From: Candidatus Zhuqueibacterota bacterium
Lineage (GTDB): Bacteria; Zhuqueibacterota; Zhuqueibacteria; Thermofontimicrobiales; Thermofontimicrobiaceae
Length of the DNA: 64,000 nt
NCBI GenBank assembly: GCA_016783825.1
Contig: JADHVV010000003.1
Span: 45 to 64,044 of the forward strand
Direction of reading: 5' to 3'
Shown here: piece by piece, positions 1 through 64,000 of the stretch
How positions within the stretch are numbered: position 1 is the stretch's first letter
Layout: every line of letters starts with the position of its first letter
Notes under the pieces: model-generated
Seen by the model: only the letters and a program-made list of their open reading frames with translations
The model's database searches: none
Told to the model about the DNA's origin: nothing
Made by a program: the position numbers and the translations under genes

Positions 1-1
1 A

Positions 2-352
2 GTTTGCAACGGCACGACTGGTCATGCTGAAGCGATGGAAGTTGTTTTCGACCCTTCAAAGACTAACTTTGAAAAATTAGCCAGATTGTTTTTTGAGATA
101 CACGATCCCACGCAAATTAATCATCAGGGGCCTGATATTGGCGAACAATATCGTTCGGCAATATTTTATATCGATGATGAACAGAAAAAAAATGCGGAAA
201 AATTAATCAATATTTTAGACGAAAAGGGATATAAAATAGCTACTGAAATAACTAAAGCCGATAAATTTTGGCAGGCTGAAGATAATCATCAGGATTATTA
301 TCAAAACAATGGCAAACGACCATATTGTCATGCATATACGAAAAGATTTTAA
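2..352 (+). CDS. msrA: peptide-methionine (S)-S-oxide reductase MsrA, N-terminus cut by window edge
   Basis: Frame is open from nt 2 (VCNGTTGHAEAMEVVFDP...). MsrA blocks GHAE..V.FDP, HDPTQ.N.QG.D.G.QYRSAIF and AED.HQ.Y are present. TAA at 350-352. Confidence 0.9.
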   Translation, partial: VCNGTTGHAEAMEVVFDPSKTNFEKLARLFFEIHDPTQINHQGPDIGEQYRSAIFYIDDEQKKNAEKLINILDEKGYKIATEITKADKFWQAEDNHQDYYQNNGKRPYCHAYTKRF

Positions 353-386
353 TATTCTAAAATAATAAAACTTTTAAGGAAATATA

Positions 387-1553
387 ATGAAATATCTGAT
401 TATCGGAAATGGAGTTGCTGGCGATGAAGCATCGATTATGATAGGAAAAAATGACGCAACTGCTGAAATAAAACTTATTTCAGAATCGATTAACTATTTT
501 TATTATAAACCAAAACTGATAAATTATCTGGCAAATGAAATCAGTTTGAATAAATTTACAATCCACAAAAAAGCATTTTATGAAAAAATGAATATTAAGA
601 ATATTCCCGGCACTAAAATTACTAAAATTAATCCTGATAAAAATATCGTTATTGCAGAAGATAAAACCGAATATGAATATGATAAATTACTGCTTGCAAC
701 CGGTTCAAGAGCTTTTATTCCTGCAATTAAAGGTGCAAATAAAAATGGCGTTTTTACAATCAGAGAAGTTGAAGATTGCGACAATATCCTTGAATATATC
801 AAAGATAAAAATAGTATTGTTGTTATTGGTGGCGGACTTTTGGGACTCGAGACCGCGAACAGTTTGAGAAGCTTAAATAAAAAAGTTACAGTTATCGAAT
901 ATTTCAGCACACTTCTTCCGCGACAACTTGATAATGATGGCGCAAATCTTTTAAAAAAAATGCTTGAAAAAAAAGGATTAAATTTTATTCTGCCTGGTAT
1001 TGTTGAAATAATTGAAGGGAAAGACAAAGTTGAAAAAGTTATTTTAAAATCGGGAAAGGAAATTAAAGCTGACGCGGTAATAGTTTCGGCCGGTATTCGC
1101 GGAAGAATCGAACTTGCACAAGATATTGGCATAAAAATCAATAAAGGCATTGTCGTAAATGATTTTATGCAAACTTCCGTAGAAAATATTTATAGCGCTG
1201 GCGATTCTGTTGAACATAATGGAAAACTTTATGGGATTTGGAAAGCATCAAAAGAACAGGGAAAAATTGCCGGTTTAAATATGGTCGGAATCAAAACGAA
1301 ATATAATGGAACTTTATTTTCAAATATTTTGAAAGTTACCGGAATAGATTTATATTCTGCTGGAAATTTTGATTCTAAAAATGGCGAAATATTAATTTCA
1401 AAAAATGGAAATGAATACATAAAATTTATAATTAAAAATAATCAACTAATTGGCGCAATCGTCTTAGGCAATGCAAATGCTGTAAAAATTGCATCAAAAG
1501 ATTTTGAAGGAAAGGCTTCGGTTGAAGAATTAAAAAATCTGTTTGATAGATGA
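387..1553 (+). CDS. FAD/NAD(P)-dependent pyridine-nucleotide-disulfide-family oxidoreductase, NADH:rubredoxin-oxidoreductase-like
   Basis: 388 aa. N-terminal dinucleotide fold IIGNGVAG, second fold VVIGGGLLGLE, plus ATGS and SAGD motifs of the NirB/rubredoxin-reductase branch. SD AAGGAA upstream. Sits in a rubrerythrin/desulfoferrodoxin neighbourhood. Confidence 0.75.
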   Translation: MKYLIIGNGVAGDEASIMIGKNDATAEIKLISESINYFYYKPKLINYLANEISLNKFTIHKKAFYEKMNIKNIPGTKITKINPDKNIVIAEDKTEYEYDKLLLATGSRAFIPAIKGANKNGVFTIREVEDCDNILEYIKDKNSIVVIGGGLLGLETANSLRSLNKKVTVIEYFSTLLPRQLDNDGANLLKKMLEKKGLNFILPGIVEIIEGKDKVEKVILKSGKEIKADAVIVSAGIRGRIELAQDIGIKINKGIVVNDFMQTSVENIYSAGDSVEHNGKLYGIWKASKEQGKIAGLNMVGIKTKYNGTLFSNILKVTGIDLYSAGNFDSKNGEILISKNGNEYIKFIIKNNQLIGAIVLGNANAVKIASKDFEGKASVEELKNLFDR

Positions 1554-1608
1554 CTCTGTTGAAAAAGTACCATCCCGAAGGTTTTATGAAACAGAAATAT
1601 CAATATAA

Positions 1609-1686
1609 GGAACTGAAGCGCCTGGTGTCTGTCCTGTTTGTGCACACCCACATGCACATTTTGAGCTGTTGAGGGAGAACTGGTAG
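1609..1686 (+). pseudogene. relic of a rubrerythrin 3' end (rubredoxin-like knuckle), no start codon
   Basis: Translates GTEAPGVCPVCAHPHAHFELLRENW*, compared with GTEALDVCPACAHSKAHFELLGENW* at the end of the intact rbr (5449-5526). In-frame TAA directly upstream (1606-1608). The first CxxC pair is not recognisable. Confidence 0.65.
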
Positions 1687-1755
1687 GAGATAAAATACAA
1701 TAACTTCCGGGCTCTCTAATTTAAAAATGAGATAAATAAGCGATGGAGGTATATC

Positions 1756-3042
1756 ATGGTAAAACAAATCTGTTTATTTGTATTAGTATTTACTTTTTTA
1801 TTAATATTTTTCAATAGCATCCTATTTTCCGATGATGAACCTTGTGTTCAATGCCACATCAAAATCAGTCCTGGTCAGGTAGCTGACTGGAGAACGAGTC
1901 AACATTTTGAAGAAGGTATTACCTGTTCAACGTGTCATGGTGAAGAACACAATAGCAAAGAAAACGTTAATCTTGTGCAATTCCCCGATGAGCATGTATG
2001 CGGTGAGTGCCATGATACGCAATTTGAACAATTCAAAAAAGGCAAACACAACTTCGGCTGGACGTCTTTGAATGCTTTGCCAGTAACTCATGTGGAGCCT
2101 GACGAGTTGATGGAAGGTGGCAGAGGTTGTGGCGGTTGTCATAATATGGGGATTAAAACCGAGGCACAAAAAAAGGAACTGCGGGAAAAAGGTTATCGCT
2201 ATCAAAACAATTCCTGTGATGAATGTCACACAAGACATAGTTTTTCAAAAAAGGAAGCTCAAGATCCACGAGCCTGCCAGCAATGCCACATGGGATATGA
2301 CCATCCACAGTGGGAGATGTGGAGCAGCGCCAAGCATGGCACTCGCTGGTTTGCCAAAGAAAATGGCAGACTACCTAAAGAAGCAGCAGCTCCAAGTTGT
2401 CAGAATTGCCACCTGCCTAACGGTACTCACGAAAATCGAACCGCGTGGGGATTTTTAGGGGTCAGGTTACCTTTGCCTGAAAATCCACAATGGGCTGCAG
2501 ACAGAATAACAATTTTGAAAGCGCTGGGAGTTTTGAATCCAGAGACAGGGAAGCCAACGCCACGCCTTGAGATTGTAAAAGCTGTAGATATGGCGCGCTT
2601 AACTGATGAAGCATGGCAAAAAGAGCGTGATAAAATGATTGAAACTTGTAACAAATGTCACTCAAAACTATACGCCCAGGAACAGCTTGAAATGGGCGAT
2701 GCGATAATGAAAAAAGCCGACCGACTATTAGCACAAGCCATTGATATCGTAGCCGACCTTTACAAAGACGACATCCTGAAAAAGCCTGACAATTATTCTT
2801 TTGCCTATCCCGACTTTCTTTATTTTATGAGAACTGGCAGTGGAAATCTAAAACAGGCATCCTATATTGAGCAGGTACTGTTTCAGATGTACATGAAACA
2901 CCGCATGAGAACTTACCAGGGATTTTTTCATGTAAATCCAGATTATGCCTATTGGTATGGCTGGGCAATGATGACAAAAGATCTTGGTGAGATTCGGGAA
3001 TTGGCTGAAACGATGCGGGTAACTTATAAATTAAAGAAATGA
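1756..3042 (+). CDS. octaheme c-type cytochrome, hydroxylamine-oxidoreductase (HAO) family-like, N-terminal signal/anchor
   Basis: 428 aa with eight CxxCH (CVQCH, CSTCH, CGECH, CGGCH, CDECH, CQQCH, CQNCH, CNKCH). Blocks CHTRHSFS...ACQQCHMGYDHPQWEMWSSAKHG and FHVNPDYAYWYGW are recalled as HAO-family signatures. Hydrophobic N-terminus. SD GGAGG. Confidence 0.7.
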   Translation: MVKQICLFVLVFTFLLIFFNSILFSDDEPCVQCHIKISPGQVADWRTSQHFEEGITCSTCHGEEHNSKENVNLVQFPDEHVCGECHDTQFEQFKKGKHNFGWTSLNALPVTHVEPDELMEGGRGCGGCHNMGIKTEAQKKELREKGYRYQNNSCDECHTRHSFSKKEAQDPRACQQCHMGYDHPQWEMWSSAKHGTRWFAKENGRLPKEAAAPSCQNCHLPNGTHENRTAWGFLGVRLPLPENPQWAADRITILKALGVLNPETGKPTPRLEIVKAVDMARLTDEAWQKERDKMIETCNKCHSKLYAQEQLEMGDAIMKKADRLLAQAIDIVADLYKDDILKKPDNYSFAYPDFLYFMRTGSGNLKQASYIEQVLFQMYMKHRMRTYQGFFHVNPDYAYWYGWAMMTKDLGEIRELAETMRVTYKLKK

Positions 3043-3096
3043 TTGCACTTTTTTGAGAAAAAATAATCACTGTTTCAATAATTTGGGAGAATTAAA

Positions 3097-3612
3097 ATGT
3101 CAAGTACTTCTTTAAAAGCATTAAGAACTGCAATTGAAGTGGAAGATAACGGTTTATTAACTTTCTTGAAATTCGCTCGTCAGACAAAAGACACGACGGG
3201 TAAGAACATGTTCATCCGATTAGCAATGGACGAATTTGAACATCGCCAAATTTTAGAAAAGCAGCTTAATAAGCTTTTAGAAGGCGGTGAATGGGAAAAT
3301 GTTGAAGTGCCAAAATCAGAAATAGAGATAATTTCTCCAACTATTCGAGAAAAACAACAGCGAACAAAAGGCGAATCTGGGATGGCGGAATTGGATGCCT
3401 TAAACACTGCCTTAGATTTAGAGAAAAAAACAGCAGAGTTTTTCAGAGAACAAGCAGACTTAGTCGATGAACCCGAAGCAAAATCTTTGTTTATAAGATT
3501 GGCAGAATGGGAAGATGCTCATTATGATATAATTCTGGCAGAACAGGATTCTATTAAGGGAACTGGATTCTGGTTCGGTATTCCTGAATTTCAAATGGAT
3601 GGGAAATTTTAG
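3097..3612 (+). CDS. rubrerythrin-family diiron four-helix-bundle protein without rubredoxin domain (erythrin-like), paralog 1
   Basis: 171 aa. Two E...ExxH ligand sets (EVED / DEFEH and LEKK / EWEDAH). SD GGGAG upstream. Confidence 0.75.
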   Translation: MSSTSLKALRTAIEVEDNGLLTFLKFARQTKDTTGKNMFIRLAMDEFEHRQILEKQLNKLLEGGEWENVEVPKSEIEIISPTIREKQQRTKGESGMAELDALNTALDLEKKTAEFFREQADLVDEPEAKSLFIRLAEWEDAHYDIILAEQDSIKGTGFWFGIPEFQMDGKF

Positions 3613-3681
3613 CTGGATTTTTCCAATTATTAATAATCTCTTAATTGAATAGCTACAATTTAAAAAATAAGGAGTATGAAA

Positions 3682-4179
3682 ATGGATGAAAAAAATATTG
3701 GTTTGTTGGAAGCAATCGAGGTTGCTCTAAAAGCTGAGAAAAAAGCAAATGAATTCTATCTCGATGCTTATGAAAAAGTAACTAACGAAAAAGGGAAAGA
3801 TTTGTTGAAACAACTGGCAGATTTTGAACAAAACCATTACGATAAATTAAATGAGCTTAAAAATTCATTAAAAGACAAAGGTGAATTTATTGAGTATGAA
3901 GGTACAGAATTTAGACCTTTTGTCGCAAAAAGCAGGGCAGAAATATCTGCTAAAATTGAACCTGACAAAGAAGACGTTCTTAACATTCTCAGTCTGGCGA
4001 TTGATGCCGAAACTAAAGCGCACGAGCATTATAAAAAAATGGCAGAAGAAACCACTGATGCCAAAGGTAAAGATATGTTTGAAAAATTGGCTGATGAAGA
4101 GACGATGCATCGCCGAATTTTGAGTGACGAATTTTATATGCTTAGTAATAAAGGCGGCATCTGGTTTTGGGGAGATTGA
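3682..4179 (+). CDS. rubrerythrin-family diiron protein (erythrin-like), paralog 2
   Basis: ATG 3682 lies 7 nt after AAGGAG; an in-frame ATG at 3676 is also possible. ExxH sets DFEQNH and DEETMH. Confidence 0.75.
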   Translation: MDEKNIGLLEAIEVALKAEKKANEFYLDAYEKVTNEKGKDLLKQLADFEQNHYDKLNELKNSLKDKGEFIEYEGTEFRPFVAKSRAEISAKIEPDKEDVLNILSLAIDAETKAHEHYKKMAEETTDAKGKDMFEKLADEETMHRRILSDEFYMLSNKGGIWFWGD

Positions 4180-4180
4180 T

Positions 4181-4320
4181 GCTGGATTATGGTTGCTGGA
4201 TATTGGTTTTTTATTGCTGGATTTTGGATTGTTGATTACTTAGATTTGATTTCCATGATTATCAAGCATCAAGTATCCAGTATCAAATATCGAGCATCCA
4301 GTATCAAATTTCCAGTAATT
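4181..4320. repeat. long imperfect hairpin built from tandem words (GCTGGAT-type arm vs ATCCAGT-type arm) after the stop of the preceding gene
   Basis: Left arm gctggattatggttgctggatattgg...ttgctggattttggatt. Right arm gtatccagtatcaaatatcgagcatccagtatcaaatttccag. The arms are complementary if G-U pairs are allowed. Confidence 0.5.
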
Positions 4321-4359
4321 GACTTTATTATGAAAAACAAAAAAACAGGAGATATTCAA

Positions 4360-4824
4360 ATGGCAGAGCAATCACTTACATTCAAAGATGCAATTAAAGT
4401 CGCAATTAAAGAAGAGATTAAGGCGTATAATTTGTATATGGAAACAAGTAAAAAAGTGTCTGGCTCTGGTACAAAAAAGATGCTCGAAGAACTGGCTGAA
4501 ATGGAGAAGGGGCATCGTAAGCTTTTGGAAGGAGTTATTGAAAGGCAAAAATCAGATATACTGGGCAAGAATATCCCCAGACAGAGTCCAGGGATAGCAG
4601 ATTTTTTAGTTGAAGTTGAATTAAAACAAAATGCTACTCCACAGGATGTGATGATCTTTGCCATGAAAGCAGAAGAAAAAGCATTTAATTTTTACACAGA
4701 ATTGAAAGGACAGTTTTCAGGAACTGAATTAGAAAACTTATTTAATAGTTTGGTAGAGGAAGAAAAAGGTCATAAAATTAAGCTGGAAAATGAATATGAT
4801 GAATATATTTTGCGGGAAAATTAA
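4360..4824 (+). CDS. rubrerythrin-family diiron protein (erythrin-like), paralog 3
   Basis: ATG 4360 is preceded by AGGAG. ExxH sets EMEKGH and EEEKGH. The track ORF start at 4189 only reads through the hairpin repeat. Confidence 0.7.
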   Translation: MAEQSLTFKDAIKVAIKEEIKAYNLYMETSKKVSGSGTKKMLEELAEMEKGHRKLLEGVIERQKSDILGKNIPRQSPGIADFLVEVELKQNATPQDVMIFAMKAEEKAFNFYTELKGQFSGTELENLFNSLVEEEKGHKIKLENEYDEYILREN

Positions 4825-4953
4825 TTTGCTACTAATCATTATTTGTTATAGTACCTGAATGGTATTCTTGAAAAAATGTCAGCAACAACAATGAATGAAT
4901 ATATAATTAAAAATAATAGTAAATATTTTAATTAAACAATTGGAGGTTTAATT

Positions 4954-5526
4954 ATGAATTTAAAAGGAACAAAAACAGAAAAAAATATTTTAACAGCATT
5001 TGCAGGAGAATCACAAGCAAGAAATCGTTATTCCTACTTTGCCAGCAAGGCAAAGAAAGAAGGTTTTGTGCAGATTGCAGCTATTTTTGAGGAAACTGCT
5101 AACCATGAAAAGGAACATGCCAAACGCTTGTTCAAGTTGCTTGTAGGAGGAGAAGTAGAAGTTCAAGCCGCTTTTCCTGCTGGTATAATTGGCTCTACTG
5201 CGGAAAATTTAAAAGCCTCTGCGGGCGGTGAAAATCATGAATGGACAGAGATGTATCCATCGTTTGCCAACGTGGCTCGGGAAGAAGGTTTTGAAAATAT
5301 TGCTGAAATATTTGAAGCCATCGCCGTTGCAGAAAAACAACATGAGAAACGTTATCTCGATTTGATAAAAAACATTGAAGATGGCACAGTATTTAAAAAG
5401 GATAAAAAAGTTGTATGGCGCTGTCGTAATTGCGGCTATTTACACGAAGGAACTGAAGCGCTTGATGTCTGTCCCGCTTGCGCTCATTCAAAGGCGCATT
5501 TTGAGCTGTTGGGTGAAAACTGGTAG
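4954..5526 (+). CDS. rbr: rubrerythrin
   Basis: 190 aa. Diiron bundle (ETANHEKEH, GGENHEW, AEKQHEKRY) plus C-terminal rubredoxin-like CRNC...CPAC. SD GGAGG. Confidence 0.92.
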   Translation: MNLKGTKTEKNILTAFAGESQARNRYSYFASKAKKEGFVQIAAIFEETANHEKEHAKRLFKLLVGGEVEVQAAFPAGIIGSTAENLKASAGGENHEWTEMYPSFANVAREEGFENIAEIFEAIAVAEKQHEKRYLDLIKNIEDGTVFKKDKKVVWRCRNCGYLHEGTEALDVCPACAHSKAHFELLGENW

Positions 5527-5577
5527 GTTTGCTTTTTGCGGATTGAAGATTTTGAATTTAACCAAGGAGGTAAAATT

Positions 5578-6288
5578 ATGAGTGATAAACCAATAGGCTG
5601 TGCCAGACCAACTGGAGGTCCAGTAGGGACTAAACCAGTCAAAGAAAAAACAAATGAACAAAACTTTGAATTGAAAAAGGAGAAAATTATGGTTGAAGTA
5701 AAAGTTGGGCAAAAAGCCCCAGATTTTGAGTCGTCAGCTTTTTACAAAGGCGAATTCAAGAATATTAAACTTTCTGATTATCTTGGCAAATGGGTTATCC
5801 TGTGTTTTTATCCTGGCGACTTTACATTTGTCTGACCAACCGAGTTAGCGACAGTTGCCGCTAATTACGATAAGCTGCAAAAGTTAGGCGTTGAAGTATT
5901 AGCAATGAGTGTTGACAGTATGTTTGTCCATAAGATATGGCAGGAAGAAGAATTATCTAAAATGGTCAAGCGTGGCGTTCCTTATCCCATGCTTTCTGAT
6001 GGCGCTGGCAAAGTAGGAAAAGTTTACGGTGTTTACGATGAAGCCGCAGGGGTTGATATTCGAGGAAGGTTTTTAATTGACCCCGATGGCGTGGTTCAGG
6101 CAATGGAAGTAATGACTCCGCCAGTGGGAAGAAATATCAAAGAGTTGATTCGTCAGATTGAAGCGTTTCAGCATGTTAGAAAATCTAAAGGTTCTGAAGC
6201 CTGTCCTGCAGGATGGGAACCTGGAAAACCAACTCTTAAACCAGGACCTGCTTTAGTGGGTAAGGTTTGGGAAGAATGGAAACCGTAA
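5578..6288 (+). CDS. typical 2-Cys peroxiredoxin (AhpC/Prx1 type) with TGA (5833-5835) at the peroxidatic Cys position; candidate selenocysteine protein
   Basis: Track ORFs 5536-5835 and 5905-6288 share one frame. The joined sequence reads ...[10 protein letters not shown][TGA]PTELATV..., matching the invariant FTFVCPTE. The resolving Cys EACPAGW is present. Two SD-preceded starts: 5578 (AAGGAGG) and 5689 (AGGAG). Confidence 0.8.
5843..5866 (+). promoter_or_regulatory. candidate bacterial SECIS stem-loop
   Basis: AGTTAGCG (5843-5850) pairs with CGCTAATT (5859-5866), including one G-U pair. The 8-nt loop ACAGTTGC has a GU about 21 nt 3' of the UGA. Confidence 0.5.
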
Positions 6289-6296
6289 AAAAAAAA

Positions 6297-6393
6297 TGGA
6301 GTAATGGATAGATGGATTAATCGAGTGATGGATGAGTGGAGTATTGGATTAATGGAGTGATAATAACTCATTTTTTCAATACTCCAGCAATCC
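6297..6393. repeat. word-built hairpin (TGGAGT/TGGATT words) after the prx stop
   Basis: The 64-nt C-free arm tggagtaatggatagatggattaatcgagtgatggatgagtggagtattggattaatggagtga contains seven GGA. It is partly complementary to actcattttttcaatactccagcaatcc. Confidence 0.5.
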
Positions 6394-6462
6394 GTTTAAG
6401 TTAATATTTATCAAAATAATGAAAAAGTAGTAAAATTTAACGATCGTTTTGAGAGGTAAATT

Positions 6463-6975
6463 ATGATATCAGAAAAAATGACTGAAAAATTAAATGACCA
6501 AATCAAGCATGAGTTGTATTCCGGTCATCTCTATTTATCAATGGCAGCCTATTGCGCTTCCATTGACCTTGATGGATTTTCAAATTTTTTTGTTGTTCAG
6601 GAGCAAGAAGAACGTTTTCATGCGATGAAATTTTTTCATTATATTGTTGAACAAGATAAAGATGTTAAAATTTTCGGACTTGATCAACCAGAGACTGAAT
6701 TTGATTCACTGGAAGCTGTAATTGATGCTGCATGGAAACATGAACAGAAAGTAACTAAAAGATTATATGACTTAATGAATTTAGCAAATGAGGAAAAAGA
6801 TTTTGCCACGCAAAGCCTTTTGAAATGGTTTATTGATGAACAGGTTGAAGAGGAAGCATCAATGTTAGGGCTGTTAAAGAAAGTAAAGTTAGTAGGCGAT
6901 AAAGGACAAGGCATTTTTATGTTGGATAAGGAGTTAGCCGAGAGAACATTTGCTCCTCCTGCGGCTGAAAAGTAA
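6463..6975 (+). CDS. ftn: non-heme ferritin
   Basis: 170 aa. Ferritin-like ELYSGHLYLSMAAY, QEQEERFHAMKF and KHEQKVT blocks. Confidence 0.9.
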   Translation: MISEKMTEKLNDQIKHELYSGHLYLSMAAYCASIDLDGFSNFFVVQEQEERFHAMKFFHYIVEQDKDVKIFGLDQPETEFDSLEAVIDAAWKHEQKVTKRLYDLMNLANEEKDFATQSLLKWFIDEQVEEEASMLGLLKKVKLVGDKGQGIFMLDKELAERTFAPPAAEK

Positions 6976-6998
6976 AGATAGCAGTTTTTGAAACTCAA

Positions 6999-7220
6999 CT
7001 AAAGTTCATTGAATTCATCAATTGTGAGATTAGCCTGCTTAATTAATTTTGATAAAAGTCCAATGCCAAGTTCCTTGTGTTGAAGAATAGATAAAGTGTA
7101 GGGATAGTCTGGTTTTGTCATCATAACATGAGAGCCTTTTTTACGAGATAATGTCCATCCGGCTCTTTGGAATTTTCTAACAACTGTGGTGCCAGAACAA
7201 ATCTTTATCCTGGGACTCAT
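6999..7220 (-). CDS. hicA: HicA-family mRNA interferase toxin
   Basis: 73 aa with the GSH...KP motif (RKKGSHVMMTKPD). Overlaps the upstream hicB by 4 nt. Confidence 0.85.
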   Translation of the reverse strand: MSPRIKICSGTTVVRKFQRAGWTLSRKKGSHVMMTKPDYPYTLSILQHKELGIGLLSKLIKQANLTIDEFNEL

Positions 7221-7426
7221 ACGAGTTCCTCGTACACTTCATGGACATTTTTATGTTGGGATTCCATTTTGTCATTCATAACATCAAACCAACCGGCAAT
7301 AGCTTCTTTGATGTTTTCTTTGGCTTCCGCTATTGTTTTACCTTGTGATAGACAACCTGGTAATGCGGGAGCTTCGGCAAAATAATAACCGGTTTCGTCT
7401 TTTTCAATGATGATTTTGAGTTTCAT
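7217..7426 (-). CDS. hicB: HicB-family antitoxin (UPF0150 fold)
   Basis: 69 aa. GYYFAEAPALPGCLSQGKTIAEAKENIKEAI is typical of HicB N-domains. Confidence 0.8.
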   Translation of the reverse strand: MKLKIIIEKDETGYYFAEAPALPGCLSQGKTIAEAKENIKEAIAGWFDVMNDKMESQHKNVHEVYEELV

Positions 7427-7518
7427 AATATTGCTCCGATATTAAATGATTAGCACAATAATATAATAAAGTTAAATCTCAAAAACAATAAAATATTTTT
7501 GAAATAAGGAGATTCATC

Positions 7519-7893
7519 ATGACAAAAATAAATCAAGTTTACAAGTGCGAAGTGTGTGGAAACATAGTTGAAGTTCTGCACACTGGAGCCGGCGAGTTAG
7601 TGTGCTGCAATCAACCAATGAATTTGTTGGAAGCAAATACCACAGATGCTGCAACAGAAAAGCATGTCCCTGTGATTGAAAAATCTGGTGATACAGTCAC
7701 AGTAAAAGTAGGGAGTGTTGACCATCCCATGTTGGATGAACATTATATTGAGTTCATTGAATTGATAGCTGATGGTCAGGTTTATCGAAAAGCTTTAAAA
7801 CCAGGCGACGCACCCGAAGCGACATTTAAAGTAAGTGCTGAAAACGTAGAAGCGCGTGCTTATTGTAACTTACATGGTTTGTGGAAAGCGTAG
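7519..7893 (+). CDS. dfx: desulfoferrodoxin (2Fe superoxide reductase)
   Basis: 124 aa. N-terminal desulforedoxin CEVCGN...CCNQPM and EKHVP SOR centre with C-terminal CNLHGLW. Confidence 0.9.
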
Positions 7894-8180
7894 TGCCCAA
7901 AATTTAAAGTTATGTTTATTACTAGGGCAAATTACTAAGGTAGTGTCAAAAGTTTTATGAAAAAATGAAAATTACCCCACGATACAATAAACGGCAAATG
8001 CAATGGGGGATGCGTATTCAGCCTTTCCCTTGCGCTGTCCAATAGCTAAATTGGGGGGAGAAAAATATATTGTGAGGGAGAATTTGTATGAAACCTTTAT
8101 TCATGGGGTGTTCATCAAAAAAAATCATAAAAAATGTCGAGAATTTTTGGCACTACCAAACTTTATAAGGAGAATAAACC

Positions 8181-9647
8181 ATGAAAGACGAAAAGAAGAA
8201 GTTGACCACCAATGCAGGCGCTCCCGTACCTGACAATCAGAATGTGATGACTGCTGGGCCTCGCGGCCCGCAGTTGCTGCAAGATGTCTGGTTCTTGGAA
8301 AAACTTGCCCACTTTGATCGTGAGGTCATCCCTGAGAGGCGCATGCATGCCAAGGGGTCTGGGGCGTATGGAACCTTCACCGTTACTCATGACATCACCC
8401 GCTACACCAAGGCAAAGATTTTCTCTGAGATTGGAAAGAAGACCGAACTTTTCACACGTTTCTCAACGGTGGCAGGTGAGCGCGGAGCGGCAGACGCGGA
8501 GCGTGATATCCGTGGATTTGCCATGAAATTCTACACTGAAGAGGGTAACTGGGACCTGGTGGGTAATAACACGCCCGTCTTCTTCCTGCGCGATCCACTC
8601 AAGTTCCCTGACCTTAACCACGCAGTGAAGCGAGATCCCCGAACAAACCTGCGTAGCGCCCGCAATAACTGGGACTTCTGGACATCACTGCCGGAGGCGT
8701 TACACCAAATCACAATAACCATGAGTGACCGCGGTATTCCTTACTCTTATCGCCACATGCACGGCTTTGGAAGTCATACCTTTAGCCTCATCAATGCCCA
8801 AAATGAACGGTACTGGGTGAAGTTCCATTTTGTCAGCCAACAGGGCATCAAGAACCTAACAGATGCCGAGGCCGAGGCCACCATAGGTAAGTGCCGGGAA
8901 AGCCACCAACGCGACCTCTATGAAAGCATTGAGAAGAAGGACTTTCCGAAGTGGAAGCTTTTCATCCAAGTAATGCCGGAGAAGGAAACCGCCAACTGCC
9001 CGTACAATCCATTTGACCTGACAAAGGTATGGCTCCGCAAGGACTACCCGCTAATTGAGGTCGGTATTTTGGAGCTGAATCGCAACCCCGAAAACTATTT
9101 TGCTGAGGTCGAACAGTCCGCCTTCAACCCGGCCAATATCGTCCCTGGTATTGGTTTTTCACCCGATAAAATGTTACAGGGCCGTCTGTTCTCGTACGGT
9201 GATGCTCAGCGTTATCGGCTTGGTGTGAACCACCACCTGATTCCGGTCAACGCATCGCGCTGCCCCTTCCACAGTTACCACCGCGATGGAGCCATGCGAG
9301 TCGACGGCAACCATAGCGGCACTCTCGGTTATGAGCCAAACAGCTACGGTGAGTGGGAACAACAGCCAGGCTTTTCAGAACCACCTATTAGCCTGGACGG
9401 AGCTGCCGATCATTGGAACCATCGTGATGACGACGATTACTACACCCAGCCCGGCTTGCTTTTCCGACTGATGAGCCCTGAACAGAAAGAAGCGCTCTTC
9501 GCCAATACCGCCCGTGCCATGGGCGATGCTCCCGAGGAGATTAAGATCCGCCATATCGGCAACTGCAAGAATGCCGATCCGGCTTATGGAAAGGGCGTGG
9601 CCGACGCTTTGGGCATTTTATTTGACGATGTACCCAGAGAGTCATGA
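8181..9647 (+). CDS. katA: monofunctional heme catalase
   Basis: 488 aa. FDRE.IPER..HAKG.GA.G.F, RFSTV.GE.G.AD..RD.RGFA.KFYT and VGNNTPVFF blocks. Visibly higher GC than its neighbours. Confidence 0.95.
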
Positions 9648-9670
9648 AGCAAGCAGCTAACAAACAAATT

Positions 9671-9697
9671 CAGCGGACGCAAAAAGCCGCGCCGCTG
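9671..9697 (+). terminator. GC-rich hairpin after the catalase gene
   Basis: cagcgg(a)cgc-aaaaagcc-gcgccgctg followed by attt. The U-tract is weak. Confidence 0.4.
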
Positions 9698-9818
9698 ATT
9701 TGGGTTAGAAGTACACCAAAGTATAAGCTAATAACTACTTCTATTTTAGCTCACTTTAGGTTATTACACTTTAGAGCACTTCAAACTTTAGGCATTTTCA
9801 TGTTTTTGTAATTTGCTT

Positions 9819-9840
9819 CTGGCTTGTCCAGATTAGGAAA
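9819..9840. repeat. solo copy of a 22-nt motif related to the MITE family A terminus
   Basis: ctggcttgtccagattaggaaa matches 52521-52542 at 21/22 positions and resembles the cttagtcagattagga end at 17465-17480. Confidence 0.45.
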
Positions 9841-9889
9841 TAAATATAAATCATATTAACTTATAACTTAAAATTAGGAGAATCAGTAA

Positions 9890-10438
9890 ATGAAAAAATT
9901 CGTATGTTCAGTATGTGGTTATGTACACGAAGGTGATGCCCCACCGGAAAAATGTCCCCAGTGCGGCGCACCAGCAGATAAATTTTATGAGCAAAAAGCT
10001 GGAGAATTGAATTGGGCAGATGAGCATAAGATAGGCGTTGCAAAAGGCGTTGATCCTGATGTTGTTGAAGGTCTCAAAATGAATTTTACAGGTGAATGCG
10101 CAGAAGTTGGCATGTATCTTGCGATGAGCCGTCAGGCAGATAGAGAAGGTTATCCTGAAGTAGCAGAAGCTTATAAAAGAATCGCCTGGGAAGAAGCAGA
10201 ACATGCTTCAAAATTTGCTGAATTATTAGGCGAAGTTGTGGTAGCAGATACCAAGACAAACCTGAAAATGCGAGTCGATGCTGAATTTGGTGCTTGTCAG
10301 GGTAAAAAGGATTTAGCGACAAAAGCAAAACAATTAAATTACGATGCTATTCATGACACAGTTCATGAAATGTGTAAAGATGAAGCGCGTCATGGCGCTG
10401 CTTTTGCCGGACTTTTGAAACGCTATTTCGGTGAATAG
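9890..10438 (+). CDS. reverse rubrerythrin (N-terminal rubredoxin-like domain + diiron bundle)
   Basis: 182 aa. N-terminal CSVCGY...CPQCG, then EC.E..MYLAM and EEAEHA, DEARHG ligand motifs. Confidence 0.85.
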
Positions 10439-10456
10439 ATTGGTAAAGGAATAATT

Positions 10457-11224
10457 ATGAACGAAAATCTTGGCATTGCGTTACTGCTAACCACCGGAGC
10501 CGGACTTGCTACGACGATTGGGAGTTTGATAGGTTTAGCAGTGCGCAAACCAGGACCCAAGTTTATGGGATTTACGCTCGGTTTTTCTGCCGGTGTGATG
10601 ATCCTGGTTTCTTTTGTTGAGTTGCTGCAAGGGAGCGTTGAGTCCATCGGATTTTTATCTGCTCACCTGGCATTTTTTCTTGGTATGATAAGTTTTTTCC
10701 TGATTGATACACTGATACCTCATGATTACATCGGTCAGTATGACCACAAGATATGCGAATCAGATCATGGATTGAAGCGTACCGGCATGCTCATCGCATT
10801 AGGCATTGGAGTTCATAATTTCCCTGAAGGTTTAGCAACTTTTGCCGGCGCGCTTGAGGATGTTCATCTTGGAATCGCAATTGCAGTAGCCATAGCTATC
10901 CACAATATTCCGGAAGGACTGGCAGTTTCTGCGCCTATTTACGCAGCAACCGGTAGTCGTAAAAAAGCATTTTTCTGGTCATTTCTCTCTGGTGTGAGTG
11001 AACCAATTGGCGCGGGTCTGGCAGCGCTTGTGCTTTTGCCTTTTTTAACAACAGTAGTTGTTGGTTGGCTGCTTGCAGCGGTTGCCGGGATAATGATTGC
11101 TATTTCACTCGATGAAATAATACCCGTAGCAAAAACTTTTGGAGGTGAGCATTCGCACGTACCTATACTCGGTATTATCACTGGTATGTTTGTAATGGCG
11201 GTCAGTCTGTGGTTACTGAATTGA
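10457..11224 (+). CDS. zupT: ZIP-family zinc transporter ZupT
   Basis: 255 aa, multi-TM, with HNFPEGLA and HNIPEGLAV motifs. Confidence 0.9.
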   Translation: MNENLGIALLLTTGAGLATTIGSLIGLAVRKPGPKFMGFTLGFSAGVMILVSFVELLQGSVESIGFLSAHLAFFLGMISFFLIDTLIPHDYIGQYDHKICESDHGLKRTGMLIALGIGVHNFPEGLATFAGALEDVHLGIAIAVAIAIHNIPEGLAVSAPIYAATGSRKKAFFWSFLSGVSEPIGAGLAALVLLPFLTTVVVGWLLAAVAGIMIAISLDEIIPVAKTFGGEHSHVPILGIITGMFVMAVSLWLLN

Positions 11225-11349
11225 TATAATATCAGATCTATACATAAAGAAAAAATATAGACAAAATTATGGATGACAAAATGATAGTTTATCAAGACAT
11301 TTAGTAACATTTCACCATTTGTGTTATTCATTATTTTGATATCAGAACA

Positions 11350-11458
11350 ATGATTAACGATTTACGATTTTAGAAGTATTGTTGATATTTTCAATCAAAT
11401 TTTATAATTCAACGTTCCTTCATAAATCAAAAATCGTTAATCTTTATTCGTAAATCAT
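11350..11458. repeat. word-built hairpin (GATTAACGATTTACGA words) downstream of zupT
   Basis: atgattaacgatttacgatttt (11350-11371) vs aaaaatcgttaatctttattcgtaaatcat (11429-11458). Confidence 0.5.
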
Positions 11459-11647
11459 CTTTTTAGAAAAAAATGTTAGGGAGGTGAACTATTACGACAT
11501 TTATTTTTTTGTCGTCCATTATTTTGTCTTTTGATGTGAATTGTAGTTACCAAATCATTTGAACAATTAACAATTCAGGAATGGGATGAATAAATTATCG
11601 AATTACACATCCTATCTTTTTAACTACATTTAAGAAAAAAGGAAAGT

Positions 11648-12997
11648 ATGATGAAAAATTCAATTTTGTCTGTTATTATTCTTTTCTGTCTATCCACTTT
11701 AATCTTCTCTCAAGATTTACCAGGGGGCGAAGAAGCACTTGGTACAAAAAAATACGAACAATATGAAAAACCTGAAGCTTGCAAAAGCTGTCACCCTGAT
11801 ATTTACCAGCAGTGGACGCAAGCAATGATGTCACAGGCTTATACGCACCATTGGGACGAAATTGAATATTTTGATCTGGCAGTTGAACATGGAAAGGTCG
11901 ATCCCAAGTTTGCCCCTGTTGCTGACGGTTGCAATGGATGCCATACTCCCATTGCATTTCTATCGGGTGATGTACCGCCTCCGAGACCTTCTGAAAACTC
12001 AAGGGCTAATGAAAGTGTGAGCTGCGATGTGTGCCACACAATAAAAAGCTTTAAGGGTGATGAACCATTTAATTTCAGTTACATCTCCCAACCAGGCAGG
12101 TTAAAATGGGGGAATAAACCCGGATTAACATCTCCCCATCACGACACAGAAGAAAGCGATTTTATGAAACAAGCTGAATTTTGCGGGAACTGCCACAATG
12201 AAAAAGATCCCTTTGGCATTTGGGTAAAGTCAACCCATTTGGAGTGGAAAGAAGGACCTTATGCAAAGCAGGGCGTTCCCTGTCATCAGTGCCACATGCC
12301 AAAAGCCTGGGGGAAGAACGCCACCATGGCTGAAAAAAGTATGGTCTCCCAACACCTGTTTCACGGGGGACATGATGCAGGTAAAGTTGCCGGTACCATC
12401 GAATTGCGAATGCACCCCGAAGAAAGAGAAGTGGAATATGACGGAACCATTGTTTTAAAAGTTCAACTTTTTAACGGAAAAACCGGGCATAAATTCCCCA
12501 CTGGTTCTGTTGAAGATCGAATTGTTTGGCTACATGTCACTGCGACAGATGCAAATGGAAAAGAGTACCATCTGCCGGTGGATAAAAAAGGATTTGATGG
12601 GGAAGAGTACACCATCGCAGCCGATGTGTTAGCTTACCAGGATATGGGAATCCCCAAGCGTGATCCAAATTTCAAAGGGGTGCAAAGGGATGGTGTGCCA
12701 TTTGGAGACCGAATTTTTCGAATGCCCTATTTTGATCCCCAGGGCAGAATGACCATTATGCAATGGAATACGGCTTCACTGGGAGTTGATTATCGTTTCG
12801 GACCGCGGGAAACAAAAATTGAAACTTTTAGCTGGGTATTACCGGGTGATATCCCGGAAGGGAAAGTCAACTTTAAGGCAAAGCTATTTTATCAATTACT
12901 CGTTAAACCGGTTGGTGATTATCTTGGTGTCCCGGAAGAAGAAACAACACCAATCTTGGTGAATTCAGCTTCGACCTGGGTTGAGATTTACGAATAA
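11648..12997 (+). CDS. secreted pentaheme c-type cytochrome
   Basis: 449 aa with a signal peptide. Five CxxCH (CKSCH, CNGCH, CDVCH, CGNCH, CHQCH). The C-terminal half is non-heme (GHKFPTGSVEDR...). Confidence 0.75.
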   Translation: MMKNSILSVIILFCLSTLIFSQDLPGGEEALGTKKYEQYEKPEACKSCHPDIYQQWTQAMMSQAYTHHWDEIEYFDLAVEHGKVDPKFAPVADGCNGCHTPIAFLSGDVPPPRPSENSRANESVSCDVCHTIKSFKGDEPFNFSYISQPGRLKWGNKPGLTSPHHDTEESDFMKQAEFCGNCHNEKDPFGIWVKSTHLEWKEGPYAKQGVPCHQCHMPKAWGKNATMAEKSMVSQHLFHGGHDAGKVAGTIELRMHPEEREVEYDGTIVLKVQLFNGKTGHKFPTGSVEDRIVWLHVTATDANGKEYHLPVDKKGFDGEEYTIAADVLAYQDMGIPKRDPNFKGVQRDGVPFGDRIFRMPYFDPQGRMTIMQWNTASLGVDYRFGPRETKIETFSWVLPGDIPEGKVNFKAKLFYQLLVKPVGDYLGVPEEETTPILVNSASTWVEIYE

Positions 12998-13013
12998 AAA
13001 TAGGAGAGTAAAG

Positions 13014-14201
13014 ATGAATCTTAAAAAAATAATTTTGTTAATAATAATTTTTACGCCTTTTCTAACTATATTCACAACATCAGACTCTAATGCGATCCCT
13101 GCATTTGCGCGACGATATAAAATCTCCTGTACAACCTGCCACGCTCCCATACCTAAATTGAAACCTTATGGGGATGAATTTGCCGGCAATGGTTTCATCA
13201 TGAAAGAAAATGAAAAAGCGCGCGATTATGTCAGCGCTGGTGATGATCTTCTCTGGTTGAATAAAGATTTTCCGGTTGGTGTTCGTTTTGATGCCTACGC
13301 GGTTTATGATGAGGATAAACCGGTTGATAAAGATTTGCAGATTCCGTGGGGGCTGAAAATATTATCTGGCGGGACTTTGTACAAAAATATTGGCTATTAT
13401 TTTTATTTCTATTTTTCCGAACGGGGTGAAGTGGCAGGCATTGAAGACGCTTATATTCACTTCGATAATATTTTCGGATCAAACCTCGATATTATGGTGG
13501 GACAATTTCAGACATCAGATCCCTTAATGAAAAGAGAGCTTCGTTTGACGTTTGAAGATTACATGATCTATAAACAAAGATTCGGTTTATCAAGAACCAA
13601 CCTGGCTTATGACCGAGGATTAGTGTTTGTTTATGGAATTGAAAAAACCGGCACTGATTTAATCGCACTGGTTGTGAACGGAAATGGAAAAGACGAAGCC
13701 GGTGCTGATAAAAAATTTGATGATGATCCATTCAAGAATTTTGGCTTTCGAATCAATCAGGGGATTGGTAAAATAGCAAGCATTGGTGCATATTTTTATA
13801 AGGGCAGGGAAAAGTACGTTTATTCCGATGGAATGCTTGGAACATTTGAAAATGAACTTACTTATATCGGACCCGATTTAAACGTTGGAATTGGTCCCAT
13901 CGAGTTTACTTTTCAATACCTTTTGAGAAAAGATACGAATCCATTTTTTCTTTCACAATCAGAAGAGTATAAATCAAAAGGAACAATAGCCGAAATTATT
14001 TATTCTCCAAAACTTGATAAATCAAGATTCTTTTTAACCGGTTTGTATAACAAAATAGATTCTGATCTCTATAAATACGAAACAGCAACGTTGAGCGGAA
14101 CTTATCTTGTAGCTCGAAATCTGCGTTTGATTGCGGAATTTACCCGGGATTTGGAACATGATTTAAACAGGTTTACTTTGGGATTGGTGAGTGGATTTTA
14201 A
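13014..14201 (+). CDS. putative outer-membrane beta-barrel protein with an N-terminal CxxCH motif
   Basis: ATG 13014 follows TAGGAGAG. Signal peptide ending SNA. The mature N-terminus is IPAFARRYKISCTTCH. The rest is rich in alternating aromatic/Gly beta-strand-like segments and ends in ...LGLVSGF (terminal Phe). Starts 17 nt after the cytochrome stop. Confidence 0.5.
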   Translation: MNLKKIILLIIIFTPFLTIFTTSDSNAIPAFARRYKISCTTCHAPIPKLKPYGDEFAGNGFIMKENEKARDYVSAGDDLLWLNKDFPVGVRFDAYAVYDEDKPVDKDLQIPWGLKILSGGTLYKNIGYYFYFYFSERGEVAGIEDAYIHFDNIFGSNLDIMVGQFQTSDPLMKRELRLTFEDYMIYKQRFGLSRTNLAYDRGLVFVYGIEKTGTDLIALVVNGNGKDEAGADKKFDDDPFKNFGFRINQGIGKIASIGAYFYKGREKYVYSDGMLGTFENELTYIGPDLNVGIGPIEFTFQYLLRKDTNPFFLSQSEEYKSKGTIAEIIYSPKLDKSRFFLTGLYNKIDSDLYKYETATLSGTYLVARNLRLIAEFTRDLEHDLNRFTLGLVSGF

Positions 14202-14269
14202 TTCTTGATATTGGATACTAGCTGCTGGCTTCTGGATTTAATGTATAGGAAGTTATACAGTGTTTTAGA

Positions 14270-14352
14270 ATTGTAATTGGAATCTTGGAGTGATGGAAAT
14301 TGGATTATTGTTATTGTTGCATTGATCCGGTGCTCCATTTTTCCAGTTCCAT
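14270..14352. repeat. word-built hairpin (TTGGA/ATGGA words) after the barrel gene
   Basis: attgtaattggaatcttggagtgatggaaattggatt vs gatccggtgctccatttttccagttccat. Confidence 0.45.
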
Positions 14353-14389
14353 AATAATAAATTATTTTAATTAAATAAAGAGGTGAGCT

Positions 14390-15193
14390 ATGTACAGAAA
14401 ATTATTTACTCTCGTTTCAATTTTTATTTTAGCAGCAACGACTTATTTGCTTTCCAGCTCTGGTGGCAAAACCGGCAGAACACAGTCCGGCTGTACCTGT
14501 CATGGAAGTTTGAGTGCTGGAAATGCAACGATAAGTCTGACATCAAATCCTGATATATTTTCCGGTAGTGGTTATTCTCCTGGAAATTCTTACACGTTAT
14601 CTTTGACTGTTACTGGCGGTCCTTCTGGTACTAAAGGTGGATTTAATTTAAAACCATCAGCAGGTACGTTATCAAATGCGGGATTGAACGCGAAAATTGT
14701 TGGTACAGAAGCAACTCAATCAAATGCAGACTCAAGATCGTGGACAATTGATTGGACTGCCCCGGATGCTTCTGTTGAATCGGTTACTTTTTATTATGCC
14801 TGGAATGCGGTTAATGGCAACTTTAGTACATCCGGGGATGATCCGACCCCAACAGAAACGAAAACTGCAAATCTTCAAACGACATCGGTTAGAAATCAGG
14901 ATTCACCAGTAATAGGCGATTTCCATGTTTATCAAAATTATCCGAATCCGTTTAATTCGGAAACAAAGATTCAATATCAAATTAGCAAGGCGGGTGAAGT
15001 AAAACTGAAAATATTTGATATAAGCGGCAAAAAAATCTTTCAAGTTATTCAGAATAATAGTCATGCCGGGAATTTTTATTTTACCTGGAATGGTAAAACA
15101 AATAGAGGAATGGCTGCTGTTTCGGGTACTTATATTTACCAGGTGGGATTTGATCGCAACATTATATCTAACAAATTAATATTGCTGAAGTAA
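14390..15193 (+). CDS. secreted protein with conserved GKTG..(4)..GCxCHG N-terminal motif and T9SS C-terminal sorting domain
   Basis: 267 aa with a signal peptide. Motif SSGGKTGRTQSGCTCHG. Roughly 45 % identical by eye to the 16034 paralog over about 135 aa. The C-terminus has QNYPNPFNSET.... Confidence 0.6.
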   Translation: MYRKLFTLVSIFILAATTYLLSSSGGKTGRTQSGCTCHGSLSAGNATISLTSNPDIFSGSGYSPGNSYTLSLTVTGGPSGTKGGFNLKPSAGTLSNAGLNAKIVGTEATQSNADSRSWTIDWTAPDASVESVTFYYAWNAVNGNFSTSGDDPTPTETKTANLQTTSVRNQDSPVIGDFHVYQNYPNPFNSETKIQYQISKAGEVKLKIFDISGKKIFQVIQNNSHAGNFYFTWNGKTNRGMAAVSGTYIYQVGFDRNIISNKLILLK

Positions 15194-15219
15194 AAGTTAT
15201 TTAAAAAAAGGAAACTAAA

Positions 15220-15426
15220 ATGAAAAAAAATATTGGTATCTTTGATAAAGTTTTCAGGATTATTATCGGTCTGGCAATACTTATTTTAGGAATTATTTAT
15301 AATAGTTGGCTTGGTTTGATTGGACTGGTGCCGATTGTAACAGCGTTATTAGGCAGGTGTCCGGCGTATTCGCCATTCGGGATTTCCACATGTAAAGCCA
15401 AGGAAACAAAGAACAATGGTAAATGA
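15220..15426 (+). CDS. DUF2892 (YgaP-like) small membrane protein
   Basis: 68 aa. D...R...G......G........G..P..TA..G.CP.Y pattern. Confidence 0.75.
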   Translation: MKKNIGIFDKVFRIIIGLAILILGIIYNSWLGLIGLVPIVTALLGRCPAYSPFGISTCKAKETKNNGK

Positions 15427-15985
15427 AATGTCAACACAAATTTTAAATATTCTAAAAGACAGGAAAGCAACGCGCGCTTTTTCATCTGCAAAATTACCTG
15501 AAGAAATGATAAACCAATTGATGGACGCAGCACAGCTTTCTGCCTCCTGTTTTAATAATCAACCGTGGCGTTTTTTATTTTTAACTGAAGAAAGTGCTCT
15601 TGAAAAGGGAAGAATGGCGCTTTCAAAAGGGAACGGTTGGGCAAAAGAGGCGCTGCTATTGGTAGTAGGATTCACAAAACCGGATTTGGATTGTCAACTT
15701 CCTGACGGACGGAATTATTTTCAATTTGACCTGGGAATGGCAGTGCAAAATATATTACTTCAGGCTACCGAGTTGAATTTAGTGGCTCGCCCAATGGCTG
15801 GCTTCTCTCAGGACGTAATCAGGCAGGAGTTTGACATCCCAAAGGAATTTGAAATTATGGTTATGGTAGCAATTGGTTTTGAAGGAAATATTAATGAGAT
15901 GGATGAGAAATTGCAAGCAAAATCAAAAGAGCCTCGAAAAAGGAATCCATTGCCAGCTAATTTTTTTATTAATAATTATGAATGA
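15416..15985 (+). CDS. nitroreductase-family flavoprotein
   Basis: 189 aa. R.ATRAF, APS..N.QPWRF-like NNQPWRFLF and a C-terminal conserved R...P. Confidence 0.85.
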   Translation: MVNEMSTQILNILKDRKATRAFSSAKLPEEMINQLMDAAQLSASCFNNQPWRFLFLTEESALEKGRMALSKGNGWAKEALLLVVGFTKPDLDCQLPDGRNYFQFDLGMAVQNILLQATELNLVARPMAGFSQDVIRQEFDIPKEFEIMVMVAIGFEGNINEMDEKLQAKSKEPRKRNPLPANFFINNYE

Positions 15986-16033
15986 ATTAGTCATAATAAC
16001 AAAAACAAACCATCAAGCTTAAAAGGAACTCAT

Positions 16034-16531
16034 ATGAAAAAAGTAATCACTACCAGTTTTATTTTAATTTTTTCTTTTTTATTTGTTAATATTTTAATAT
16101 CTTCTTCAAAAGGGAAGACAGGATACACGAAAAAAGGTTGTATTTGTCATGGTAAACTTTCTGCTGGAAATTCCACAATTCAGCTTAAAAGCACACCAAA
16201 TATATTTGATAAAAAGGGATTCAATCCGGATAGTACTTACCAGATAATTATTTCATTAAAAGGTGAAACAAAAACAAAGAATGGTGGTTTTAATTTGAAA
16301 GTGTCACATGGAAAATTAACAAAGGACAGTCGGTTTACAAAAATCATGGGACAGGAAGCAACACATGCCAATAATCGAAAAACAGAATGGGTGTTGAATT
16401 GGACTGCACCGAATACGTCAGTAGATACAGTCACTTTTTTTTACACCGGATGTTTGGCGAATGGAAATTATAAAAAGAGTGGTGATGATCCAACAGTGCC
16501 GCAAACTCTAATTGCCCATAAAGCAAAATAA
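16034..16531 (+). CDS. paralog of 14390 (GCxCHG secreted protein) without a T9SS domain
   Basis: 165 aa with a signal peptide. Motif SSKGKTGYTKKGCICHG. Shared blocks GGFNLK, W..WTAP..SV..VTF.Y and SGDDPT. Confidence 0.55.
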   Translation: MKKVITTSFILIFSFLFVNILISSSKGKTGYTKKGCICHGKLSAGNSTIQLKSTPNIFDKKGFNPDSTYQIIISLKGETKTKNGGFNLKVSHGKLTKDSRFTKIMGQEATHANNRKTEWVLNWTAPNTSVDTVTFFYTGCLANGNYKKSGDDPTVPQTLIAHKAK

Positions 16532-16552
16532 TATTTTGAGAAAGGAAAAATC

Positions 16553-16993
16553 ATGAAAGTAAAAGAAATTTTAAAAACTAAAGGCCCTGAAGTCATTACA
16601 ATTGGTGAAGAAAAAACTGTTAAGGAAGCGCTTGCTTCTTTAGTGAAAAATAACATCGGTTCATTAATAGTGATTAATGAAGACGGTAAAATAACAGGGA
16701 TAATTACTGAACGTGATATTTTGAAAGAATGCAATAAAAAAGAAGGGAAGCTTGGAGAACTCATCGTAAAAGATGTAATGACAAAAGATTTAATTATCGG
16801 TGAAGCTGATGATGAAGTTGAGAGTGTAGAAGTAATAATGACAGAAAACAGGGTTCGCCATTTACCCATTTTATCTCAAAAACGCTTGGTTGGCATCATT
16901 TCTATTGGCGATGTTGTGAAAGGGCAGATTCAGGAAAGCCAAGTTGAAAATCGGTATTTGAAAGACTATATCGAAGGAAAGTATCTACCGTAA
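16553..16993 (+). CDS. CBS-domain pair protein
   Basis: 146 aa. Two CBS repeats (G.L.V.......GIITERDI and RHLP.......GIISIGDV). Confidence 0.85.
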   Translation: MKVKEILKTKGPEVITIGEEKTVKEALASLVKNNIGSLIVINEDGKITGIITERDILKECNKKEGKLGELIVKDVMTKDLIIGEADDEVESVEVIMTENRVRHLPILSQKRLVGIISIGDVVKGQIQESQVENRYLKDYIEGKYLP

Positions 16994-16994
16994 T

Positions 16995-17126
16995 GGTGAT
17001 GGAGTGGGAGAGAGGGTGAGAGGGAGACAAGGAGAGATGGTGATGGGGAGAAAACAACATCAAGTATTTAGCATACTTTTTTAGTTATACTTTCTCCCCA
17101 GCTTCCATTATCACGCTCTCCCACTC
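16995..17126. repeat. about 130-nt word-built hairpin (GGAGTGGGAGAG / GGGGAGAAA words) after the CBS gene
   Basis: ggtgatggagtgggagagagggtgag...gatggtgatggggagaaa pairs with tttctccccagcttccattatcacgctctcccactc. Confidence 0.55.
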
Positions 17127-17166
17127 GTTGATGAAAATATAAGAATTTTTAAAATGAGCATGATTA

Positions 17167-17421
17167 ATGGCTATCAAAAAATGCCCCGGAATGGATCCGG
17201 CATATTTTAAACCGGAAGATATTCAAATGCATCGTTGCCTGGAATGCGGGCAAGAACTTGAGTTCTGGAAGGATGATGTGAAACTTAAATGTGCTCATTG
17301 CGGACAAAATAACTTCAATCCGAATTTGGGGAATACGTGTTTGGTTTGGTGTAAAGAAGCTGCGAAGTGTGTTGGAAATGATGATATTAATGAATGGATT
17401 GAAAAACATAATCTAAATTAA
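17167..17421 (+). CDS. small Cys-rich zinc-ribbon-like protein, function unknown
   Basis: 84 aa. CLECG...CAHCG plus further Cys residues. No family recognised. Confidence 0.45.
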   Translation: MAIKKCPGMDPAYFKPEDIQMHRCLECGQELEFWKDDVKLKCAHCGQNNFNPNLGNTCLVWCKEAAKCVGNDDINEWIEKHNLN

Positions 17422-17461
17422 TTTGTGATGAGAAATATTTTATTGCTTGTGGTAATAAATA

Positions 17462-17621
17462 CTACTTAGTCAGATTAGGACAAAAAACAATATTACTAAG
17501 AAAAACCAATGAATGGTACTGTCATTCCGGCAATTTTTAAGCCGGAATCTCCTGTTCTTCTGAGGAGTTTCCCGCTAAAAACGTGCGGGAATGACAGGAT
17601 GACCGAAATCTGACAAAGTAG
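17462..17621. mobile_element. MITE-like nested palindrome, family A copy 1
   Basis: Termini are ctacttagtcagat / atctgacaaagtag. The core hairpin is gtcattccggc...gccggaatc...cgggaatgac (17521-17594). Confidence 0.5.
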
Positions 17622-17673
17622 CCCTAATCCCACCAGTTGTTTTGATAACTAACTTGGACATATCAGAAAAAAT

Positions 17674-17720
17674 GAAGTCATTCTGAATCACTCATCAACA
17701 GGATTCAGAATGACTTTTTT
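17674..17720. terminator. bidirectional intrinsic terminator between convergent genes
   Basis: 13-bp perfect stem gtcattctgaatc / gattcagaatgac, flanked by an A-run on the left and a T-run on the right. Confidence 0.65.
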
Positions 17721-17746
17721 ATTAAGATAATTAATGTGTTATTTCC

Positions 17747-19498
17747 TTATTTAAGCAGGAGGAGCTTACGGGAAGCGGTAAATTTTTCTGTGTGTAATTT
17801 GTAAATATACACACCGCTTGCCAAATGTTCGGCATCCCATTCGTATTGATAGCTACCTGCTTCCTGTTGCTCCGAAACCACAGTCGCTATCTTTTGTCCG
17901 GCCATGTTGAAAATTACAAATTCAACATTACTTCGCTGCGGCAACTGGTAACTGATGACGGTGCTTGGGTTGAACGGATTGGGGTAGTTCTGTTCAAGAG
18001 CAAATCTTTGTGGCGTAATGTTTTTAGGTAAGTCAACAGAGGTCACCTTAAATTCTGACTCTAAAGCGCCCATGTCCACAAATTCATCAGCAGATTGATC
18101 TGGTCGGGCGTTACCACCAAAATCAATCGGAGGAGCATGATACATTTTTTCATCTATTAAAATTGAATCTATGCCTGCCCCAATACACGGACTGCTGTCT
18201 GATAAATGAAACAGCGTATCTGCAAACAATGGGTCCGCGCTGATATTATTCTCACCAACCCATACACTATCCTGAATATTTGAATGGGCCACCATAACAG
18301 AACCCGAAATTTGCGGACCGGTTGAGGCTTGATTATTCCATAATATCGAATTAATCACAACAGGATTGACACCACTCGACGTTATTCCTCCGCCTCCATT
18401 AGATGCGCTATTATTTATAATGGTATTATTAATAATTTGTGAGATACTGGATCTGCTGTCAATGCCGCCACCATAAAGTGCTGAATTGCCTGTAATAATA
18501 TTATTGGTAATACTTAATTTACCTTTAAAGATATAGATCCCGCTTCCACGCCCAGAATTACTGCTATTGTAAGAAATAATATTTCTGTCAATAAATGATG
18601 TTCCTGCCATTTGATAAACATAGATGCCGGCACCGTAATTTGTGCCGTTGCCACTTAATATATTTCGAGATATCTCATTACCTACCACATTTGAACTCAT
18701 ACCGCTCTCAATTGATAAACCGCCTGCAAATGCGTTAACATCCCCAATGGCCTGATTATGAGTAATGCGATTGTTTTTAATCACTGCAGTACGAGGAAAA
18801 GAAGTTTCCGTCCAACAGCCCACTGCGCCAAATGCATGATGGGTTGCATTACTCGTGTTAAAGGAGATGTCATTGTTTTTTATTGTTGCATTACATGTAA
18901 GATCTACACCACATCCCCAGGCGTCCGCGCCAGTGGTTGTATTATATACTATTTGGTTTCCATCAATTATAACATGGGCCGTGCTGCCATTCGGATAGCC
19001 ACCAATCCCGCCTCCTGTACTCACATTATGATCAGGGACATGATTGTTCATAATTTTATTTTGCGCGATACGTGCTCCAGAATTATAACAAAGGATTCCT
19101 CCACCTACTCTTACAGCATCACCACCAGTTTCTGTTATTGTCCCGCTGCCATTGGTTATGGTGAAACCATGTAAAACAGAAGTAGTATCTTCACCGGAAA
19201 CAAAAAAGACTACCGAACCACTGTCCGCATGACTTGGTGAACTACCATCGATGATGGTATTGGAAATGTGGCTGGTGTCGTCATCCACAAAATAGTGGCT
19301 GGCAACGGTGATGGCTTTTCCTTTGTAATTAATGTTTTCGTAATAGGTGCCATCTGCTACCAAAACAGTGTCTCCTTCCACTGCTGCGTTTATGCCAGCC
19401 TGAATAGTTGCCTGATCTCCCGGAACGTTAATAGTGTCTGCAAATGAGATCCTTGTTAAGAGAGTTACAAAACAAATAACAAAAATAAAACGTTTCAT
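17747..19498 (-). CDS. right-handed parallel beta-helix repeat protein, T9SS cargo
   Basis: 583 aa with a signal peptide. Repeated N.I..N/G.G.GI turns. C-terminal EQNYPNPFNPSTVISY sorting domain. Confidence 0.8.
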   Translation of the reverse strand: MKRFIFVICFVTLLTRISFADTINVPGDQATIQAGINAAVEGDTVLVADGTYYENINYKGKAITVASHYFVDDDTSHISNTIIDGSSPSHADSGSVVFFVSGEDTTSVLHGFTITNGSGTITETGGDAVRVGGGILCYNSGARIAQNKIMNNHVPDHNVSTGGGIGGYPNGSTAHVIIDGNQIVYNTTTGADAWGCGVDLTCNATIKNNDISFNTSNATHHAFGAVGCWTETSFPRTAVIKNNRITHNQAIGDVNAFAGGLSIESGMSSNVVGNEISRNILSGNGTNYGAGIYVYQMAGTSFIDRNIISYNSSNSGRGSGIYIFKGKLSITNNIITGNSALYGGGIDSRSSISQIINNTIINNSASNGGGGITSSGVNPVVINSILWNNQASTGPQISGSVMVAHSNIQDSVWVGENNISADPLFADTLFHLSDSSPCIGAGIDSILIDEKMYHAPPIDFGGNARPDQSADEFVDMGALESEFKVTSVDLPKNITPQRFALEQNYPNPFNPSTVISYQLPQRSNVEFVIFNMAGQKIATVVSEQQEAGSYQYEWDAEHLASGVYIYKLHTEKFTASRKLLLLK

Positions 19499-19611
19499 GG
19501 TGCACCTCAGTATTTAATAAAAAGTGATAGAATTATACCTTGAATATACAAAATTAGATGAGGGATTATCTACCAGGTATGTTTCAAAAAATGCAAGAAA
19601 TGTAACATATT

Positions 19612-21909
19612 TTATTGTTCTTGCTTTTTGGTGTAGTGGGAAGGCAGTTGACCAAATTGTTTGCGAAAACATTCCGCAAAATAGGAGGGATTATTAAAAC
19701 CCACCTTGTAGGAAATTTCAGCCACATTGCCATCCTTTGAGGCAAGCAGTTGTGCAGCCCGTTTCAAGCGAAAGCAGCGAATAAACCCCGAAGCGGATAA
19801 ATCGGTAAGCGCGCGAAGTTTTCGGTGCAATTGCACCCGGCTTAATCCTATTTGACGGGCTAAACTCTCAACATTGAGTCCCGGATCAGACAAGCTTTGT
19901 TCAACAGTATCCATGGTGCGCTGAAGAAACCGTTCATCCACAGAGGTAATGGCAATATCCGCCGGCTGCAAGCTGATCTCACGACTAAATCGCTCCCTTA
20001 ATTTTTTCCTTTGTTCGATTAAGTTTTTAATCCGCACGCGCAATTCTTTTTCATTAAACGGCTTAACCATATAATCATCCGCGCCGGTTTCCAGACCGGT
20101 GATTTTACTTTCATGCGAAGCTTTGGCTGTCAGCAAAATGATGGGAATGTGGCTGGTTTTTTCGTCAGTTTTTAAGATGCGGCATAGTTCATAACCATCT
20201 ATTCCCGGCATCATCACATCGCTGATAATGAGATCCGGAATGAATGTCTGTGCCTTTTTTATTCCCTGCTCTCCGTCGCCTGCTTCAAGTATTTGATACG
20301 ATCTATCCAAATGCTCACGAATGAAAGTCCTTACATCACAATTATCTTCGACTATCAAGATAACGGTAGCATTTTCATGTCCAACTTCTTCATCGTCGCC
20401 TGTTGGTACAAGTTCATCTGACCGGCTTTCAGCGTCCTGCAATGCTTCAACCACTACTGAAGATGTTTCGGCGAATTCTTCTTTCCTGTACGCTTCGCTT
20501 TCAATCTCATGCGGCTGCAAGTGGTTTTTTCCAAGGGGCAATTGCACGACAAAGCACGTTCCGTGTCCTGCTGCAGTTTCGACTGAAATTGCGCCGTGGT
20601 GTAGTTCCACAAGTTCTTTAGCCAGCGCCAAACCAATGCCGCTGCTACTTTGCCCGCGTGTCTGTTTACTATCGACCTGGTGAAAACGGTCAAATATTTT
20701 ATCCACTTGATCTGCCGGAATGCCGGGACCGGTATCAGAAACAGAAATTTCAACAACATCGCCTGCGAGTTCGGAGTCAACCAAAACAGTACGGGAATTA
20801 AAACCGTTCTGGTGAATTTGGCTCGATACAGCGACTGAAATCCCGCCTCCTTCTGGTGTTTGTTTAAAGGCATTGGAAAGCAGGTTGGTAAGAATTTTAT
20901 CAAATTTATCGCGGTCAATATAAACAATCAATGCCGGCTCATAACTTTCGGTTGAGCGAACCGGCGCTTGAAAACGCAGGGTAATTCGTTTACGTTCAGC
21001 CAAAGAATCAAATGAATGGACTAAATATTTAAGTAGTTTGACAATGTTTTCCGGCCTCACCTGAAGCGGCATGCGACCCGATTCCAGCTTTGAAATATCC
21101 AGCAACTGGTTGATCAAGCGCAGAAGACGCCTGCTATTACGTTCCATCATCTGCAAATCCTGCTTCATCCAACCGGGAATAGCTTTCGTCCGCCACGCTT
21201 CGAGAGGACCCAGAATTAACGTGAGCGGTGTACGGAATTCGTGAGAGATATTGGCGAAGAAGAGTGATTTCAATCTGTCAAGTTCTTTAAGTGTTGACTG
21301 TTTTTCTGTCATTGTCTCTAAAACAACAGCAGGGGCAAAAAAAGATAAACAACAAATTAAAATAATCACAATACTAAAACCCAGCGGGGCAAAACTTTCT
21401 ACTAAACGCAAAAAAGCAAAATCAGTATTATGGAGAGCTAAAATAAAAGTGACGATCGATAAAGCTTTAGTTGATATACTTATTTCATTCCATTTAGTAA
21501 ATATGATTTTTGTGCCGGTAAAAAAAGCAGGGAAACTTACAGCAAGAACCACAGGTATAGCAATCAAGGTGAAAGAAAACTGCAAATGATTAAATGTAAT
21601 AGCAATAGGATAGCTGATGAGTATTAAGAAAATAAATAACTTCAAAGGTACTTTTATACCCGTAATTTGAGATAGCAGGTAAGATAGTGCAATATTAATC
21701 AGAAAAGTCGAAGAAAATCCAATGATGATAATAAGGTTATTTTGGTCAAGCTTACCCTGGATAACCATTGAAAAAATACAGGTCAACCAAAGAAAAAACA
21801 CGGAACGGTATAATGGGGCTTTGTCATGCACCCAGAGGATTGCTGAGATAATAATGTTTATAAACAGAACGCCGGAATATAATAAAAGTAAATTTTCCAC
21901 TAAACTCAT
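19612..21909 (-). CDS. hybrid sensor histidine kinase / response regulator with C-terminal AraC-type HTH
   Basis: 765 aa. About 6-7 N-terminal TM helices, H-box FFANISHEFRTPL, HATPase N/G boxes, a receiver domain (ILIVEDN...D...MPG.DG) and an AraC HTH tail. Confidence 0.9.
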   Translation of the reverse strand: MSLVENLLLLYSGVLFINIIISAILWVHDKAPLYRSVFFLWLTCIFSMVIQGKLDQNNLIIIIGFSSTFLINIALSYLLSQITGIKVPLKLFIFLILISYPIAITFNHLQFSFTLIAIPVVLAVSFPAFFTGTKIIFTKWNEISISTKALSIVTFILALHNTDFAFLRLVESFAPLGFSIVIILICCLSFFAPAVVLETMTEKQSTLKELDRLKSLFFANISHEFRTPLTLILGPLEAWRTKAIPGWMKQDLQMMERNSRRLLRLINQLLDISKLESGRMPLQVRPENIVKLLKYLVHSFDSLAERKRITLRFQAPVRSTESYEPALIVYIDRDKFDKILTNLLSNAFKQTPEGGGISVAVSSQIHQNGFNSRTVLVDSELAGDVVEISVSDTGPGIPADQVDKIFDRFHQVDSKQTRGQSSSGIGLALAKELVELHHGAISVETAAGHGTCFVVQLPLGKNHLQPHEIESEAYRKEEFAETSSVVVEALQDAESRSDELVPTGDDEEVGHENATVILIVEDNCDVRTFIREHLDRSYQILEAGDGEQGIKKAQTFIPDLIISDVMMPGIDGYELCRILKTDEKTSHIPIILLTAKASHESKITGLETGADDYMVKPFNEKELRVRIKNLIEQRKKLRERFSREISLQPADIAITSVDERFLQRTMDTVEQSLSDPGLNVESLARQIGLSRVQLHRKLRALTDLSASGFIRCFRLKRAAQLLASKDGNVAEISYKVGFNNPSYFAECFRKQFGQLPSHYTKKQEQ

Positions 21910-21969
21910 TTTAGCTAGCTCCTTTAAAGCTTCCGAATGAGAAATTATTTTTCCAACAATTAAAAAGTT

Positions 21970-22041
21970 CTCTTTATTAATTTATGGCGGGACAGGTTCC
22001 TGCCTTCGCCGATTTTTTCAAGAATTTCACATTTTGATTTT
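21970..22041 (-). pseudogene. relic of a Ser/Thr-kinase 5' end fused to a shared 30-nt junction sequence
   Basis: The minus strand reads ...KCEILEKIGEG(R) and then aacctgtcccgccataaattaataaagaga. The same junction is found at 27699-27730. Confidence 0.4.
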
Positions 22042-22076
22042 TATAAGGCATAAAATCAACAGAGTCATTAATATTT

Positions 22077-22219
22077 CTAATTAGTGTATGTCCGAGAAAG
22101 CAGTTATTCCGGTTGGAGCGCAGCGGAATACCGGAATCTTGTGCATAAAACCATGAGATTCCGGCACAAAAAATCGCCGGAATGACAAAACATACCTTTT
22201 TCGGACAGACACTAATTAG
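22077..22219. mobile_element. MITE-like nested palindrome, family B copy 1
   Basis: Termini are ctaattagtgtatgtccgagaaa / tttttcggacagacactaattag. The core is nearly identical to the core of family A copy 2 (attccggttg.agcg.agcggaataccggaatct...gagattccggca.aaaaa.cg.gccggaatgac). Confidence 0.5.
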
Positions 22220-22240
22220 CAACAGATCATCCAGGATTAT

Positions 22241-22340
22241 CCGATCCATATAACATCTTGATTAAGGCTGAACAACTATATTTTATAATATAGCTATCAT
22301 AACATAATGTTTTATTTTTAAAAAGGCAATAGTTTTTTGG
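22241..22340. repeat. about 100-nt dispersed repeat (putative kinase promoter region), copy A
   Basis: ccaggattatcc..tccatataacat.ttgatta...ttataatatagct.t.ataa...tgttttatt.tttaaaaggcaatagttttttg is shared with 30564-30670. Confidence 0.5.
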
Positions 22341-22642
22341 AAATAAGTGCAAAATACATTTATAGATGGAATATTTTAGAATTAATTTTAGTAGAACTGA
22401 TTCCATCTATTCAAATGATGGAATCAGTTGATAAAGCAGGAATGATAATTTTTGTGATACAGGCAGTAGACTTTATTGCTTAGCATCGGACCGATTGTTT
22501 CTATAATTATCGGTGGAACTTGAATTCACTATCGACGTACTGGCATTCTACAGCACAAGTAGAAAAACAGATAGAGTCCACCTTTATAAATCGTGCAATA
22601 TTTGACATATCAAAGCCAAAGATGGACTCATTTGTTTTTCAA

Positions 22643-23011
22643 TTATTGGACTTTGAGTGGTATTGGCGGACTGGAATATTCCAAAAAATCCCAAATATTT
22701 TTTACGCGGAGTTCGAAGGTGGTATTCCCGGACTTTTTACCGTAGATATGAAATTGCCATTTTTTCAATTCATCACGCTGTTCAAACGAGGCAATTTCAG
22801 ATTCATCGTGCTTCAAATTCAAATTGTAATATTTTTCATCGAAGCTCAATTTCTCTCCATTTTTATCTACGAACTCAACTTCGAAAACTTGTGAATCTTG
22901 ATCAGTTAGGACAGTGACAATTCCTTCTACTATTGCTTCTTTCGCTAATGCAACCGTCTTTCCATCCTGAGTTATTTTCAGTTCTTGTACTTCTTCATTC
23001 TACACTTTCAT
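22643..23011 (-). pseudogene. small unknown ORF interrupted by TAG at codon 4
   Basis: ATG 23011, then MKV-TAG(23000-23002)-NEEVQELKITQDGKTV..., open down to 22643. There is no other start except TTG 22849. Confidence 0.3.
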
Positions 23012-23174
23012 AGTCAAGAAAGATGCCAAAAATAATAATGCTCCTCAAGCCTATGCATAAGGAGCTATTATTTTTAAACTAACAAATTATTATTCGGAGA
23101 CAAAGATGGAAAAATAGTGGGATGTTTTGTGGTGTTTTATAACAACATGTTGGCGAAACTTACCACGCTTTTTT

Positions 23175-24680
23175 TCAAGTTTTAAAAGACGTTGCATCGA
23201 TTTCATGCTTTTTCATAATTTTATGAAAATTGCTGGCATCGATTCCGGCCATTTTCGCGGCTTTGCGAACGCCTCCCTTGACAGCACGCAAGCAGTCGAT
23301 TACAAATTCACGTTCTGCCTGTTCAGCCGCAGATCGTTTGGCCTCTGTTAGGCTGGAGAACTCTTTTGAAGTGCCGAGAACACGACGATTTTGAACCATG
23401 CTGGCGGGCAGATGTTGCGGTGTGATGACATTTTCCTCAGCTAATGTTACAGATCGCTGCACCGCATTTTCTAACTCACGGATATTGCCAGGATAGTCAA
23501 AAGCCAACAGACATGCTTCCGCTTCACGAGAAAGACGTAGATTATTCTTTTTGCACTTTTTCCCATAAATATTGATGAAGTGTTTTGCAAGGACAAGGAT
23601 GTCGTCCTTACGTTCTCGCAGCGGTGGCAATTCAATATCGATGACATTAAGCCGATAATACAGGTCATTTCGAAATTTTCCTTCGTTTACATGTTCCAAC
23701 AGATTTTGATTTGTTGCAGTGAGTACGCGCACGTCCGCTTGTTGAATTTCTCTGCTGCCTACTCGTGAGTATTCGCCTGTTTGCAAAACTCTTAATAATT
23801 TAACTTGAAGCGCTGATGTCATTTCACCGACTTCATCAAGAAAAATCGTGCCACCTTTGGCTGTTTCAAACCAGCCGGCTTTGCCGTTAATAGCGCCGGT
23901 AAAAGCCCCCTTCACATGTCCAAAAAACTCCGATTCAAGCAAGCTCTCGGGAAGCGCACCGCAATTTATCGGGATAAATGGCTTTGAACTGCGGCTGCTA
24001 TTAAAATGAATCGCCCGTGCGATGAGCTCTTTTCCGGTGCCGCTTTCGCCGTGTATGGTAATGATTGCTTCAGAGTTCGCAACTTGCGAAACAAGCTTTA
24101 GTATTTTCATCATTTTGGGATTGTGACTGATAATCTCATTAAACTGATATTTACTTCGAAGATCCGACTCCAGGCCCAAAATGCGTTGTTCTTTTCCCTT
24201 TAGCTTCAGGGCATTGTGTGCAGACATTGATATGAAATCTGCGAACGAGCCAACGATGTCAAATATTTGTGGTGTAAATATACCACGCATGGTTCGATTG
24301 TCTAAATAAACCACTCCAAAAAAATCTCCCTCATGCGCTAATGGCAGACACATGACCGACAGAATTTGCAAGCGGATGACGCTCTTGCTTTTTTGGATAA
24401 GCGGCTCCTCCAGCGCGTTGCGAAAGCACAATGGTCTGCGGTTGGTTTTTACTTTATCAATTATCGTGCGGCTGACTTCGAACTCGGGATTCTTGACATC
24501 TTTTTTATCCAGATTTCTCGCTGTTTCGAATATACCATTCCCGAGCTTGTCAAATAAAATGATCATTCCCCGCTCAGCTTTTGAAATTTCCACAAGCTGA
24601 TCCATTGCCACGGCTAACACGCTGCTCACTTCTGTTTCTGCCAATACTCGTTTGGCTAATCGGAGTAATTGATCTTGCAT
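23175..24680 (-). CDS. sigma54-dependent transcriptional activator with N-terminal GAF domain
   Basis: 501 aa. AAA+ GESGTGKE, GAFTGA, ESELFGH-like ESEFFGH, and a C-terminal Fis-type HTH. Confidence 0.9.
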   Translation of the reverse strand: MQDQLLRLAKRVLAETEVSSVLAVAMDQLVEISKAERGMIILFDKLGNGIFETARNLDKKDVKNPEFEVSRTIIDKVKTNRRPLCFRNALEEPLIQKSKSVIRLQILSVMCLPLAHEGDFFGVVYLDNRTMRGIFTPQIFDIVGSFADFISMSAHNALKLKGKEQRILGLESDLRSKYQFNEIISHNPKMMKILKLVSQVANSEAIITIHGESGTGKELIARAIHFNSSRSSKPFIPINCGALPESLLESEFFGHVKGAFTGAINGKAGWFETAKGGTIFLDEVGEMTSALQVKLLRVLQTGEYSRVGSREIQQADVRVLTATNQNLLEHVNEGKFRNDLYYRLNVIDIELPPLRERKDDILVLAKHFINIYGKKCKKNNLRLSREAEACLLAFDYPGNIRELENAVQRSVTLAEENVITPQHLPASMVQNRRVLGTSKEFSSLTEAKRSAAEQAEREFVIDCLRAVKGGVRKAAKMAGIDASNFHKIMKKHEIDATSFKT

Positions 24681-24692
24681 TTGTAATTCCTT

Positions 24693-27690
24693 TTATTTCT
24701 CTGATAATTTTGAGTAACGTGCTTTCGCATCAATCAATTCCGGTAAATCTTTGTCCGCATCTTTCCAGATGTCCAAAAATTTCTCGTACTCTGTTATTGC
24801 TTTTTGTGTTGCGCCTTTTTCTTCGTACAATTTGGCTAACCGGTAATGATATTTGGGATGAATGAGTAACCGCTCTTTGCTATCTGGGTCAAACGTGATC
24901 AACTGCTCGTATTCGGCGATGGCTTTGTCGATGTTTCCCATTTTGACATAAATCCTGGCTGAATAATCTTTAAGGAAAGGTACATTGTATGATCCTAAAT
25001 CGCCTAAATCCATTTGTGGCGTTGGTATTGTTGTTTTATTCCACAAATGCATTGCTTCTTCAAGCGAACCGTGTGATAATAATAGTTCTGTAGATAATAT
25101 GTTATAATCGGATAATATGCTATTATTATAGAATTGCCCCGATACTTCTAATTGGGCTTTTGGTAATAGAGATTTTATCTCGGTCAATTTCATCTTTACG
25201 GAATCAATTTTTCCCTCATTTAAGTCTATTAGGCCAGTAAAGTAATTGTATCCAATTTTGTGGGAAAATATCCATGATCCATATCGAAGCCTTAATTCGT
25301 ACATTTTGGTGAATGCTTTTCGGCTGGAGTTGTAATCGCCCGATTCAAGATAAATCCACCCAAGTGTCCAATTTACCCAGTCGATGGCATCAAAATTCTC
25401 AACCTTTTCTGCCAAATCTTCTAACCTGTATAGCTCGCTCAAAGATAGGTCAATTTTACCAAGCCAGCTATGATAAAACGCTTTCCACCATAAACCCTCA
25501 CCCAGTGGGCCGGTAGACCTGGCCCTATTGATATAATTGTTAATCCATTTCATCGCTTCAGCGTAATCTTCTTTCATCGCATAAATATAGGCAATCTTCC
25601 AATTTGAGCGAAATTCAGGTTTAATCTTCAGCGCTTCCTGATAGTTTATAATGGCATCATCAAAATGTCCGATTTGAAAATAGAGATCACCCAGTCGATC
25701 AAATGAATTCGCATTTCCGGGAGCGGCTGATGCGTATCGCTTTAGATTATCGATGGCCTTTTCAAAATCACACATACGAACATAGGTAAAAGTGAGCTGT
25801 TCGTAGGCCCATCCAAATTGGGGATCAAGCTCCAATGTCTTGTTGAACTCAGCAATAGCTTCGGAATAAAGTTCTTTCGCTTTGTAATCAAAACCTAACC
25901 ACAAGTGAGGGAATTTCTCCTTTGGGTATTTTTTCACCATCTGACGTAAGATGCGTAATGCTTGTTCTCGATTCTTCTCTATACCCCAAATGTAATAAGC
26001 ATCAATTAATAAACGCTCTTTGTTCGGCGCCTTGTATGAAAGCGCTTTAGCCTTTTCAAAAGCTTCTTGTGCTCCTTTTTCATCCCTTAAGAAATTATTA
26101 GCAAGACCAAGATACCACTGTGCTATCGCAAATGTTGAATCGAGTTGGACTGCTTTCTCAAGAGACACCTTAGCGTCTTCATGATTTGAGTGTCCCAACT
26201 CTGTAATACCCATGATATAATGCTGATAAGCCTCCATGGAATTTGTTGTGACTTCTGCAACTAGCTTTTGTGTAATTGCTATTTTGCGTTCAGAGAGACC
26301 AACTCCTTGTGCAATGTCCCTGCTCAATTCATCAATCTGGTTCTGTAAAATACTGCCGACGCCCTCTCCCTGTGAGCTGGCACTTTTAAGAAGTCGTTTT
26401 GACGCAACATCCAGCACCTTCACATCTGTGGCAAATTGTTCACCCGCTTTTATGAAACTGCCCAAAACGATAGTGGCGATTCCTTCCATGCGGCACAGCT
26501 CAAAGCCCAGCTCTTCGTCTATTGTCTCAATGCTGTCATGCCCAATTTGTTTGAGGAGATCAAACATCCTCTGCCAGGTGGTCACGTGAAAGTAGTTGGA
26601 CTGTTCAAGACTAGTAATCAACAGGTTAGGTATGGCTTTTTGCAGATAGTCAAATGATTTGTCCCCAGTCTGATTTTCAAAATTTATCACTGCAATTGGA
26701 ATGGGATCTGATATCTCTGTCTGTTTCAAGAAGAGTGGTCTGAGAATAAGAAATACAACAGCTAATAATGTTATTATCCCGGCCGGTATCATAATTCTCA
26801 TGAACGACTTTTTCTTGGATTTCCTTTCTATAATTTTAGAAGTCTGAGGTCTTGCAGCAGTCTCCATCTCCTTTTTTAGATTCTTCAAATCACTTAACAT
26901 TTCATCTATATGCTGGTAGCGTTCATTGGAATTTTTCGTTAACGCCTTATGTGTGATCCGCCTTAATTCTTTTGCACATCTGTACGCAAGCCAGTCATCG
27001 GTTCGGGATCTACATTCAAAATGGAATACACCACTGCGTGCTCGTATTCACCTTTAAAAGGAAGATAACCGGTAAGCATTTCGTACAAAACGACACCGAG
27101 CGACCAGATATCTGTACGAGAATCCATGGATTCACCCATCAACTGTTCCGGTGACATGTAAGCAATGGTGCCGGGAGTTTCTCCGTCCTTTGTTATTTTT
27201 GGAGTATCAGATCTTTGCGCTAGTCCAAAATCGATGATCTTAACTTCACCATGTTTGGTTACAATAATGTTGGCTGGTTTAATATCGCGGTGTGTGATCC
27301 CTGCTTCGTGAGCCTTGGATAAACCATTTATCATTTGAGTTGTTATATCTATTGTTTTTTCAATTGGTAATGATCCATGCTCAAGTCTATCTGTGAGAGT
27401 TTCCCCATCATAATAAGCCATAACTATAAACATTTGGTTGTTCCCTGGCTCCCCTGGGATTTCATCAAATTCATAAATAACACCAATATTAGGATGATCC
27501 AGCGAAGAGGCAGTTTTGGCTTCATGTATGAACCGTTTTTTCTCTCCTTATCCGAACTGAAATAATGAGGTAGAAACTTGATGGCGACGAAGCGGTCAAG
27601 TTTTAAATCTCGCGCTTTATAGACAACGCCCATCCCGCCTTCGCCGAGTTTTTCGATAATCTTGTAATGTGAAATGGTTTTTCCAATCAT
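24693..27690 (-). pseudogene. Ser/Thr protein kinase - TM - TPR protein, frame broken twice (or two homopolymer sequencing errors)
   Basis: N-terminus [26 protein letters not shown]. The kinase sequence continues in the +1 frame after the T6 run 27536-27541 ([18 protein letters not shown]...). A second shift lies at about 26970-26976 (LRTDV|PKELRRITHKAL..RYQ). A TM helix and many TPRs follow. Confidence 0.8.
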
Positions 27691-27698
27691 TAGTAAGC

Positions 27699-27785
27699 TC
27701 TCTTTATTAATTTACGGCGGGACAGGTTCCCGCCTTGGCCTAGTTTTTCAAGTATTCTGTAATGTGAAATTACTTTGCCAATCAT
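27699..27785 (-). pseudogene. second kinase 5' relic (MIGKVISHYRILEKLGQGG) fused to the shared junction sequence
   Basis: ATG 27785; 19 kinase-like codons end inside the P-loop codons. The sequence then reads aacctgtcccgccgtaaattaataaagaga immediately before the start of the next kinase. Confidence 0.45.
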
Positions 27786-27789
27786 TATA

Positions 27790-30305
27790 CTACCTTGAAT
27801 TTTTATTAATTAATTTTAAAACATCCATCACCCACAAATCACTAAAATTTTCTTCCCAGACAAAGTAGATGTATTTACCATCTGTTGTGAGGGCTGTATG
27901 TCTTATGACTCCAGTTTTATCATTAAAATTTGTTAACTGTCGCTCTGTTTTACTTAAAATTGAAAATTCCCAAACATTCCGAGCATTATTGCGTATAGCT
28001 GTAAAATATATTTTCTTTCCATCAGGAGACCAGCGGTGACGACTTGTGATAGTTCCCATTACATCCGTTAGCGGTTCGCCATGGCCTCCTGCTGCAGGTA
28101 TTTTCCAAATGCGGTAATCCCCGGTTCTATCCGAATTAAATGTTATCCATCTACCATCGGGTGACCATTGAGGGATTATATCATTGGCTGGGTTATTCGT
28201 GATTTGACGGGCATCTCCACCATTTATTAAGATAGCCCAGATTTCATTATTTCCACTACGATCAGAATGAAATACTATTTCCGAATCATCTGGTGACCAG
28301 GAGGGGCATACATCCATTCCTGCTTGATTCGTTATTTGTTTTGGCGGACCTCCCTCTAAAGAAATCGTCCAAATATTTTTTACTTCACTCTTTTTTGTAT
28401 ATAACAACTTCTTTTGATCCCTCGAAAAAATAATCCTCCGACATTCCAGACCAGTTGTTGTAATTTGTTGGGGTGTCTCAATTGGAGTACCATCTTCATC
28501 TATACGCTGTAACCAGATATCCATACTTCCTCCTTTGTCAGAGGAAAAATAAATAAATCGACCATCCTGTGACCAACTTGGGCTCCATACTTTTGACTTT
28601 CCATCAGTAATTGGAAAAGAATTATTTTCTGTAAGATCTAAAATATAAAGTTGATTTGTTGGTGAATCCTCATGAAACCCTTTTACAAATGCGATAAATC
28701 GTTCATTTGGAGACCAGTTGATGTCGAATCCTAATTCAACTAATTTAAGAAAATCGAATTTTCTTTTATCCTGGCTTTTCAAATCAATAATTTCGATATA
28801 CTGCTGACCCGATGCCTCAATGATTGTACAAGCAATTTTTTTGCTATTTGAAGCCCATAAAGGTTGGCTTGGTTGCCAGAATAACTTACTGGGAGCTTCT
28901 ATAATTTTGCGGATATCTCCTCCTAATGCTGACATCAGGAAATATCCTCCTCCATCTCGATCAGACCAAAAAGCAATCTGATCACCATTGGGCGACCACG
29001 CTGGTACTCTATCCGAGCCAGGGTGATCTTCTGTCCTATTCACTGAACGCCCTGAAATTATCTGGATTACCCAAATATCCAAATTGCCACTTTGATTTGA
29101 TTCATACGTTACTTCGGTGCCATCAGGTCGCCAGGTTGGATAGTCTTTAGCTCCCTCAGTCGATGTAAACCGAATTGGATTTCCGAGTTTTGGGATCGTA
29201 TAATCCTGTTTATTTTTTAAAAGTAAATAGAATATTCCGGTTGTGAAGATAACTAACAAACTAAGGCTAATAAACTTTCCGGATTTAGTGAATTTTTTTG
29301 TTGGATACTTTAGGCTTTATTAATTCTTTTGTTTCCGACAGCTTGATATGCTCTATTTCCTTTAAATCAGAAATTAAATCCTTGGTGTTTTGATGGCGTC
29401 TGTGGGGATCTTTTTCCAGCAATTTTAACACAATTTGTTCAAACTTTTCTGATACTCCCGGGTTCAGATCTGAAACCGGCTGGGGCTGTTCATTTAAAAT
29501 TGAGTAAACAATAGCTGCCTCATAATCTCCTTTAAAGGGCAAATGTCCGGTAAGAAGTTCATATAATACTACTCCCATAGAAAACAGGTCTGATCTGGCA
29601 TCTACCTCTATTCCCTGAAGCTGTTCCGGGGAGGAATAAGCCAGGGTTCCTATGGTACTGGAAGTTTTGGTAAGTTTAACAGAGCCTTTTAATTTCGCCA
29701 GACCAAAATCCATCACCTTAACCTGACCTTTGGTGTTTACCATAATGTTTTCTGATTTGATGTCGCGGTGGATGATGCCCGCCTGGTGAGCTTCCTGCAA
29801 TGCTTTGGCAATTTCGATGGCATACTCAATGACATGGACTGCGGAAACAGGTACGGCTTCTGAAATAATTTCCCGCAGATTTTTTCCTTCCACGTATTCC
29901 ATAGCGATGAATGGCTGCTTGTCCGCAGTCTTTTTGGCGGGCTCCCCGGCATCCTGAATTTCGTAAATGGTACATACGTTGGGATGGTTCAGCGCCGCTG
30001 CTGCTTTTGCCTCTTGTAAGAAGCGGGCCTTTCCGGTTTCACTTCGGACTAAATGAGGTGGTAGAAATTTAAGTGCTACTAAACGATCCAGTTTGGTGTC
30101 TTGCGCTTTGTAGACTACACCCATCCCGCCTTCGCCTAATTTTTAGATGATTTTTTACCACGTGAGATAATAATATATTGCTATTATAAGTTTGGTCTAT
30201 CTTTTACAAATTTTAAAAATTAAACTTAATATTCAAATCTTTATCTCACGTGGTGAAGTGTGAGATGGTTTTACCAACCTGTCCGCCGTCTTTTTGGTAG
30301 ATCAT
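27790..30305 (-). pseudogene. Ser/Thr protein kinase - TM - TolB-like PD40 beta-propeller protein, disrupted
   Basis: ATG 30305 (MIYQKDGGQVGKTISHF). A 98-nt inverted-repeat insert lies at 30157-30254. In-frame TAA 30143-30145 sits where Glu of IIEKLGEGG is expected. The kinase domain runs 29285-30124. There is a frameshift at the T7 run 29293-29299 before the TM helix and WSPDG-type PD40 repeats. Confidence 0.75.
30157..30254. repeat. 98-nt insert with perfect 14-bp terminal inverted repeats inside the kinase 5' end
   Basis: accacgtgagataa ... ttatctcacgtggt (CACGTG core) flank 70 nt of AT-rich sequence. Confidence 0.55.
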
Positions 30306-30563
30306 ATTTCTACTCAATAAATTCAATTTTTAAATTTCTTGAGTTTGAAACTATTTCAACTTTTACACAGCATCGGTTTCGAGGTAACTAAAATCAAGTT
30401 AATACTTTCTGGCTAAGGCATTACAAAGTGACGCCCTTTCGGAAAAGCCGTTTGAGCAAATTTTATCATATCTTCTTCAGAACAGTGTGTGAGATACTAT
30501 TCTATCAAGAATCATATGAAAATTTTTAGAGGATTGTGAATTTTTAAATTTACAACAGAGCTT

Positions 30564-30670
30564 CCAGGATTATCCATTCCATATAACATTTTGATTATTC
30601 CTGGAATTCTATAGTTTATAATATAGCTTTATAATAATGTTTTATTATTTAAAAGGCAATAGTTTTTTGA
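30564..30670. repeat. about 100-nt dispersed repeat, copy B, upstream of kinase 27790-30305
   Basis: See copy A (22241-22340). On the minus strand it contains TTGCCT-N17-TATGTT, a possible promoter. Confidence 0.5.
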
Positions 30671-30786
30671 AAATTTTAAAAAATATTTATTGTAATTTGC
30701 GTAATTCCATATTTTGCACTTCGAAATACTTTAGATCAATTTACAATAAATGAGGAGTAGCAGATATACGGTTGGACAAAATAAGC

Positions 30787-30825
30787 AAAAAAAAAGCCCC
30801 GTATTATAATTATAGAATACGAGGC
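30787..30825 (-). terminator. intrinsic terminator of the 30859-33640 gene
   Basis: On the minus strand gcctcgtatt...aatacggggc is followed by a 9-nt U-run. Confidence 0.65.
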
Positions 30826-30858
30826 TTTAAATTTCAGTCAGCATTTTCTAATGAGATG

Positions 30859-33640
30859 CTATTTCATCAACATAATTTTATTCGTCTTTGTTACATCACC
30901 AGCTTGCAATCTGACAATATAAACTCCGGACGCTAATGAATTAGCATACCACGTTTTTGTATAAAAACCGGCATTCATTTTTCCATCCAATAATGTCGCT
31001 ATCCTTTTGCCGAGAATATCATAAATTGAAAGATTCACTTTTGAGTCTTTTGCTAACTCAAAAGCTATCGTTGTAGATGGATTAAAAGGATTTGGATAGT
31101 TTTGAAGCAAAGTGTATTGCTTCGGCACGCCTGGTTTTTCAATTGGATTATTAACAGATGCGACAGGCTGACTCTGAAACCAATTTAAGACATCACCAAA
31201 GAAAGTTGCACGATTTTCAGCAGTATCAAAGTAATAGGGATCGAAATAGCAACTGAATGCTTTGGATACGCCATTGTCATAATAAATCGCAGCAGTGTTG
31301 CCAGCAAGCGCGTAAGATTCAGGGCCCATCTGGTAAACAGGCACAGCGCCATCAACCGGGGTGCATCCGTCGCAGTACCAAAGTCCGGAAACATACCATT
31401 TAATGGTTTCAAGATGACAAATATCCTGACCTTCTACAAGATCCAATTGCGACACACCAACACCGTCGTCATCAACTTTTGATTGCACATCGTAGCTGGC
31501 TATGCCAAAGTAATCATACAAAATCTCACCCGGTGCAAATGTATCGGGCGCGCCTTTGTATTTATCATAAATGATATCATTTCCCATTGCCCAGATCATA
31601 CCGCCGTTATCCAGGTAGCTTTTTAGCTCCGTATTCAATGTGTCAGCGCCATTCCAGAAATAACACCCAGCTCCATCATTCGCTGTGTACCAGACGAGCA
31701 GATCAAAACTTTGCATGTATTCTACTGTGGGTGAAGCAGCGCTGTCTTGCGCAGCAAATAATGTATAACTAAAGCCTGCATCTGTAATGGCAGTCTCAAT
31801 GCGACCTAAATGATCCGGGTCTGAATAGTTGTCATCATCCACTAATAAAACAGGCATTGTTTGGGGTTGCAGCGTGCCAACATAAGGAATACGGGCGTAC
31901 ATTAGATAGTGCTCCATGGAAGAATTTGGATTGTATTCTGTCCAGACCACATCGGCGCCACCGTCAAAAACACCTTCAATTGCGCCGCGGACTTTTTTGC
32001 CAATAGTGGGATTAAAAATCGTATTACCGAAACTATTGATATGCGTTACCTGGCTCAATTGCTGTTGCACGTTCCATGTCTGTCCGCCATCAGGTGATGT
32101 GTTGTAGAAAACATTTTTAGCCGTATCGATTTTACCCATCCAGGTGACATAAACACCATAATTGGGATCGATAGCAATATTGGGTCGATCAAGATAGCCG
32201 CCACTGGTATCAATAACAACAGCTTCCTGCCATTCTGCGCCATCGTATTTTGAATACATGATGTGTTTAACTTTTTCATCGTGATACACCATATGAAGAA
32301 CTCCGCTGGGATCGGTGGCTATCGATGGTACGCCCTGCCTGGTGCCGCCTGTGCTTCCCCAGCCAATCGGACTCACATCACTCACTGTGCTTCCTTCAGC
32401 TAAAGTTAACCAGGCAACTCCGAGGTTGCCGTCATCCAAGTGGGTTTGGACATCGTAAGAAGCAATGCCAAAATAATCATAGACCATATCGCCTGCTTGA
32501 AAAACATCCGGGGCGCCGCCATAGCGATCATACATCCAGTCGCTGCCAATGATCCACATTTTTTTATCACCCAAATTAAGATAATCCATAATTGCCTGGT
32601 TATCTCCATCAGCAGCATTCCACAGCGCGTCTAACTTGCCGTCATCCCCGGCAAACCAGATGACGAGGTCATACAACTGCAAGGTGTCCACAGACGGAAT
32701 GTCGGTTGCCATGCCGTCACTGTTGCCGCAGTCAAATACGGAGTAGGGGAGACCAGTCAAATCGAGTGCGTCAGTTATCAAATTTTCATTATTATAACGA
32801 TTGTCATCATCAACCAGCAGAATTTTTGATCCGGTGGTCATACCGAAATAATCCAAAACATCAGCCACCAGTTCATTTTTTTTCTCAACAGGATCGATAT
32901 AATAAAAGTTAAAAAAGAATGAGAGCACTTCCGAGTTATTAGCTAACTTATAGTCAATCGCAGCGCTTTTGTCGTGATGTTGGTATTCTGAATCGCCCAA
33001 TAGATAAACCGATTCAGCGCCGGTAACAGGTGTACAGCCATCGAGATATTTTAATGTTCTTGGCTCGCCATCGTAAACCGGCGTTTGAACTTCAGGTGTG
33101 CTCCAACCTTCACCAGGTTGATAGGTTGACATAAAAATTTCATAGGCATTGGTTTCCGGGTATTTATCTTCCCAGACTGCGAACATTGTGCCATTTTTTC
33201 CGGGGGCAAGATTTACATCCAAATAATTGATCGGCAACTTTTGGAGCAGCCCACAAGCCATTTTCCCAGGTTGAAAACATGGCATGACTTCTATCATCGC
33301 CTCGTTTTTCTTTCCACATTGCATAAATTTTACCGTTTTCATCAGCGACAACGGCAGGTGTTCCGGTTGCGTTGGTAGTGCTTTGGCTCAATTGCGCCGC
33401 TGCATCCCAACTGCTGAAAATTGAATTGTAAGTATAATACCAAACATCCTGGTTGGTATAGCCGGAACCGGGTTCAAATACGACAACCAGATCACCGGCA
33501 GGTGTACGCGCGCAGTTACGTCCGCCAACATAGCGAGTGGCATTGTAATAATCCACTTCACCAATGATTGATGGACTCTCCTGGGCAATAACGATCCCTG
33601 CGATAAAAATTGCAAAGACAATTAGTGTAACTTTTTTCAT
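30859..33640 (-). CDS. large T9SS cargo protein with BNR/Asp-box propeller-like region and two LLVDDDN modules; one frameshift
   Basis: Signal peptide ORF 33164-33640 joins ORF 30859-33351 at the T4 run 33239-33242 (..GLWAAPK|LPINYLDVNLAPG..). SPDGGQTW Asp-box. KILLVDDDN and PVLLVDDDN modules. QNYPNPFNPSTTIAF C-terminal domain. Confidence 0.75.
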
Positions 33641-33726
33641 GATTTTTTCTCCTTTGGTTAGAGTTTAAATTTACTAAATTAAATGGATAACTTACTTCCG
33701 GAAATTTTTTGATCAAAGAAACGAAT

Positions 33727-33854
33727 AGCAGAATAATTATTAGCAGAATAATGATAAGATAAAAATTTGGAAACTGATATTCAGCCAAATAACGGGTTAC
33801 AAAAAGAAAAATAAATAATATAATTTGGCTAAATTTAATTCAAATAATTCTGCT
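33727..33854. repeat. AGCAGAATAAT inverted-repeat module, copy 1
   Basis: agcagaataat at 33727 and 33742 (15-nt spacing). The degenerate partner aataattctgct lies at 33843-33854. About 90 nt upstream of start 33640. Confidence 0.5.
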
Positions 33855-34169
33855 ATCAATTATAAAAATCAACAAAACAGTGTAGTAGTGAATTTAAATA
33901 GAGCATAATAATTCATTGATCGAAGCAATGTTTTGGTGACATATATTTTGCCATCTAATTACAGATTCCTTAATTAAATCAAAAAAAATCCGGCAAAATA
34001 ATGTATAATTAGCTATCACCTCCTTCCATGTCTATATAGTATTACCAGTGAACTCTTTGTTTTTTCCGACAAAAAGAAGTCGGATTTTCAATTTGCCTGT
34101 GCAGTTACCTTATTATTATTAAATGAAACATCCGCCGCGGCGGACGCAAAAGTATCCAAATATACAGCA

Positions 34170-34221
34170 ATTTGGTGGATTGGAAGGGACTAATCACCAA
34201 TAACAATTCACCAGTTACCAA
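34170..34221. repeat. word-built hairpin just downstream of the glnA stop
   Basis: atttggtggattggaaggg vs tcaccaataacaattcaccagttaccaat. The GC hairpin tccgccgcggcgga lies at 34131-34144. Confidence 0.4.
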
Positions 34222-34240
34222 TGCACTTTAGTGCGCTAGG

Positions 34241-35662
34241 TTAAATATCATAAAACCGGGCAACTTCCCAGGGATGCGGAATGCGGCGCATTTCATCAAT
34301 ATCTTTTCTTTTTGCTGCAATCCACTTGTCGATTAAATCTTGTGGAAACACATCGTTTAATAATAAATAGTCGTGATTTGCTTCCAGGTGATTCAATGCG
34401 CTTTCCAGGGAATTTGGAAAAGATTGAATTTTTTTCAATTGCTCCGGAGATAGATCATACAAATTTGTTTCAAAAGGGCCAAAGCCTTCTTTCGTTGGAT
34501 CTATTTTTTGGCGTACGCCATCGATCCCAGCCATAAGCATTGCTGCATAAGCAAGGTAAGGATTACAGGTTGCATCGATGGTACGAAATTCAAATCTTCT
34601 TTCCTGTGGATTGTTTACATAACCCGGGATACGAATAGCAGCCGAACGATTCCCCTCTGCAAAAACAGCTTTTACCGGCGCTTCAAACCCGGGTATGAGT
34701 CGGCGATAGGAGTTTGTTGTTGGATTGGTAAAAGCTAATAATGACGATGAGTGTTTGAGAATTCCACCCAAAAAATTCAGCGCAATTCCGCTGAGTTTGT
34801 ACAATCCGTTGTCATCATGGAAAATATTTTTTCCATTTTTTAACAGGAATTGGTGAACGTGCATTCCATTACCAGCTTCGCCCGGTACCAGTTTTGGCAG
34901 AAAAGAGATGACTTTACCAAATTTTTTTGCCAGACGATGGGAAATATTCTTGGCTAAAACAGTGGCGTCTGCTGCATGTTCAATCGGCATAAACTGAAAC
35001 TCAATTTCAGCTTGTGTACTGCCCACTTCATGATGATGATATTTCACTGGAATTTTTAATTGCCCCAATGTCCTGACAATGGTGTTGCGAATTTCAAAAA
35101 GATGATCGTTGGGATCTGCCCGGTAATAGCCGCGGTTCGTTGCCAGACGATAACTCTCCTCTCCTGTGGCTGGACTGGCTATCTCGCAGCTCTCGATGCC
35201 GTAAGAAACATGTCTGTTCGTCAACTTACTAAATAGCTCGTCCAGCACATTAAATTCCAACTCTATTCCCAACATCACCTGGTCGGCGATATTCTCCTGC
35301 TTTAATGTATCCAACGCCTTTGAAATAATGTGGCGCAAGTCCTGGTTAAAATTTTTTCCTTCCTTTACATCAAATACATGACTGAAAAAATAGAGCGTTT
35401 TGGAATCCACATCCACCGGATCCTTAAATGCAAAAGTAAGGTCAGGGCGGAGGATCATGTCCGATGATGCCACGTTGGCAAATCCTAAATTTGAAGCATC
35501 AAACCCGATTCCATGTTTAACTAATTGTTCTGAAAAATTTTCAGCAGGGATGGTTACGTTGCGCAGACGTCCATCAATGTCGGCGATATAAAAAGAAATG
35601 AATTCGATATTGTTTTCCTGGACATATTCCAGCGCTTGTTTTACAGAAGCAAAATTTTGCAT
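34241..35662 (-). CDS. glnA: glutamine synthetase, type I-like
   Basis: ATG 35662 follows GGAGAG. GS blocks FD.S, HHHEV....Q.EI, NG.H.H.S and the R.P........E.R motif. Confidence 0.88.
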   Translation of the reverse strand: MQNFASVKQALEYVQENNIEFISFYIADIDGRLRNVTIPAENFSEQLVKHGIGFDASNLGFANVASSDMILRPDLTFAFKDPVDVDSKTLYFFSHVFDVKEGKNFNQDLRHIISKALDTLKQENIADQVMLGIELEFNVLDELFSKLTNRHVSYGIESCEIASPATGEESYRLATNRGYYRADPNDHLFEIRNTIVRTLGQLKIPVKYHHHEVGSTQAEIEFQFMPIEHAADATVLAKNISHRLAKKFGKVISFLPKLVPGEAGNGMHVHQFLLKNGKNIFHDDNGLYKLSGIALNFLGGILKHSSSLLAFTNPTTNSYRRLIPGFEAPVKAVFAEGNRSAAIRIPGYVNNPQERRFEFRTIDATCNPYLAYAAMLMAGIDGVRQKIDPTKEGFGPFETNLYDLSPEQLKKIQSFPNSLESALNHLEANHDYLLLNDVFPQDLIDKWIAAKRKDIDEMRRIPHPWEVARFYDI

Positions 35663-35753
35663 TGTTTTTCTCTCCAATGATTAAGGAATATTTATTTGCA
35701 TATTTAGACAGGATTAGTAATTCTGCGATAAAGTTTACATAGTCATTCATGGT

Positions 35754-35847
35754 CGCAGAATTATTTTTAGCAGCCTGTCCGCTTTCTTTTCGGCGGAAAT
35801 AATAAAAAATAGAGCTTTTCATAATTCTGCTGCAAATTATTCTGCGA
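35754..35847. repeat. AGCAGAATAAT inverted-repeat module, copy 2
   Basis: cgcagaattatttttagcag (35754-35773) vs aattctgctgcaaattattctgcga (35823-35847). The inner GC hairpin is gtccgctttcttttcggcgga. Confidence 0.55.
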
Positions 35848-35850
35848 CAA

Positions 35851-37932
35851 TTATTTTAAATACAAAATTTTTATTGAACTCTTCGCACGAACAGTTTTTA
35901 AAACAACGAAGTAAGTTCCTGATGCCGGAACTCGAAAACCGCTAATTGAAAACAATTGATTGAAATCCAGGCGTATCTTATAGCTGCCTGCGCCATGGTA
36001 TTCATTATGAATAAGATGCATGACTAACCGACCGTTAATATCATACAGCTCCAAATCCACAAGACCAGGTTGCTGCAGATAATATTGTACGATGGTTGCA
36101 GCATTAAAAGGATTTGGGTAATTTGTCAGCAACCGAAAATTATTGCTTTGGCTGCCTGTTTTCAATATTTTTATTTTGGTAGTGTTGTCATCAAAATATA
36201 CAGTCGGTAAAAATTGGAATTCATCGCTAGTAATTCGGTATTCACGATTTTTTGATTCCATAGTGACTGTGCTGCCTGAAACAAAAGCAAAACGATATTT
36301 TAACAACTGCTCGATGTTTGAATAATCAAAGCCAATAGTCGCTTCATACACTCCATTTGAATCAGGTCCGCTAAAAGCTTCACTGTTTTGATAACCACTT
36401 AATGGGAGGATATTCCCCCTGACGACGACGTCTCCATCGTTTAAAATGTGATTGGACATGTTTACACGAAAACTAATTTTACGATCCGGACGTACTTTGA
36501 TCGCTTTAACCGGTGACCAGCCCAACCATGCACTGTCGGCAAAAGCCCGGACACGAAAGTAAAATGTCCCTGATTTTGATTCAGGATAAAATAAGTCATT
36601 CACATTCGCTACATAAAATGAATCCTGAATCGTACCATTGAGCGTACTCCATTGACCATTATTTTTTTCGCTGTACTGGAGTTCATACTTATCGGAACTA
36701 ATTCGAAAAGATGTATGCCAGGCTAAAAAAAGTGAATCCTGGGTAAGCAGAAAGGAATCCGCAAATACCGGCACAGGTGTAAAATTTATCACAGCGCCAT
36801 CAATAATCGAGTATCCGCTTGCATTAAAGGAACCTTGCAAATCGTACCAGCCGTTGTTTTTGCCAAGCCAGCCCATATTCATGTGATAATAATTATTTTG
36901 ATCTGCATATCCGTCCACAACTACCGAGTGTCCAAAACCATTGGCTGATGAAATAGCAATTTGAACCGGTCTCTTGTGCTGCATTTCATTTTTTAGCTGC
37001 TGAAAAAATTCTTCCGATGGGGTATCCAAATATTGGGCTTGATAGGCAAAATAATTCGATACGGCTGCCGAAACATCCCGCGTTGATGCAGTCGATCCGG
37101 AGTACTCATAGTCCATTTCCAAACTCACACCGCAATGGAAGCCAAGCAGAGCGACAGCTTCTTTTTGTGCTTGCGTGCTGGCGACACCATGATAGATATC
37201 AAGCATATTTTCCCAGTCATAATATGTTGAGTCGAAATTTGCTGAAATCACACCCGCATCATCTTCATTGTAGATATGTGAAACAATACCGCGTTTTGGC
37301 CAGCGATAGTAGTGAAGGATTTGAGACATCGCCGTTGCCACACAGCCGGTTGACCAATTGTTGGGTGTGTAAAGGTTAAACACGTTTGTCCCATTCACTT
37401 TGCCCTGTCCCCACTTTGAGGTAATAAAGGGCCCCACAATATCCGTCGCTGATTGGGTATGGATATCCGTAAAATCCATATTTAAAAGTGTAAACCATTT
37501 TTGTTGATTGCTCAAAATAGTTGCCGGTGAAATTCGATTTTCTTCCAGCGCCTTGAACCGAATGGTTAAGTCAGCGCGTATCATTTGCAACAACGTATTC
37601 TGATGGATATTTTCAGCGAAAAACCGGGATTCATTTGAGAAAGCCAATACCGGGTTGATGTGGTTATCATTGGAAAGAATAACAAAACCGGTTGGCTCTA
37701 ATTGGTAAACGTAAGCAATCGTTTTTTTATTCGTAAGATTTTGTATCGGAAAAAATAAATCGCTATTTTGTACAAGATGATACTTTTTCCGGATTGCTTT
37801 GAAAATTGTATCATCAGCAAGTAGCCATGTTTCGCCGGCTTTGCGAACAAGTTCCGAGTCAAGCGTTTCGCCTTGAACCAAAGCAACAGTAAGTAACAAA
37901 GAAATGAGAATTATTTGTAAATATTTGATCAT
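35851..37932 (-). CDS. C10-family (streptopain-like) cysteine peptidase, T9SS cargo
   Basis: 693 aa with a signal peptide. TSKWGQG...YTP.....GCVATAMSQILHYY catalytic Cys block. TNYPNPFNAATIVQY C-terminal domain. Confidence 0.85.
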   Translation of the reverse strand: MIKYLQIILISLLLTVALVQGETLDSELVRKAGETWLLADDTIFKAIRKKYHLVQNSDLFFPIQNLTNKKTIAYVYQLEPTGFVILSNDNHINPVLAFSNESRFFAENIHQNTLLQMIRADLTIRFKALEENRISPATILSNQQKWFTLLNMDFTDIHTQSATDIVGPFITSKWGQGKVNGTNVFNLYTPNNWSTGCVATAMSQILHYYRWPKRGIVSHIYNEDDAGVISANFDSTYYDWENMLDIYHGVASTQAQKEAVALLGFHCGVSLEMDYEYSGSTASTRDVSAAVSNYFAYQAQYLDTPSEEFFQQLKNEMQHKRPVQIAISSANGFGHSVVVDGYADQNNYYHMNMGWLGKNNGWYDLQGSFNASGYSIIDGAVINFTPVPVFADSFLLTQDSLFLAWHTSFRISSDKYELQYSEKNNGQWSTLNGTIQDSFYVANVNDLFYPESKSGTFYFRVRAFADSAWLGWSPVKAIKVRPDRKISFRVNMSNHILNDGDVVVRGNILPLSGYQNSEAFSGPDSNGVYEATIGFDYSNIEQLLKYRFAFVSGSTVTMESKNREYRITSDEFQFLPTVYFDDNTTKIKILKTGSQSNNFRLLTNYPNPFNAATIVQYYLQQPGLVDLELYDINGRLVMHLIHNEYHGAGSYKIRLDFNQLFSISGFRVPASGTYFVVLKTVRAKSSIKILYLK

Positions 37933-37981
37933 AATGAAAATTTCAAACCAGTATTATTTCAAGAATTAATGAAATAAAATT

Positions 37982-38208
37982 AGCAGAATAATTTATAGCA
38001 GAATAATTCTACTTTGTCACATTATCATTATTCGTTTGTCATTCCGGTTGAAGCGAAGCGGAATACCGGAATCTCGTTAGAATTTAGCAGGAGATTCCGG
38101 CAAAAAAACGTGCCGGAATGACAATTCTTTGGTAGTTTATCTAATCTGACAAAGTAGAAATAATTAGAACCAAAGTTTTTCATCATTCTGCTAGAAATTA
38201 TTCTGCGA
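37982..38208. repeat. AGCAGAATAAT inverted-repeat module, copy 3 (carries a nested MITE)
   Basis: agcagaataat at 37982 and 37997. The partner cattctgctagaaattattctgcga lies at 38184-38208. Confidence 0.6.
38009..38157. mobile_element. MITE-like nested palindrome, family A copy 2, inside module copy 3
   Basis: Termini are ctactttgtcacat / atctgacaaagtag. The core is gtcattccggttgaagcgaagcggaataccggaatct...gagattccggcaaaaaaacgtgccggaatgac. Confidence 0.55.
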
Positions 38209-38227
38209 TTAAATCTTTAGAACCAAA

Positions 38228-40195
38228 TCACCTAACATTTTTCGCACATCGAAATCCAAGATTAATCAACGTGGAATTCGGATGCACCCCCAACCGAAAA
38301 TAGGTTGCAGTAAAAGGAAATTCTGTATTCCATGCGCCGCCGCGAATACTTTTTAGCGTGCCTTCTTCTGCGCCCTGGGGATTTTTCCATCCGTCTAATT
38401 TATCCCGTTTATAATAATTGTATTCAAAAAAATCATTGCACCACTCCCATACATTCCCGCTCATGTCAAAGCAGCCTGCCGGACTTTGCGCCGGGTAATA
38501 ACCAACAGGAGTAGTCCAGGGAAGAAAACCTTTTTCAAAAGAATCCTCACTATTTTCACAATTTATTTCTTTAGCTGTGAATTCATTCCGGGAATTGCTG
38601 TAAAGGAATGTCCCATTTAACGATGCCCCGGCTGCCTTTTCCCATTCTGCTTCTGTAGGCAATCGTTTATTTTGTAATTCAGCATACATCCGGGCGCCAT
38701 ACCAGGACACATAGATTACCGGAAAATGCTCCCTGCCTTTAAAAACACGGAAAGTTTTACCATCAAAACTAATCTGGCTAAAAATTTTGTTATCCTTTAA
38801 CCTGCAAATCACGTGTGTAGTGTTGTTGGCATCCAGCACAACTCCGTGTTCGACCAGGATTTTGGTTGAGTTGTACGCATTATTCAAAAATTCTGTAAAT
38901 TGCTGGTTGGATACCTCGCAGGATTCAATGGCAAATTCATCCACTTCAACCTGGTGTTGCGGACGGGAGCAAGCCCAGCCTTTCCCTGTTGGAGCGCCCA
39001 TGATAAATTTACCTGCCGGAACCGTCACCATTTTTTTTATTTGGGATGCTCTATTATCGTATTGTATCAAATCTGTTGAATACCTGTTGTCGGGCAGGGA
39101 ATCTCTCACAAATGTGAACATCTGCTCAATGAGCCGGGCAGTTTTACCCTGCATTTCAGGTCTCAATCGAAGGGTGTCCGGGATTTCAAAATGGAGCATG
39201 CGCAAGGCAATGTCCTGCTGTAAGATGCCATAAGTTCGCGTGCCCAAGCCAGTGTAAAAAATGGGCACTTTAACGTCTTTAAAAGTGTAATTAATATCTT
39301 CGGGTAAATTGCCAAAATAGATTTGCGGATACCCAGGACCCATTTCTTTGAGCCAAAAATTCTGGTAAAGCTTTTTTATTCTTCGCAGTTCTTTATGGGT
39401 AAATCCGGTAGCAGCAGCTTCAACCACATTGCGGTAAATTCTTTTGCCATTGTTCAGTTTTACATTCAAATCATGACCGTGAAGATCAAAATAAAAATTG
39501 AGTGGTTGCGCCGGATCATTTTCAGCAGCCTGATGAACCTGTTCGAGATAGCGGTTGAATACTGCAAAAGAAGAATCATTCACCACCCGATCACGGTAGG
39601 TGCCCTGCCCATTTTCCTTTGGCAGTTTCATCAACGGACGGTTGACATCGTACCACAATCCCCGGTATGACAGGCGGTGTTTCCATGCGGAAACACAGGG
39701 GATGGCGGCATTTTTGTTTACGATTTTAGCAATGGCGCCGGTCTGCCTGTCGCAATCAGCATGTGGGGTACCCAATACCATTTTATGCCATTTTTTTATA
39801 TCTCCGCTGAAAAACTCTATGCTTCTTTTAATCGGCAAAGGCGCCAGCGTTGCTTTTTTACCTGCCGTTACGATTGTCAAAGAATCATTTCCATAATCGA
39901 TTCCGAGATTTTTAAGCAGGTATCGATGCAAACCACACGATTGTTCATCTTCAAAATATTTATAAATTCTCACTTCTATTTGTTTATCCAGACTATGTAC
40001 GAAAACCGGATCGCCTTCTTTCAGACCGAGTTTTTTAATATTATCCAAATTTACAAAGATGCTTGGCTCAAGCTGCAAGCTGGCTACCGGTGGTTTAGTG
40101 GTTTTTGAAACAACTATCTTTTTAGGTTGTCCGCAAGAAAAAAAGATAGAAATTATGAGAGCGAATAAAAGTGGTTTTGTTTGTTTTAATGCCAT
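38228..40195 (-). CDS. lipoprotein with C-terminal formylglycine-generating-enzyme (SUMF1/FGE) domain and unknown about 390-aa N-terminal region
   Basis: ATG 40195 (TTG 40207 in the track). Lipobox FFSCG. C-terminal half has MGAP......RP.H.V.V..F........VSN..F..F, W.WC.D and RGG.W ... FRC. Confidence 0.8.
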   Translation of the reverse strand: MALKQTKPLLFALIISIFFSCGQPKKIVVSKTTKPPVASLQLEPSIFVNLDNIKKLGLKEGDPVFVHSLDKQIEVRIYKYFEDEQSCGLHRYLLKNLGIDYGNDSLTIVTAGKKATLAPLPIKRSIEFFSGDIKKWHKMVLGTPHADCDRQTGAIAKIVNKNAAIPCVSAWKHRLSYRGLWYDVNRPLMKLPKENGQGTYRDRVVNDSSFAVFNRYLEQVHQAAENDPAQPLNFYFDLHGHDLNVKLNNGKRIYRNVVEAAATGFTHKELRRIKKLYQNFWLKEMGPGYPQIYFGNLPEDINYTFKDVKVPIFYTGLGTRTYGILQQDIALRMLHFEIPDTLRLRPEMQGKTARLIEQMFTFVRDSLPDNRYSTDLIQYDNRASQIKKMVTVPAGKFIMGAPTGKGWACSRPQHQVEVDEFAIESCEVSNQQFTEFLNNAYNSTKILVEHGVVLDANNTTHVICRLKDNKIFSQISFDGKTFRVFKGREHFPVIYVSWYGARMYAELQNKRLPTEAEWEKAAGASLNGTFLYSNSRNEFTAKEINCENSEDSFEKGFLPWTTPVGYYPAQSPAGCFDMSGNVWEWCNDFFEYNYYKRDKLDGWKNPQGAEEGTLKSIRGGAWNTEFPFTATYFRLGVHPNSTLINLGFRCAKNVR

Positions 40196-40212
40196 TTTGT
40201 GCCTCAAAAAAT

Positions 40213-40282
40213 AGTAGAATTATTTTTAGTAAAATAAAAAGAAATAAAGCTTTTCATAATTCTGCTACAAATCATTCTGCGA
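40213..40282. repeat. AGCAGAATAAT inverted-repeat module, copy 4 (left arm degenerate)
   Basis: agtagaattatttttagtaaaataa vs aattctgctacaaatcattctgcga (40258-40282). Starts 6 nt upstream of start 40207. Confidence 0.5.
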
Positions 40283-40367
40283 AAAAAAACCTACAACCTT
40301 TACAATAAAATGCAGTTCTTACATTATCCTACAAATCCCGCTCATCCCGCAATCCCGTCAACAATCA

Positions 40368-41476
40368 TTTTTCCCAAATTTATCGACAAACTCTTCCAAA
40401 GAAGAATACATCGGCGATATTGATGGCAAATGAATGTATTCCTCTGGTGTATGTATTCCCTAGCCAACAACTTTTACAATCAGAATTGGTCTGCCATTAT
40501 CAGAAAAGTGGCGGGCATCGGACGAGCCGTTTTCAGTGCGCGCTGGAATTTCCCGCTTGAATTTTTTTTCCATAATTTTTTGCATTACCCGGAAATACAC
40601 ATTTTTGGGATCCGCATATACCCGTTCGCTGCCTAAAATTTTTGTTATTTTAACTTTGTCACATACCGTTTCTTTAATTTTTTAAAAATATTCATCCGCA
40701 GATACTGATTCAGTAAAATAGATATTTAATTTCATTTCCGCACTTTTGGGATAAAACAACGCATCATTTTCAACCCTGACATCATAGCTTGAATAAGTTG
40801 TGTACCAATTATCTGCGTCAGCCGCCTTGTTTTGATAAGGAAAAAGCGAGGTGATTTTATTGTAATTTTGTATCAAAATATCAAAAGCATTTTCACCCTG
40901 CCAGGGAAATGGGTGTCTGCCTGGCTTTGCCTTTACTTTTATTTTTAATTTAAGAATGCCTTTTTCCGCATAAATCAGCGCATGGTGGTAGCCGGCATCA
41001 CCATTGATTAGACAGTCGCAATCGTAACCAAGTTTTCTCAATTGCAAAGCGCCATTTTTGCCACCGATTTCTTCATCAAAAGTCAACATGACACCAACGT
41101 TGTAATTTGCCTGATGTTCTGATTTATTCCGAAGCAGGTGCATTACTATGGCGTCAAATCCTTTCATATCCACAGACCCGCGTCCATACAGCCGTGTTCC
41201 ATTGGTTTGCGGAATAAATTGGCTGTTATCGCCTTCCACAACATCGAGATGTCCCTGGAAAAAGATTTTCGGTTTTAGTGTGTCTTTGGTTGTGATCACC
41301 AGCGCAGGCTTGCTGTTGAATTCATATTGTTTAACGAAAAGACCCGTGCTTTTGAAAAATTCCACCACATAATTTGCCAATTGCTTCAATTGCGATGATC
41401 TATTTTCGGTGGAACGAAATCGAATTAACTCCTTCAATGTGTCACTAATTTCTGTTACCAGTATATCGCTGCTCAT
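40368..41476 (-). pseudogene. M20-family metallopeptidase (ArgE/DapE-like) with two in-frame stops
   Basis: N-terminal part FQGHLDVV...GRGSVDMKG. The frame continues through TAA 40682-40684 and TAG 40460-40462 (...GSSDARHF...VKVVG*GIHTPEEYI...) to TGA 40368. Confidence 0.7.
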
Positions 41477-42309
41477 TTAGGTTTTGCTATCTCCAATTGT
41501 ACTTTTAAAAATTCTACCACATCATAGCGGTTTTGATAAATCGCGTATTTAGATTTAAATTCTTCAACTTCTTTAAGAAAATGTTCCAGAAGCGATTGAT
41601 GGGTTTGCCGCAGAAAAACCGAACCCAGGTCAAATAAAATGACTTCCCGATTGATGATCTCATAATTCACTAAAAAATATTGCCGGGGAATGATGAACAC
41701 TTCCAATTTGTGTGGCTTGTTAATTAATGTATCCATGATTTTTTCAATCATCTCGAAAATATAATTTTGGGGAATTGTCGAAAAATAATCTTTCTGTTGA
41801 ATGAGATCAACAAGTTCACTTTTAACAACAATTTCGACACGATGTTTTTCCTTTTTCCCGATCACCAGGTTTCTTTTTTCAAATCCTTCAAGGGCAGTTT
41901 TTACCTGCGCATCCGAATATTTTAGCACCTGGCGAAAAATACTTTCACGCATTTCAAATGATTGGTTGGCTGTACTGAATCCGCGGGAAACAGAAATACG
42001 CTCACCGCCATGGGGGCTAAACCAATTGTCTTCAAAAGCAGCGTAGCTTAAACTTTCTTTGTATGGATCGGGATAGATGGGAAAGGCGTTGGTTTCCAGA
42101 TCAAACAAAGAATCCATGCTTAAATGAAGCACGTTGCACATTGCTTTTAATTTTTCGGGACTGGGGCGATGATGACCATTCAAAATAGAATAGATAGTTT
42201 GGGAAGGCATGCCCGTTTTTTCAGCCAGCTCTTTTACGGAAATGGAGAGTTCGTTCATGGTCTGGCGCAGCTTTTTTCCCATTGCGAGTAATTTTTCTTT
42301 GTCTGACAT
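41473..42309 (-). CDS. XRE-family HTH protein with unknown C-terminal domain
   Basis: ATG 42309. N-terminal HTH (ISVKELAEKTGMPSQTIYSILNG). The stop overlaps the M20 start. Confidence 0.7.
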   Translation of the reverse strand: MSDKEKLLAMGKKLRQTMNELSISVKELAEKTGMPSQTIYSILNGHHRPSPEKLKAMCNVLHLSMDSLFDLETNAFPIYPDPYKESLSYAAFEDNWFSPHGGERISVSRGFSTANQSFEMRESIFRQVLKYSDAQVKTALEGFEKRNLVIGKKEKHRVEIVVKSELVDLIQQKDYFSTIPQNYIFEMIEKIMDTLINKPHKLEVFIIPRQYFLVNYEIINREVILFDLGSVFLRQTHQSLLEHFLKEVEEFKSKYAIYQNRYDVVEFLKVQLEIAKPK

Positions 42310-42409
42310 TTTCAATTAATTCCTTTTTTGACCGGATTTCAGGATGACAAGGATTTAAAGGATTTCTTTTGACTATTCGTTGAGTGACATTGCTTGAGTA
42401 AACGAATAT

Positions 42410-42525
42410 AGCAGAATAATTTTTAGCAGAATAATGAAATATTAAAAGTTTCATCGTTTCAAATTATATCTCATAAGGAATTTTCCTTTATTATTTTAAT
42501 CATTCTGCTACAAATTATTCTGCGA
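42410..42525. repeat. AGCAGAATAAT inverted-repeat module, copy 5 (best preserved)
   Basis: agcagaataat at 42410 and 42425. The partner cattctgctacaaattattctgcga lies at 42501-42525. Confidence 0.65.
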
Positions 42526-42612
42526 GTATTATAACCTGTCAATCCTGATAATTGTATATTGAAATATTCTAAAAGTTATCCACACTAGTGCGCTGTAATA
42601 TAAATTTTACCA

Positions 42613-43632
42613 TTAATTTTGGCAATTTAAAATTTTGGTTATATTTTCAAGATTTTGCTGTGCTTTTTGTCTTATTCTTACTTTATCAGAATTATTGATA
42701 ATTGCTGTGATGTAGTCATTTTTTAAGACAATTAATTCTTTAAGCTGGTTCCATTGCTTGGTTTTTACTATCGATGGAAACAATTGAGAAATATTTGACA
42801 TTAACAAAAATTGCTTATTCAAAAAGCTGATGTCCATTTGATAACTTTCAATTAAAAGCACTTTATTAAATCGACTGACAGCGTTCTTGTGCAGACCGTC
42901 ACCTTTATATTTCCAATTAAATGGATGAGCATAATGCTTATTCCAGGTATTAATGAAATCTAAAATTATTTTTTTTAATATATCTGTATCAGGAAATCTT
43001 CTATATTTAAGCGATTTTTGATTCAAAATTCCAAACCAAATTTCAATCATGTTCAACCATGAACCGTGAAATGGAGTAAAATGTACAACAATTCTTTTAT
43101 CATCTTTCTGGAGCCATTGACGACGTTCAACTCCATATTTTAATGGTTCGTATTTCATATTACATAAATTTGCAACGGTAGTACAAAAATCATCATGAAA
43201 ATGTGTATTCAAATTATCCATTATATAATGTAACTGAACATCCTTGGGCTGCAATGAAACATGTTCTTTAAAAACAGAGATTAACGAATGCCGATTATGA
43301 TTGTCAGTGCATCTGCCGAAAACATTTCCAGTTTTAACACGAAGAAACGCCAACAGGTCAACAGTTCCATTTCGTTCGTACTGAAAATCTCTATAGTTTG
43401 CTGTGTTTCTATCAACAGGCAGATCAGGGCACAACGATCTCAGAGCTTGTATACCAGGGCATTCATCAAAACAAAATAAATATTCAGCAGGATTCAAATA
43501 TACACCTGTAATATGGTTCATTTTAGGAAAAAAATCAGGGTCTGTAATGCTTAAAAAATATTTATTTAAATGAGGCTTTAATGAATGACTTTTTAAAATT
43601 CGCCAAATTGGTGCTGTTTTGTAAATTTGTAA
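42613..43632 (-). mobile_element. IS630-family DDE transposase gene, 5'-truncated
   Basis: The open frame without a start codon begins ...TAPIWRILKSHSLKPHLNKYFLSITDPDFFPKM. It has DDE_3 blocks DECPG, HYIMDNLNTH and FTPFHGSWLNMIEIWF. The N-terminal HTH region is absent. Confidence 0.75.
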
Positions 43633-43912
43633 TTAAAGACAATTCATTAAAAACTCTATCTTCTTCCAATCCCTTCAAAAAGAGCTCTTTTTTATAAATA
43701 AATGTTTTTGCCACTTTTTTTCTTGAAGGAGGCAAGTAAGTGTATTTTGTACTTTTGGTGCTGCCATTTTTAAGTATTAAAGAATTACTAATTAATTTTT
43801 TTAAGTGTTTATTTAATGCCTGCCTTGAAATACCAAGCAGCGTATATAATTCTTTGCCCGTTGCGGTTTTGTTCTTTTTTAAGTACGCTAATATTTTGTC
43901 TTTTGGGTTCAT
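43562..43912 (-). CDS. winged-HTH protein, probably 3'-truncated by the IS fragment
   Basis: ATG 43912. KTATGKELYTLLGISRQALNKHLKKLI is an ArsR/MarR-like wHTH. The last about 23 codons overlap the transposase frame. Confidence 0.55.
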   Translation of the reverse strand: MNPKDKILAYLKKNKTATGKELYTLLGISRQALNKHLKKLISNSLILKNGSTKSTKYTYLPPSRKKVAKTFIYKKELFLKGLEEDRVFNELSLITNLQNSTNLANFKKSFIKASFK

Positions 43913-43916
43913 CTTA

Positions 43917-44005
43917 ATTGTCAACCAAAATTAAAATATAATTGTCAACCTAATATACATAATTGTCAACTTATTGTCAACCATTTTGTAAATTTAATTG
44001 TCAAC
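43917..44005. repeat. five direct copies of ATTGTCAAC (iteron/operator-like array)
   Basis: Copies at 43917, 43941, 43962, 43973 and 43997 (spacings 24, 21, 11, 24 nt). The first copy lies 5 nt upstream of ATG 43912. The gene-strand motif GTTGACAAT contains TTGACA. Confidence 0.7.
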
Positions 44006-44100
44006 TCATCAAGGGGATTTTTGTAACTCGTCAATTGTTTTTTGGCAAAATAAATAAATATTTACCCAACCTGGTTAAACCAGAATCAAAAAGAGAAATG

Positions 44101-44213
44101 AAAGGAGTGATGGAGTATTAGAGAAATGGATCGTCCGCCGGCTGGCGGAGATGCGACTCGTCGCATTATTTAAATGCAAGCTCCATTACTCCAACACTCC
44201 ATTACTCCCTTTT
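44101..44213. repeat. three-way palindromic element downstream of the permease gene
   Basis: Outer arms aaaggagtgatggagtattagagaaatgga / gctccattactccaacactccattactcccttt enclose two GC hairpins: tccgcc-ggct-ggcgga and atgcga-ctcg-tcgcat. Confidence 0.55.
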
Positions 44214-44274
44214 GGGCATAATTGTTACCTTTAGTTTTTTTTGCCCATTGTGCAATGATTTTATTTTTTAAGAA

Positions 44275-45462
44275 CTAATAAATCACACCATAAATTAAAC
44301 CGCTCAAAGTTGCCATGATCACAACTAACATAATATAGGTCAGAGTTTTTTTGGTTCCTATTACTCCCCGGATCACCAGCATATTGGGCAGGCTCAACGC
44401 TGGTCCGGCTAATAATAACGCTAACGATGGTCCTTTTCCCATGCCGCTTCCGATCAATCCTTGCAAAATTGGCACTTCAGTCAGCGTTGCAAAATACATA
44501 AAAGCGCCGGCTATTGATGCTAAAAAATTTGCGCTTAATGAATTGCCTCCCACTGCTGATTGGATCCAGGTTTCCGGAATGATACCTGCTCCTGAATTGG
44601 GGCGTCCCATGAGAAAACCTGCAACTATAACGCCTGCAAACAACAAAGGCAAAATCTGCCAGGCAAAAAACCAGGTCTGATCCATCCATTCTTTGAGTTC
44701 ATCTTTTTTGAACCAGCGCCAAATTTGATAGGCGAGAATAATTAGAAGTCCGCTTGTTAAAAACCATTTGATTTGAAAGACAGCATTCCAAAATCCGATG
44801 GTTTCTTTTGGTTTTCCCCAGGCGGCGAAAATGAGAATGAGCACCAAAACAAAAAAGTAAAGCGCGTTTTTCCATAACGGCCGAATGTTCTCCGAACTGT
44901 CTATTACAAAATTGACTGGATTTTTTTGTTGCTCTTTTTCTTCTTTTCGATAGATAAAAGCCATTGTCAGTCCAATAACAACAGAAAATATAATCGCGCC
45001 AACTGCCCGGGCAATACCAAGTTCCGGTCCGAGAACGCGTGCCGTTAAAATGATAGCCAGAATATTAATTGCAGGTCCTGAATATAAAAATGCTGTGGCA
45101 GGTCCGATGCCGGCGCCGCGTTTGTAAATTCCGGCAAACAACGGCAAAACAGTACAGGAACAAACCGCCAAAATAGTCCCGGAAACTGAAGCCACACTAT
45201 ACGATAAAATTTTGCGTGCCTGGGCGCCAAAATATTTCGTCACTGCTGTTTGATTGACAAATACTGAAATTGCACCGGCAATAAAAAATGCCGGTACCAG
45301 GCAAAACAGAACGTGTTCCCGGGCATATTCCTGGAGCATGAGAAATGATTCAACTAATGCGTTCTGTATCTGAATTTTGTGAAAAGGAATATAATAGGCT
45401 GCTAAAAACGTAAATAAAATAATAAAAAATTTTGTTCGATCCTTCACTTGTAAACCTCTCAT
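44275..45462 (-). CDS. DUF318/ArsP-like permease
   Basis: 395 aa, about 10 TM. The VCSCTVLP motif is typical of this permease family. Confidence 0.8.
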   Translation of the reverse strand: MRGLQVKDRTKFFIILFTFLAAYYIPFHKIQIQNALVESFLMLQEYAREHVLFCLVPAFFIAGAISVFVNQTAVTKYFGAQARKILSYSVASVSGTILAVCSCTVLPLFAGIYKRGAGIGPATAFLYSGPAINILAIILTARVLGPELGIARAVGAIIFSVVIGLTMAFIYRKEEKEQQKNPVNFVIDSSENIRPLWKNALYFFVLVLILIFAAWGKPKETIGFWNAVFQIKWFLTSGLLIILAYQIWRWFKKDELKEWMDQTWFFAWQILPLLFAGVIVAGFLMGRPNSGAGIIPETWIQSAVGGNSLSANFLASIAGAFMYFATLTEVPILQGLIGSGMGKGPSLALLLAGPALSLPNMLVIRGVIGTKKTLTYIMLVVIMATLSGLIYGVIY

Positions 45463-46170
45463 TTATTTTAATAGAAAGTAAATACCACCAAGTATAACCA
45501 AAACACCGCATACTCTTCGTAAGATAAAAGCGCCGTCTGTCTTTTCTGTCCAGTTCAAATATTTTTGAACTTTTTCAGTGAGAGTTCCTGCCAGCACAAT
45601 CACCGAACAATGTCCGATACCAAATGCTGCCAGCAACGCAATAGCAAAAACAAGCTGCTTTGCGGCAACCTGAAAAACAACTCCCAACATCGGCGCCATA
45701 AATGCGAATGTACAAGGACCAAGTCCAATACCAAACAGCAATCCCAAAATCAGCGCGGCTAGCCATCCTTTTTGTTTGATACTGCTGCTGGCGAAACCGC
45801 CCCAATCCAGTTTGATAATGTCCAACAAATATAATCCCACAACAACAAATATTAATGCGACCAGGTAATTTCCAATATTTCCCACATCTCCCATTAATCT
45901 GCCAAGTGATGCAGTAATTAACCCGATTGCTGCGATGGTAATTAAAATCCCCAGAGCAAATACCAGTGAAATAAAAAACGCTCGTTTAATTGAAATGCGT
46001 CCCTGTTTATCGATAAATCCAATAATTAAAGGAATACTTGCGAGATGGCACGGGCTTAATAATATGCTTAAAATTCCCCAAAGCAATGCTGCTGTGATAG
46101 CGATTGCCGGATTTCCCTGAACTGCATTTGTTAGCCATGTAAACAAATCCGTTAGCATGAAAGCTCCCAA
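45463..46170 (-). CDS. ccdA: CcdA/DsbD-family thiol:disulfide electron-transfer membrane protein
   Basis: 235 aa, 6 TM. Conserved Cys in LSPCHL and GPCTF. Confidence 0.85.
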   Translation of the reverse strand: MGAFMLTDLFTWLTNAVQGNPAIAITAALLWGILSILLSPCHLASIPLIIGFIDKQGRISIKRAFFISLVFALGILITIAAIGLITASLGRLMGDVGNIGNYLVALIFVVVGLYLLDIIKLDWGGFASSSIKQKGWLAALILGLLFGIGLGPCTFAFMAPMLGVVFQVAAKQLVFAIALLAAFGIGHCSVIVLAGTLTEKVQKYLNWTEKTDGAFILRRVCGVLVILGGIYFLLK

Positions 46171-46623
46171 CTATTTTTTTATTTCAACCTGTTTCAATAT
46201 TTTTAATCCCTTTTCTACTAATAATTTTTCGATATTTTCTTTTGGGAAGAATCCCTCATGACGGAAAAACTCAACTTCATTTGAATCTAAAAATATTTGC
46301 GTGGGGATTAATTTAATCCCATATTTTCGACCAGGTTCAGGGTCTTTCCAGACATCGTGAAACACAACTTCAATCTGATTACCAAATTCTTCTTCAATGG
46401 CTTCCATCACAGGCTGCATCATTTTGCAGGGGATACAACTGACAGAACCGAGTTCAACAAATGTGACTTTTGGATTTGTTTTATTTGATGAATCAGTGCT
46501 TGAAATTATCGATTCCTTTTTTGCTATTTTTGAGATGCTATTTGAATCGGTCTTATTGCAAGAAAAAACAAATAGCATTAGGAATGCACCAAAAATAATT
46601 TTTTTCATCACGCTATTCTCCAC
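46171..46623 (-). CDS. thioredoxin-fold lipoprotein (TlpA-like)
   Basis: Lipobox VFSC. Active site SCIPC. Confidence 0.8.
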   Translation of the reverse strand: MENSVMKKIIFGAFLMLFVFSCNKTDSNSISKIAKKESIISSTDSSNKTNPKVTFVELGSVSCIPCKMMQPVMEAIEEEFGNQIEVVFHDVWKDPEPGRKYGIKLIPTQIFLDSNEVEFFRHEGFFPKENIEKLLVEKGLKILKQVEIKK

Positions 46624-46631
46624 ATTAAATG

Positions 46632-46871
46632 TTAGTTCGCTTCCTGAATCCAGCCTTTAATCTGTTCAATCGTTGGGAGTTTGCCTGATGTTTTTACTTG
46701 TTCATTGATCACCAGCCCAGGAGTCATCATTACTCCATAATCCATAATTTCATTTAAGTCTTTTACTTTTTCAATCTTGGCTTCCCAATTCAGTGCATCG
46801 ACTGCTTGTTTTGCCATTGCTTCAAGCTTGTCACATTTAGCACAACCAGTTCCTAATATTTTAATTGTCAT
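46632..46871 (-). CDS. small thioredoxin-fold protein (redox-active disulfide protein 2 type)
   Basis: ATG 46871. MTIKILGTGCAKC... about 79 aa. Confidence 0.8.
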   Translation of the reverse strand: MTIKILGTGCAKCDKLEAMAKQAVDALNWEAKIEKVKDLNEIMDYGVMMTPGLVINEQVKTSGKLPTIEQIKGWIQEAN

Positions 46872-46888
46872 AATCAAACCTCCCATAT

Positions 46889-47107
46889 TTATAATATTTT
46901 TAAATGTTCAAGAACAAAATGGACAATATTTGAACCGGCTAACCACCCGATCAGTGGCATAAAAAATTGGAAAAAACCAAAATGAAATGATAACCTGAAT
47001 TTTTGTCGGCTTGTTAATTTACCGAGATAAACACTGCATGCGATTGCAACTACAAAAGCATCAATAGCTAAAGCAAAGGCGATAAAAATAATATAATAAA
47101 AGTTCAT
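46889..47107 (-). pseudogene. mntP: N-terminal fragment of manganese exporter MntP
   Basis: 72 aa. LAIDAF.V.I...........F..FGFFQFFMPLIGW matches the first third of MntP (about 190 aa). It ends 3 nt before the next gene. Confidence 0.55.
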
Positions 47108-47121
47108 TATAGAAATTATTA

Positions 47122-47988
47122 TTATTCAGATTCAAACGGTTCCATGTGAATTGTTGATTCAATAGCTAAATTTTTCCTGATTTTTACTTCGATTTGTTCG
47201 GAAATTTTATGAGCTTCATCCAAACAAATTTCGTTAGGTAAATAAATATGAAACGTTAGTTCAGTGTGGTTGCCATATTCGTGAATGTGAAAATGGTGTG
47301 CCTGGGTATTTGAATTAATTCGCTGACAAATGTGTTCCACTTTTTGTATCAAATTTTTATCAGGAGATGTGCCAAGCATAGGATTAATTGAGTCGCGAAA
47401 AATTTCAAAAGTGGCATAGAAAATTAATAACGCAACAATAATTCCTAAAACACCATCGATCCACCAGAAATATTTTCCGAGAAATATTCCCACTAAAATA
47501 ATTACAGAAGAAATTGCATCGCTTCTGTGATGCCAGGCGTCTGCTTTTAATATTGTAGAACCAGTTTTTTTACCAGCCCAAAATGCAAATTGAGCAAGCG
47601 CTTCCTTTGAAACAATAGAGATAATTGTAACAACAATTGCAAACGTACCAAATACTACTGCTTCCCGATTTTTTAATTTTTCTATTGATTGCTGGATAAA
47701 GGAAAATGCAACAATGGCGAACAAGATCCCAATTATTAGTGAAGCAATTAGTTCGGCGCGGCCATGACCGAAGGGATGGTTTTTGTCTGCTGGCTTGGAA
47801 GAAACTTTTACTCCAATTAATACGATAATGGAAGAAATGGAGTCTGTTAATGTATGCCAGGCATCAGCAATAATGGCAATTGAACCAGTAACAATCCCTG
47901 CCCAATATTTCAGTCCAAATAACAAAACATTAACAATTATTGAAAGCCAGCCTTCGATGTATGAAAGCTTTTTAGATTCGTTTTTCAT
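47122..47988 (-). CDS. cation diffusion facilitator family metal efflux transporter
   Basis: 288 aa. DA.HTL.D, PFGHGR.E and DAWHHRSD motifs. Confidence 0.9.
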   Translation of the reverse strand: MKNESKKLSYIEGWLSIIVNVLLFGLKYWAGIVTGSIAIIADAWHTLTDSISSIIVLIGVKVSSKPADKNHPFGHGRAELIASLIIGILFAIVAFSFIQQSIEKLKNREAVVFGTFAIVVTIISIVSKEALAQFAFWAGKKTGSTILKADAWHHRSDAISSVIILVGIFLGKYFWWIDGVLGIIVALLIFYATFEIFRDSINPMLGTSPDKNLIQKVEHICQRINSNTQAHHFHIHEYGNHTELTFHIYLPNEICLDEAHKISEQIEVKIRKNLAIESTIHMEPFESE

Positions 47989-48021
47989 TAAATGCCCGCA
48001 CTATTTTTTTACAATCACATA

Positions 48022-48696
48022 TTATTTTGTTATATCAGCTAAACGAAGCGTTGCTTCTGCAACACGAATACCAAGTTTTTTTGCGCTTTCGATACCAAAC
48101 TCATCTTTTAAAATATTATCTTTGTGTGAATTCCAAAGAGTAGCGCCCTGAAAAGCTCCGGGTTTTCCACCAACAATCACGGCTTCATGGCAGAGCATTG
48201 CTGTGTGAATTTGTTGAATGACCAATTCCTGACCGCCGTTGCGATATGCTCCAACTGACAGCGCCCCAACAGATGTATTTGCCAGAATTAATTTAGGTTT
48301 TCTCAAAACAGAAAGCCGTTCTAAAAATGCCGCACACAATGAACTCATATTACGAAAATAAGCAGGAGAACCAATTATTATTCCCCCTAAGTTCGGCGCC
48401 TGAAATGATGGGAGGATTAATTCGAAATCATCTAAAATTTGTTGAGGAGCCCAACCGGCGATTGATTGACCTCCCAGGTCAATCATTTCAGTGGCAATAT
48501 TTGGATTCACACCTTTGGCAGCATTTAGAGCTGCTTTAACAGCGGTAGCCGTTGTTTTGCCTTTTCGCGGACTGCATGATACACCGATGATTAAAGTTTT
48601 TTTGTTAGATGCAAAAACGGATTTGGATGTCATACCAACTACGGCTGCAGTTCCAGCCGTTTGCATAAATTTTCTACGACTTACTGATTTTGACAT
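48022..48696 (-). CDS. flavodoxin-like/NADPH-dependent FMN-reductase-fold protein with twin-arginine signal
   Basis: The N-terminus SRRKFMQTAG...VFA is Tat-type. GVSCSPRKGKTT and GSPAYF motifs are present. Confidence 0.7.
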   Translation of the reverse strand: MSKSVSRRKFMQTAGTAAVVGMTSKSVFASNKKTLIIGVSCSPRKGKTTATAVKAALNAAKGVNPNIATEMIDLGGQSIAGWAPQQILDDFELILPSFQAPNLGGIIIGSPAYFRNMSSLCAAFLERLSVLRKPKLILANTSVGALSVGAYRNGGQELVIQQIHTAMLCHEAVIVGGKPGAFQGATLWNSHKDNILKDEFGIESAKKLGIRVAEATLRLADITK

Positions 48697-48771
48697 GGCA
48701 TTTCTCCTGACTTTTTGTTTAACAATTTGAGTGATTTAAAAACTGTTTCCAGTTTATATTATTAAAGCATA

Positions 48772-49824
48772 TTACCGAGTATTGTAAAAATATTTTTTCT
48801 GGAAATAAAGCGCCACATTAACCAGACCAATCAAAACAGGAACCTCAACCAAAGGTCCAATCACAGCCGCAAATGCCACACCCGAGTGAATACCAAACAC
48901 AGCAATCGCTACTGCAATTGCCAACTCGAAATTATTACTTGCTGCTGTAAATGACAGCGTGGCAGATTGAGCATAATTCGCCCCAATTTTTTTACTCATA
49001 TAAAATGAGACCAGAAACATGATAACAAAATAAATTAGTAAAGGAATGGCAATACGAACCACATCCATTGGTAATTGAACGATGTACTCGCCTTTGAGTG
49101 AAAACATGACAACAATTGTAAACAGTAACGCAATTAGCGTGATAGGACTGATTTTGGGAATAAATTTTGACTCATACCATTTTTTATCTTTCAGCTTAAT
49201 TAGTGAAAACCTGGTAATAATACCAGCAAGAAAAGGTATGCCCAAATAAATAAAAACGCTTTTTGCAATTTGCCCGATGGTTATTTCTACTGCTGTGCCT
49301 TTTAAGCCAAACCATGTTGGCAAAATGGTGATAAAAATGTAAGCATAAACTGAAAAGAATAGCACCTGAAAGATGGAATTAAAAGCGACCAATCCAGCGG
49401 CATATTCAGTATCGCCTTTTGCCAGTTCGTTCCATACAATGACCATGGCAATACATCGAGCTAAACCAATCATAATTAAACCGTACATATATTCCGGATA
49501 GCCGCTTAAAAAAACAATTGCCAATACGAACATGAGAATAGGACCAACTATCCAGTTTTGAACGAGCGACAGACCCAATACTCGCCAGTTGCGAAAAACT
49601 TCGCCTAATTCTTCATATTTAACTTTGGCTAATGGCGGGTACATCATTAAAATTAAACCAAAAGCAATGGGAATGTTGGTGGTGCCGACTTGAAAGTGAT
49701 TCCAGAAATCAACTATTCTCGGAAACAAGTATCCAGAACCGACCCCAACAGCCATCGCTAAAAAAATCCAGAGCGTTAAGAAACGATCTAAAAATGATAA
49801 ACGTTTAATAATACCTGTGCTCAT
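48772..49824 (-). CDS. acr3: ACR3-family arsenite efflux permease
   Basis: 350 aa. [22 protein letters not shown] and ARCIAMV blocks. Confidence 0.92.
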
Positions 49825-49917
49825 CTATTACTCCCGTTTAATTAATTTTGTAATACCATAAGTTTAAAAAACTTCTTTATACTTCGTTGTTTGTCGAAAT
49901 GAAAAAGATAAAAAAAG

Positions 49918-50271
49918 TTATCGACCACACAATTCTTCCCGGTTAACTGTATTAATTTTATCTTTATCTGCTAAAACCTGCTCCTCACCATTCAACCAAA
50001 AAGATAAAAGGGGCAGCAGTCCGTTAAGAAAATGATTGTTAGTTTCCGTAACTAGATGGTGTTCCACCCATTTGCCATCTTTCATATCTCCAATAATTCC
50101 AGCATTTTTCAGAATACTCAGGTGATTAGAAACAGTTGATGTGGCTAATCCCAACACTGCGGTTATTTCGCATACACATAAATCTTTCTGTTGAAGCATT
50201 TTTACGATACGGAGTCGGCTTTTGTCTGCCAATGCCTTAAATATTTTATTCAAATCATTCACTTTGTTCAT
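49918..50271 (-). CDS. arsR: ArsR/SmtB-family metalloregulator
   Basis: 117 aa. FKALAD..RLRI...L...DLCVCEI with the CVC metalloid site. Confidence 0.9.
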   Translation of the reverse strand: MNKVNDLNKIFKALADKSRLRIVKMLQQKDLCVCEITAVLGLATSTVSNHLSILKNAGIIGDMKDGKWVEHHLVTETNNHFLNGLLPLLSFWLNGEEQVLADKDKINTVNREELCGR

Positions 50272-50334
50272 CCTTTTAATTTCATTTCGATAAATATAGA
50301 AATATTATTTATAAAAATCAAGTAAATTTTTCTA

Positions 50335-50363
50335 TTGACATTTTTATTTTATTTTAGTATATT
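50335..50363 (+). promoter_or_regulatory. sigma70-type promoter of rpsT
   Basis: TTGACA (50335-50340), N17, TATATT (50358-50363). Confidence 0.6.
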
Positions 50364-50409
50364 ATCAATCGTAATTATTAAAACTTTAGCTAAAAAGAGA
50401 AGGATAACT

Positions 50410-50664
50410 ATGCCGCAACATAAATCATGTGAAAAACGAGTTAAGACCAATGCAAAGTCAAATCAGAGAAATGTAAGTTATAAGACACAAATGAAATCTT
50501 CGGTCAAAAAATTGAGAAGTATCTCTGATAAAGAAGTGATTCAGGATGAATTAAAAAAGACTTATTCCTTATTGGATAAATTGGCTTCAAAAAAAATTAT
50601 TCATAAAAATAAAGCTTCCAATCAAAAATCAAAACTTTCAAAATATGCGAACTCTTTAAGTTAG
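50410..50664 (+). CDS. rpsT: 30S ribosomal protein S20
   Basis: ATG 50410. MPQHKSCEKRVKTN...N...K......KK, 84 aa. Confidence 0.9.
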   Translation: MPQHKSCEKRVKTNAKSNQRNVSYKTQMKSSVKKLRSISDKEVIQDELKKTYSLLDKLASKKIIHKNKASNQKSKLSKYANSLS

Positions 50665-50690
50665 GTTCATAATGGTTTCAAAGATATTGA

Positions 50691-50762
50691 GACCGGATTA
50701 ACTAGATTTTGCCGGTAACTCCCCCTAATTCCGGTGAAGTGGTTTTTCCGGTCTTTTTTTTT
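50691..50762 (+). terminator. intrinsic terminator after rpsT
   Basis: gaccgga ... tccggtc with inner gccgg/ccgg pairing, followed by a 9-nt T-run. Confidence 0.7.
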
Positions 50763-51032
50763 GACACTTTAAAAAGTAGAATGCAACTATCATCCGGACA
50801 ATTTTTTCAAAGTATAATCTGTAAACGTAAATGCATGGCGCACTAGAGTACAGGTTTTAATACTTTAGTGCAAAGAGCAGGGCGCATGGCGGAAAAGCAG
50901 TTCAATTTATTTTTACTACTTGTCGTGCTATGCCCTTTGCATAACTGGATGTTTTTCTTTAAATTTGAAAAGTAATATTTGAAAAGTTACAAATTAAGCC
51001 TTAACGAGTAAAAGAATCCCTAGGAGATTACC

Positions 51033-51758
51033 ATGTCAAAAATTCCAAAAAAACCTGAACAAATTTTTGAACAATTTTCAAATGATTATAAAAATGCTTT
51101 CGGGGAAAACCTTATTTCGATTATTCTTTATGGAAGCGCAGCAAAAGGAGAGTATGTTTATAAAAAGTCTGATATCAATTTTCTAATAATTCTAAATGAA
51201 ACGGGAATCGGACAATTAAAAAAAGCACTGCCTTTGATTAAACGTTGGCAGAAAAGAAAAGTAAGTACGCCGCTAATTTTAACAAAAGAATACATCCACT
51301 CGTCTCTTGACAGCTTCCCCATCGAATTTTTAACCATGAAACAAAATCACAAAGTGGTTTTTGGTGAAGATATTTTCGCCGAACTAAAAATTAAGGATAA
51401 AGATTTGCGTTTGCAATGTGAGCGGGAGATAAGGGGTAAATTGCTTCATTTGCGGGAGAGTTACCTGAATACTTATGGCGAAAACCGTTTGATTAAACAG
51501 CTGCTTAGATTATCAGTACCAACATTCACATCAATTTTTTCGGCGCTGCTTCATCTAAAAAAGGTAGAAATTCCACCATCTAAAAAGGAAATCTTCAAAT
51601 TAACCGCAGATGAATTTGACATCGATTACCCGGTTTTTGAAAAATTGATTAAATTGAATGAAAATGGTATCAAATTGAATAAAGAACAACTCAATCAATT
51701 AGTGGAACAATACATCCAACAAATCAGACAATTAACAAATATAGTTGACAAGTTATAG
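51033..51758 (+). CDS. nucleotidyltransferase-domain (Pol-beta superfamily) protein
   Basis: 241 aa. ILYGSAAKGEY....SDINFLII NTase motif. The long helical C-terminal region is unassigned. Confidence 0.6.
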   Translation: MSKIPKKPEQIFEQFSNDYKNAFGENLISIILYGSAAKGEYVYKKSDINFLIILNETGIGQLKKALPLIKRWQKRKVSTPLILTKEYIHSSLDSFPIEFLTMKQNHKVVFGEDIFAELKIKDKDLRLQCEREIRGKLLHLRESYLNTYGENRLIKQLLRLSVPTFTSIFSALLHLKKVEIPPSKKEIFKLTADEFDIDYPVFEKLIKLNENGIKLNKEQLNQLVEQYIQQIRQLTNIVDKL

Positions 51759-51772
51759 TTTAGGAGAGAGAA

Positions 51773-52348
51773 ATGAGCAAAGGTTTAAAAATTTTTTTAA
51801 TTGTTTTGGCAGTAATTATTGTTTTGATTTTCATCCTTTTTTCTTCAATTAAAGGTATTTACAATTCATTTGTAACTCTGGATGAGGGGGTTAACAATTC
51901 CTGGGCACAGGTAGAAACTGTATTGCAACGAAGATTTGATCTGATCCCCAATCTCGTTGAAACTGTGAAAGGTTATGCCAGTCACGAAAAAGAGGTGCTG
52001 ACAGAAGTTACAAAAGCAAGGGCAAGTGTTGGAGGCGCTTCAACAATTAATGATAAAATTCAGGCAAACAATCAATTAACCAGCGCCCTGTCAAGATTGT
52101 TAGTCGTTGTAGAAAAATACCCGGATTTGAAAGCAAACCAAAATTTTATTCGACTGCAGGACGAATTAGCCGGCACAGAAAATCGCATTGCGGTTGAACG
52201 ACGTCGTTATAATGACACTGTTAAAACATACAATCAAAAAATCAGAATTTTTCCCAACAACCTATTTGCCGGAATGTTTGGCTTTGAAAAAAGAGCATAT
52301 TTCGAAGCGCCAAAGGAAGCGCAAGATGCCCCAAAAGTGGAATTTTAG
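51773..52348 (+). CDS. lemA: LemA-family protein
   Basis: 191 aa with an N-terminal TM helix. WAQVE..LQRR.DLIPNLV..VKGYA.HE block. Confidence 0.9.
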   Translation: MSKGLKIFLIVLAVIIVLIFILFSSIKGIYNSFVTLDEGVNNSWAQVETVLQRRFDLIPNLVETVKGYASHEKEVLTEVTKARASVGGASTINDKIQANNQLTSALSRLLVVVEKYPDLKANQNFIRLQDELAGTENRIAVERRRYNDTVKTYNQKIRIFPNNLFAGMFGFEKRAYFEAPKEAQDAPKVEF

Positions 52349-52412
52349 TAAATAGTATCTAAACAATGAACTTCTTGCACATTGGGCAAAAAAAATTGAA
52401 TTTAAAATAAGA

Positions 52413-52518
52413 GGGTTGGGAAGGTAATTTGGTAATAAGGAAATTGGGTAATAAAAAATAGATAAGTATTTTGAATTCCCAATTACCCAATAAACTAATT
52501 ACCCAGTTACCTCATTGG
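52413..52518. repeat. word-built hairpin (GGTAAT words) after lemA
   Basis: gggttgggaaggtaatttggtaataaggaaattgggtaat vs attcccaattacccaataaactaattacccagttacctcattgg. Confidence 0.55.
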
Positions 52519-52520
52519 CT

Positions 52521-52543
52521 CTGGCTTGTCCAGGTTAGGAAAA
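52521..52543. repeat. second solo copy of the 22-nt TIR-like motif
   Basis: ctggcttgtccaggttaggaaaa. See 9819-9840. Confidence 0.45.
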
Positions 52544-52615
52544 ACAGTAGCAGAGGCAGTTGCAGTCAGGTTATTGTTCTCGCTTCAAGACTGTTTCTGC
52601 CACTGCTACTGCAAC
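52544..52615. repeat. word-built hairpin (CAGTAG/CAGAGG/CAGTTG words) in the cstA leader
   Basis: acagtagcagaggcagttgcagtc vs gactgtttctgccactgctactgcaac. Confidence 0.5.
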
Positions 52616-52668
52616 TTTACCCAAACTAATCATTCATAAAATAACGGCAACGGCAAGGACAATTAAAT

Positions 52669-54339
52669 ATGAGCGCCACTATATTAATCGTTGTTGCAAT
52701 AATCTGTTTTGTTCTGGGTTACATCTTCTACGGCAGGTATGTGGCTGCAAAATTAGGCATCGATCCGACGAGAGAAACACCTGCCCATACAATGCGCGAT
52801 AATGTGGATTACGTTCCTGCTAAAGCGCCGGTTTTATTGGGTCATCATTTTGCTTCCATCGCTGGAGCAGCGCCAATTATTGGTCCCATCGTAGCTGCAG
52901 TTTTTGGCTGGGTGCCTGTTTTTCTCTGGATAATATTTGGTAATATTTTCATTGGCGCAGTTCACGATTTTACTTCGTTGCTTGTCTCGGTCAGACACAA
53001 AGGTCAGTCCATTGGTAAAGTAATTGAAGAACAGATTGGGCAAAAAGGGAAGCAATTGTTTCTCATTTTTGCCTGGGCAACTTTAGTGCTGATCATTGCA
53101 GCGTTTGCCATCTTGGTAGCTAAAACATTCGTATCAACCCCGGCAGTAGCAACTTCATCCACACTTTTTATCGCGCTGGCAGTTTTGTTCGGATTTTCAG
53201 TTTACCGGATGAAAACTTCTTTAGCCGTGGCAACCATCGTTGGCGTTGCACTGTTATTAATTTGTGTTTGGTTGGGTGTAAAATATCCATTGACGTTGTC
53301 CTCTGATGCAGCACAATCCCAACAAATATGGTCGTGGATATTATTGATTTATATTTTTATAGCATCAGTAACCCCTGTCTGGATTTTATTACAACCCCGG
53401 GATTACCTGAATTCTTTCCTGCTGTATTTAGTCCTGATTGGCGCTTTTTTAGGAATTTTGTTCAAAAATCCGTCCATTGAATTCCCTGCCTTTACTCATT
53501 TCGTCGATCCAAAATTAGGATCCATGTTCCCGATTCTGTTTGTTACTGTCGCCTGTGGTGCAATTTCGGGATTTCATTCATTGGTTGCTTCCGGTACGAC
53601 ATCAAAACAACTCAATCGGGAAACTGATGCCAAGCCGGTTGGTTTTGGCGCAATGTTAATTGAGGGATTGCTGGCAATCATTGCACTCATCACGGTCGCA
53701 ACATTATTGAAATCGGATTATGGAGCGCGGCTTTCTTCCGAAGGGCCAATCAGTCTCTTTTCAAACGGAGTCGGCAGTTTTGTTGAAAAATTAGGGATTC
53801 CCCTTGAAGCAGGAATAACCTTTGCCGCTTTGGCAGTCTCTGCTTTTGCGCTCACCTCGCTTGATACGGCTACCAGGTTAGGGCGGTTTACGTTTCAGGA
53901 ATTTTTCCGATGCGAAGAAAAAACTCCGGTTCAGGATTTTTTAACAAACAGGTTCGTGGCTACTTTTTTTACACTGATCCCGGCAGGAATTTTAGCGTTA
54001 TCCGGAAGTTACACAGCAATCTGGCCCATTTTTGGATCAGCCAATCAACTGTTGGCTGCGCTGGCATTATTGGCTGGCAGTGTTTGGTTGGCGAAAAAAC
54101 AGCATAAAAACCACTTTCTCCGCTACCCGATGTATTTTATGTTTGCTGTAACTCTCTCCGCACTTTTGGTTTTAATTTACAAAAAGGTAAAATTACTAAT
54201 AAGCTATTATTCAGCACAAAATATGGGCGAATCATTCAGTTTGGTAAGTACATATTTTTTGGCGGTGATTGGTATTGTGTTGTTTATTGTGGCGATCATT
54301 TTGGTTGTTGAGGCGTATAAGAAGTTAGCGAGATCGTAA
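52669..54339 (+). CDS. cstA: carbon starvation protein CstA (peptide/pyruvate transporter family)
   Basis: 556 aa, polytopic. HHFASIAGAAPIIGP, VHDF and CGAISGFHSLVASGTTSKQ blocks. Confidence 0.92.
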   Translation: MSATILIVVAIICFVLGYIFYGRYVAAKLGIDPTRETPAHTMRDNVDYVPAKAPVLLGHHFASIAGAAPIIGPIVAAVFGWVPVFLWIIFGNIFIGAVHDFTSLLVSVRHKGQSIGKVIEEQIGQKGKQLFLIFAWATLVLIIAAFAILVAKTFVSTPAVATSSTLFIALAVLFGFSVYRMKTSLAVATIVGVALLLICVWLGVKYPLTLSSDAAQSQQIWSWILLIYIFIASVTPVWILLQPRDYLNSFLLYLVLIGAFLGILFKNPSIEFPAFTHFVDPKLGSMFPILFVTVACGAISGFHSLVASGTTSKQLNRETDAKPVGFGAMLIEGLLAIIALITVATLLKSDYGARLSSEGPISLFSNGVGSFVEKLGIPLEAGITFAALAVSAFALTSLDTATRLGRFTFQEFFRCEEKTPVQDFLTNRFVATFFTLIPAGILALSGSYTAIWPIFGSANQLLAALALLAGSVWLAKKQHKNHFLRYPMYFMFAVTLSALLVLIYKKVKLLISYYSAQNMGESFSLVSTYFLAVIGIVLFIVAIILVVEAYKKLARS

Positions 54340-54406
54340 TCGTTTACCATCTGTTTTCTGATAAAGTCGCTCGTTCATAAAAGAACAGGAGAATATGGCG
54401 GAATGA

Positions 54407-54452
54407 GGGAAATTAGGTAATAAGGTAATTTGGTAATTAGGTAATTAGGAAC
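54407..54452. repeat. tandem GGTAAT-word array after cstA, direct repeat of 52420-52452
   Basis: gggaaattaggtaataaggtaatttggtaattaggtaattaggaac. No complementary arm is nearby. Confidence 0.55.
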
Positions 54453-54484
54453 TTATAAATCCACAATGGGCAAAGAATCAAAAA

Positions 54485-54543
54485 GACAGAAAAATGAATG
54501 ACAGAAAAATGCCTTATTTTTTTGTCATCCATTTTTCTGTCAT
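54485..54543. repeat. word-built hairpin (GACAGAAAAATG words)
   Basis: gacagaaaaatgaatgacagaaaaatg vs tttttttgtcatccatttttctgtcat. Confidence 0.55.
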
Positions 54544-54689
54544 AATGGTTCTGGTTTGTTCAGATTGTGTAATTAATTTCAATAAAATTGATAAATTAAT
54601 TATTACTGTCCTAACAATGAGCAAAGATAATATTGACATTGAGCATGAATCATGGTTACACTTTTCAGCTAAAAGATTGACAACCGCTT

Positions 54690-55664
54690 ATGGCGATAAT
54701 GAACCGGAATATTCTCTTGACCTCATCAAAAACAAGAATTCGGAGTATAAAGAAAGGTGTTGTAGTGCTTACGCTAATTCCACAATCAAATAGAGTTTGG
54801 TTCGCAAAACATTTCATAATAATTTCTGTACTGTCTTTATTAACATCTGGCTGCAGCATCCAAAAATTAGCTGTCCGTTCCATGAGCGGAATTTTGGACA
54901 ACAGCATGTCTGCACTCTACGAAGAAACCGACCTTTTATTAGCAGAACAAGCATTAGCTTCCGATTTAAAATTGCTCGAAGGACTCATAAAAACCGATCC
55001 GGGAAATGAAAAATTATTATTGATGGCAAGCCAGGGATTTGGTGCTTATGCGCTCGGTTTTGTTGAAGATGAAAATTCCGAGCGGGCAAAAAATCTCTAC
55101 TTGCGGGGAAAGGGCTATGGATTTAAAATTTTAAACAAAAATCCAAACTTTCAAAAATCCATTACCGGTTCAACAGAAGACCTGAAACAAGCCCTCGCTT
55201 CATTCAGTAAAAAAGATGTACCGGCTCTTTTTTGGACTGCCAACAACTGGGCAAACTGGATCAATCTGAATTTCAACAATCCGGATGCGCTCATCGATCT
55301 GCCAAGAGTTCAACTTTTAATGGAGCGGGTGCTTGAGTTGGATGAATCATATTTCTTTGGCGGTGCGCACCTGTTTTTTGCTACTATTTATGCTGTGCGC
55401 CCTCCCATTTTGGGGGGCGATATTAAAAAATCGGAATACCATTTTAACAGGTGTTTCAATTTCAGTAGTGAAAAATTTTTGCTTCCTTACGTCTATTATG
55501 CGCAATTTTACCTGACACGACAATTTGATGAGGATTTGTTTGTAAAGACATTGGAAAAAGTGCTAAACACACCAGGTGATATTTTACCAGGGCAGCAGTT
55601 GCCGAATGCGATTGCGAAAGAGAAAGCCAGGAAGCTACTAAATAACAAAGATGAACATTTTTAA
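54690..55664 (+). CDS. tatT: TatT-type TPR lipoprotein associated with TRAP transporters
   Basis: Lipobox LLTSGC. AEQALASDLKLLEGLIKTDP.N..LL..A.QGF.AYA.GFVED block. The true start is uncertain; GTG 54765 after AAAGAAAGG is plausible. Confidence 0.78.
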   Translation: MAIMNRNILLTSSKTRIRSIKKGVVVLTLIPQSNRVWFAKHFIIISVLSLLTSGCSIQKLAVRSMSGILDNSMSALYEETDLLLAEQALASDLKLLEGLIKTDPGNEKLLLMASQGFGAYALGFVEDENSERAKNLYLRGKGYGFKILNKNPNFQKSITGSTEDLKQALASFSKKDVPALFWTANNWANWINLNFNNPDALIDLPRVQLLMERVLELDESYFFGGAHLFFATIYAVRPPILGGDIKKSEYHFNRCFNFSSEKFLLPYVYYAQFYLTRQFDEDLFVKTLEKVLNTPGDILPGQQLPNAIAKEKARKLLNNKDEHF

Positions 55665-55717
55665 CGGAACGTCCGCCGTCTTTTTGGCGGATTGTCAATT
55701 GTTTTTGGAGATAGCTG

Positions 55718-56779
55718 ATGAAAAAAATACCACTTATCATCCTTCTGTTGTTACTAACTAATACCCTTACATTTGCCCAAAAATACAAAATAAAATTCGC
55801 CAGCCTTGCCCCTGACGGTTCTACGTGGATGAATGTCATGCGTGAGTTGGATCAAACAATCAGGCAAGAAACAGGCGGTGAAGTCGGTTTCAAAATTTAC
55901 CCGGGCGGTGTTGCCGGTGATGAAAAAGATGTGCTGCGCAAAATCAGACTGGGACAGCTTCACAGCGCCGGATTCACTGGTGTTGGGCTTGGTGAAATTT
56001 TCTCCGAAGTGCGTATTTTTGATTCGCCTTTTTTATTCAGGAATTATGAAGAAGTCGATTTCATTCAGAAAAAATTCTTTGATCAATTTGCAAAAGGTTT
56101 TGAGGAAAAAGGATTCATTTTATTGGGATGGGCTGATGTCGGATTTGTTTATGTTTTCTCAAACTCGCCTGTCAAAAAATTAGACGATATGAAAAAAGTA
56201 AAAATGTGGATGTGGGAAGGCGATTTTGTGGCTGAGGCAACCTTCAAAGCGTTGTCAATAAATCCCATTCCATTATCCGTCATTAATGTAATGACAGCGC
56301 TGCAGACAGGAATGGTAAATGGTGTTTACACTTCTCCCCTGGCAATGATCGCTTTGCAATGGTTCACCAAAGTAAAATACATGATGAAAATATCACTTGC
56401 TGATGCTGCCGGCGCTGTGTTGATTTCGAAACGAATGTTCAATAAACTGCCCCCGGAATATCAAAATATATTGAAAACAAAATCAAAAGAATATCTTACA
56501 AAATTAATGAAATTGAGCCGTGAAGATAATCAGCGCTCAATCGAGACGCTAAAAAAAAATGGTATCAAACTTGTTCCCGCGCCACCTGCTGAACAGATGT
56601 CACAATTTTATGAAGCCGGCAAAAAAGCACGCCGGATGATGGCGAAGAAACTTTATTCTTTAGAATTGGTGGAAGAAGTGGAAAAGTCTTTAATTGATTA
56701 TCGCAAGCGGAGCCTAATTCCAAAATCCAAAATTCCAAATAATAAATCAGAAAATCTAAAAATTCCTAAATCCAAATAA
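55718..56779 (+). CDS. dctP: TRAP transporter substrate-binding protein (DctP family)
   Basis: 353 aa with a signal peptide and DctP-family blocks. The last about 20 codons run into a word repeat (IPKSKIPNNKSENLKIPKSK). Confidence 0.88.
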   Translation: MKKIPLIILLLLLTNTLTFAQKYKIKFASLAPDGSTWMNVMRELDQTIRQETGGEVGFKIYPGGVAGDEKDVLRKIRLGQLHSAGFTGVGLGEIFSEVRIFDSPFLFRNYEEVDFIQKKFFDQFAKGFEEKGFILLGWADVGFVYVFSNSPVKKLDDMKKVKMWMWEGDFVAEATFKALSINPIPLSVINVMTALQTGMVNGVYTSPLAMIALQWFTKVKYMMKISLADAAGAVLISKRMFNKLPPEYQNILKTKSKEYLTKLMKLSREDNQRSIETLKKNGIKLVPAPPAEQMSQFYEAGKKARRMMAKKLYSLELVEEVEKSLIDYRKRSLIPKSKIPNNKSENLKIPKSK

Positions 56780-57055
56780 CAAACAAATCTCAAATTCTAA
56801 TTTTTTAAACAAATTAGTGCCTGTCCGAAAACAAAGAAATTTTGAATTTTAACTGTCATTGCGAGGAGCGGAGCGACGAAGCAATCCCTTGATTTTTAAG
56901 AGATTGCTTCGCTCCTTCGTCGCTCGCAATGACAGCAAATATTTAAGTTAATTATTTTCCAGACAGCCACGAATTAGAGAACTTAATAGTCACAGCTTGA
57001 AATTTGAATTATTGATAATTGGAATTTGGCTATTGGAGCTTGGAATTTAAATTTT
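56713..57055. repeat. long-range word-built inverted repeat (AATTCCAAA / TTTGGAATT words) with a MITE in its loop
   Basis: Left arm cctaattccaaaatccaaaattccaaat...attcctaaatccaaata. Right arm aatttgaattattgataattggaatttggctattggagcttggaatttaaatttt. Confidence 0.5.
56810..56977. mobile_element. MITE-like nested palindrome, family B copy 2
   Basis: Termini are caaattagtgcctgtccgaaaa / ttttccagacagccacgaattag. The core hairpin is gtcattgcgaggagcggagcgacgaagcaatc...gattgcttcgctccttcgtcgctcgcaatgac. Confidence 0.55.
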
Positions 57056-57078
57056 AAATATTTCATACAAACAAAATT

Positions 57079-57585
57079 ATGAGATTTCTAAAAGCAATAA
57101 ATAATTTTTTAGCAAAGATAGAATCTGCTTTTCTAATTATACTTTTAACAAGCATGATTTTGATTGCCTTTTTGCAGGTGATCTTAAGAAATTTTTTCTT
57201 AACTTCCATTCTCTGGGGCGATATATTTTTACGCCACCTTGTTTTATGGGTGGGATTCCTCGGTGCGGCATTAGCTACAAAAGAGAGCAAACACATCAAT
57301 ATCGATGCCCTTTCCCGAATACTCTCTCCAACGTTAAAAAAAATTACAGGATTTATAACAAACCTATTTGCGGCGATTGTCTGTTTTTTCCTCGCAAAAG
57401 CTTCCTTTACTTTCATCGGCTATGAAAAAGAGAGTCAAAGCACATTATTTGCGGATATCCCAACCTGGATTTTTCAGACCATTATTGTTTTTGGTTTTGG
57501 CATTATTATGTTCCGTTTCCTGATCCATGCAATCGAAAGCTTATTAGCGCAAAAGAGTTCGAGCCAGGAGGAGCCAACAGCATGA
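57079..57585 (+). CDS. dctQ: TRAP transporter small permease (DctQ family)
   Basis: 168 aa, 4 TM. W.....R....W..FLGAA.A......HI.ID block. Confidence 0.85.
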   Translation: MRFLKAINNFLAKIESAFLIILLTSMILIAFLQVILRNFFLTSILWGDIFLRHLVLWVGFLGAALATKESKHINIDALSRILSPTLKKITGFITNLFAAIVCFFLAKASFTFIGYEKESQSTLFADIPTWIFQTIIVFGFGIIMFRFLIHAIESLLAQKSSSQEEPTA

Positions 57586-58853
57586 CAGAAATTTTAATTG
57601 GTCTGGCTTTAATACTTCTGGCACTGTTTGGCGCGCCCCTTTTTACGGTGATCGCTGCGATTGCGCTTTTGAGTTTTCATTTTGCTGAGATCGATACTGC
57701 GGCTGTCATCGTGGAATTGTACCGTTTAGCCAGTGCACCAACTTTGATTGCCATCCCTTTGTTCACTTTTGCGGGCTATGTTTTAGCTGAAAGCAAATCA
57801 CCCCAGCGATTGGTCGATCTTGCAAAAGCGTTATTCGGCTGGATGCCTGGTGGGTTAGCAATAGTGTCGCTGGTAACGTGCGCTTTTTTTACTGCTTTTA
57901 CCGGCGCTTCCGGTGTTACAATTGTTGCATTGGGTGGTTTACTATACCCGGTTTTGCTCAAAGAAGGTTATCCCGAAAAATTCTCTTTAGGATTGCTCAC
58001 ATCTTCCGGCAGCCTGGGACTTTTATTCCCGCCAAGTTTGCCAATCATTCTTTATGGCTTAGTCGCCAATATCAGCATCGATCAACTATTCCTTGCTGGA
58101 ATTTTACCGGGATTGTTACTCATAATTCTTTTGTCAGCTTATAGCGTCCGAAGAGGAACGGTAGCTGCCGTCCCTAAAACACCTTTCAATTGGAAGAATA
58201 TTTTTATTGCAATCAAGGGATCGGCGTGGGAAATTCCATTGCCATTTATTATTATTGGTGGAATTTACAGTGGCTTTTTCACTGCCACTGAAGCCGCTGC
58301 TGTAACTGCATTTTACGTGCTGTTCATTGAAGTTGTTGTTTACCGCGACCTGCACCTATTCAAAGATGTTCCCAGAATTATGAAAGAGTCCATGCTGCTC
58401 GTTGGCGCTATTCTGATCATTTTGGGTTGTGCCATGGGATTAACAAATTATCTCATTGACGAACAAATACCGATGAAAATATTGGAATTCATGCGCACTT
58501 TCATCAGCAGTAAAATCGTTTTTCTCATGTTGCTTAATCTTCTCCTTCTTATCGTTGGCTGCATGATGGACATGTTCTCAGCCATTATCGTGGTCGTTCC
58601 GCTCATCGTTCCCATCGCTGCTGAATTTGGTGTTGATCCGGTACACCTGGGAATTATCTTTCTCGCCAATTTAGAGATCGGTTATTTTACCCCGCCGGTT
58701 GGATTAAATTTGTTCATCTCCAGCTTTCGCTTTAATAAATCAGTATTCAAATTATACGCTTCGGCGCTTCCCTTCCTTATTATTTATTTAATTGCTCTGA
58801 TGATCATTACTTATGTGCCGGATTTGAGTTTGTGGTTGGTGAGGGTGTTTTAA
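57582..58853 (+). CDS. dctM: TRAP transporter large permease (DctM family)
   Basis: 423 aa, polytopic. Its start overlaps the dctQ stop by 4 nt. Confidence 0.92.
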   Translation: MTEILIGLALILLALFGAPLFTVIAAIALLSFHFAEIDTAAVIVELYRLASAPTLIAIPLFTFAGYVLAESKSPQRLVDLAKALFGWMPGGLAIVSLVTCAFFTAFTGASGVTIVALGGLLYPVLLKEGYPEKFSLGLLTSSGSLGLLFPPSLPIILYGLVANISIDQLFLAGILPGLLLIILLSAYSVRRGTVAAVPKTPFNWKNIFIAIKGSAWEIPLPFIIIGGIYSGFFTATEAAAVTAFYVLFIEVVVYRDLHLFKDVPRIMKESMLLVGAILIILGCAMGLTNYLIDEQIPMKILEFMRTFISSKIVFLMLLNLLLLIVGCMMDMFSAIIVVVPLIVPIAAEFGVDPVHLGIIFLANLEIGYFTPPVGLNLFISSFRFNKSVFKLYASALPFLIIYLIALMIITYVPDLSLWLVRVF

Positions 58854-58856
58854 GAT

Positions 58857-58881
58857 GGTCTCCACCTTCAAGGTGGAGACC
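58857..58881 (+). terminator. intrinsic terminator after dctM
   Basis: Perfect 10-bp stem ggtctccacc-ttcaa-ggtggagacc followed by attt. Confidence 0.7.
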
Positions 58882-58984
58882 ATTTATGCAACATTTTCTT
58901 ATCCATACCGTAATCCTAATCAAACACCTCATAATTAAACCACAATAATTTTCAACCAAAATAAAAATTTCAGGAGGAACCGCT

Positions 58985-61900
58985 TTGAAAAAAACTACTA
59001 TTCTATTAGCATTAATTTTAATGAATGTTACAGCATTCGCCCAATTGCCAAAATTCAACATGAAAGAAGTACGCTCAAAAATGATAGAGCAGAAACAAAA
59101 GAATTTTGAATTGATGAAAAAAGTTGAAAGTGAACGCACATCTAACCAGGAACAATATGACATCAAATATTATTCACTTGATTTGACGCCTGATCCAGTG
59201 ACTTCTGTTCTCACTGGAAAAGTTCAAGTCGTGGGGCAAGTTGTTTCATCTTCACTTGATTTTGTTGAATTGAACATCATCGACAATATGGAAATTACCG
59301 ACATTTATTTATCAGACACTCCCGAAACGAAACTCACCTACAACCGGAACAATCATATTTTAAACGTAAATTTAGAATCAAACTACACACAGGAGCAGCT
59401 ATTTGATTTTACGGTCGAATACTACGGCGCCCCCTGGTATGGATTTGGATTCAACTCTCATCGTGGTGAGCCAATGATCTGGTCATTGAGCCAGCCATAC
59501 GGTGCGCGCGCCTGGTGGCCCTGTAAAGATTTAGCCTCGGATAAGGCGGATTCGGTTGATATACGGGTAACTGTTCCTGAAGGATTAATCGTTGCATCCA
59601 ATGGAACCTTAATGGAGCAGACAACTCAAGGAGGTAATACGACATTCTGGTGGCATGAAAAATATCCCATTATCCCGTATTTGGTCTCCGTTGCAATTCA
59701 TCCATACACAGTAGAGTATGACGATTATATTTATAATGATGGTGCTGATACCATGAAAATTCATTTTTACATGTTTAGTGATAATGTAAACCGAAATAGA
59801 GAGATTAACCTGAAAGTCAAAGAAATGATCGCTTTCTTTTCTGATATTTTCGGACAATATCCTTTTGTCGAAGAAAAATATGGGCATGCCGATTTTTATG
59901 GCGGCGGCGCAATGGAGCATCAAACCTGTTCCAGTTTTTCATTTTGGAACGAATGGGTTTATGCACATGAATTGGCTCACCAATGGTGGGGCGACATGAT
60001 CACCTGTGAGAACTGGCATCACATCTGGTTAAACGAAGGTTTTGCAACTTACAGCGAAGCTTTGTGGACCGAATATGTTTACAGGGATGTTTCCCCGGAA
60101 GGAGTCGCCAGCACCTATCAAATGCAGGCGAGCCACTATTTAGGGCCTGGTACGGTTTACGTGGAGGATCCACTGACTGAACCAATTTTTCATGGCGGTT
60201 TGAGTTATAATAAAGGTTCCTGGGTGTTACACATGCTGCGGCATATCGTTGGTGAAGACGCTTTTTTTGACATTTTGAAAACATATTATAATTCGGTTCA
60301 CAAACATGGAACAGCAACTACTGAAGATTTTCAAGCGATTTGTGAACAGGTTTCAGGAATGGATTTGGAGTATTATTTTCAGCAATGGATTTATGAACCG
60401 GGTTACCCGATTTATGATTACGGTTGGACTTCAGAAATTCAGGGAGATGGCAATTACAAAATTTCCGGTTATATCGATCAGGTGCAAACCGATTACCCGC
60501 TATTCAAAATGCCGCTGGATATTTCAATTGTCTCCTTCGATACCGTGATAACGACTTACACGAAAATAATTGAAAACCAGACACATTCATTTGAGTATAT
60601 TTCTGAAGATGAACCCTGGTTGGTTTTATTGGACATGGGAAATTGGGTTTTGAAAGAAGTCAGGGAAAGTTTTGAACCGGAAATTGTTTTCAGCAGTTTT
60701 TCAATTGATGATTCGAATGGCAATAACAATGGCAAATGGGATGAAGGCGAAACCATTAATCTTTCCCTTGAAGTTACAAATTTGGGGATCGATGCTGATA
60801 ATATTTCCATAACTTTGTCATGCCCTCATGCAGCGGTTTCAATCGAAAATCCGACTGTGGAATTTGGCGATGTCAAACACCGCGTTGCCGTATCCAATAG
60901 TTCTTTACCTTTTGTATTGTCTCTTTCGGAAAATGTGCCCGGCGCCATTTCTCCGATGATTCTGCACATCACCGGTTCAAATAATTATTCAAATACGGAC
61001 AGCTTTTATATTGAAATGGGAAGTCCACATATTTTACTTGTAGATGATGATAATGGCGCAAATTATGAAGAATTCTATAAACCATTATTAACAAATTCCT
61101 TCATTTATGCTTTGCCATGGGAAAATCAAATCACCGGCTTGCCGACCGATACCCTGGAGAATTTTGATACGATTATTTGGTTCACCGGCGATGATAGAAA
61201 TACAACCCTGACGCAGGCAGAGCAGGCGTTGCTTAAAAATTTTCTGGACGGCGGTGGTAAATTATTACTTTCAGGACAAAATATCGGTTACGATCTAATT
61301 GAAGATGGAACCTATGAAGATTCCCTGTTTTATGCAAATTATTTGAAAGCAGAATATACCAGTGATAAAGCCGAACCAATCATGCTGCTCGGAAATCCTG
61401 ATGATGCAAATATGTTAGGAACATTCATCAATTTTAATGGTGGCTATGGCGGCGCTGCTAACCAGGATTCACCGGATATCATCAAAGAAATTGAGCCTGC
61501 CGCACAAATGTTGAAGTATTTGCCTTCCCAGGAAACTGCCGGTGTAAAATATATAAATGAATCATCCGGTTCCTTCCTTATCTACTTACCATTTGGAATT
61601 GAAGGTATTGCAGGACCTTATGAACACAGCGCAAATGAATTTATGAGCAAATGTATGACTTGGTTATCAGGCACTACAGATGTTAAAAAAGATATTTCAC
61701 AGAATAAGGTTCCGAAACAATATAGCCTGGGACAAAATTATCCCAACCCGTTTAATCCATCAACAGTGATAAATTATAAGCTGCCGGAAAAGACCGAAGT
61801 GTTGTTGACCATTTATAATTTGCTGGGACAAAAAATTATTACTTTGCTGCAAGCTGTACAACCGGCAGGTTCTTTTCATGTAACATGGGATGGAAAAGAT

Positions 61901-61993
61901 AGTAAAGGTTTGCAAGTTGCTGGTGGTGTTTATCTGTATCAATTGAATACGAATAATTTTTCAAAAACTAAAAAGATGGTTTTGGTCTATTAA
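58985..61993 (+). CDS. M1-family (aminopeptidase N-like) zinc metallopeptidase with an LLVDDDN module, T9SS cargo
   Basis: 1002 aa with a signal peptide. GAMEH, HELAHQWWGD...WLNEGFATY zinc site. HILLVDDDN module at about 61027-61440. QNYPNPFNPSTVINY C-terminal domain. Confidence 0.88.
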   Translation: MKKTTILLALILMNVTAFAQLPKFNMKEVRSKMIEQKQKNFELMKKVESERTSNQEQYDIKYYSLDLTPDPVTSVLTGKVQVVGQVVSSSLDFVELNIIDNMEITDIYLSDTPETKLTYNRNNHILNVNLESNYTQEQLFDFTVEYYGAPWYGFGFNSHRGEPMIWSLSQPYGARAWWPCKDLASDKADSVDIRVTVPEGLIVASNGTLMEQTTQGGNTTFWWHEKYPIIPYLVSVAIHPYTVEYDDYIYNDGADTMKIHFYMFSDNVNRNREINLKVKEMIAFFSDIFGQYPFVEEKYGHADFYGGGAMEHQTCSSFSFWNEWVYAHELAHQWWGDMITCENWHHIWLNEGFATYSEALWTEYVYRDVSPEGVASTYQMQASHYLGPGTVYVEDPLTEPIFHGGLSYNKGSWVLHMLRHIVGEDAFFDILKTYYNSVHKHGTATTEDFQAICEQVSGMDLEYYFQQWIYEPGYPIYDYGWTSEIQGDGNYKISGYIDQVQTDYPLFKMPLDISIVSFDTVITTYTKIIENQTHSFEYISEDEPWLVLLDMGNWVLKEVRESFEPEIVFSSFSIDDSNGNNNGKWDEGETINLSLEVTNLGIDADNISITLSCPHAAVSIENPTVEFGDVKHRVAVSNSSLPFVLSLSENVPGAISPMILHITGSNNYSNTDSFYIEMGSPHILLVDDDNGANYEEFYKPLLTNSFIYALPWENQITGLPTDTLENFDTIIWFTGDDRNTTLTQAEQALLKNFLDGGGKLLLSGQNIGYDLIEDGTYEDSLFYANYLKAEYTSDKAEPIMLLGNPDDANMLGTFINFNGGYGGAANQDSPDIIKEIEPAAQMLKYLPSQETAGVKYINESSGSFLIYLPFGIEGIAGPYEHSANEFMSKCMTWLSGTTDVKKDISQNKVPKQYSLGQNYPNPFNPSTVINYKLPEKTEVLLTIYNLLGQKIITLLQAVQPAGSFHVTWDGKDSKGLQVAGGVYLYQLNTNNFSKTKKMVLVY

Positions 61994-62149
61994 GGACAAA
62001 TGTCCGCTTGGTTGTTTGTTATTTTCTATTGTAATTATAAATCCAAATAACGCAATAGCCACGAAGACACAAGGGGGTAAACCCATAAGTTCGGAAAATA
62101 AAATAATTGAAAACAATCAAAAGAGTATTATTATAGCAAAATGATTAAT

Positions 62150-62305
62150 AGCAGAATAATTATAGTAAATAATATAATTTCATAAGATACAATATGTTAA
62201 TGATTAAGTATTTTAATCTATTATCATAGTTGTCGATTTGCATGCTGACAATGCAATACTATTCATTTTTTATCTTTTTATTATTCTGCTACAAATTATT
62301 CTGCT
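62150..62305. repeat. AGCAGAATAAT inverted-repeat module, copy 6
   Basis: agcagaataattatagtaaataat (62150-62173) vs ttattctgctacaaattattctgct (62281-62305). It lies between convergent genes. Confidence 0.55.
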
Positions 62306-62352
62306 ATTTTAGAAATGAAAACGAAAACCTAAAATTATGCTTTAAAATTAAT

Positions 62353-62386
62353 GGCGCCTCTTCATAATGAAGGGGCGCCTTTTTTA
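62353..62386. terminator. hairpin terminator between convergent genes
   Basis: ggcgcctcttca-taa-tgaaggggcgcc followed by a T-run on the plus strand. Confidence 0.55.
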
Positions 62387-62411
62387 TTACTTGGTCTAAA
62401 ATTGAAGATAG

Positions 62412-64000
62412 CTATTTCATCAACGCCATTTTTTTAGTACAAACAAACTCCCCGGCTTTGATCCGGTACAAATAAATTCCTGAAACCACTTTACTACCCA
62501 TTTCATTGCAGCCATCCCAACGGACTGTATGGTAACCGGCTTCCCGTACCCCGTTCTCTAAAATTTGCACCAGTTGTCCACGTATATTAAACACTGAAAT
62601 TTTAACGCGGCTTATTTTCGGTAGTTGATAATTTATTATTGTCTCAGGATTAAAAGGATTGGGATAATTCTGGTGAAGTATAAGCGATTGAGGCAGCATT
62701 TTATTATTTCGTACTATCCCTGTTTTTAATAACAACCGGTTGTAAAGATTTGCAAAAGGGGATAAAGCGATCTTCTGCTCATCAGTGTCTCTGCGAATAA
62801 GCCCGCAAAATCTCAAATACTTATCCAGTTCCGGGCCGCCGCTGCCGAAATTTTCCGGCGCGGTCAGGTTAAAATAGTAAAATCCATTAATGCCATTTTC
62901 CACAGACGAAGTTAGCGCGGTTTCGATGTATTCCTGTTGCCTGTTTTCGGAGAAGTACATGGCATCATCGGTTAGAAGAATACTGTCGGGGGGATCGTCT
63001 GTTTCTATGCCGGGATAACCTGTTTCCAGCAGCCAGACCTGCTTGTCCGGATAATCGAGCCCTTTCAAAACGCGCCTGATTGCCCAGACATATTCTCCCA
63101 CACTGAAGCCAAGCACAGGCAGCGCTGATGACAAATTGGGATAATAATTGAAACCAACAATATCCAAATCATCTACCCACCGTTCCAGCGAAGACATGAA
63201 ACCTAATATATGCAGCCCGGTAGTTATTTGTGCAGTTGGATCTTCGCTGCGAATGGCATCCACTAAAATAGCCCAAACCCGGTCTCTGAAATCTGCATCC
63301 AACCAGAGATCGCCTTTGCGCCACCATTCGGGGAAAGCGGCGGTCCAGCCGGCAGCATTTAATTCATTTTCTGCCTGCCAAACATCCACTTGATTAGCAA
63401 ATCTCCTGACAGTAGCCAATGCATAAATTTTTAAATTATAAAGATATTCATTACCGCTTACTCCCACAAAGCCATCAGCAGGCTCCCAGTCAGGAGTTGC
63501 GGGAGCAATTATTTTACCATTTTCAGTAAGCGGCAGTCCGTCCTGCAATCCCATACCGAGAAGCATAAATGGTGTTAACTCCCTGGCAAACCCGTTATCC
63601 AATATATTTTGGACATTTGCAAATCCTGTGGTATCCCAATGTTCACTATCTGCAAGAAAACTTTCGACCTGGTCAGGCGTGATATCAGCCGGATCCAGAT
63701 CTGCCCCTAAGTAAGCTTTCTTTTGGACATTTTTCCAGCGCGTTTCGATACGGTAACCGTTAATATCCAACTCATCCATTATTCCAAAAGCGGCATTTAC
63801 ACGTTGCGATTCATCCCATTCCGTGTGCCACATAAAGCCCCGTTGCAAACTCCAATAGATGAAACTGAAACCACCACTTGTTAGCCGGGAGCCTGCAACC
63901 TGTTCCGGTTCGATGTTAATAAAAGCGGTTGGATTTTCCGTGGTGCCCAACAGAAAGTTGATCTCTTCAACGAGTTGAACGATTCCCTGGTTTGTATCAT
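62412..64000 (-). CDS. TIM-barrel glycoside-hydrolase-like protein (clan GH-A style NE...E motifs), T9SS cargo, N-terminus beyond the window
   Basis: Frame is open to nt 64000. WQAENELN and VWLLETGYPG are candidate acid/base and nucleophile motifs. HQNYPNPFNPETIINY C-terminal domain. GH family not assigned. Confidence 0.55.
   Translation of the reverse strand, partial: DTNQGIVQLVEEINFLLGTTENPTAFINIEPEQVAGSRLTSGGFSFIYWSLQRGFMWHTEWDESQRVNAAFGIMDELDINGYRIETRWKNVQKKAYLGADLDPADITPDQVESFLADSEHWDTTGFANVQNILDNGFARELTPFMLLGMGLQDGLPLTENGKIIAPATPDWEPADGFVGVSGNEYLYNLKIYALATVRRFANQVDVWQAENELNAAGWTAAFPEWWRKGDLWLDADFRDRVWAILVDAIRSEDPTAQITTGLHILGFMSSLERWVDDLDIVGFNYYPNLSSALPVLGFSVGEYVWAIRRVLKGLDYPDKQVWLLETGYPGIETDDPPDSILLTDDAMYFSENRQQEYIETALTSSVENGINGFYYFNLTAPENFGSGGPELDKYLRFCGLIRRDTDEQKIALSPFANLYNRLLLKTGIVRNNKMLPQSLILHQNYPNPFNPETIINYQLPKISRVKISVFNIRGQLVQILENGVREAGYHTVRWDGCNEMGSKVVSGIYLYRIKAGEFVCTKKMALMK

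Follow-up and report, generated by a model that had tools for sequence, protein, structure and literature searches.

The window, i.e. the whole 64,000-nt stretch of DNA analysed, carries eleven loci at which a preliminary description had noted long hairpins after genes, with arms made of tandem variants of a short word, and a hairpin fold was obtained at all eleven. The hairpin at 4181-4320 (+; nYTGGrT words and complementary ATCCAGn words; −40.9 kcal/mol, z −4.2; Tandem Repeats Finder, TRF, periods 7/14/21) lies downstream of the rubrerythrin-2 stop (4179) and upstream of the rubrerythrin-3 start (4360), and only its arms are common to 25 other genomic sites. The ORF start at 4189 had rightly been called spurious, as conservation with a relative starts at ATG 4360. 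The locus 6297-6393 (+; z −3.75; TRF 8/16) begins 9 nt past the peroxiredoxin stop and consists of a 64-nt TGGAGTnA/TGGATTnA array and a short complementary arm (6369-6393), with which pairing is limited to the last ~25 nt; its arms recur at 15 other sites, and the array, described as C-free, holds one C and is thus not strictly so. A half unit at 9741-9838 (+), overlooked previously, combines an ACTTTAG-word array with a following right frame, TTCTGGCTTGTCCAGATT (9817-9834). The hairpin at 11337-11457 (no strand assigned; weakly periodic ACGATTT words; z −5.75) lies within a larger dispersed repeat unit with 33 other sites, the full-length copies being 84-92% identical with conserved flanks, and more than 15 sites are present in a genome from another taxonomic family within the same order. 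For the hairpin of TTGGAG/ATGGAA-like words at 14270-14352 (+; −31.7 kcal/mol, z −4.9) no other copy was found in the genome by blastn. The purine-rich (GGAG/GGGAGA) hairpin at 16995-17126 (+; z −3.7; TRF period 8) begins 2 nt past the stop of a CBS-domain gene and is matched with ~71% identity over ~110 nt at 16 other sites. Directly after the glnA stop, a ~100-nt dispersed repeat (34141-34242, −), the core of which is the hairpin 34170-34221, has 12 other sites, the best of them 96-98% identical with conserved flanks, and is absent in relative L001.

Three loci lie in a conserved two-part frame ending in TTCTGGCTTGTCCAGGTT. The framed unit after the permease stop (44068-44262, −; −55.3 kcal/mol, z −7.8) comprises a left frame (CAATGGGCAA), a GGAGTAAT-word hairpin (44101-44213) whose loop contains nested GC-rich mini-palindromes, and the right frame TTCTGGTTTAACCAGGTT (44068-44085), with 29 other sites at 78-84% identity over full length. 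The second (52352-52539, +; z −2.45) begins 4 nt past the LemA stop, contains a GGTAATTn-word hairpin (52413-52518) and a right frame (52519-52536), and has 140 other sites, 94-97% identical at full length. At 54411-54569 (+; z −10.0; TRF), a AATTAGGT array (54411-54449) precedes a framed unit with its right frame at 54549-54566 and a hairpin (54485-54543) of two 15-mers (GACAGAAAAATGAAT), not of the 12-mer word given earlier; 10 other sites show 86-95% identity over full length. Upstream of cstA, a hexamer hairpin (52544-52615, +; CAGTAG/CAGAGG/CAGTTG; −33.8 kcal/mol, z −4.9) has one other copy in the genome, and its word class is that of the arms around a PF05635 gene on contig C137. The composite inverted repeat at 56713-57055 (+; −95.7 kcal/mol; TRF) has outer AATTCCAAA / TTTGGAATT arms, the C/A-rich arm coming first, around an unrelated GC-rich palindrome (56842-56946); the inner palindrome is found at 40 other sites and the outer arms at 12-17.

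Compared with 200 dinucleotide shuffles, nine of ten loci folded with z −2.45 to −10.0, the 343-nt composite lying outside this test. At eight loci none of the 200 shuffles matched the fold, at 52413 two did, and the exception was 34170-34221, which folds weakly in the glnA sense orientation (−9.9 kcal/mol, z −0.6). Tandem arrays were recovered by TRF at seven loci (4181, 6297, 11350, 16995, 44101, 52413, 56713) and the hexamers of 52544 are visible by eye; 14270 and 34170 are barely periodic. The observation of long tandem-word hairpins after genes is partly confirmed.

The words had been taken as different at each locus and locus-specific, which does not hold: by blastn, most window loci have between 10 and 140 further sites in the genome, and six of the eleven have near-full-length copies. 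Copies of 52413, 34170, 54485, 11350 and 44101 extend over the full length, loop and flanks included (78-98% identity), and some are 94-98% identical throughout, which argues that whole units were copied and not generated locally at each gene end; for 14270 and 52544, with no or one other copy, some local origin is possible. Identical word families were found across different genera and families. The view of the hairpins as one architectural class of common origin is supported, and they are copies of dispersed, probably mobile DNA palindromes with arms of short-word runs.

The genome-wide inverted-repeat scan that had been proposed was done by local alignment (score at least 44) on the 4.54-Mb genome, a Calditrichota MAG of 83% completeness, with 40-nt block shuffling as control, and it yielded 858 intergenic hairpins compared with 20 after shuffling. 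About 270 of the ~860 have an arm period of 6-8 nt. Non-coding hairpins (n = 1029) cover 18% of intergenic DNA, and a periodic 5′ arm was present in 19% of hairpins (1% expected), with periods of 6, 7 and 8 nt and their doubles. The position just after stop codons proved to be a moderate bias and not a rule: in co-oriented gaps 62% of periodic hairpins are closer to the stop than to the next start (p = 0.002), 26 are in convergent and 12 in divergent gaps (p = 0.03 by gap count, 0.0003 by length), and framed units are orientation-neutral (45 co-oriented with the gene, 41 opposite). The sense strand is slightly more stable in 57% of periodic hairpins (p = 0.03), which together with the stop-proximal and convergent bias indicates some selection at the RNA level. 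At least six T in 10 nt were counted at 19% of hairpins (background 11%), and a consensus terminator scan of 44-64 kb flagged none, in agreement with the earlier statements that most lack a U-tract and are not classical intrinsic terminators. RNase III is present in the genome, and it is possible that the hairpins act as mRNA stabilisers, pause or processing sites.

TTCTGGCTTGTCCAGGTT occurs at 121 sites (six for the reversed control), and the hairpins that precede it inside the frame belong to at least six word families. Each frame part has its own small hairpin, and in the variant TTCCGGCTTGTCCGGGTT a compensatory change preserves the small stem. Many gene-less hairpins are packaged within the two-part frame, the distribution of which among relatives is patchy and burst-like; among gene-bearing units, none with both frames was found.

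Word classes of the gene-less hairpins also flank genes in this genome. These cassettes are promoter-less and hold one small gene, bracketed by inverted word arrays or by two whole hairpins, of either PF05635 (“23S rRNA intervening-sequence protein”, an Avd-like four-helix bundle) or PF13366 (PDDEXK_3, PD-(D/E)XK_3). An unbiased screen returned 74 bracketed genes of up to 300 aa, among which no other protein family recurred; 8 of the 12 PF05635/PF13366 members were bracketed, as opposed to 148 among all 3279 genes (odds ratio 45, p = 6e-9). Each of the 14 genomes in the taxonomic family contains both gene families, and there word arrays, judged by eye, flank both sides in most of the 25 PF05635 loci located, and the flanks share at least five inverted 7-mers at 18 of 26 PF13366 loci. 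PF05635 proteins of at least 63% identity have common arm words, even when the outer context differs (L131/L133, L137/L146). Several cassettes occupy one operon junction across genera, which resembles stable inheritance and not frequent movement. For the largest word families (GGTAATTn, GGTGAGT, GGAGTAAT) no gene-bearing copy was seen in the 83%-complete MAG. To our knowledge, PF05635 is a small helical bundle without catalytic activity. Its PDB relatives 2GSC and 2RLD were deposited with five chains each, and it is similar to Avd, which serves diversity-generating retroelements as accessory protein (PMC10053308). As an internal control, this genome also has two Y1/RAYT-like genes, each flanked on both sides by dispersed REP-like palindromes of its own. 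A gene bracketed by its dispersed palindromes is the known REP-RAYT arrangement.

Orthologous gene junctions vary among relatives, from empty to occupied, in some cases by a different family. The rbr2/rbr3 gap is occupied by an other-family hairpin in three relatives (G006, G010 and G008), and in G018, G020 and G003 it contains none; the prx gap of L046 likewise has a hairpin of another family. The junction 12997/13011 is a 13-nt spacer here and carries four different structures in L046, L048, L049 and L054, that of L046 being a 150-nt unit with the frame at its end. No target-site duplication was seen at the units.

The interpretation in the preliminary description is partly supported. Its main reading amounts to RNA elements that arise locally at gene 3′ ends, slippage plus palindrome-templated copying being the route considered here, and that are kept for stabilising, pausing or ending transcripts. 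The positional bias and better sense-strand folding agree with this, as do gaps with different-family hairpins across genera, as though what mattered were a hairpin and not its sequence, and the proposal that STRR hairpins of cyanobacteria raise transcript stability (PMC2670836). We nevertheless consider it rather unlikely, given near-identical full-length copies scattered genome-wide with loops and flanks, framed units in either orientation, 12 periodic hairpins in divergent gaps, U-tracts close to background, genes bracketed by identical arrays, and certain empty orthologous gaps. The further suggestion that G-rich arms serve as GGA sponges of the CsrA/Rsm type or as anti-Shine-Dalgarno decoys is barely credible despite the abundance of GGA and GGAG in arms: the CsrA gene was not found in the 83%-complete genome, whereas control genomes gave matches, the GGA words are paired within stems and not in loops, and many families are without any GGA, e.g. 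AATTCCAAA, CGCAAAGA and GATCAAG.

The tight cross-genus association of genes and arrays, the arm words common to related proteins, the five-chain structures and the Avd-like fold would also suit word arrays that are putative cognate multi-site binding platforms for a PF05635 pentamer or a PF13366 protein, a two-part regulatory or conflict system with gene-less hairpins as putative extra binding sites and not mobile DNA. This is improbable, since hundreds of hairpins belong to word families without a matching gene in the genome, and descent of the cassette as one unit explains common words equally well. Degenerate words, variable copy number and an arm complementarity hardly higher within a hairpin (0.44) than to same-family arms elsewhere (0.42) could point to neutral by-products of replication slippage or template switching in AT-rich spacers, without function or mobility. 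The ~40-fold excess over composition-matched shuffles, the full-length copies conserved at many sites, the word families recurring across genera and families, and the conserved frame motif with its compensatory variant weigh strongly against this, and it is very improbable.

With moderate confidence, the hairpins are regarded as gene-less members of a little-described class of foldback cassettes, comparable to REP elements with RAYT genes. The repeat families, their association with cassettes, the frame and the turnover between relatives are observed directly; the mobility mechanism, any part played in it by PF05635/PF13366 proteins and any RNA effect are inferred. The class forms a large population of dispersed foldback (palindromic) repeats, each arm with 2-8 degenerate copies of a 6-9-nt word. 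Whole units would be copied into short spacers that separate a stop codon from the following gene, and may persist in transcribed spacers, tolerated there because without a U-tract they would not terminate transcription; slippage of the arrays would afterwards vary word number and spelling. A transcript crossing a unit would gain a long imperfect stem (−25 to −55 kcal/mol), which most plausibly would behave as REP or rRNA intervening-sequence stems do, blocking 3′ exonucleases or serving as an RNase III substrate.

Among known systems, intrinsic (Rho-independent) terminators likewise place a stem-loop downstream of the stop codon, but the stems here are far longer and A-U/G-U-rich, with large loops, and ~80% are without a U-tract. 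Bacterial MITEs (Correia/NEMIS, RUP, Nezha; reviewed in PMC3184786) resemble the present elements as small non-coding dispersed hairpin units of 100-200 nt with burst-like copy number and presence/absence between relatives. Unlike them, the units lack terminal inverted repeats of an identifiable IS as well as visible target-site duplications, and have a frame with two unlike ends and a swappable core.

In Leptospira and Coxiella, 23S rRNA intervening sequences carry a PF05635 ORF, and the rRNA intervening-sequence stem is excised by RNase III. There too the PF05635 gene lies between complementary arms forming a long stem; the cassettes here instead occupy mRNA spacers within ordinary operons (such as efflux and GDP-sugar operons), and the majority of copies are without the gene, either through loss or from the outset. 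The PF05635 family is described in PMC10053308.

The STRR heptanucleotide repeats of heterocystous cyanobacteria, which include hairpins between hupS and hupL (PMC2670836), and the inverted GGGAATC heptamer arrays of Xanthomonas (Rehm et al. 2015, PMC4692102) are, as here, tandem 7-nt units, ~90% intergenic, near the upstream ORF and mostly between co-oriented genes, and 70-75 convergent pairs could form stem-loops (PMC4692102). They belong to another phylum and have few word families per genome, compared with dozens here at periods of 6-9 nt, and the bracketed genes and conserved frame are not described in the papers on those arrays.

REP/BIME (REPIN) elements are likewise imperfect palindromes that occur by the hundred in intergenic DNA, mainly where neighbouring genes are co-oriented or convergent, and in REP/RAYT systems (TnpA_REP, Y1 HUH), too, dispersed copies without a gene exist alongside a small gene flanked by inverted copies of the repeat. 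The bracketed genes here are PF05635/PF13366 and not a Y1 transposase, and we know of no mobilising activity of such cassettes. Stabilisation of upstream mRNA by REPs is known and is also cited in PMC5317091. Where a REP is a single 20-40-nt palindrome, the arms here are tandem arrays of short words, and many word families coexist.

All eleven palindromes that the preliminary description had placed just after stop codons (4181-4320, 6297-6393, 11350-11458, 14270-14352, 16995-17126, 34170-34221, 44101-44213, 52413-52518, 52544-52615, 54485-54543 and 56713-57055) fold into hairpins, which are 52-343 nt long with 22-49% G+C, bulged stems of about 20-50 nt and loops often exceeding 10 nt. Against 200 dinucleotide shuffles, the folds of nine of the ten loci compared had z values of -2.45 to -10.0; the exception was 34170-34221, weakly folded on the glnA sense strand (z -0.6), and the length of locus 56713-57055 (343 nt) exceeded what the shuffle test allowed. 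The arms had been described as tandem copies of short words, and Tandem Repeats Finder returned arrays with a period of 7, 8, 14 or 16 at seven loci; the 52544 locus is hexameric by eye, that at 54485 holds two 15-mers, and the description fits 14270 and 34170 poorly, as these were hardly periodic. The spurious ORF extension suspected at 4189 was confirmed, as the word array lengthens this ORF, which truly begins with the ATG at 4360, and the last 66 nt of ORF 55718-56779 enter the AATTCCAAA array at 56713-56779. Automated annotation is misled by such word arrays into calling false starts and tails of ORFs.

The sequences are not locus-specific as first thought, since Blastn queries against the own genome revealed dispersed copies of most window hairpins (counts refer to sites other than the query locus). 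Full-length best copies were obtained for 52413 (140 sites, 94-97% identity), 11350 (33 sites, 84-92%), 44101 (29 sites, loop included, 78-84%), 34170 (12 sites, 96-98%) and 54485 (10 sites, 86-95%), and the best of the 16 sites for 16995 covered about 110 nt at about 71%. The GC-rich core of 56713-57055 was present at 40 other sites; for 4181, 6297 and the outer arms of 56713, the arms alone were found at 12-25 sites, 52544 had one further copy, and 14270 none. The alignments included flanks, i.e. the repeated units extend beyond the hairpins. The window hairpins thus belong to repeat families that are dispersed in the genome. GC-rich palindromes of other families were also nested in or next to word hairpins at 56842-56946, 17519-17597 and 22072-22224, listed as CTGTCATTGCGAGGAGCGGAGCGACGAAGCAATC (40 other sites), CTGTCATTCCGGC...GCGGGAATGACAG, and TAATTAGTGTCTGTCCGAGAAAG. 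A separate dispersed family of inverted GCAGAATAAT-N5-GCAGAATAAT pairs, with a period of about 15 and arms 50-190 nt apart, was located at 33733-33863, 35730-35870, 37983-38217, 42405-42530 and 62133-62307, and one such element was nested in a word hairpin of the relative locus L048.

The source assembly, in which the window corresponds to bases 45-64044 of contig C105, comprises 4.54 Mb in 260 contigs with 37% G+C and is 83% complete; gene calling with a simple ORF picker based on codon usage gave 3550 genes, with 83% of the sequence coding. A GlnA 87% identical to that of a Caldithrix sp. MAG assigns the genome to Calditrichota. A local-alignment scan of both strands detected 858 intergenic hairpins with a score of at least 44, compared with 20 after 40-nt block shuffling. 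Merging gave 1206 hairpins, of which the 1029 non-coding ones take up 18% of the intergenic sequence. The periodicity of the 5′ arm exceeded that of 99% of shuffled arms in 19% of the hairpins, with dominant periods of 6, 7 and 8; 274 non-coding hairpins were periodic in at least one arm, and 224 inverted array pairs lay no more than 60 nt apart in the genome. Family counts are approximate because single-linkage clustering merges most hairpins into one group. An independently made assembly, from run SRR12042682, also has the rubrerythrin region with the identical hairpin, and the structures therefore do not stem from errors of a single assembly. A search by exact protein for near-identical strains gave a single contig, which was identical to the window, and no second genome of the genus was among the genomes compared; the genome behind locus L001, a Caldithrix sp. 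MAG, has a GlnA of 87% amino-acid identity, yet only about 70% DNA identity.

Many word hairpins are packaged in a common frame of two unlike ends. The right part, the 18-mer TTCTGGCTTGTCCAGGTT, forms a small CTGG/CCAG hairpin and was found at 121 sites, compared with 6 for its reversed control, directly 3′ of hairpins from at least six word families (GGTAATTn, GATCAAG-type hexamers, CGCAAAGA, GACAGAAAAATG, GGAGT/GGATT and CTAAAGT). The left part, TTAGTATCTAAAAAGTnAATTTCTTGCACAATGGGCAAGAAAA, with its own TTCTTGC/GCAAGAA hairpin, stands 80-280 nt upstream at 45 of the TTCTGGCTTGTCCAGGTT sites, and no target-site duplication was visible by eye in the 45 flanked units. Relative to the flanking genes, 45 framed units point one way and 41 the other. 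Window hairpins with a frame are those at 44101, 52413 and 54485; positions 9741-9838 hold a half unit. Frame copies with at most two mismatches numbered 81 in this genome, 62 in the relative G006, 81 in G019 of another family, and 0-16 in most others, a patchiness typical of element bursts. In G023, of the same class and another family, 19 frame sites carry mostly TTCCGGCTTGTCCGGGTT, where two-sided change has kept the CTGG/CCAG stem. The frame end GGTTRGG recalls the GTTRRRY core of integron attC sites, which pair it with an RYYYAAC inverse core in arrays near intI; the left inverse core is not conserved, however, and the framed units are dispersed between housekeeping genes and face either way, unlike attC cassette arrays. 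For want of inverse core and arrays, the attC reading was rejected.

To our knowledge, PF05635 and PF13366 are small, widespread protein families without tested function. This genome has 5-6 PF05635 and about 10 PF13366 genes, which are flanked by inverted arrays whose words belong to the classes seen in gene-less hairpins. The arm words of PF05635 genes were GGTCGAG/GATCAAG on contig C146, AGGCGA on C220, and CAGTGG, the class of window hairpin 52544, on C137, and those of PF13366 genes were CGCAAAGA on C121, CACAAAG on C258 and CACGGAT on C11. Among relatives, the PF05635 loci L136 and L132 carry TGGATAC words, the class of window 4181, and GGATTGATGAGTTGATGG words, the class of window 6297, respectively. 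In a screen of all genes, 148 of 3279 had inverted 7-mers common to both flanks, and among the 74 of these encoding at most 300 amino acids, the sole recurrent protein families were PF13366 (5 of 8 members) and PF05635 (3 of 4), an enrichment with an odds ratio of 45 (p = 6e-9). Long-range inverted array pairs around larger genes were rejected as cassettes, since the majority span ordinary housekeeping genes that happen to stand between two hairpins of an abundant family.

The PF05635 ORF lies between complementary arms in four of five cases in this genome and in most of the 25 loci located in relatives, where by eye the typical order is a purine-rich array, a ribosome-binding site, the gene and the complementary array; some loci instead have a whole hairpin at each side. 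At least five inverted 7-mers were common to the flanks at 18 of 26 PF13366 loci, and both gene families were present in 14 of 14 genomes of the taxonomic family. PF05635 proteins at least 63% identical had common arm words even within unrelated outer context (L131/L133, L137/L146), judged from the top of the ranking alone as the threshold of at least eight shared 7-mers was too lax; arms and gene are thus inherited as one unit. The word hairpins share their arms with two gene cassettes. A gene-bearing unit with both frames was not found in this 83% complete, fragmented MAG, and the absence is weak evidence for that reason. A PF05635 protein of this genome matches PDB entries 2GSC and 2RLD, and the family is considered homologous to Avd, the accessory protein of diversity-generating retroelements (PMC10053308). 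Literature searches turned up almost nothing on PF13366 or TIGR02436 and no publication that connects PF05635 or PF13366 with such arrays.

Comparison of orthologous intergenic regions, as the preliminary description had advised, revealed junctions that differ among relatives in hairpin family or are empty. The rbr2/rbr3 gap holds a TGGAT-type hairpin in the window, AATTCCAAA-type hairpins in three relatives (G006, G010, G008) and other structures in three more (G005, G012, G017), and is short and empty in G018, G020 and G003. After the peroxiredoxin gene, the metagenome contig L046 (about 85% DNA identity) has a hairpin of another family. At a separate junction (window 12997/13011), L046 also carries a 150-nt frame-ending unit, placed between a stop codon and the next ribosome-binding site, where the window has a 13-nt spacer; three further, different structures occupy this second junction in L048, L049 and L054. 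The window ORFs 5536-5835 and 5905-6288 look like halves of one AhpC/peroxiredoxin gene with an in-frame TGA at 5833-5835, as the Pfam match of the latter begins at profile position 66 and L046 aligns straight across both. Missing from the syntenic L046 is a 3.7-kb segment (7893-11591) holding a gene of 48.6% G+C (8181-9647) and a ZIP transporter, with repeat units near both edges (9741-9838 and 11337-11457). Cassettes recur at given operon junctions across several genera: PF05635 cassettes were located at the macA/macB-like junction in seven genomes (L126, L127, L129, L130, L134, L139, L150) and at the RND adaptor/pump junction in three (C146 of this genome, L143, L144), and the gmd/fcl junction has a PF13366 cassette here (C170) and a PF05635 cassette in G003 (L137). 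Word hairpins thus come and go between relatives, and the spacers from stop to start within operons repeatedly serve as places where units land or are kept.

Periodic hairpins were distributed over co-oriented (186), convergent (26) and divergent (12) gaps, and the convergent excess was significant whether judged by the number of gaps (p = 0.03) or by their length (p = 0.0003). The proposed location at gene 3′ ends held as a bias and not as a rule, the stop being nearer than the next start for 62% in co-oriented gaps. As originally stated, U-tracts are mostly missing: at least six T per 10-nt window were found in 19% of periodic hairpins and in 11% of background 10-mers, which is a bare enrichment. 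The hairpins mostly lack the tract of at least 5-6 U after the stem and do not have the short G+C-rich stem with a 3-8-nt loop of an intrinsic terminator, and a terminator scan of 44-64 kb flagged no listed word hairpin and returned a good terminator at 62353-62379. The hairpins are thus biased towards 3′ ends and do not qualify as classical terminators.

The G-rich arm comes first in 83% of periodic hairpins. Orientation towards transcription was rejected as the explanation, because the polarity of a palindrome is identical on both strands, and the arrangement is a family-specific chirality. Any transcript would make the G-rich arm first, the C-rich arm would then never be unpaired, and Rho-loading sites would be avoided. 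Co-adaptation of the arms was not apparent, as complementarity was 0.44 for own arms and 0.42 for arms from other loci of the family, a crude measure that gives no evidence of locus-specific compensatory change. The suggested role as CsrA/Rsm sponges found no support, since the 83% complete genome had no PF02599 match where control genomes were positive, and the GGA words lie inside stems. Rfam returned no match at gathering score across the whole window, and a gene for RNase III is present in the genome. REP and the stems of rRNA intervening sequences offer analogies that make effects at the RNA level plausible, such as 3′ protection and RNase III processing. The stop-proximal bias gives a hint of such effects, as does the slightly greater stability of the sense strand in 57% of cases (p = 0.03). 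Because the hairpins lie in the transcribed spacers of operons, an influence on many transcripts is probable.

The repeats would spread by the copying of whole units and their words would be diversified by slippage, with tolerance in transcribed spacers because the units would not terminate transcription. The nuclease fold of PF13366 makes it the obvious candidate enzyme for its own families, and PF05635 may be a binding partner. A far-reaching reading, which we regard as rather unlikely, is that foldback arrays with a PF05635 (Avd-like pentamer) or PF13366 (PD-(D/E)XK) gene would form an undescribed, cross-phylum class of mobile cassettes, similar to REPIN-RAYT but without an HUH transposase, whose protein would recognise the words on its own arms and on gene-less copies. 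The cores in Calditrichota would be swappable within the two-hairpin frame, and STRR, Xanthomonas heptamer pairs and protein-coding rRNA intervening sequences would be states of one system.

The many dispersed, intergenic, imperfect palindromes (1029 non-coding hairpins, in families of 10 to 140 copies) resemble REP and REPIN sequences, but a REP-RAYT pairing has a Y1 HUH gene (PF01797) between inverted copies of the repeat, and the word arrays flank PF05635 or PF13366 instead. Four PF01797 matches were found, and the two intact genes with read flanks carry other, non-tandem palindromes. These Y1/RAYT-like genes (C183:16791-17234 and C245:4009-4557) are each flanked by their own REP-like palindromes, which also occur gene-less in the genome, and they are classical REP-RAYT pairs that provide an internal control. 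A MITE would have terminal inverted repeats with a target-site duplication, and a related autonomous element encoding a transposase; the two frame ends differ from each other, and among the gene-bearing units of the fragmented, 83% complete MAG none had both frames. Protein-coding 23S rRNA intervening sequences likewise have a PF05635 ORF (IVP) between arms, as do the gene-bearing cassettes and not the window hairpins, but lie inside a 23S rRNA helix, from which RNase III excises them, whereas the cassettes here lie between protein-coding genes.

Tandem heptamers have been known for decades in cyanobacteria and Xanthomonas, without an explanation of their origin. The intergenic tandem units of about 7 nt near the upstream ORF, and their inverted pairs, correspond to those described here: tandem heptamers forming hairpins are the STRR of cyanobacteria (PMC2670836), and the positional statistics of the inverted GGGAATC arrays of Xanthomonas are very similar (PMC4692102). 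Neither paper ties the arrays to bracketed genes, and the Caldithrix abyssi genome paper describes an 18-nt palindrome alone (PMC5317091). An architecture of the STRR and Xanthomonas type is thus present in a distant phylum, tied to two small gene families and a conserved frame, and an old descriptive puzzle becomes testable through binding or cutting of the arms by the proteins, copying of units, and RNase III processing. What is new relative to known intergenic palindromic and tandem repeats is the link to cassettes, together with the modular frame.

Follow-up and report, generated by a model that had tools for sequence, protein, structure and literature searches.

A probable PrxU-type selenoperoxiredoxin gene within an oxidative-stress cluster of an anaerobic Zhuqueibacterota bacterium

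Results

The window, by which we mean the whole 64-kb stretch of DNA that was analyzed, opens with a cluster of co-oriented oxidative-stress genes extending from its start to about 11.2 kb. Besides the peroxiredoxin (Prx) gene described here, prxU, this cluster encodes MsrA, an NADH:rubredoxin-reductase-like flavoprotein, a multihaem cytochrome, rubrerythrins, a ferritin, a desulfoferrodoxin, a catalase and a ZIP transporter. These genes belong to an anaerobic host. Inspection of the sequence and of its translation showed that ORFs 5536-5835 and 5905-6288 have one frame in common and that the sole break in this frame is the TGA at 5833-5835. When the TGA is read through, the long form of the prxU coding sequence (5578-6288, plus strand) runs from ATG 5578 to TAA 6286-6288 and comprises 236 codons, including the putative selenocysteine (Sec) codon 86.

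All profile scores of the window protein were computed with a Cys put in place of the TGA. The resulting product matched the NCBIfam model NF040737 ("peroxi_PrxU") with 410.8 bits and E = 1.8e-123 (cut-off, 270 bits), residues 6 to 235 aligning with profile positions 2 to 230 of 233, the N-terminal arm included. Additionally, it matched the Pfam families AhpC-TSA (E = 6.8e-39) and 1-cysPrx_C (E = 2.4e-8), and the top matches among solved structures, which covered residues 40 to 230 at E ~1e-46, were all 2-Cys Prx or AhpC proteins. The best homologue retrieved by a search of genome contigs came from a Calditrichaceae MAG (82%), which, together with T9SS sorting domains among the window proteins, points to a probable affinity of the host with the Calditrichota. 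A preliminary description of this DNA had joined the two ORFs into a single AhpC/Prx1-type protein; the frame, the TGA and the AhpC-TSA match are all in agreement with this, and every coordinate that it gave was correct.

The predicted protein has the features of typical 2-Cys enzymes of the AhpC/Prx1 subfamily, namely, the PxxxTxxC motif, the invariant Arg162 and a C-terminal resolving Cys, as well as the TxxU motif of the PrxU family, in which an in-frame UGA takes the peroxidatic position. Since the translated context of the stop, PGDFTFV[TGA]PTE, fits the PxxxTxxC motif, the TGA occupies exactly the position of the peroxidatic Cys, and it is aligned with a TGC or TGT codon in more distant Prx genes. 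It had been proposed that the TGA replaces the invariant Cys of FTFVCPTE and that an alignment to Cys-containing orthologues could verify this; the codons do match. The resolving Cys, which had likewise been described as retained (SEACPAGW), was found at codon 209 (EACPAGW, 6202-6204). Most members of the PrxU clade have another residue in its place, as a rule Thr but in some cases Met or Ala. A hallmark of the clade is Cys76 (LCFYP, 5803-5805), located ten residues before the Sec position: of the 33 Sec loci, 32 have a Cys at this site, as do all seven close Cys forms, compared to only 4 of 48 distant Prx.

The UGA at 5833-5835 would be read as Sec86 in the long form and as Sec49 in a shorter form considered below. 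Reading the DNA of 33 close homologues (L001 to L033), we found a TGA at the equivalent codon in all of them, with the frames open on both sides. These loci come from Calditrichota, Thermodesulfobacteriota, Chloroflexota, Spirochaetes, Planctomycetota, Synergistota, Firmicutes and other phyla. Among the 120 best-matching database proteins, the residue at the Sec site was Trp in 83 and Gly in 1. This is consistent with translation of a TGA under genetic code 4 or 25, and for one of these proteins, L001, the Trp was indeed found to be a TGA on the DNA.

Downstream of the TGA lies a candidate bacterial SECIS element (5843-5866, plus strand), recognized by folding and by covariation. The hairpin begins 7 nt 3' of the TGA, its arms being AGTTAGCG (5843-5850) and CGCTAATT (5859-5866), and the complete stem pairs 5843-5852 with 5857-5866. 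The minimum free energy (MFE) of 5841-5870 is -10.2 kcal/mol (z = -3.1; an equally good fold was seen in 2 of 200 shuffles) and that of 5833-5885 is -11.4 kcal/mol (z = -2.06). Taken alone, the thermodynamic signal of the window hairpin is modest.

We next compared the 34 Sec genes formed by the window gene and its 33 close homologues. Paired cells amounted to 78.9%, compared to 66.6% in shuffled sequences, and the covariation score was 0.371, compared to 0.138 in shuffles, none of 500 shuffles reaching the observed value and slid controls staying at or below 0.156. Six pairs of the hairpin vary on both sides, several of them at synonymous third codon positions, with compensating changes at alignment positions 15-30 (GC in 10, UA in 8, AU in 7 and CG in 5), 16-29 and 18-27 (GC in 23, AU in 10). 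Such compensatory changes, together with the shuffling result, point to a structure maintained by selection. The first and fourth positions of the loop (positions 21 and 24) also covary: 18 of the 34 genes combine A with U and have the loop AGUU, and the other 16 combine G with C and have the loop GGUC. Thus every one of the 34 Sec genes has an NGUN' loop with complementary N and N', a feature shared by just three of the seven close Cys-form genes (Fisher p = 3.5e-4). In distant Cys Prx, 2.7 of 7 stem pairs are kept, and the structure is degraded in Cys forms.

Based on this comparison, the functional apex is most likely the tetraloop AGUU (5853-5856), closed by the pair C5852-G5857 and exposing G5854 and U5855. 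This structure has an A5851 x C5858 mismatch under the loop-closing pair and is predicted at -9.6 instead of -10.2 kcal/mol for the MFE fold, a cost of 0.6 kcal/mol. It places the G-U at +22/+23, counted from the U of the UGA, with 17 nt separating the UGA and the tetraloop. The stem, its coordinates and the 7-nt offset are as the preliminary description had them; its 8-nt loop, ACAGUUGC, is not favored by the comparison with the 33 homologues, which points to the AGUU tetraloop instead.

The published bacterial consensus, that of bSECISearch (Zhang and Gladyshev 2005, as summarized in PMC13188914), comprises an apical loop of 3 to 9 nt, an upper stem of 4 to 16 bp, a spacing of 16 to 37 nt and an MFE of at most -7.5 kcal/mol, as well as, among the first two nucleotides of the apical loop, a G that precedes a G or U (PMC13188914). 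With its spacing of 17 nt and its energy of -9.6 to -10.2 kcal/mol, the window hairpin falls within the limits of geometry and energy. The G-U feature of the loop is present with the comparatively derived tetraloop only and would be missing from the 8-nt MFE loop ACAGUUGC. A check of the hairpin against homologues and the known consensus had been suggested earlier, and both comparisons turned out in its favor. No Rfam model covers the SECIS of the PrxU gene, and Rfam gave no match for the whole window at gathering thresholds, nor for 5780-5930 when this region was scanned permissively. In the cell, this element would bind SelB and direct Sec insertion at the UGA.

We then looked for the Sec-decoding machinery. 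ARAGORN detected no tRNA, and hence no tRNA-Sec (selC), in the 64-kb window, and no SelA, SelB or SelD was among the Pfam and NCBIfam matches of the Prx read-through product and of 52 of the 54 ORFs (>=90 aa). Because selA, selB, selC and selD do not lie within these 64 kb, Sec decoding by the organism can only be inferred. A screen of the window for TGAs flanked by long open stretches gave no further selenoprotein gene. The only candidate in a gene-free gap, TGA 46908-46910 on the minus strand, proved to be an ordinary stop 5' of a small CxxC thioredoxin-like ORF.

Formally, a conserved gene with an internal TGA ends prematurely, and this, together with the lack of Sec machinery in the 64-kb window, could indicate a pseudogene in which a nonsense mutation removed the peroxidatic Cys codon and in which the hairpin is coincidental. 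This is, however, very improbable given that all 33 close homologues, which belong to many phyla, share the TGA and that the hairpin covaries. Furthermore, comparison of the codons 3' of the TGA with those of L002 gave 65 identical, 59 synonymous and 25 non-synonymous codons, a pattern that shows purifying selection on the codons beyond the TGA. Because synonymous changes prevail in this way (59 versus 25), translation appears to continue past the TGA. A strain variant with five SNPs in the gene, four synonymous plus I74V (assembly L090), also retained both the frame and the TGA. We consider the pseudogene explanation to be effectively refuted.

Equally improbable is a decoding of the UGA without selenium, either by its reassignment to Trp or Gly (code 4 or 25) or by near-cognate read-through, even though gene callers placed W or G at this site in many homologues. 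The stops of the 54 window ORFs are TAA in 30, TGA in 12 and TAG in 12; since TGA thus closes 12 of 54 ordinary ORFs, the organism uses the standard genetic code, and Trp is encoded 270 times by TGG. Additionally, the site matches the catalytic Cys, so that an enzyme with Trp or Gly here would be inactive, and a hairpin of the SelB type is conserved directly downstream.

A sequencing or assembly error that turned a true TGC or TGT into TGA would take a single base change. It has a negligible probability, as the TGA was found in three independent metagenome assemblies (L089 to L091; stated coverage, 25-65x), of which L089 and L091 are identical in prxU and L090 represents the distinct strain mentioned above, and as the whole clade has the TGA plus the SECIS. 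Finally, automatic annotation calls the locus as two genes (85 aa and 122 aa in L089 to L091), but we give practically no credit to two separate polypeptides, an 85-aa N-terminal piece ending at the TGA and a 127-aa piece starting at ATG 5905, since the 23 codons from the TGA to 5905 are conserved as protein in all homologues, no Shine-Dalgarno sequence is evident 5' of 5905 and a Prx fold split at the active-site helix has, to our knowledge, no precedent.

The early view of this gene as a candidate selenoperoxiredoxin is thus strongly supported by the family score, the conserved TGA, the covarying hairpin and the purifying selection. We consider it highly probable from these sequence data that 5578-6288 encodes a PrxU-type selenoperoxiredoxin of the AhpC/Prx1 subfamily whose UGA is decoded as Sec, and the locus is almost certainly not a broken gene but a typical representative of the established PrxU family.

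The gene has two in-frame ATGs, 5578 and 5689, each preceded by a Shine-Dalgarno sequence, as had been noticed from the sequence. The first of these, AAGGAGG (5564-5570) upstream of ATG 5578 (together 5564-5580, plus strand), would serve the long isoform. In homologous loci, the long start is also preceded by a Shine-Dalgarno sequence and lies 7 to 8 codons 5' of a conserved Cys. The second, AAGGAG (5677-5682), precedes ATG 5689 (together 5677-5691, plus strand), the canonical Prx start, from which a 199-aa short isoform would be made. In 32 loci, GGAG/GAGG peaks at -7 to -18 of the internal ATG, with 56 occurrences in two bins compared to 1 to 10 in each other bin. Similarly, Glu codons in the internal Shine-Dalgarno zone are biased toward GAG (34 GAG and 11 GAA, compared to 191 and 217 in the remainder of the gene; Fisher p = 2.5e-4), which indicates selection at the nucleotide level on this site. 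The conserved Shine-Dalgarno sequence at the internal ATG therefore suggests that two isoforms may be made, one from each ATG.

The 37-aa N-terminal extension, which the preliminary description had left open, is real in that the long form is conserved and lies within the PrxU model NF040737. It consists of an arm motif conserved across phyla (residues 7 to 17, 5596-5628, plus strand), including Cys8 (5599-5601), and of a Lys/Glu-rich linker that leads from this motif to residue 37. About 30 of the 33 Sec loci have the arm motif, as do most of the long database matches. In eight loci, the motif peptide is identical although encoded by many synonymous codons, Arg alone by six different ones, and because the same peptide is kept through synonymous codons, the arm appears to be under selection at the protein level. 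In an AlphaFold2 model of a Cys-form homologue (P0101), the core is confident but the arm is of low confidence, with pLDDT values of 56 to 62 in its first 20 residues that drop below 50 over residues 20 to 34.

Discussion

Selenoperoxiredoxins with a TxxU motif are an experimentally established family of bacterial selenoproteins (Sohling et al. 2001, cited in PMC13188914; PMC1794560). The family has been known experimentally since 2001 and is covered by a curated annotation model. That the class was already known from PrxU of Eubacterium acidaminophilum had been pointed out at the outset, and the literature and NF040737 are in agreement with this. Like E. acidaminophilum PrxU and the NF040737 family, the window protein would have Sec in place of the peroxidatic Cys in an AhpC/Prx1-type TxxU motif, and it is found in an anaerobic host in an oxidative-stress context. 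It differs in its host lineage and in still having the resolving Cys near its C terminus, a residue that most of the clade has replaced. Purified E. acidaminophilum PrxU is reportedly about 203 aa long, that is, the size of the short form. With typical 2-Cys Prx (AhpC, 1YEP and 1WE0; human Prx2, 1QMV; plant BAS1, 5ZTE), the window protein shares the fold and the catalytic residues, namely, PxxxTxx[C/U], Arg162 in RGRF and the C-terminal CP motif with the resolving Cys. Unlike these proteins, it has a predicted Sec, a 37-aa Cys-bearing arm and LCFYP instead of LFFYP.

The SECIS can be compared to that of E. coli fdhF. Both are hairpins within the coding region, directly 3' of the UGA, and both expose a G-U at the apex, although at +23/+24 in fdhF and at +22/+23 here. 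The window hairpin also differs in its AGUU variant and in the A x C mismatch beneath the closing pair. The GGUC loop found in about half of the PrxU clade is presumably the same as the fdhF loop (G22 G23 U24 C25).

We propose that UGA 5833-5835 would be translated as Sec after the mRNA hairpin at 5843-5866 has recruited SelB with GTP and Sec-tRNA(Sec), the AGUU loop exposing its G-U about 19 nt past the UGA. In the enzyme, Sec86 of PGDFTFVU would stand for the peroxidatic Cys and reduce H2O2 or organic hydroperoxides, becoming a selenenic acid, which a resolving thiol would convert to a selenenylsulfide. This thiol would most simply be the retained Cys209 of the partner subunit, with Cys8 in the flexible arm at the N terminus as an alternative. 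A reductant of the thioredoxin type would then recycle the enzyme.

In the PrxU clade as a whole, the C-terminal resolving Cys has mostly been lost, and a flexible Cys-bearing arm and the Cys at -10 have been gained. We considered the arm Cys as a substitute for the C-terminal resolving Cys. Their co-occurrence does not support this, since L020 and L030 have neither and the window gene and L024 have both, and the presence of the arm is uncorrelated with the loss of the C-terminal Cys among Sec loci and database matches. It is conceivable, but rather unlikely, that PrxU is not a plain selenium-for-sulfur version of a 2-Cys Prx and that the arm Cys acts as a tethered resolving thiol or electron shuttle, with mixed oligomers of the arm-bearing and arm-less isoforms tuning recycling. 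Mammalian thioredoxin reductase, with its mobile Cys-Sec tail, offers a parallel. Selection on the arm peptide and on the internal Shine-Dalgarno sequence lends this reading partial support. Our literature search found no paper on the PrxU N-terminal arm or on dual initiation; the arm with its Cys and the internal start thus offer testable leads on PrxU recycling.

In public assemblies of this organism, the locus is annotated as fragments of 85 and 122 aa; it should be annotated as one 236-aa selenoprotein. In most of the nearest database proteins, the catalytic residue is given falsely as Trp or Gly, and this systematic artefact conceals a large and phylogenetically broad clade of selenoperoxiredoxins. 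If Sec is decoded, an uncultured anaerobe would use selenium in its defence against peroxides.

Some minor observations concern the rest of the window. The MsrA gene is a possible second selenoprotein gene; the window edge cuts it before the catalytic Cys, and public contigs extend 44 nt further. Public scaffolds have a gap of 100 N at the ferritin ORF, and because of this gap an exact look-up of that ORF gave no match. T9SS sorting domains are present among the window proteins.

An in-frame TGA at the peroxidatic position of prxU

The ORFs at 5536-5835 and 5905-6288 (+) lie in one frame whose sole interruption is TGA 5833-5835, as the preliminary description had proposed. Reading through from ATG 5578 to TAA 6286-6288 gives a gene of 236 codons, prxU, in which the TGA stands at the peroxidatic Cys position of the PxxxTxxC motif and the C-terminal resolving Cys is kept (EACPAGW, codon 209). 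With Cys substituted for the TGA, the product matched the Pfam domains AhpC-TSA (6.8e-39) and 1-cysPrx_C. On NCBIfam NF040737 'peroxi_PrxU', an equivalog model whose cut-off is 270, the long form with the same substitution scored 410.8 bits (E = 1.8e-123), and prxU therefore belongs to the curated PrxU family. Since the alignment begins at residue 6 (residues 6-235 on model positions 2-230 of 233), the N-terminal extension is part of the family model. The best solved structures were typical 2-Cys peroxiredoxins and AhpC (E ~1e-46), matching residues 40-230 only.

Sec peroxiredoxin (TxxU) appears in the list of prokaryotic selenoproteins verified by experiment (Sohling et al. 2001, as cited in PMC13188914), and a 2006 tally already put it in a dozen genomes (PMC1794560). 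prxU thus adds a member to a selenoprotein family that is known and curated, and will not surprise a specialist. Its value is one of annotation: public assemblies split the gene in two, as in three ENA scaffolds of the same locus (L089, L090 and L091; ERZ24794672, ERZ24794647 and ERZ24794679), where it appears as 85-aa and 122-aa fragments, and many relatives are mistranslated with Trp.

Conservation of the TGA and of the downstream frame

The nearest database proteins share 60-76% identity with the product. Among 120 of them, the catalytic position reads W in 83 and G in 1. For one (P0018, the protein of locus L001) the DNA was checked, and its W is a TGA rendered under an alternative code by the gene caller; the W and G calls as a whole are probably in-frame TGAs read under code 4 or 25, for the most part on short contigs. 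Such mistranslation would be an annotation artefact of a systematic kind, behind which a large Sec-Prx clade is hidden.

A scan of species-representative genomes yielded 32 close loci (L002-L033, 55-82% identity) from Calditrichota, Thermodesulfobacteriota, Chloroflexota, Spirochaetes, Planctomycetota, Synergistota, Firmicutes and others. All 32 carry TGA at the Sec codon, with frames open on either side. The same column is TGC or TGT in 48/48 more distant loci (41-51% identity). The best match was L002, from a Calditrichaceae MAG (82% identity). Over the 149 codons past the TGA, prxU and L002 have 65 identical codons, 59 synonymous changes and 25 non-synonymous ones; this pattern marks the region 3' of the TGA, including the stretch up to ATG 5905, as translated sequence.

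A probable SECIS hairpin downstream of the TGA

The hairpin pairing AGTTAGCG (5843-5850) with CGCTAATT (5859-5866) is indeed present and begins 7 nt 3' of the TGA. Judged only by its folding energy, the signal is modest (-10.2 kcal/mol, z = -3.1, for 5841-5870; -11.4 kcal/mol, z = -2.06, for 5833-5885). A gap-free alignment of 34 Sec genes over 48 nt counted from the TGA gave a consensus hairpin, its stem columns 11-20 paired to 25-34 around a tetraloop (columns 21-24). Paired cells made up 78.9% of the total compared to 66.6% after shuffling, and the covariation score was 0.371 compared to 0.138, with 0/500 shuffles reaching the observed value in either case; sliding the 3' partners gave at most 0.156. 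Covarying pairs included 15-30 (GC 10, UA 8, AU 7, CG 5), 16-29 (UA 18, GC 9, AU 2) and 18-27 (GC 23, AU 10). Columns 15, 18, 21, 24, 27 and 30 fall on the third position of a codon, and where the residue is constant (e.g., Ala at 27, Val at 24) the compensations are synonymous, so that protein constraints cannot account for them.

The loop is AGUU in 18 genes and GGUC in 16, with no others; its positions 1 and 4 thus change together, A-U or G-C, around a constant central G-U. The fdhF SECIS of E. coli likewise has GGUC as its apical loop, and its G23 and U24 contact SelB. Read with the comparative tetraloop, the prxU element has a spacing of 17 nt and agrees with the published constraints on bacterial SECIS elements (G then G/U in the first two loop positions, 16-37 nt spacing, MFE <= -7.5 kcal/mol; PMC13188914). 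The 8-nt loop described previously is seen in the MFE fold, because the Thr codon ACA brings in an A x C mismatch under the loop-closing C-G pair, as it does in the close loci L005 and L022. It is the tetraloop, just 0.6 kcal/mol less stable, that fits the SECIS consensus.

An NGUN' loop was found in 3/7 close Cys-form genes (L082-L088) compared to 34/34 Sec genes (Fisher p = 3.5e-4), and the close Cys forms kept on average 5.0/7 stem pairs, compared to 2.7/7 in distant Cys Prx genes. Their hairpin is a degraded version of the Sec-gene SECIS, and the partial SECIS-like hairpins in some Cys forms fit recent Sec/Cys interconversion within the clade. Individually, L086 has 7/7 stem pairs but a GAUC loop, and L088 has 6/7 with a GGUC loop.

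Other readings of the TGA

Four other readings, namely a pseudogene, a sequencing error, an alternative code and a split gene, each run counter to several independent lines of evidence. The locus was found in the three independent ENA metagenome scaffolds at 99.8-99.9% identity. prxU is identical in two of them, and the third, from a distinct strain, has 5 SNPs in the gene (4 synonymous and I74V). As all three, including the SNP-bearing strain, keep the TGA, an assembly error seems very unlikely. With regard to the code, of the 54 window ORFs with 90 aa or more, 30 stop at TAA, 12 at TGA and 12 at TAG, and TGG is used 270 times; because TGA ends 12 of these ORFs and TGG is in such use, the genetic code of the window is standard.

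Taken together, TGA conservation, SECIS covariation, selection past the TGA and the PrxU family match strongly support the selenoprotein reading first put forward, and we regard it as highly probable that prxU is a selenoperoxiredoxin gene. The remaining uncertainty concerns the Sec machinery: neither selA, selB, selD and tRNA-Sec nor a second selenoprotein gene was found within the 64-kb window.

A conserved N-terminal arm and an internal start

The 37-aa N-terminal extension, previously left open, proved real, as its motif is conserved in about 30 of the 33 Sec loci and in most long database proteins. The arm consists of Met, 5-8 residues, (V)GC(A/V)(R/K)P(T/A)(G/K)GP(V/I)G and a Lys/Glu/Pro/Gln-rich linker of 20-30 residues. 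The motif peptide of the window is identical in loci of other phyla, yet the codons behind it vary synonymously (six different ones for Arg), so that selection acts on the peptide. Unlike prxU, its closest relative, L002, lacks the arm and has a Fur/PerR-like gene upstream instead.

As already described, both in-frame starts, ATG 5578 and ATG 5689, have an upstream Shine-Dalgarno sequence. The second, the canonical Prx start, is conserved, and the strong Shine-Dalgarno ahead of it lies within the linker coding sequence. Across 32 loci, 56 GGAG/GAGG motifs fall at -7 to -18 from the internal ATG (two bins), compared to 1-10 per other 6-nt bin. Glu codons in this zone are GAG rather than GAA at 34:11, compared to 191:217 elsewhere in the gene (p = 2.5e-4). 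Long (236-aa) and short (199-aa) isoforms are probably both made. In the AlphaFold2 model of a Cys-form homologue, the first 20 residues have low confidence (pLDDT 56-62) and linker residues 20-34 fall below 50, consistent with a disordered linker in that protein. The Cys arm and the internal start, both conserved, are the only prxU features that might lead somewhere new.

Proposed catalytic cycle

UGA-86 would be recoded as Sec via the downstream SECIS and Sec would take the place of the peroxidatic Cys, two steps backed by the comparisons. Following established Prx1/AhpC chemistry, Sec-Se(-) would attack the peroxide to give Sec-SeOH, a resolving thiol would react with it to form a selenenylsulfide, and a thioredoxin-type reductant would regenerate the enzyme; the NCBI family name is 'thioredoxin-dependent peroxiredoxin'. 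Because the window protein keeps Cys209, the simplest reading is that it would resolve by the ordinary inter-subunit 2-Cys cycle through this residue. In contrast, most of the PrxU clade has replaced the C-terminal resolving Cys, mostly by Thr. Two other cysteines are clade conserved, Cys8 in the arm and Cys76 at position -10, the latter being Cys in 32/33 Sec loci, 7/7 close Cys forms and 4/48 distant Prx. Either could be the partner thiol in members without the C-terminal Cys. That the arm simply replaces this Cys finds no support in the pattern of their co-occurrence.

Gene neighborhood and other features of the window

From the window start to ~11.2 kb, every gene is on the + strand and belongs to an oxidative-stress cluster: MsrA (incomplete at the window edge), an NADH:rubredoxin-reductase-like flavoprotein, a multihaem cytochrome, four rubrerythrin-family ORFs, PrxU, ferritin, desulfoferrodoxin, catalase, reverse rubrerythrin and a ZIP transporter. 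In msrA (1-352), the edge falls before the catalytic Cys codon; MsrA being a known selenoprotein family, the absent 5' portion might offer an independent test of Sec use in this genome. Compared to window 1-12228, the three ENA scaffolds all break off within msrA at a shared position 44 nt before the window begins. In L089 and L090 a 100-N gap follows the equivalent of 6935, where L091 stops.

Directly 3' of the prxU stop, the 16-nt sequence ATGGATTAATGGAGTG is repeated in tandem in four copies (6296-6361), overlapped by a strong hairpin at ~6327-6396 (fold 6286-6400, -32.5 kcal/mol, z = -4.9, matched by 0/200 shuffles). Elsewhere in the window the repeat has one 2-mismatch match only (44195-44210, -). 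Candidate identities for the 6295-6396 element are terminator, REP-like element and regulatory RNA.

A metal/arsenic-resistance cluster at 44275-50271 (SaoE/SO_0444-like permease, DsbD/ArsG-like protein, thioredoxin, CDF transporter, ACR3, ArsR) surrounds a 79-aa thioredoxin/glutaredoxin-like ORF with a CxxC (MTIKILGTGCAKC..., 46632-46871, -), which is below the 90-aa ORF filter. The TGA upstream of it (46908-46910) was rejected as a Sec codon and is an ordinary stop. Several window proteins carry T9SS sorting domains; from these and from the Calditrichaceae best match of prxU, the host is probably an anaerobe of the Calditrichota. At 26963-30124 (-), a TolB-like beta-propeller ORF (27790-29259) has a Ser/Thr kinase piece on either side; the piece at 29285-30124 has a full kinase domain, and that at 26963-27433 covers PknB profile positions 83-237 only and may be truncated or frameshifted. 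Finally, a 659-aa ORF (38228-40207, -) has a C-terminal FGE-sulfatase-type domain, with weak, sub-cut-off matches to EgtB (ergothioneine; E = 5e-27) and SenA (selenoneine synthase; 4e-25).

Follow-up and report, generated by a model that had tools for sequence, protein, structure and literature searches.

Does a c-type haem at the N-terminus of a putative outer-membrane β-barrel, encoded immediately behind a secreted multihaem cytochrome, amount to a redox path across the outer membrane, and what would such a path be for? The genes raising this question lie on the + strand of the window, the 64,000-nucleotide stretch of DNA from a Candidatus Zhuqueibacterota bacterium that was analysed here. 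The initial annotation described a secreted product of 449 aa carrying five CxxCH motifs and, behind it, one of 395 aa that has a signal peptide, a CxxCH motif and a terminal VSGF, and both open reading frames are present as described (11648..12997 and 13014..14201, both + strand). The close spacing of the two genes was also correctly noted but the gap is 16 nt (12998..13013) rather than 17 nt.

The barrel protein as a Cyc2-type haem porin

The 395-aa protein, read from the ATG at 13014, starts MNLKKIILLIIIFTPFLTIFTTSDSNA / IPAFARRYKISCTTCH... and has the C-terminus ...LGLVSGF. Residues 1–27 (13014..13094, + strand) read as a signal peptide: the core is hydrophobic, the end resembles A-x-A and the cut is predicted after ...SDSNA. 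In the alignment, A27 is nearly invariant and all orthologues have A/(I,V)PAFAR at this site. The haem-binding segment (13092..13160, + strand) is A-I-P-A-F-A-R-R-Y-KIS-C-T-T-C-H-API-P-K-L, corresponding to AxPxFAR[Q/K][T/Y], CxxCH and PxL. There is a single CxxCH, C39-T-T-C42-H43, and exactly one such motif was found in each of the 68 intact orthologues from the fetched loci. The PxL motif is H43-A-P-I-P47-K-L49, 4 residues downstream of CxxCH. Arginine occupies the [Q/K] position, where R, K or Q is found among the orthologues, and 44 aligned orthologues show no variation at P29, A30, R33, C39, C42, H43, P47 and L49. Representatives at 29–36% identity retain a looser form of the haem motif.

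The body of the protein had been suggested to be an outer-membrane β-barrel, and the AlphaFold2 model (pLDDT 74.9, pTM 0.73) agrees: DSSP assigns 16 strands between residues 88 and 394 and a soluble fold was not seen. The best fold matches in the PDB (Foldseek) are the 16-strand porins OmpU, OmpT, VhChiP and OprO (4rjx) with E of ~1e-10 to 4e-11. The barrel (residues 88–395; 13275..14198, + strand) closes with the C-terminal aromatic residue of ...VSGF. A conserved non-strand segment within it, GQFQTSDPLMKRELRLTFEDY (approximately residues 163–183), has G163, Q164, F165, Q166, D169, P170, K173, R174, E175, R177, D182 and Y183 invariant. Searches of Pfam and NCBIfam matched the barrel protein to no family, the MtrC/MtrF and OmcA/MtrC models included. 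Homologues number more than 3000 sequences, 'hypothetical' wherever they are named, and given this number and the retention of the motif in every intact homologue, the combination of barrel and haem is beyond chance.

The Cyc2 family of fused monohaem cytochrome-porins is defined by a signal peptide, an N-terminal CxxCH, the motif AxPxFAR[Q/K][T/Y], PxL 4 residues further on, an OprO/OprP-like porin domain and a length of at least 365 aa (Keffer 2021, PMC8406198). The barrel protein has the signal peptide, the one N-terminal CxxCH with its upstream motif and PxL, the 16-strand porin and the length. The haem-plus-barrel architecture is therefore not new, since the sequence fits the published motif of Cyc2, and what the initial annotation had called unusual is the defining feature of a known family. 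Cyc2 porin domains are normally poorly conserved (PMC8406198) but the mean column identity of the barrel protein is 58% across phyla (44 orthologues).

The pentahaem cytochrome

The first gene (11648..12997, + strand) encodes a secreted pentahaem c-type cytochrome of the c552/PtdA type, with an N-terminal signal sequence and the motifs CKSCH, CNGCH, CDVCH, CGNCH and CHQCH. The AlphaFold2 model (pLDDT 82.3, pTM 0.81) shows a helical five-haem domain (approximately residues 1–250) and a C-terminal β-sandwich (approximately residues 251–449). Foldseek ranked the penta-haem c552 of Thermochromatium tepidum first (5ZE8; E 3.9e-18, TM 0.56/0.64), after which only β-sandwich domains were matched, and the profile of the family also matched 5ze8 among the PDB sequences (E 1.8e-13). 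The fold class of c552/PtdA-type pentahaem proteins includes catalytic enzymes, for example the polysulfide reductase MccSep/ExtKL.

Mean column identity over 39 orthologues is 74%, and all five CxxCH motifs are invariant together with five further histidines (H67, H165, H236, H242 and H281). These five non-motif histidines suggest bis-His haems, probably of low potential and leaving no obvious open catalytic site. Such haems would fit an electron wire and outward electron flow better than a peroxidase.

Matches to known multihaem families were below threshold. The NCBIfam ExtKL model NF040886 gave 58 bits against a cut-off of 250 bits and covered residues 124–307 only. MtrC/MtrF gave 25.6 bits against 30 and OmcA/MtrC 26.6 against 209. 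An assignment as the nitrite reductase NrfA was rejected: the Pfam model PF02335 scored 19.5 bits against a cut-off of 24.1 bits over a 26-residue stretch, and the protein has five CxxCH and no CxxCK.

The two genes as a cassette

In 73 of the 76 loci collected from several FCB-group phyla the two genes lie side by side with order and strand unchanged, and of the three exceptions two are truncated at the end of a contig. Homologues keep the haem motif and almost always lie beside the pentahaem cytochrome, as the initial annotation's reading of the pair implied. The intergenic spacer in 60 related loci ranges from 4 to 240 nt (median ~40 nt), with order and strand constant. Among 167 genomes of the window's phylum, orthologues of the barrel protein occur in 96 and those of the pentahaem protein in 97, the two sets of genomes being almost identical, and each gene is single-copy in the genome studied here. 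No pentahaem neighbour was found at the distant Cyc2 relatives (26–46% identity; loci L068 and L086–L091). The high conservation of both proteins, set against that of the usual Cyc2 porin domain, suggests a tight complex or an enzyme. We hold with high confidence to the identities and folds of the two proteins and to their strict co-occurrence as a cassette within a distinct Cyc2 clade. As a two-protein trans-outer-membrane redox cassette it is compact and looks tractable for expression and structural work even if the defensive role discussed below should fail.

Flanking elements

The 424-nt non-coding leader previously reported upstream of the pentahaem gene is an intergenic stretch of 423 nt (11225..11647), most of which is filled by a copy of a dispersed palindromic, MITE-like repeat with nested inverted repeats (11299..11502, no strand assigned). 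This repeat of ~200 nt has 61 matches at E<=0.001 in its own genome, counting both strands, the best full-length copies being 74–86% identical, and no Rfam family was matched. The corresponding intergenic region is ~70 nt in locus L001 and ~170 nt in L003. The element is an inserted, genome-wide repeat and not a dedicated leader. Across loci, no operator motif common to the regions upstream of the pair was found. Downstream of the barrel gene there is a strong hairpin followed by a U-run (14278..14351, + strand), with a terminator-like site and T-run at 14319..14333, and the fold of 14202..14389 has z = -4.3 relative to shuffled sequences. Judged from the sequence, this hairpin is likely to be the end of a two-gene transcript.

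Genomic context

Pfam and NCBIfam matches showed that the region preceding the pair (387..11224, + strand) is an oxygen-stress and iron island with all of its genes on one strand. It encodes NADH:rubredoxin oxidoreductase (NROR), an octahaem HAO-like cytochrome, three rubrerythrin-like proteins, rubrerythrin, the selenoprotein peroxiredoxin PrxU, ferritin, desulfoferrodoxin, catalase, a rubrerythrin with an N-terminal rubredoxin-like domain and a ZIP-family transporter. The last of these is the zupT-like upstream neighbour that had already been recognised. The 4.5-Mb assembly has one copy each of NROR, rubrerythrin, PrxU, ferritin, desulfoferrodoxin, catalase and the second rubrerythrin, and all of them lie here; a 17-kb island thus encloses the pair and the sole detected genome copies of seven oxygen-stress genes. 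The island escaped notice in the initial annotation and is the strongest contextual clue to the pair.

Downstream (14390..16993, + strand) follow genes for the two secreted GCxCHG proteins also noted before, which both gave matches to 'choice-of-anchor V' of NCBIfam; the other genes there encode a small membrane protein, a nitroreductase and a protein with a CBS domain. These genes are shared with close relatives only: 7 loci have the small membrane protein and the nitroreductase again, and the choice-of-anchor V and CBS families recur in 3–4 loci each.

At the other loci, the 116 immediate neighbours of the pair include superoxide dismutase (5), flavodiiron protein (5), desulfoferrodoxin (4), AhpC (2) and cytochrome c peroxidase (2), the stress enzymes beside the pair differing between lineages. 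As a control, the 114 third and fourth neighbours include ferritin (4) and rubrerythrin (2), and none of the five enzymes found next to the pair is among the 25 families listed for these control positions. Stress genes were present in the flanks of only ~22 of the 76 loci, the fetched flanks extending up to 8 kb on each side. Most pair loci have unrelated neighbours such as HAD/PfkB sugar genes, cytochrome c biogenesis genes and others.

Possible roles of the pair

Our best explanation is that the two genes form an operon for an outer-membrane redox module. We would give a little under an even chance to the further inference that the module serves in this organism as the cell-envelope arm of the defence against oxygen and iron stress and not as a respiratory iron oxidase. 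The barrel would carry its one c-type haem on a short N-terminal segment, presumably within its periplasmic opening or at the edge of it, and the pentahaem protein would be its dedicated periplasmic partner. When oxidants reach an Fe(II)-bearing anoxic habitat, dissolved Fe2+ in the pore would be oxidised at the Cyc2 haem and the Fe(III) would be kept outside the cell. The electron would pass to the pentahaem protein, which would reduce H2O2 or O2 in the periplasm, and iron and oxidant would be removed together without Fenton chemistry. A wider proposal is possible but decidedly more speculative, namely that the whole pentahaem-linked Cyc2 clade is no respiratory iron oxidase but an unrecognised envelope antioxidant device of anaerobic and micro-oxic FCB-group bacteria. 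A haem-porin in the outer membrane and a pentahaem enzyme in the periplasm would then together make up an oxidoreductase for Fe(II) and peroxide, or for Fe(II) and oxygen, in which a controlled reaction takes the place of uncontrolled Fenton chemistry and Fe(III) is kept outside.

Electrons may instead flow outwards, from the menaquinol pool through periplasmic or membrane cytochromes to the pentahaem protein, then to the Cyc2 haem and on to dissolved O2, H2O2, Fe(III) chelates or humics. The role would then be scavenging of oxidants at the cell surface, which the stress-gene context fits equally well, or anaerobic respiration. The bis-His haems implied by the invariant distal histidines are typically of low potential, the title of the paper cited for the structural relative 5ZE8 terms that protein a low-potential cytochrome, and values down to -130 mV are known for Cyc2 haems. 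The genome also encodes membrane-anchored NapC/NirT-like 4- and 7-haem proteins, candidate quinol dehydrogenases, and a large multihaem cluster, which could feed periplasmic cytochromes, so that the electrons could equally come from the cell. However, all experimentally characterised Cyc2 proteins are Fe(II) oxidases that pass electrons inwards (PMC8406198), a single haem in a narrow porin would reach dissolved acceptors only, and no quinol dehydrogenase link was found beside the pair in the 76 loci with their 116 immediate neighbours. We regard both the outward path and the roles attached to it as unlikely.

Somewhat more doubtful is that the pentahaem protein is a periplasmic reductase supplied by its own substrate porin. 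The enzyme would act on polysulfide like MccSep/ExtKL, or on nitrite, NO or hydroxylamine like NrfA/HAO, and the equally doubtful corollary is that the haem-porin would mainly admit substrate and perhaps relay electrons. The very high conservation of the pentahaem protein is enzyme-like, its partial ExtKL match is accompanied by NrfA/c552 motifs around the fifth haem, and the octahaem HAO-like cytochrome lies within the same island. Moreover, MccSep is a five-haem periplasmic enzyme whose route of substrate entry is unknown, and PtdA, a pentahaem protein with a β-sandwich, likewise adjoins a porin, PtdB (bioRxiv 10.1101/2023.11.21.568154). Against this, the scores to these enzyme families are far below the cut-offs, the pentahaem gene has no in-frame stop and hence no selenocysteine codon, and genes of sulfur or nitrogen metabolism do not recur among the 116 immediate neighbours. 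A strictly conserved haem site would also be superfluous in a plain substrate porin.

Classical energy-conserving oxidation of Fe(II), as implied by a FeGenie-type 'Cyc2 iron oxidase' call, would have the pentahaem protein take the place of Cyc1 or rusticyanin as the periplasmic carrier that delivers electrons to a terminal oxidase or to nitrate reductase. Membership of the Cyc2 family favours this and surveys count Cyc2 homologues from Calditrichota, KSB1 and Eisenbacteria among the candidate iron oxidisers (PMC9769843), but the carriers are described as heterotrophs (PMC9769843) and the neighbours of the pair are stress enzymes. No COX1-family (haem-copper oxidase) gene was detected in this 83%-complete genome, and such absence calls are weakened by the incompleteness of metagenome-assembled genomes. 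What was detected in it is one quinol-oxidising cytochrome bd, which cannot take electrons from cytochrome c. Among the 96 pair-bearing genomes the COX1 match is strong in ~30, weak only in 23 and absent in 43, and it is strong in 14 of the 18 genomes whose Cyc2-like genes are all of other kinds. Oxidase, bc1/ACIII and carbon-fixation genes do not adjoin the pair. The context thus argues against classical iron respiration for the pair, and we consider this role improbable.

That the two proteins are merely co-transcribed neighbours with separate roles is very improbable given an order, strand and short spacer fixed in nearly all loci of several phyla, the near coincidence of the two genes over the 167 genomes and a barrel whose conservation greatly exceeds that of typical Cyc2 porin domains.

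The defensive role, if true, has consequences beyond this locus. Among marker genes for microbial iron oxidation Cyc2 is the one in widest use, FeGenie being an example, and the pentahaem-linked subclade, with its more than 3000 sequences and its presence in ~58% of the genomes in the window's phylum, is very large and tightly conserved. The interpretation of Cyc2 marker matches would change: under the antioxidant reading, a large share of the 'Cyc2 iron-oxidiser' calls made in metagenomes from sediments and oxygen-minimum zones would report stress defence and not iron lithotrophy. The oxidative-stress toolkit of anaerobes would also gain an outer-membrane component.

Comparison with known systems

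The closest relatives of the barrel protein in architecture are the Cyc2 proteins, namely Acidithiobacillus ferrooxidans Cyc2, Mariprofundus ferrooxydans Cyc2PV-1, Ghiorsea bivora Cyc2TAG1 and Leptospirillum Cyt572. They share with it the signal peptide, the CxxCH a few residues past AxPxFAR[Q/K][T/Y], the PxL past the haem motif, the 16-strand OprO/OprP-like porin and a length of ~400 aa. Fe(II) oxidation has been shown experimentally for A. ferrooxidans Cyc2, Cyc2PV-1 and Cyc2TAG1 (PMC8406198), and Cyc2 haem potentials at neutral pH range from -130 to +208 mV. The barrel here differs in its strong conservation, in having R for Q/K and in its fixed pentahaem partner, which the distant relatives named above lack. 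Its carriers are described as heterotrophs, many of them without a haem-copper oxidase, and its context is one of oxygen-stress genes rather than rus, cyc1 or oxidase genes.

PtdAB resembles the pair in that a pentahaem cytochrome with a C-terminal β-sandwich, a homologue of T. tepidum c552, adjoins a porin gene; it is transcribed in oxygen-deficient water, and the hosts of the Ptd cluster are Proteobacteria, Nitrospirales and Planctomycetes (bioRxiv 10.1101/2023.11.21.568154). The paper does not mention a haem motif in PtdB, which is likened to the barrel here by description and not by sequence. The ptdABCDEFG cluster runs on with flavoprotein, tetrahaem, Fe-S, ferric-reductase-like and decahaem proteins that are absent here, and ptdC-G-type genes do not recur around the pair in the 76 loci.

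The c552 of T. tepidum itself (5ZE8) has in common with the pentahaem protein the five-haem domain, the Ig-like β-sandwich and the motifs H-x-x-P-T-G and G-x-H, but the two are only 19% identical. MccSep/ExtKL of Geobacter sulfurreducens, the family of NF040886, has five haems, is periplasmic and falls into the same broad fold class, and its own paper compares MccSep with 5ZE8. It differs in being a polysulfide reductase, whereas the pentahaem protein lacks selenocysteine and scores far below the cut-off of that model. ExtI, the barrel of the MccSep/ExtKL cluster, is not known to bind haem.

MtrAB, MtoAB and PioAB follow a similar logic, in which a periplasmic multihaem cytochrome encoded beside an outer-membrane barrel takes electrons across the outer membrane. 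In these systems the barrel has 26 strands, binds no haem itself and is traversed by a decahaem cytochrome. Assignment of the pair to this type was rejected on the five haems, the 16 strands and the lack of an MtrB/PioB match for the barrel. The suggestion with which the locus was first flagged, a porin-cytochrome-like pair acting as an electron conduit or metal-redox device distinct from MtrAB/PioAB, is supported: it has five haems and 16 strands, its barrel matches no barrel model in Pfam or NCBIfam, and a further haem is predicted to be covalently bound to the barrel protein itself.

Identification of the barrel protein

The second gene of the pair (13014-14201, forward strand) starts 16 nt past the stop codon of the cytochrome gene (11648-12997, forward strand) and encodes a protein of 395 aa which starts MNLKK...SDSNA/IPAFARRYKISCTTCHAPIPKL and ends ...LGLVSGF. 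No Pfam or NCBIfam match was obtained for this protein, its homologues (more than 3000) are every one unnamed or 'hypothetical', and a profile search of PDB sequences for a solved relative gave nothing meaningful. The Cyc2 family, as described by Keffer et al. 2021 (PMC8406198), has a signal peptide and a single CxxCH, with AxPxFAR[Q/K][T/Y] just upstream of the CxxCH and PxL four residues downstream, together with a 16-strand porin, for which OprO is the template named, and a minimum length of 365 aa; three clusters of the family have been published. The haem segment of the window protein reads A-I-P-A-F-A-R-R-Y-KIS-CTTCH-API-P-K-L and deviates from this consensus at one position, where [Q/K] is replaced by R and where the orthologues have R, K or Q. 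The whole segment was kept in 68 of 68 intact orthologues, and a looser haem motif was retained by more distant barrel representatives (29-36% identity).

An AlphaFold2 model made with 44 orthologues as input (pLDDT 74.9, pTM 0.73) has 16 strands in residues 88-394, bearing out the beta-barrel proposed in the initial annotation, and its best fold matches in the PDB were 16-strand porins, OprO among them. Confidence was low in the haem segment, as expected without the cofactor. The assignment of the protein as a Cyc2-family fused cytochrome-porin is therefore well supported by both motif and fold. The haem motif on the barrel, which had been considered unusual, is present as CTTCH but is a defining trait of the known Cyc2 family (PMC8406198).

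Genes of a second Cyc2-like kind, with open reading frames of ∼420-470 aa and a profile match limited to the N-terminal ∼130 residues, were also observed (genomes G047-G067, G002, G003 and G007 of a scan of 167 genomes of the window's own phylum), mostly in genomes with a strong haem-copper oxidase and without a pentahaem orthologue.

The pentahaem partner

The first gene encodes a protein of 449 aa that carries five CxxCH and, at its N-terminus, a signal sequence. In its AlphaFold2 model (pLDDT 82.3, pTM 0.81) the haem domain is helical and a beta-sandwich comes after it. The sole whole-protein fold match, at E 3.9e-18, was 5ZE8 (penta-haem cytochrome c552 of Thermochromatium tepidum), which was also the top sequence-profile match (E 1.8e-13). 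Classification as a c552/PtdA-type pentahaem cytochrome is well supported. Among 39 orthologues the mean column identity was 74%, with the five CxxCH and five further histidines invariant. Lipoprotein anchoring was rejected as the cysteine in the signal peptide is not conserved among orthologues, and the protein is thus treated as soluble and periplasmic.

Membership of the MtrAB-like, NrfA and ExtKL groups was also rejected following Pfam and NCBIfam searches; the ExtKL/MccSep model gave a sub-threshold 58 bits against a cut-off of 250 and the NrfA-like similarity was confined to short stretches. MccSep, a periplasmic five-haem selenoenzyme which reduces polysulfide, has been structurally compared with 5ZE8 (bioRxiv 10.1101/2025.11.18.688581). 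Since MccSep is an enzyme, the c552-like fold class includes enzymes and not electron wires alone.

Conservation of the pair

In 73 of the 76 loci taken from species representatives, the pentahaem gene was found directly upstream of the barrel gene and on the same strand, with a spacer of 4-240 nt. The records of these genomes carry the labels KSB1, Zhuqueibacterota, Calditrichota, Latescibacterota, Neomarinimicrobiota, Fidelibacterota and Eisenbacteria. Contig ends cut two of the three loci without an adjacent pentahaem gene. In the phylum scan, a strong barrel orthologue was present in 96 of 167 genomes and a pentahaem orthologue in 97, the two sets of genomes being nearly identical, and those mismatches that were checked sit at contig ends. 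The window's own genome has a single copy of each gene. No pentahaem neighbour was present at locus L068 (46% identity) or at five Cyc2-like genes that are further removed (26-38% identity), indicating that the partnership is specific to the clade of the window protein; locus L085 was left out because its contig is too short to show or exclude such a neighbour. That the pair is a fixed cassette defining a Cyc2 subclade is well supported.

A hairpin with a U-run downstream of the barrel gene is consistent with a two-gene transcript. A search for a shared operator by 8-mer enrichment over 59 regions upstream of the pair gave A/T-rich words only.

Flanking genes and repeats

Both reading frames and their neighbours, a ZIP-family transporter upstream and two secreted GCxCHG proteins downstream, are as initially annotated with only one-base details differing. 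The downstream proteins match the NCBIfam 'choice-of-anchor V' domain and are paralogues (14390-15193 and 16034-16531, both forward strand) with an invariant GKTG-x4-GCxCHG and a T9SS tail on one of them. Between these two genes lie those for a small membrane protein and a nitroreductase, an arrangement seen only in close relatives (loci L003, L006, L010 and L011).

The non-coding leader of 424 nt described in the initial annotation did not survive as such. The intergenic region is 423 nt long and contains a nested palindromic element of ∼200 nt (11299-11502), for which a search of the genome gave 61 matches at E<=0.001, counting both strands, the best full-length copies being 74-86% identical (other copies lie, for example, at C151:16999-17199 and C84:5610-5820 on other contigs of the assembly). 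The gap between the ZIP and cytochrome genes is only ∼70-170 nt in close relatives, and Rfam gave no match at E<=0.1 in window 1-20000, which includes this region. A dedicated, conserved regulatory leader or RNA was therefore rejected, and 11299-11502 is an inserted MITE-like (or REP-like) repeat. Downstream of several island genes are long G/A/T-rich hairpins made of GGAGTG/ATGGA-like words (6289-6462, 14202-14389 and 16994-17166), which may be a shared type of terminator or repeat.

Association with oxygen-stress genes

Upstream of the pair, window 387-11224 forms a single island of co-directional genes on the forward strand encoding NADH:rubredoxin oxidoreductase, an octahaem HAO-like cytochrome, three rubrerythrin-like proteins, rubrerythrin, a selenocysteine peroxiredoxin (PrxU), ferritin, desulfoferrodoxin, catalase, a second rubrerythrin with an N-terminal rubredoxin-like domain and the ZIP transporter. 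Seven of the families occur only once each in the 4.5-Mb assembly, in every case inside the island.

Several features of these genes were observed in passing. The peroxiredoxin gene (5689-6288, forward strand) has an in-frame TGA (5833-5835) exactly at the peroxidatic position, and the C-terminal part scored 250 bits against the NCBIfam PrxU model (cut-off 270), covering positions 105-230 of the 233 in the model. The gene very likely encodes a selenocysteine peroxiredoxin truncated by standard ORF calling. The octahaem cytochrome (1756-3042, forward strand), directly after NADH:rubredoxin oxidoreductase, is secreted or membrane-anchored with eight CxxCH and HAO-family (PF13447) similarity, and may be a reductase for nitrosative or oxidative detoxification. 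On the reverse strand of a stretch that would otherwise count as intergenic (6976-7518), two small proteins resembling a HicA/HicB-type toxin-antitoxin pair appear, as read by eye, to be encoded.

In other loci, the 116 immediate neighbours of the pair included Fe/Mn-SOD (5), flavodiiron protein (5), desulfoferrodoxin (4), AhpC (2) and cytochrome c peroxidase (2), the stress enzyme beside the pair differing from clade to clade. As a control, 114 third and fourth neighbours were considered; the stress genes among the 25 families listed for them were ferritin (4) and rubrerythrin (2), and none of the five enzymes found as immediate neighbours occurred there. Such a stress gene was present within the fetched flanks of ∼22 of 76 loci, and many loci have unrelated neighbours such as sugar-nucleotide and cytochrome c biogenesis genes. 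The association is real and partial: the pair has been relocated in other lineages yet lies repeatedly beside oxygen-stress genes. At L051:1974-2924 and similar loci, HAD-phosphatase and desulfoferrodoxin domains share one open frame directly upstream of the pair, which may reflect a genuine fusion or ORF calling that joined two genes.

Possible function and comparison with known systems

A role for the pair in defence of the envelope is our leading, though tentative, proposal and is given slightly less than an even chance. In this scheme the porin haem of the Cyc2-type protein would oxidise Fe2+, and the electrons would serve the pentahaem protein for periplasmic reduction of peroxide or oxygen. 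Fe2+ oxidation has been shown for three Cyc2 proteins, whose haem potentials at neutral pH are -130 to +208 mV.

The main rival, rather unlikely at about one chance in five, is that the flow is reversed and electrons from the cell are vented to dissolved oxidants. It is supported by the haems of the pentahaem protein, which are likely bis-His and low-potential, and by the candidate quinol dehydrogenases of the genome. NapC/NirT-like membrane cytochromes are encoded, and very large multihaem cytochromes form a cluster on another contig (C99:532-25471; 21, 14, 12, 11, 11, 9, 9, 5 and 4 CxxCH), so the quinol pool could reduce periplasmic cytochromes. This cluster resembles those for extracellular electron transfer and is separate from the pair. 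Somewhat less probable again would be an enzyme that reduces a substrate and has a porin dedicated to it, by analogy with MccSep or Ptd.

No COX1-family gene was found in the window's own genome (83% complete), which has one cytochrome bd. Of 96 pair-bearing genomes across the phylum, 43 had no COX1 hit, 23 weak hits only and 30 a strong hit, the corresponding numbers for 18 genomes whose Cyc2-like genes are all of other kinds being 2, 2 and 14. In agreement with this pattern, KSB1/Zhuqueibacterota, the phylum to which the window probably belongs as judged by the labels of its closest loci, has been described as anaerobic to facultative for the most part, with cydAB widespread and cox genes patchy (PMC11683472). 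The lack of an oxidase and the gene context both count against lithotrophic iron oxidation of the classical kind, which is improbable.

Within the incomplete coverage of our search, we found no literature linking ptdAB-type pairs to Cyc2, nor any that describes the clade's pentahaem partner or remarks on its oxygen-stress context. The ptdAB pair, a pentahaem-with-beta-sandwich gene beside a porin gene, is described from marine Proteobacteria, Nitrospirales and Planctomycetes with its function given as unknown (bioRxiv 10.1101/2023.11.21.568154), and putative iron oxidases in the literature include Cyc2 homologues of Calditrichota, KSB1 and Eisenbacteria (PMC9769843).
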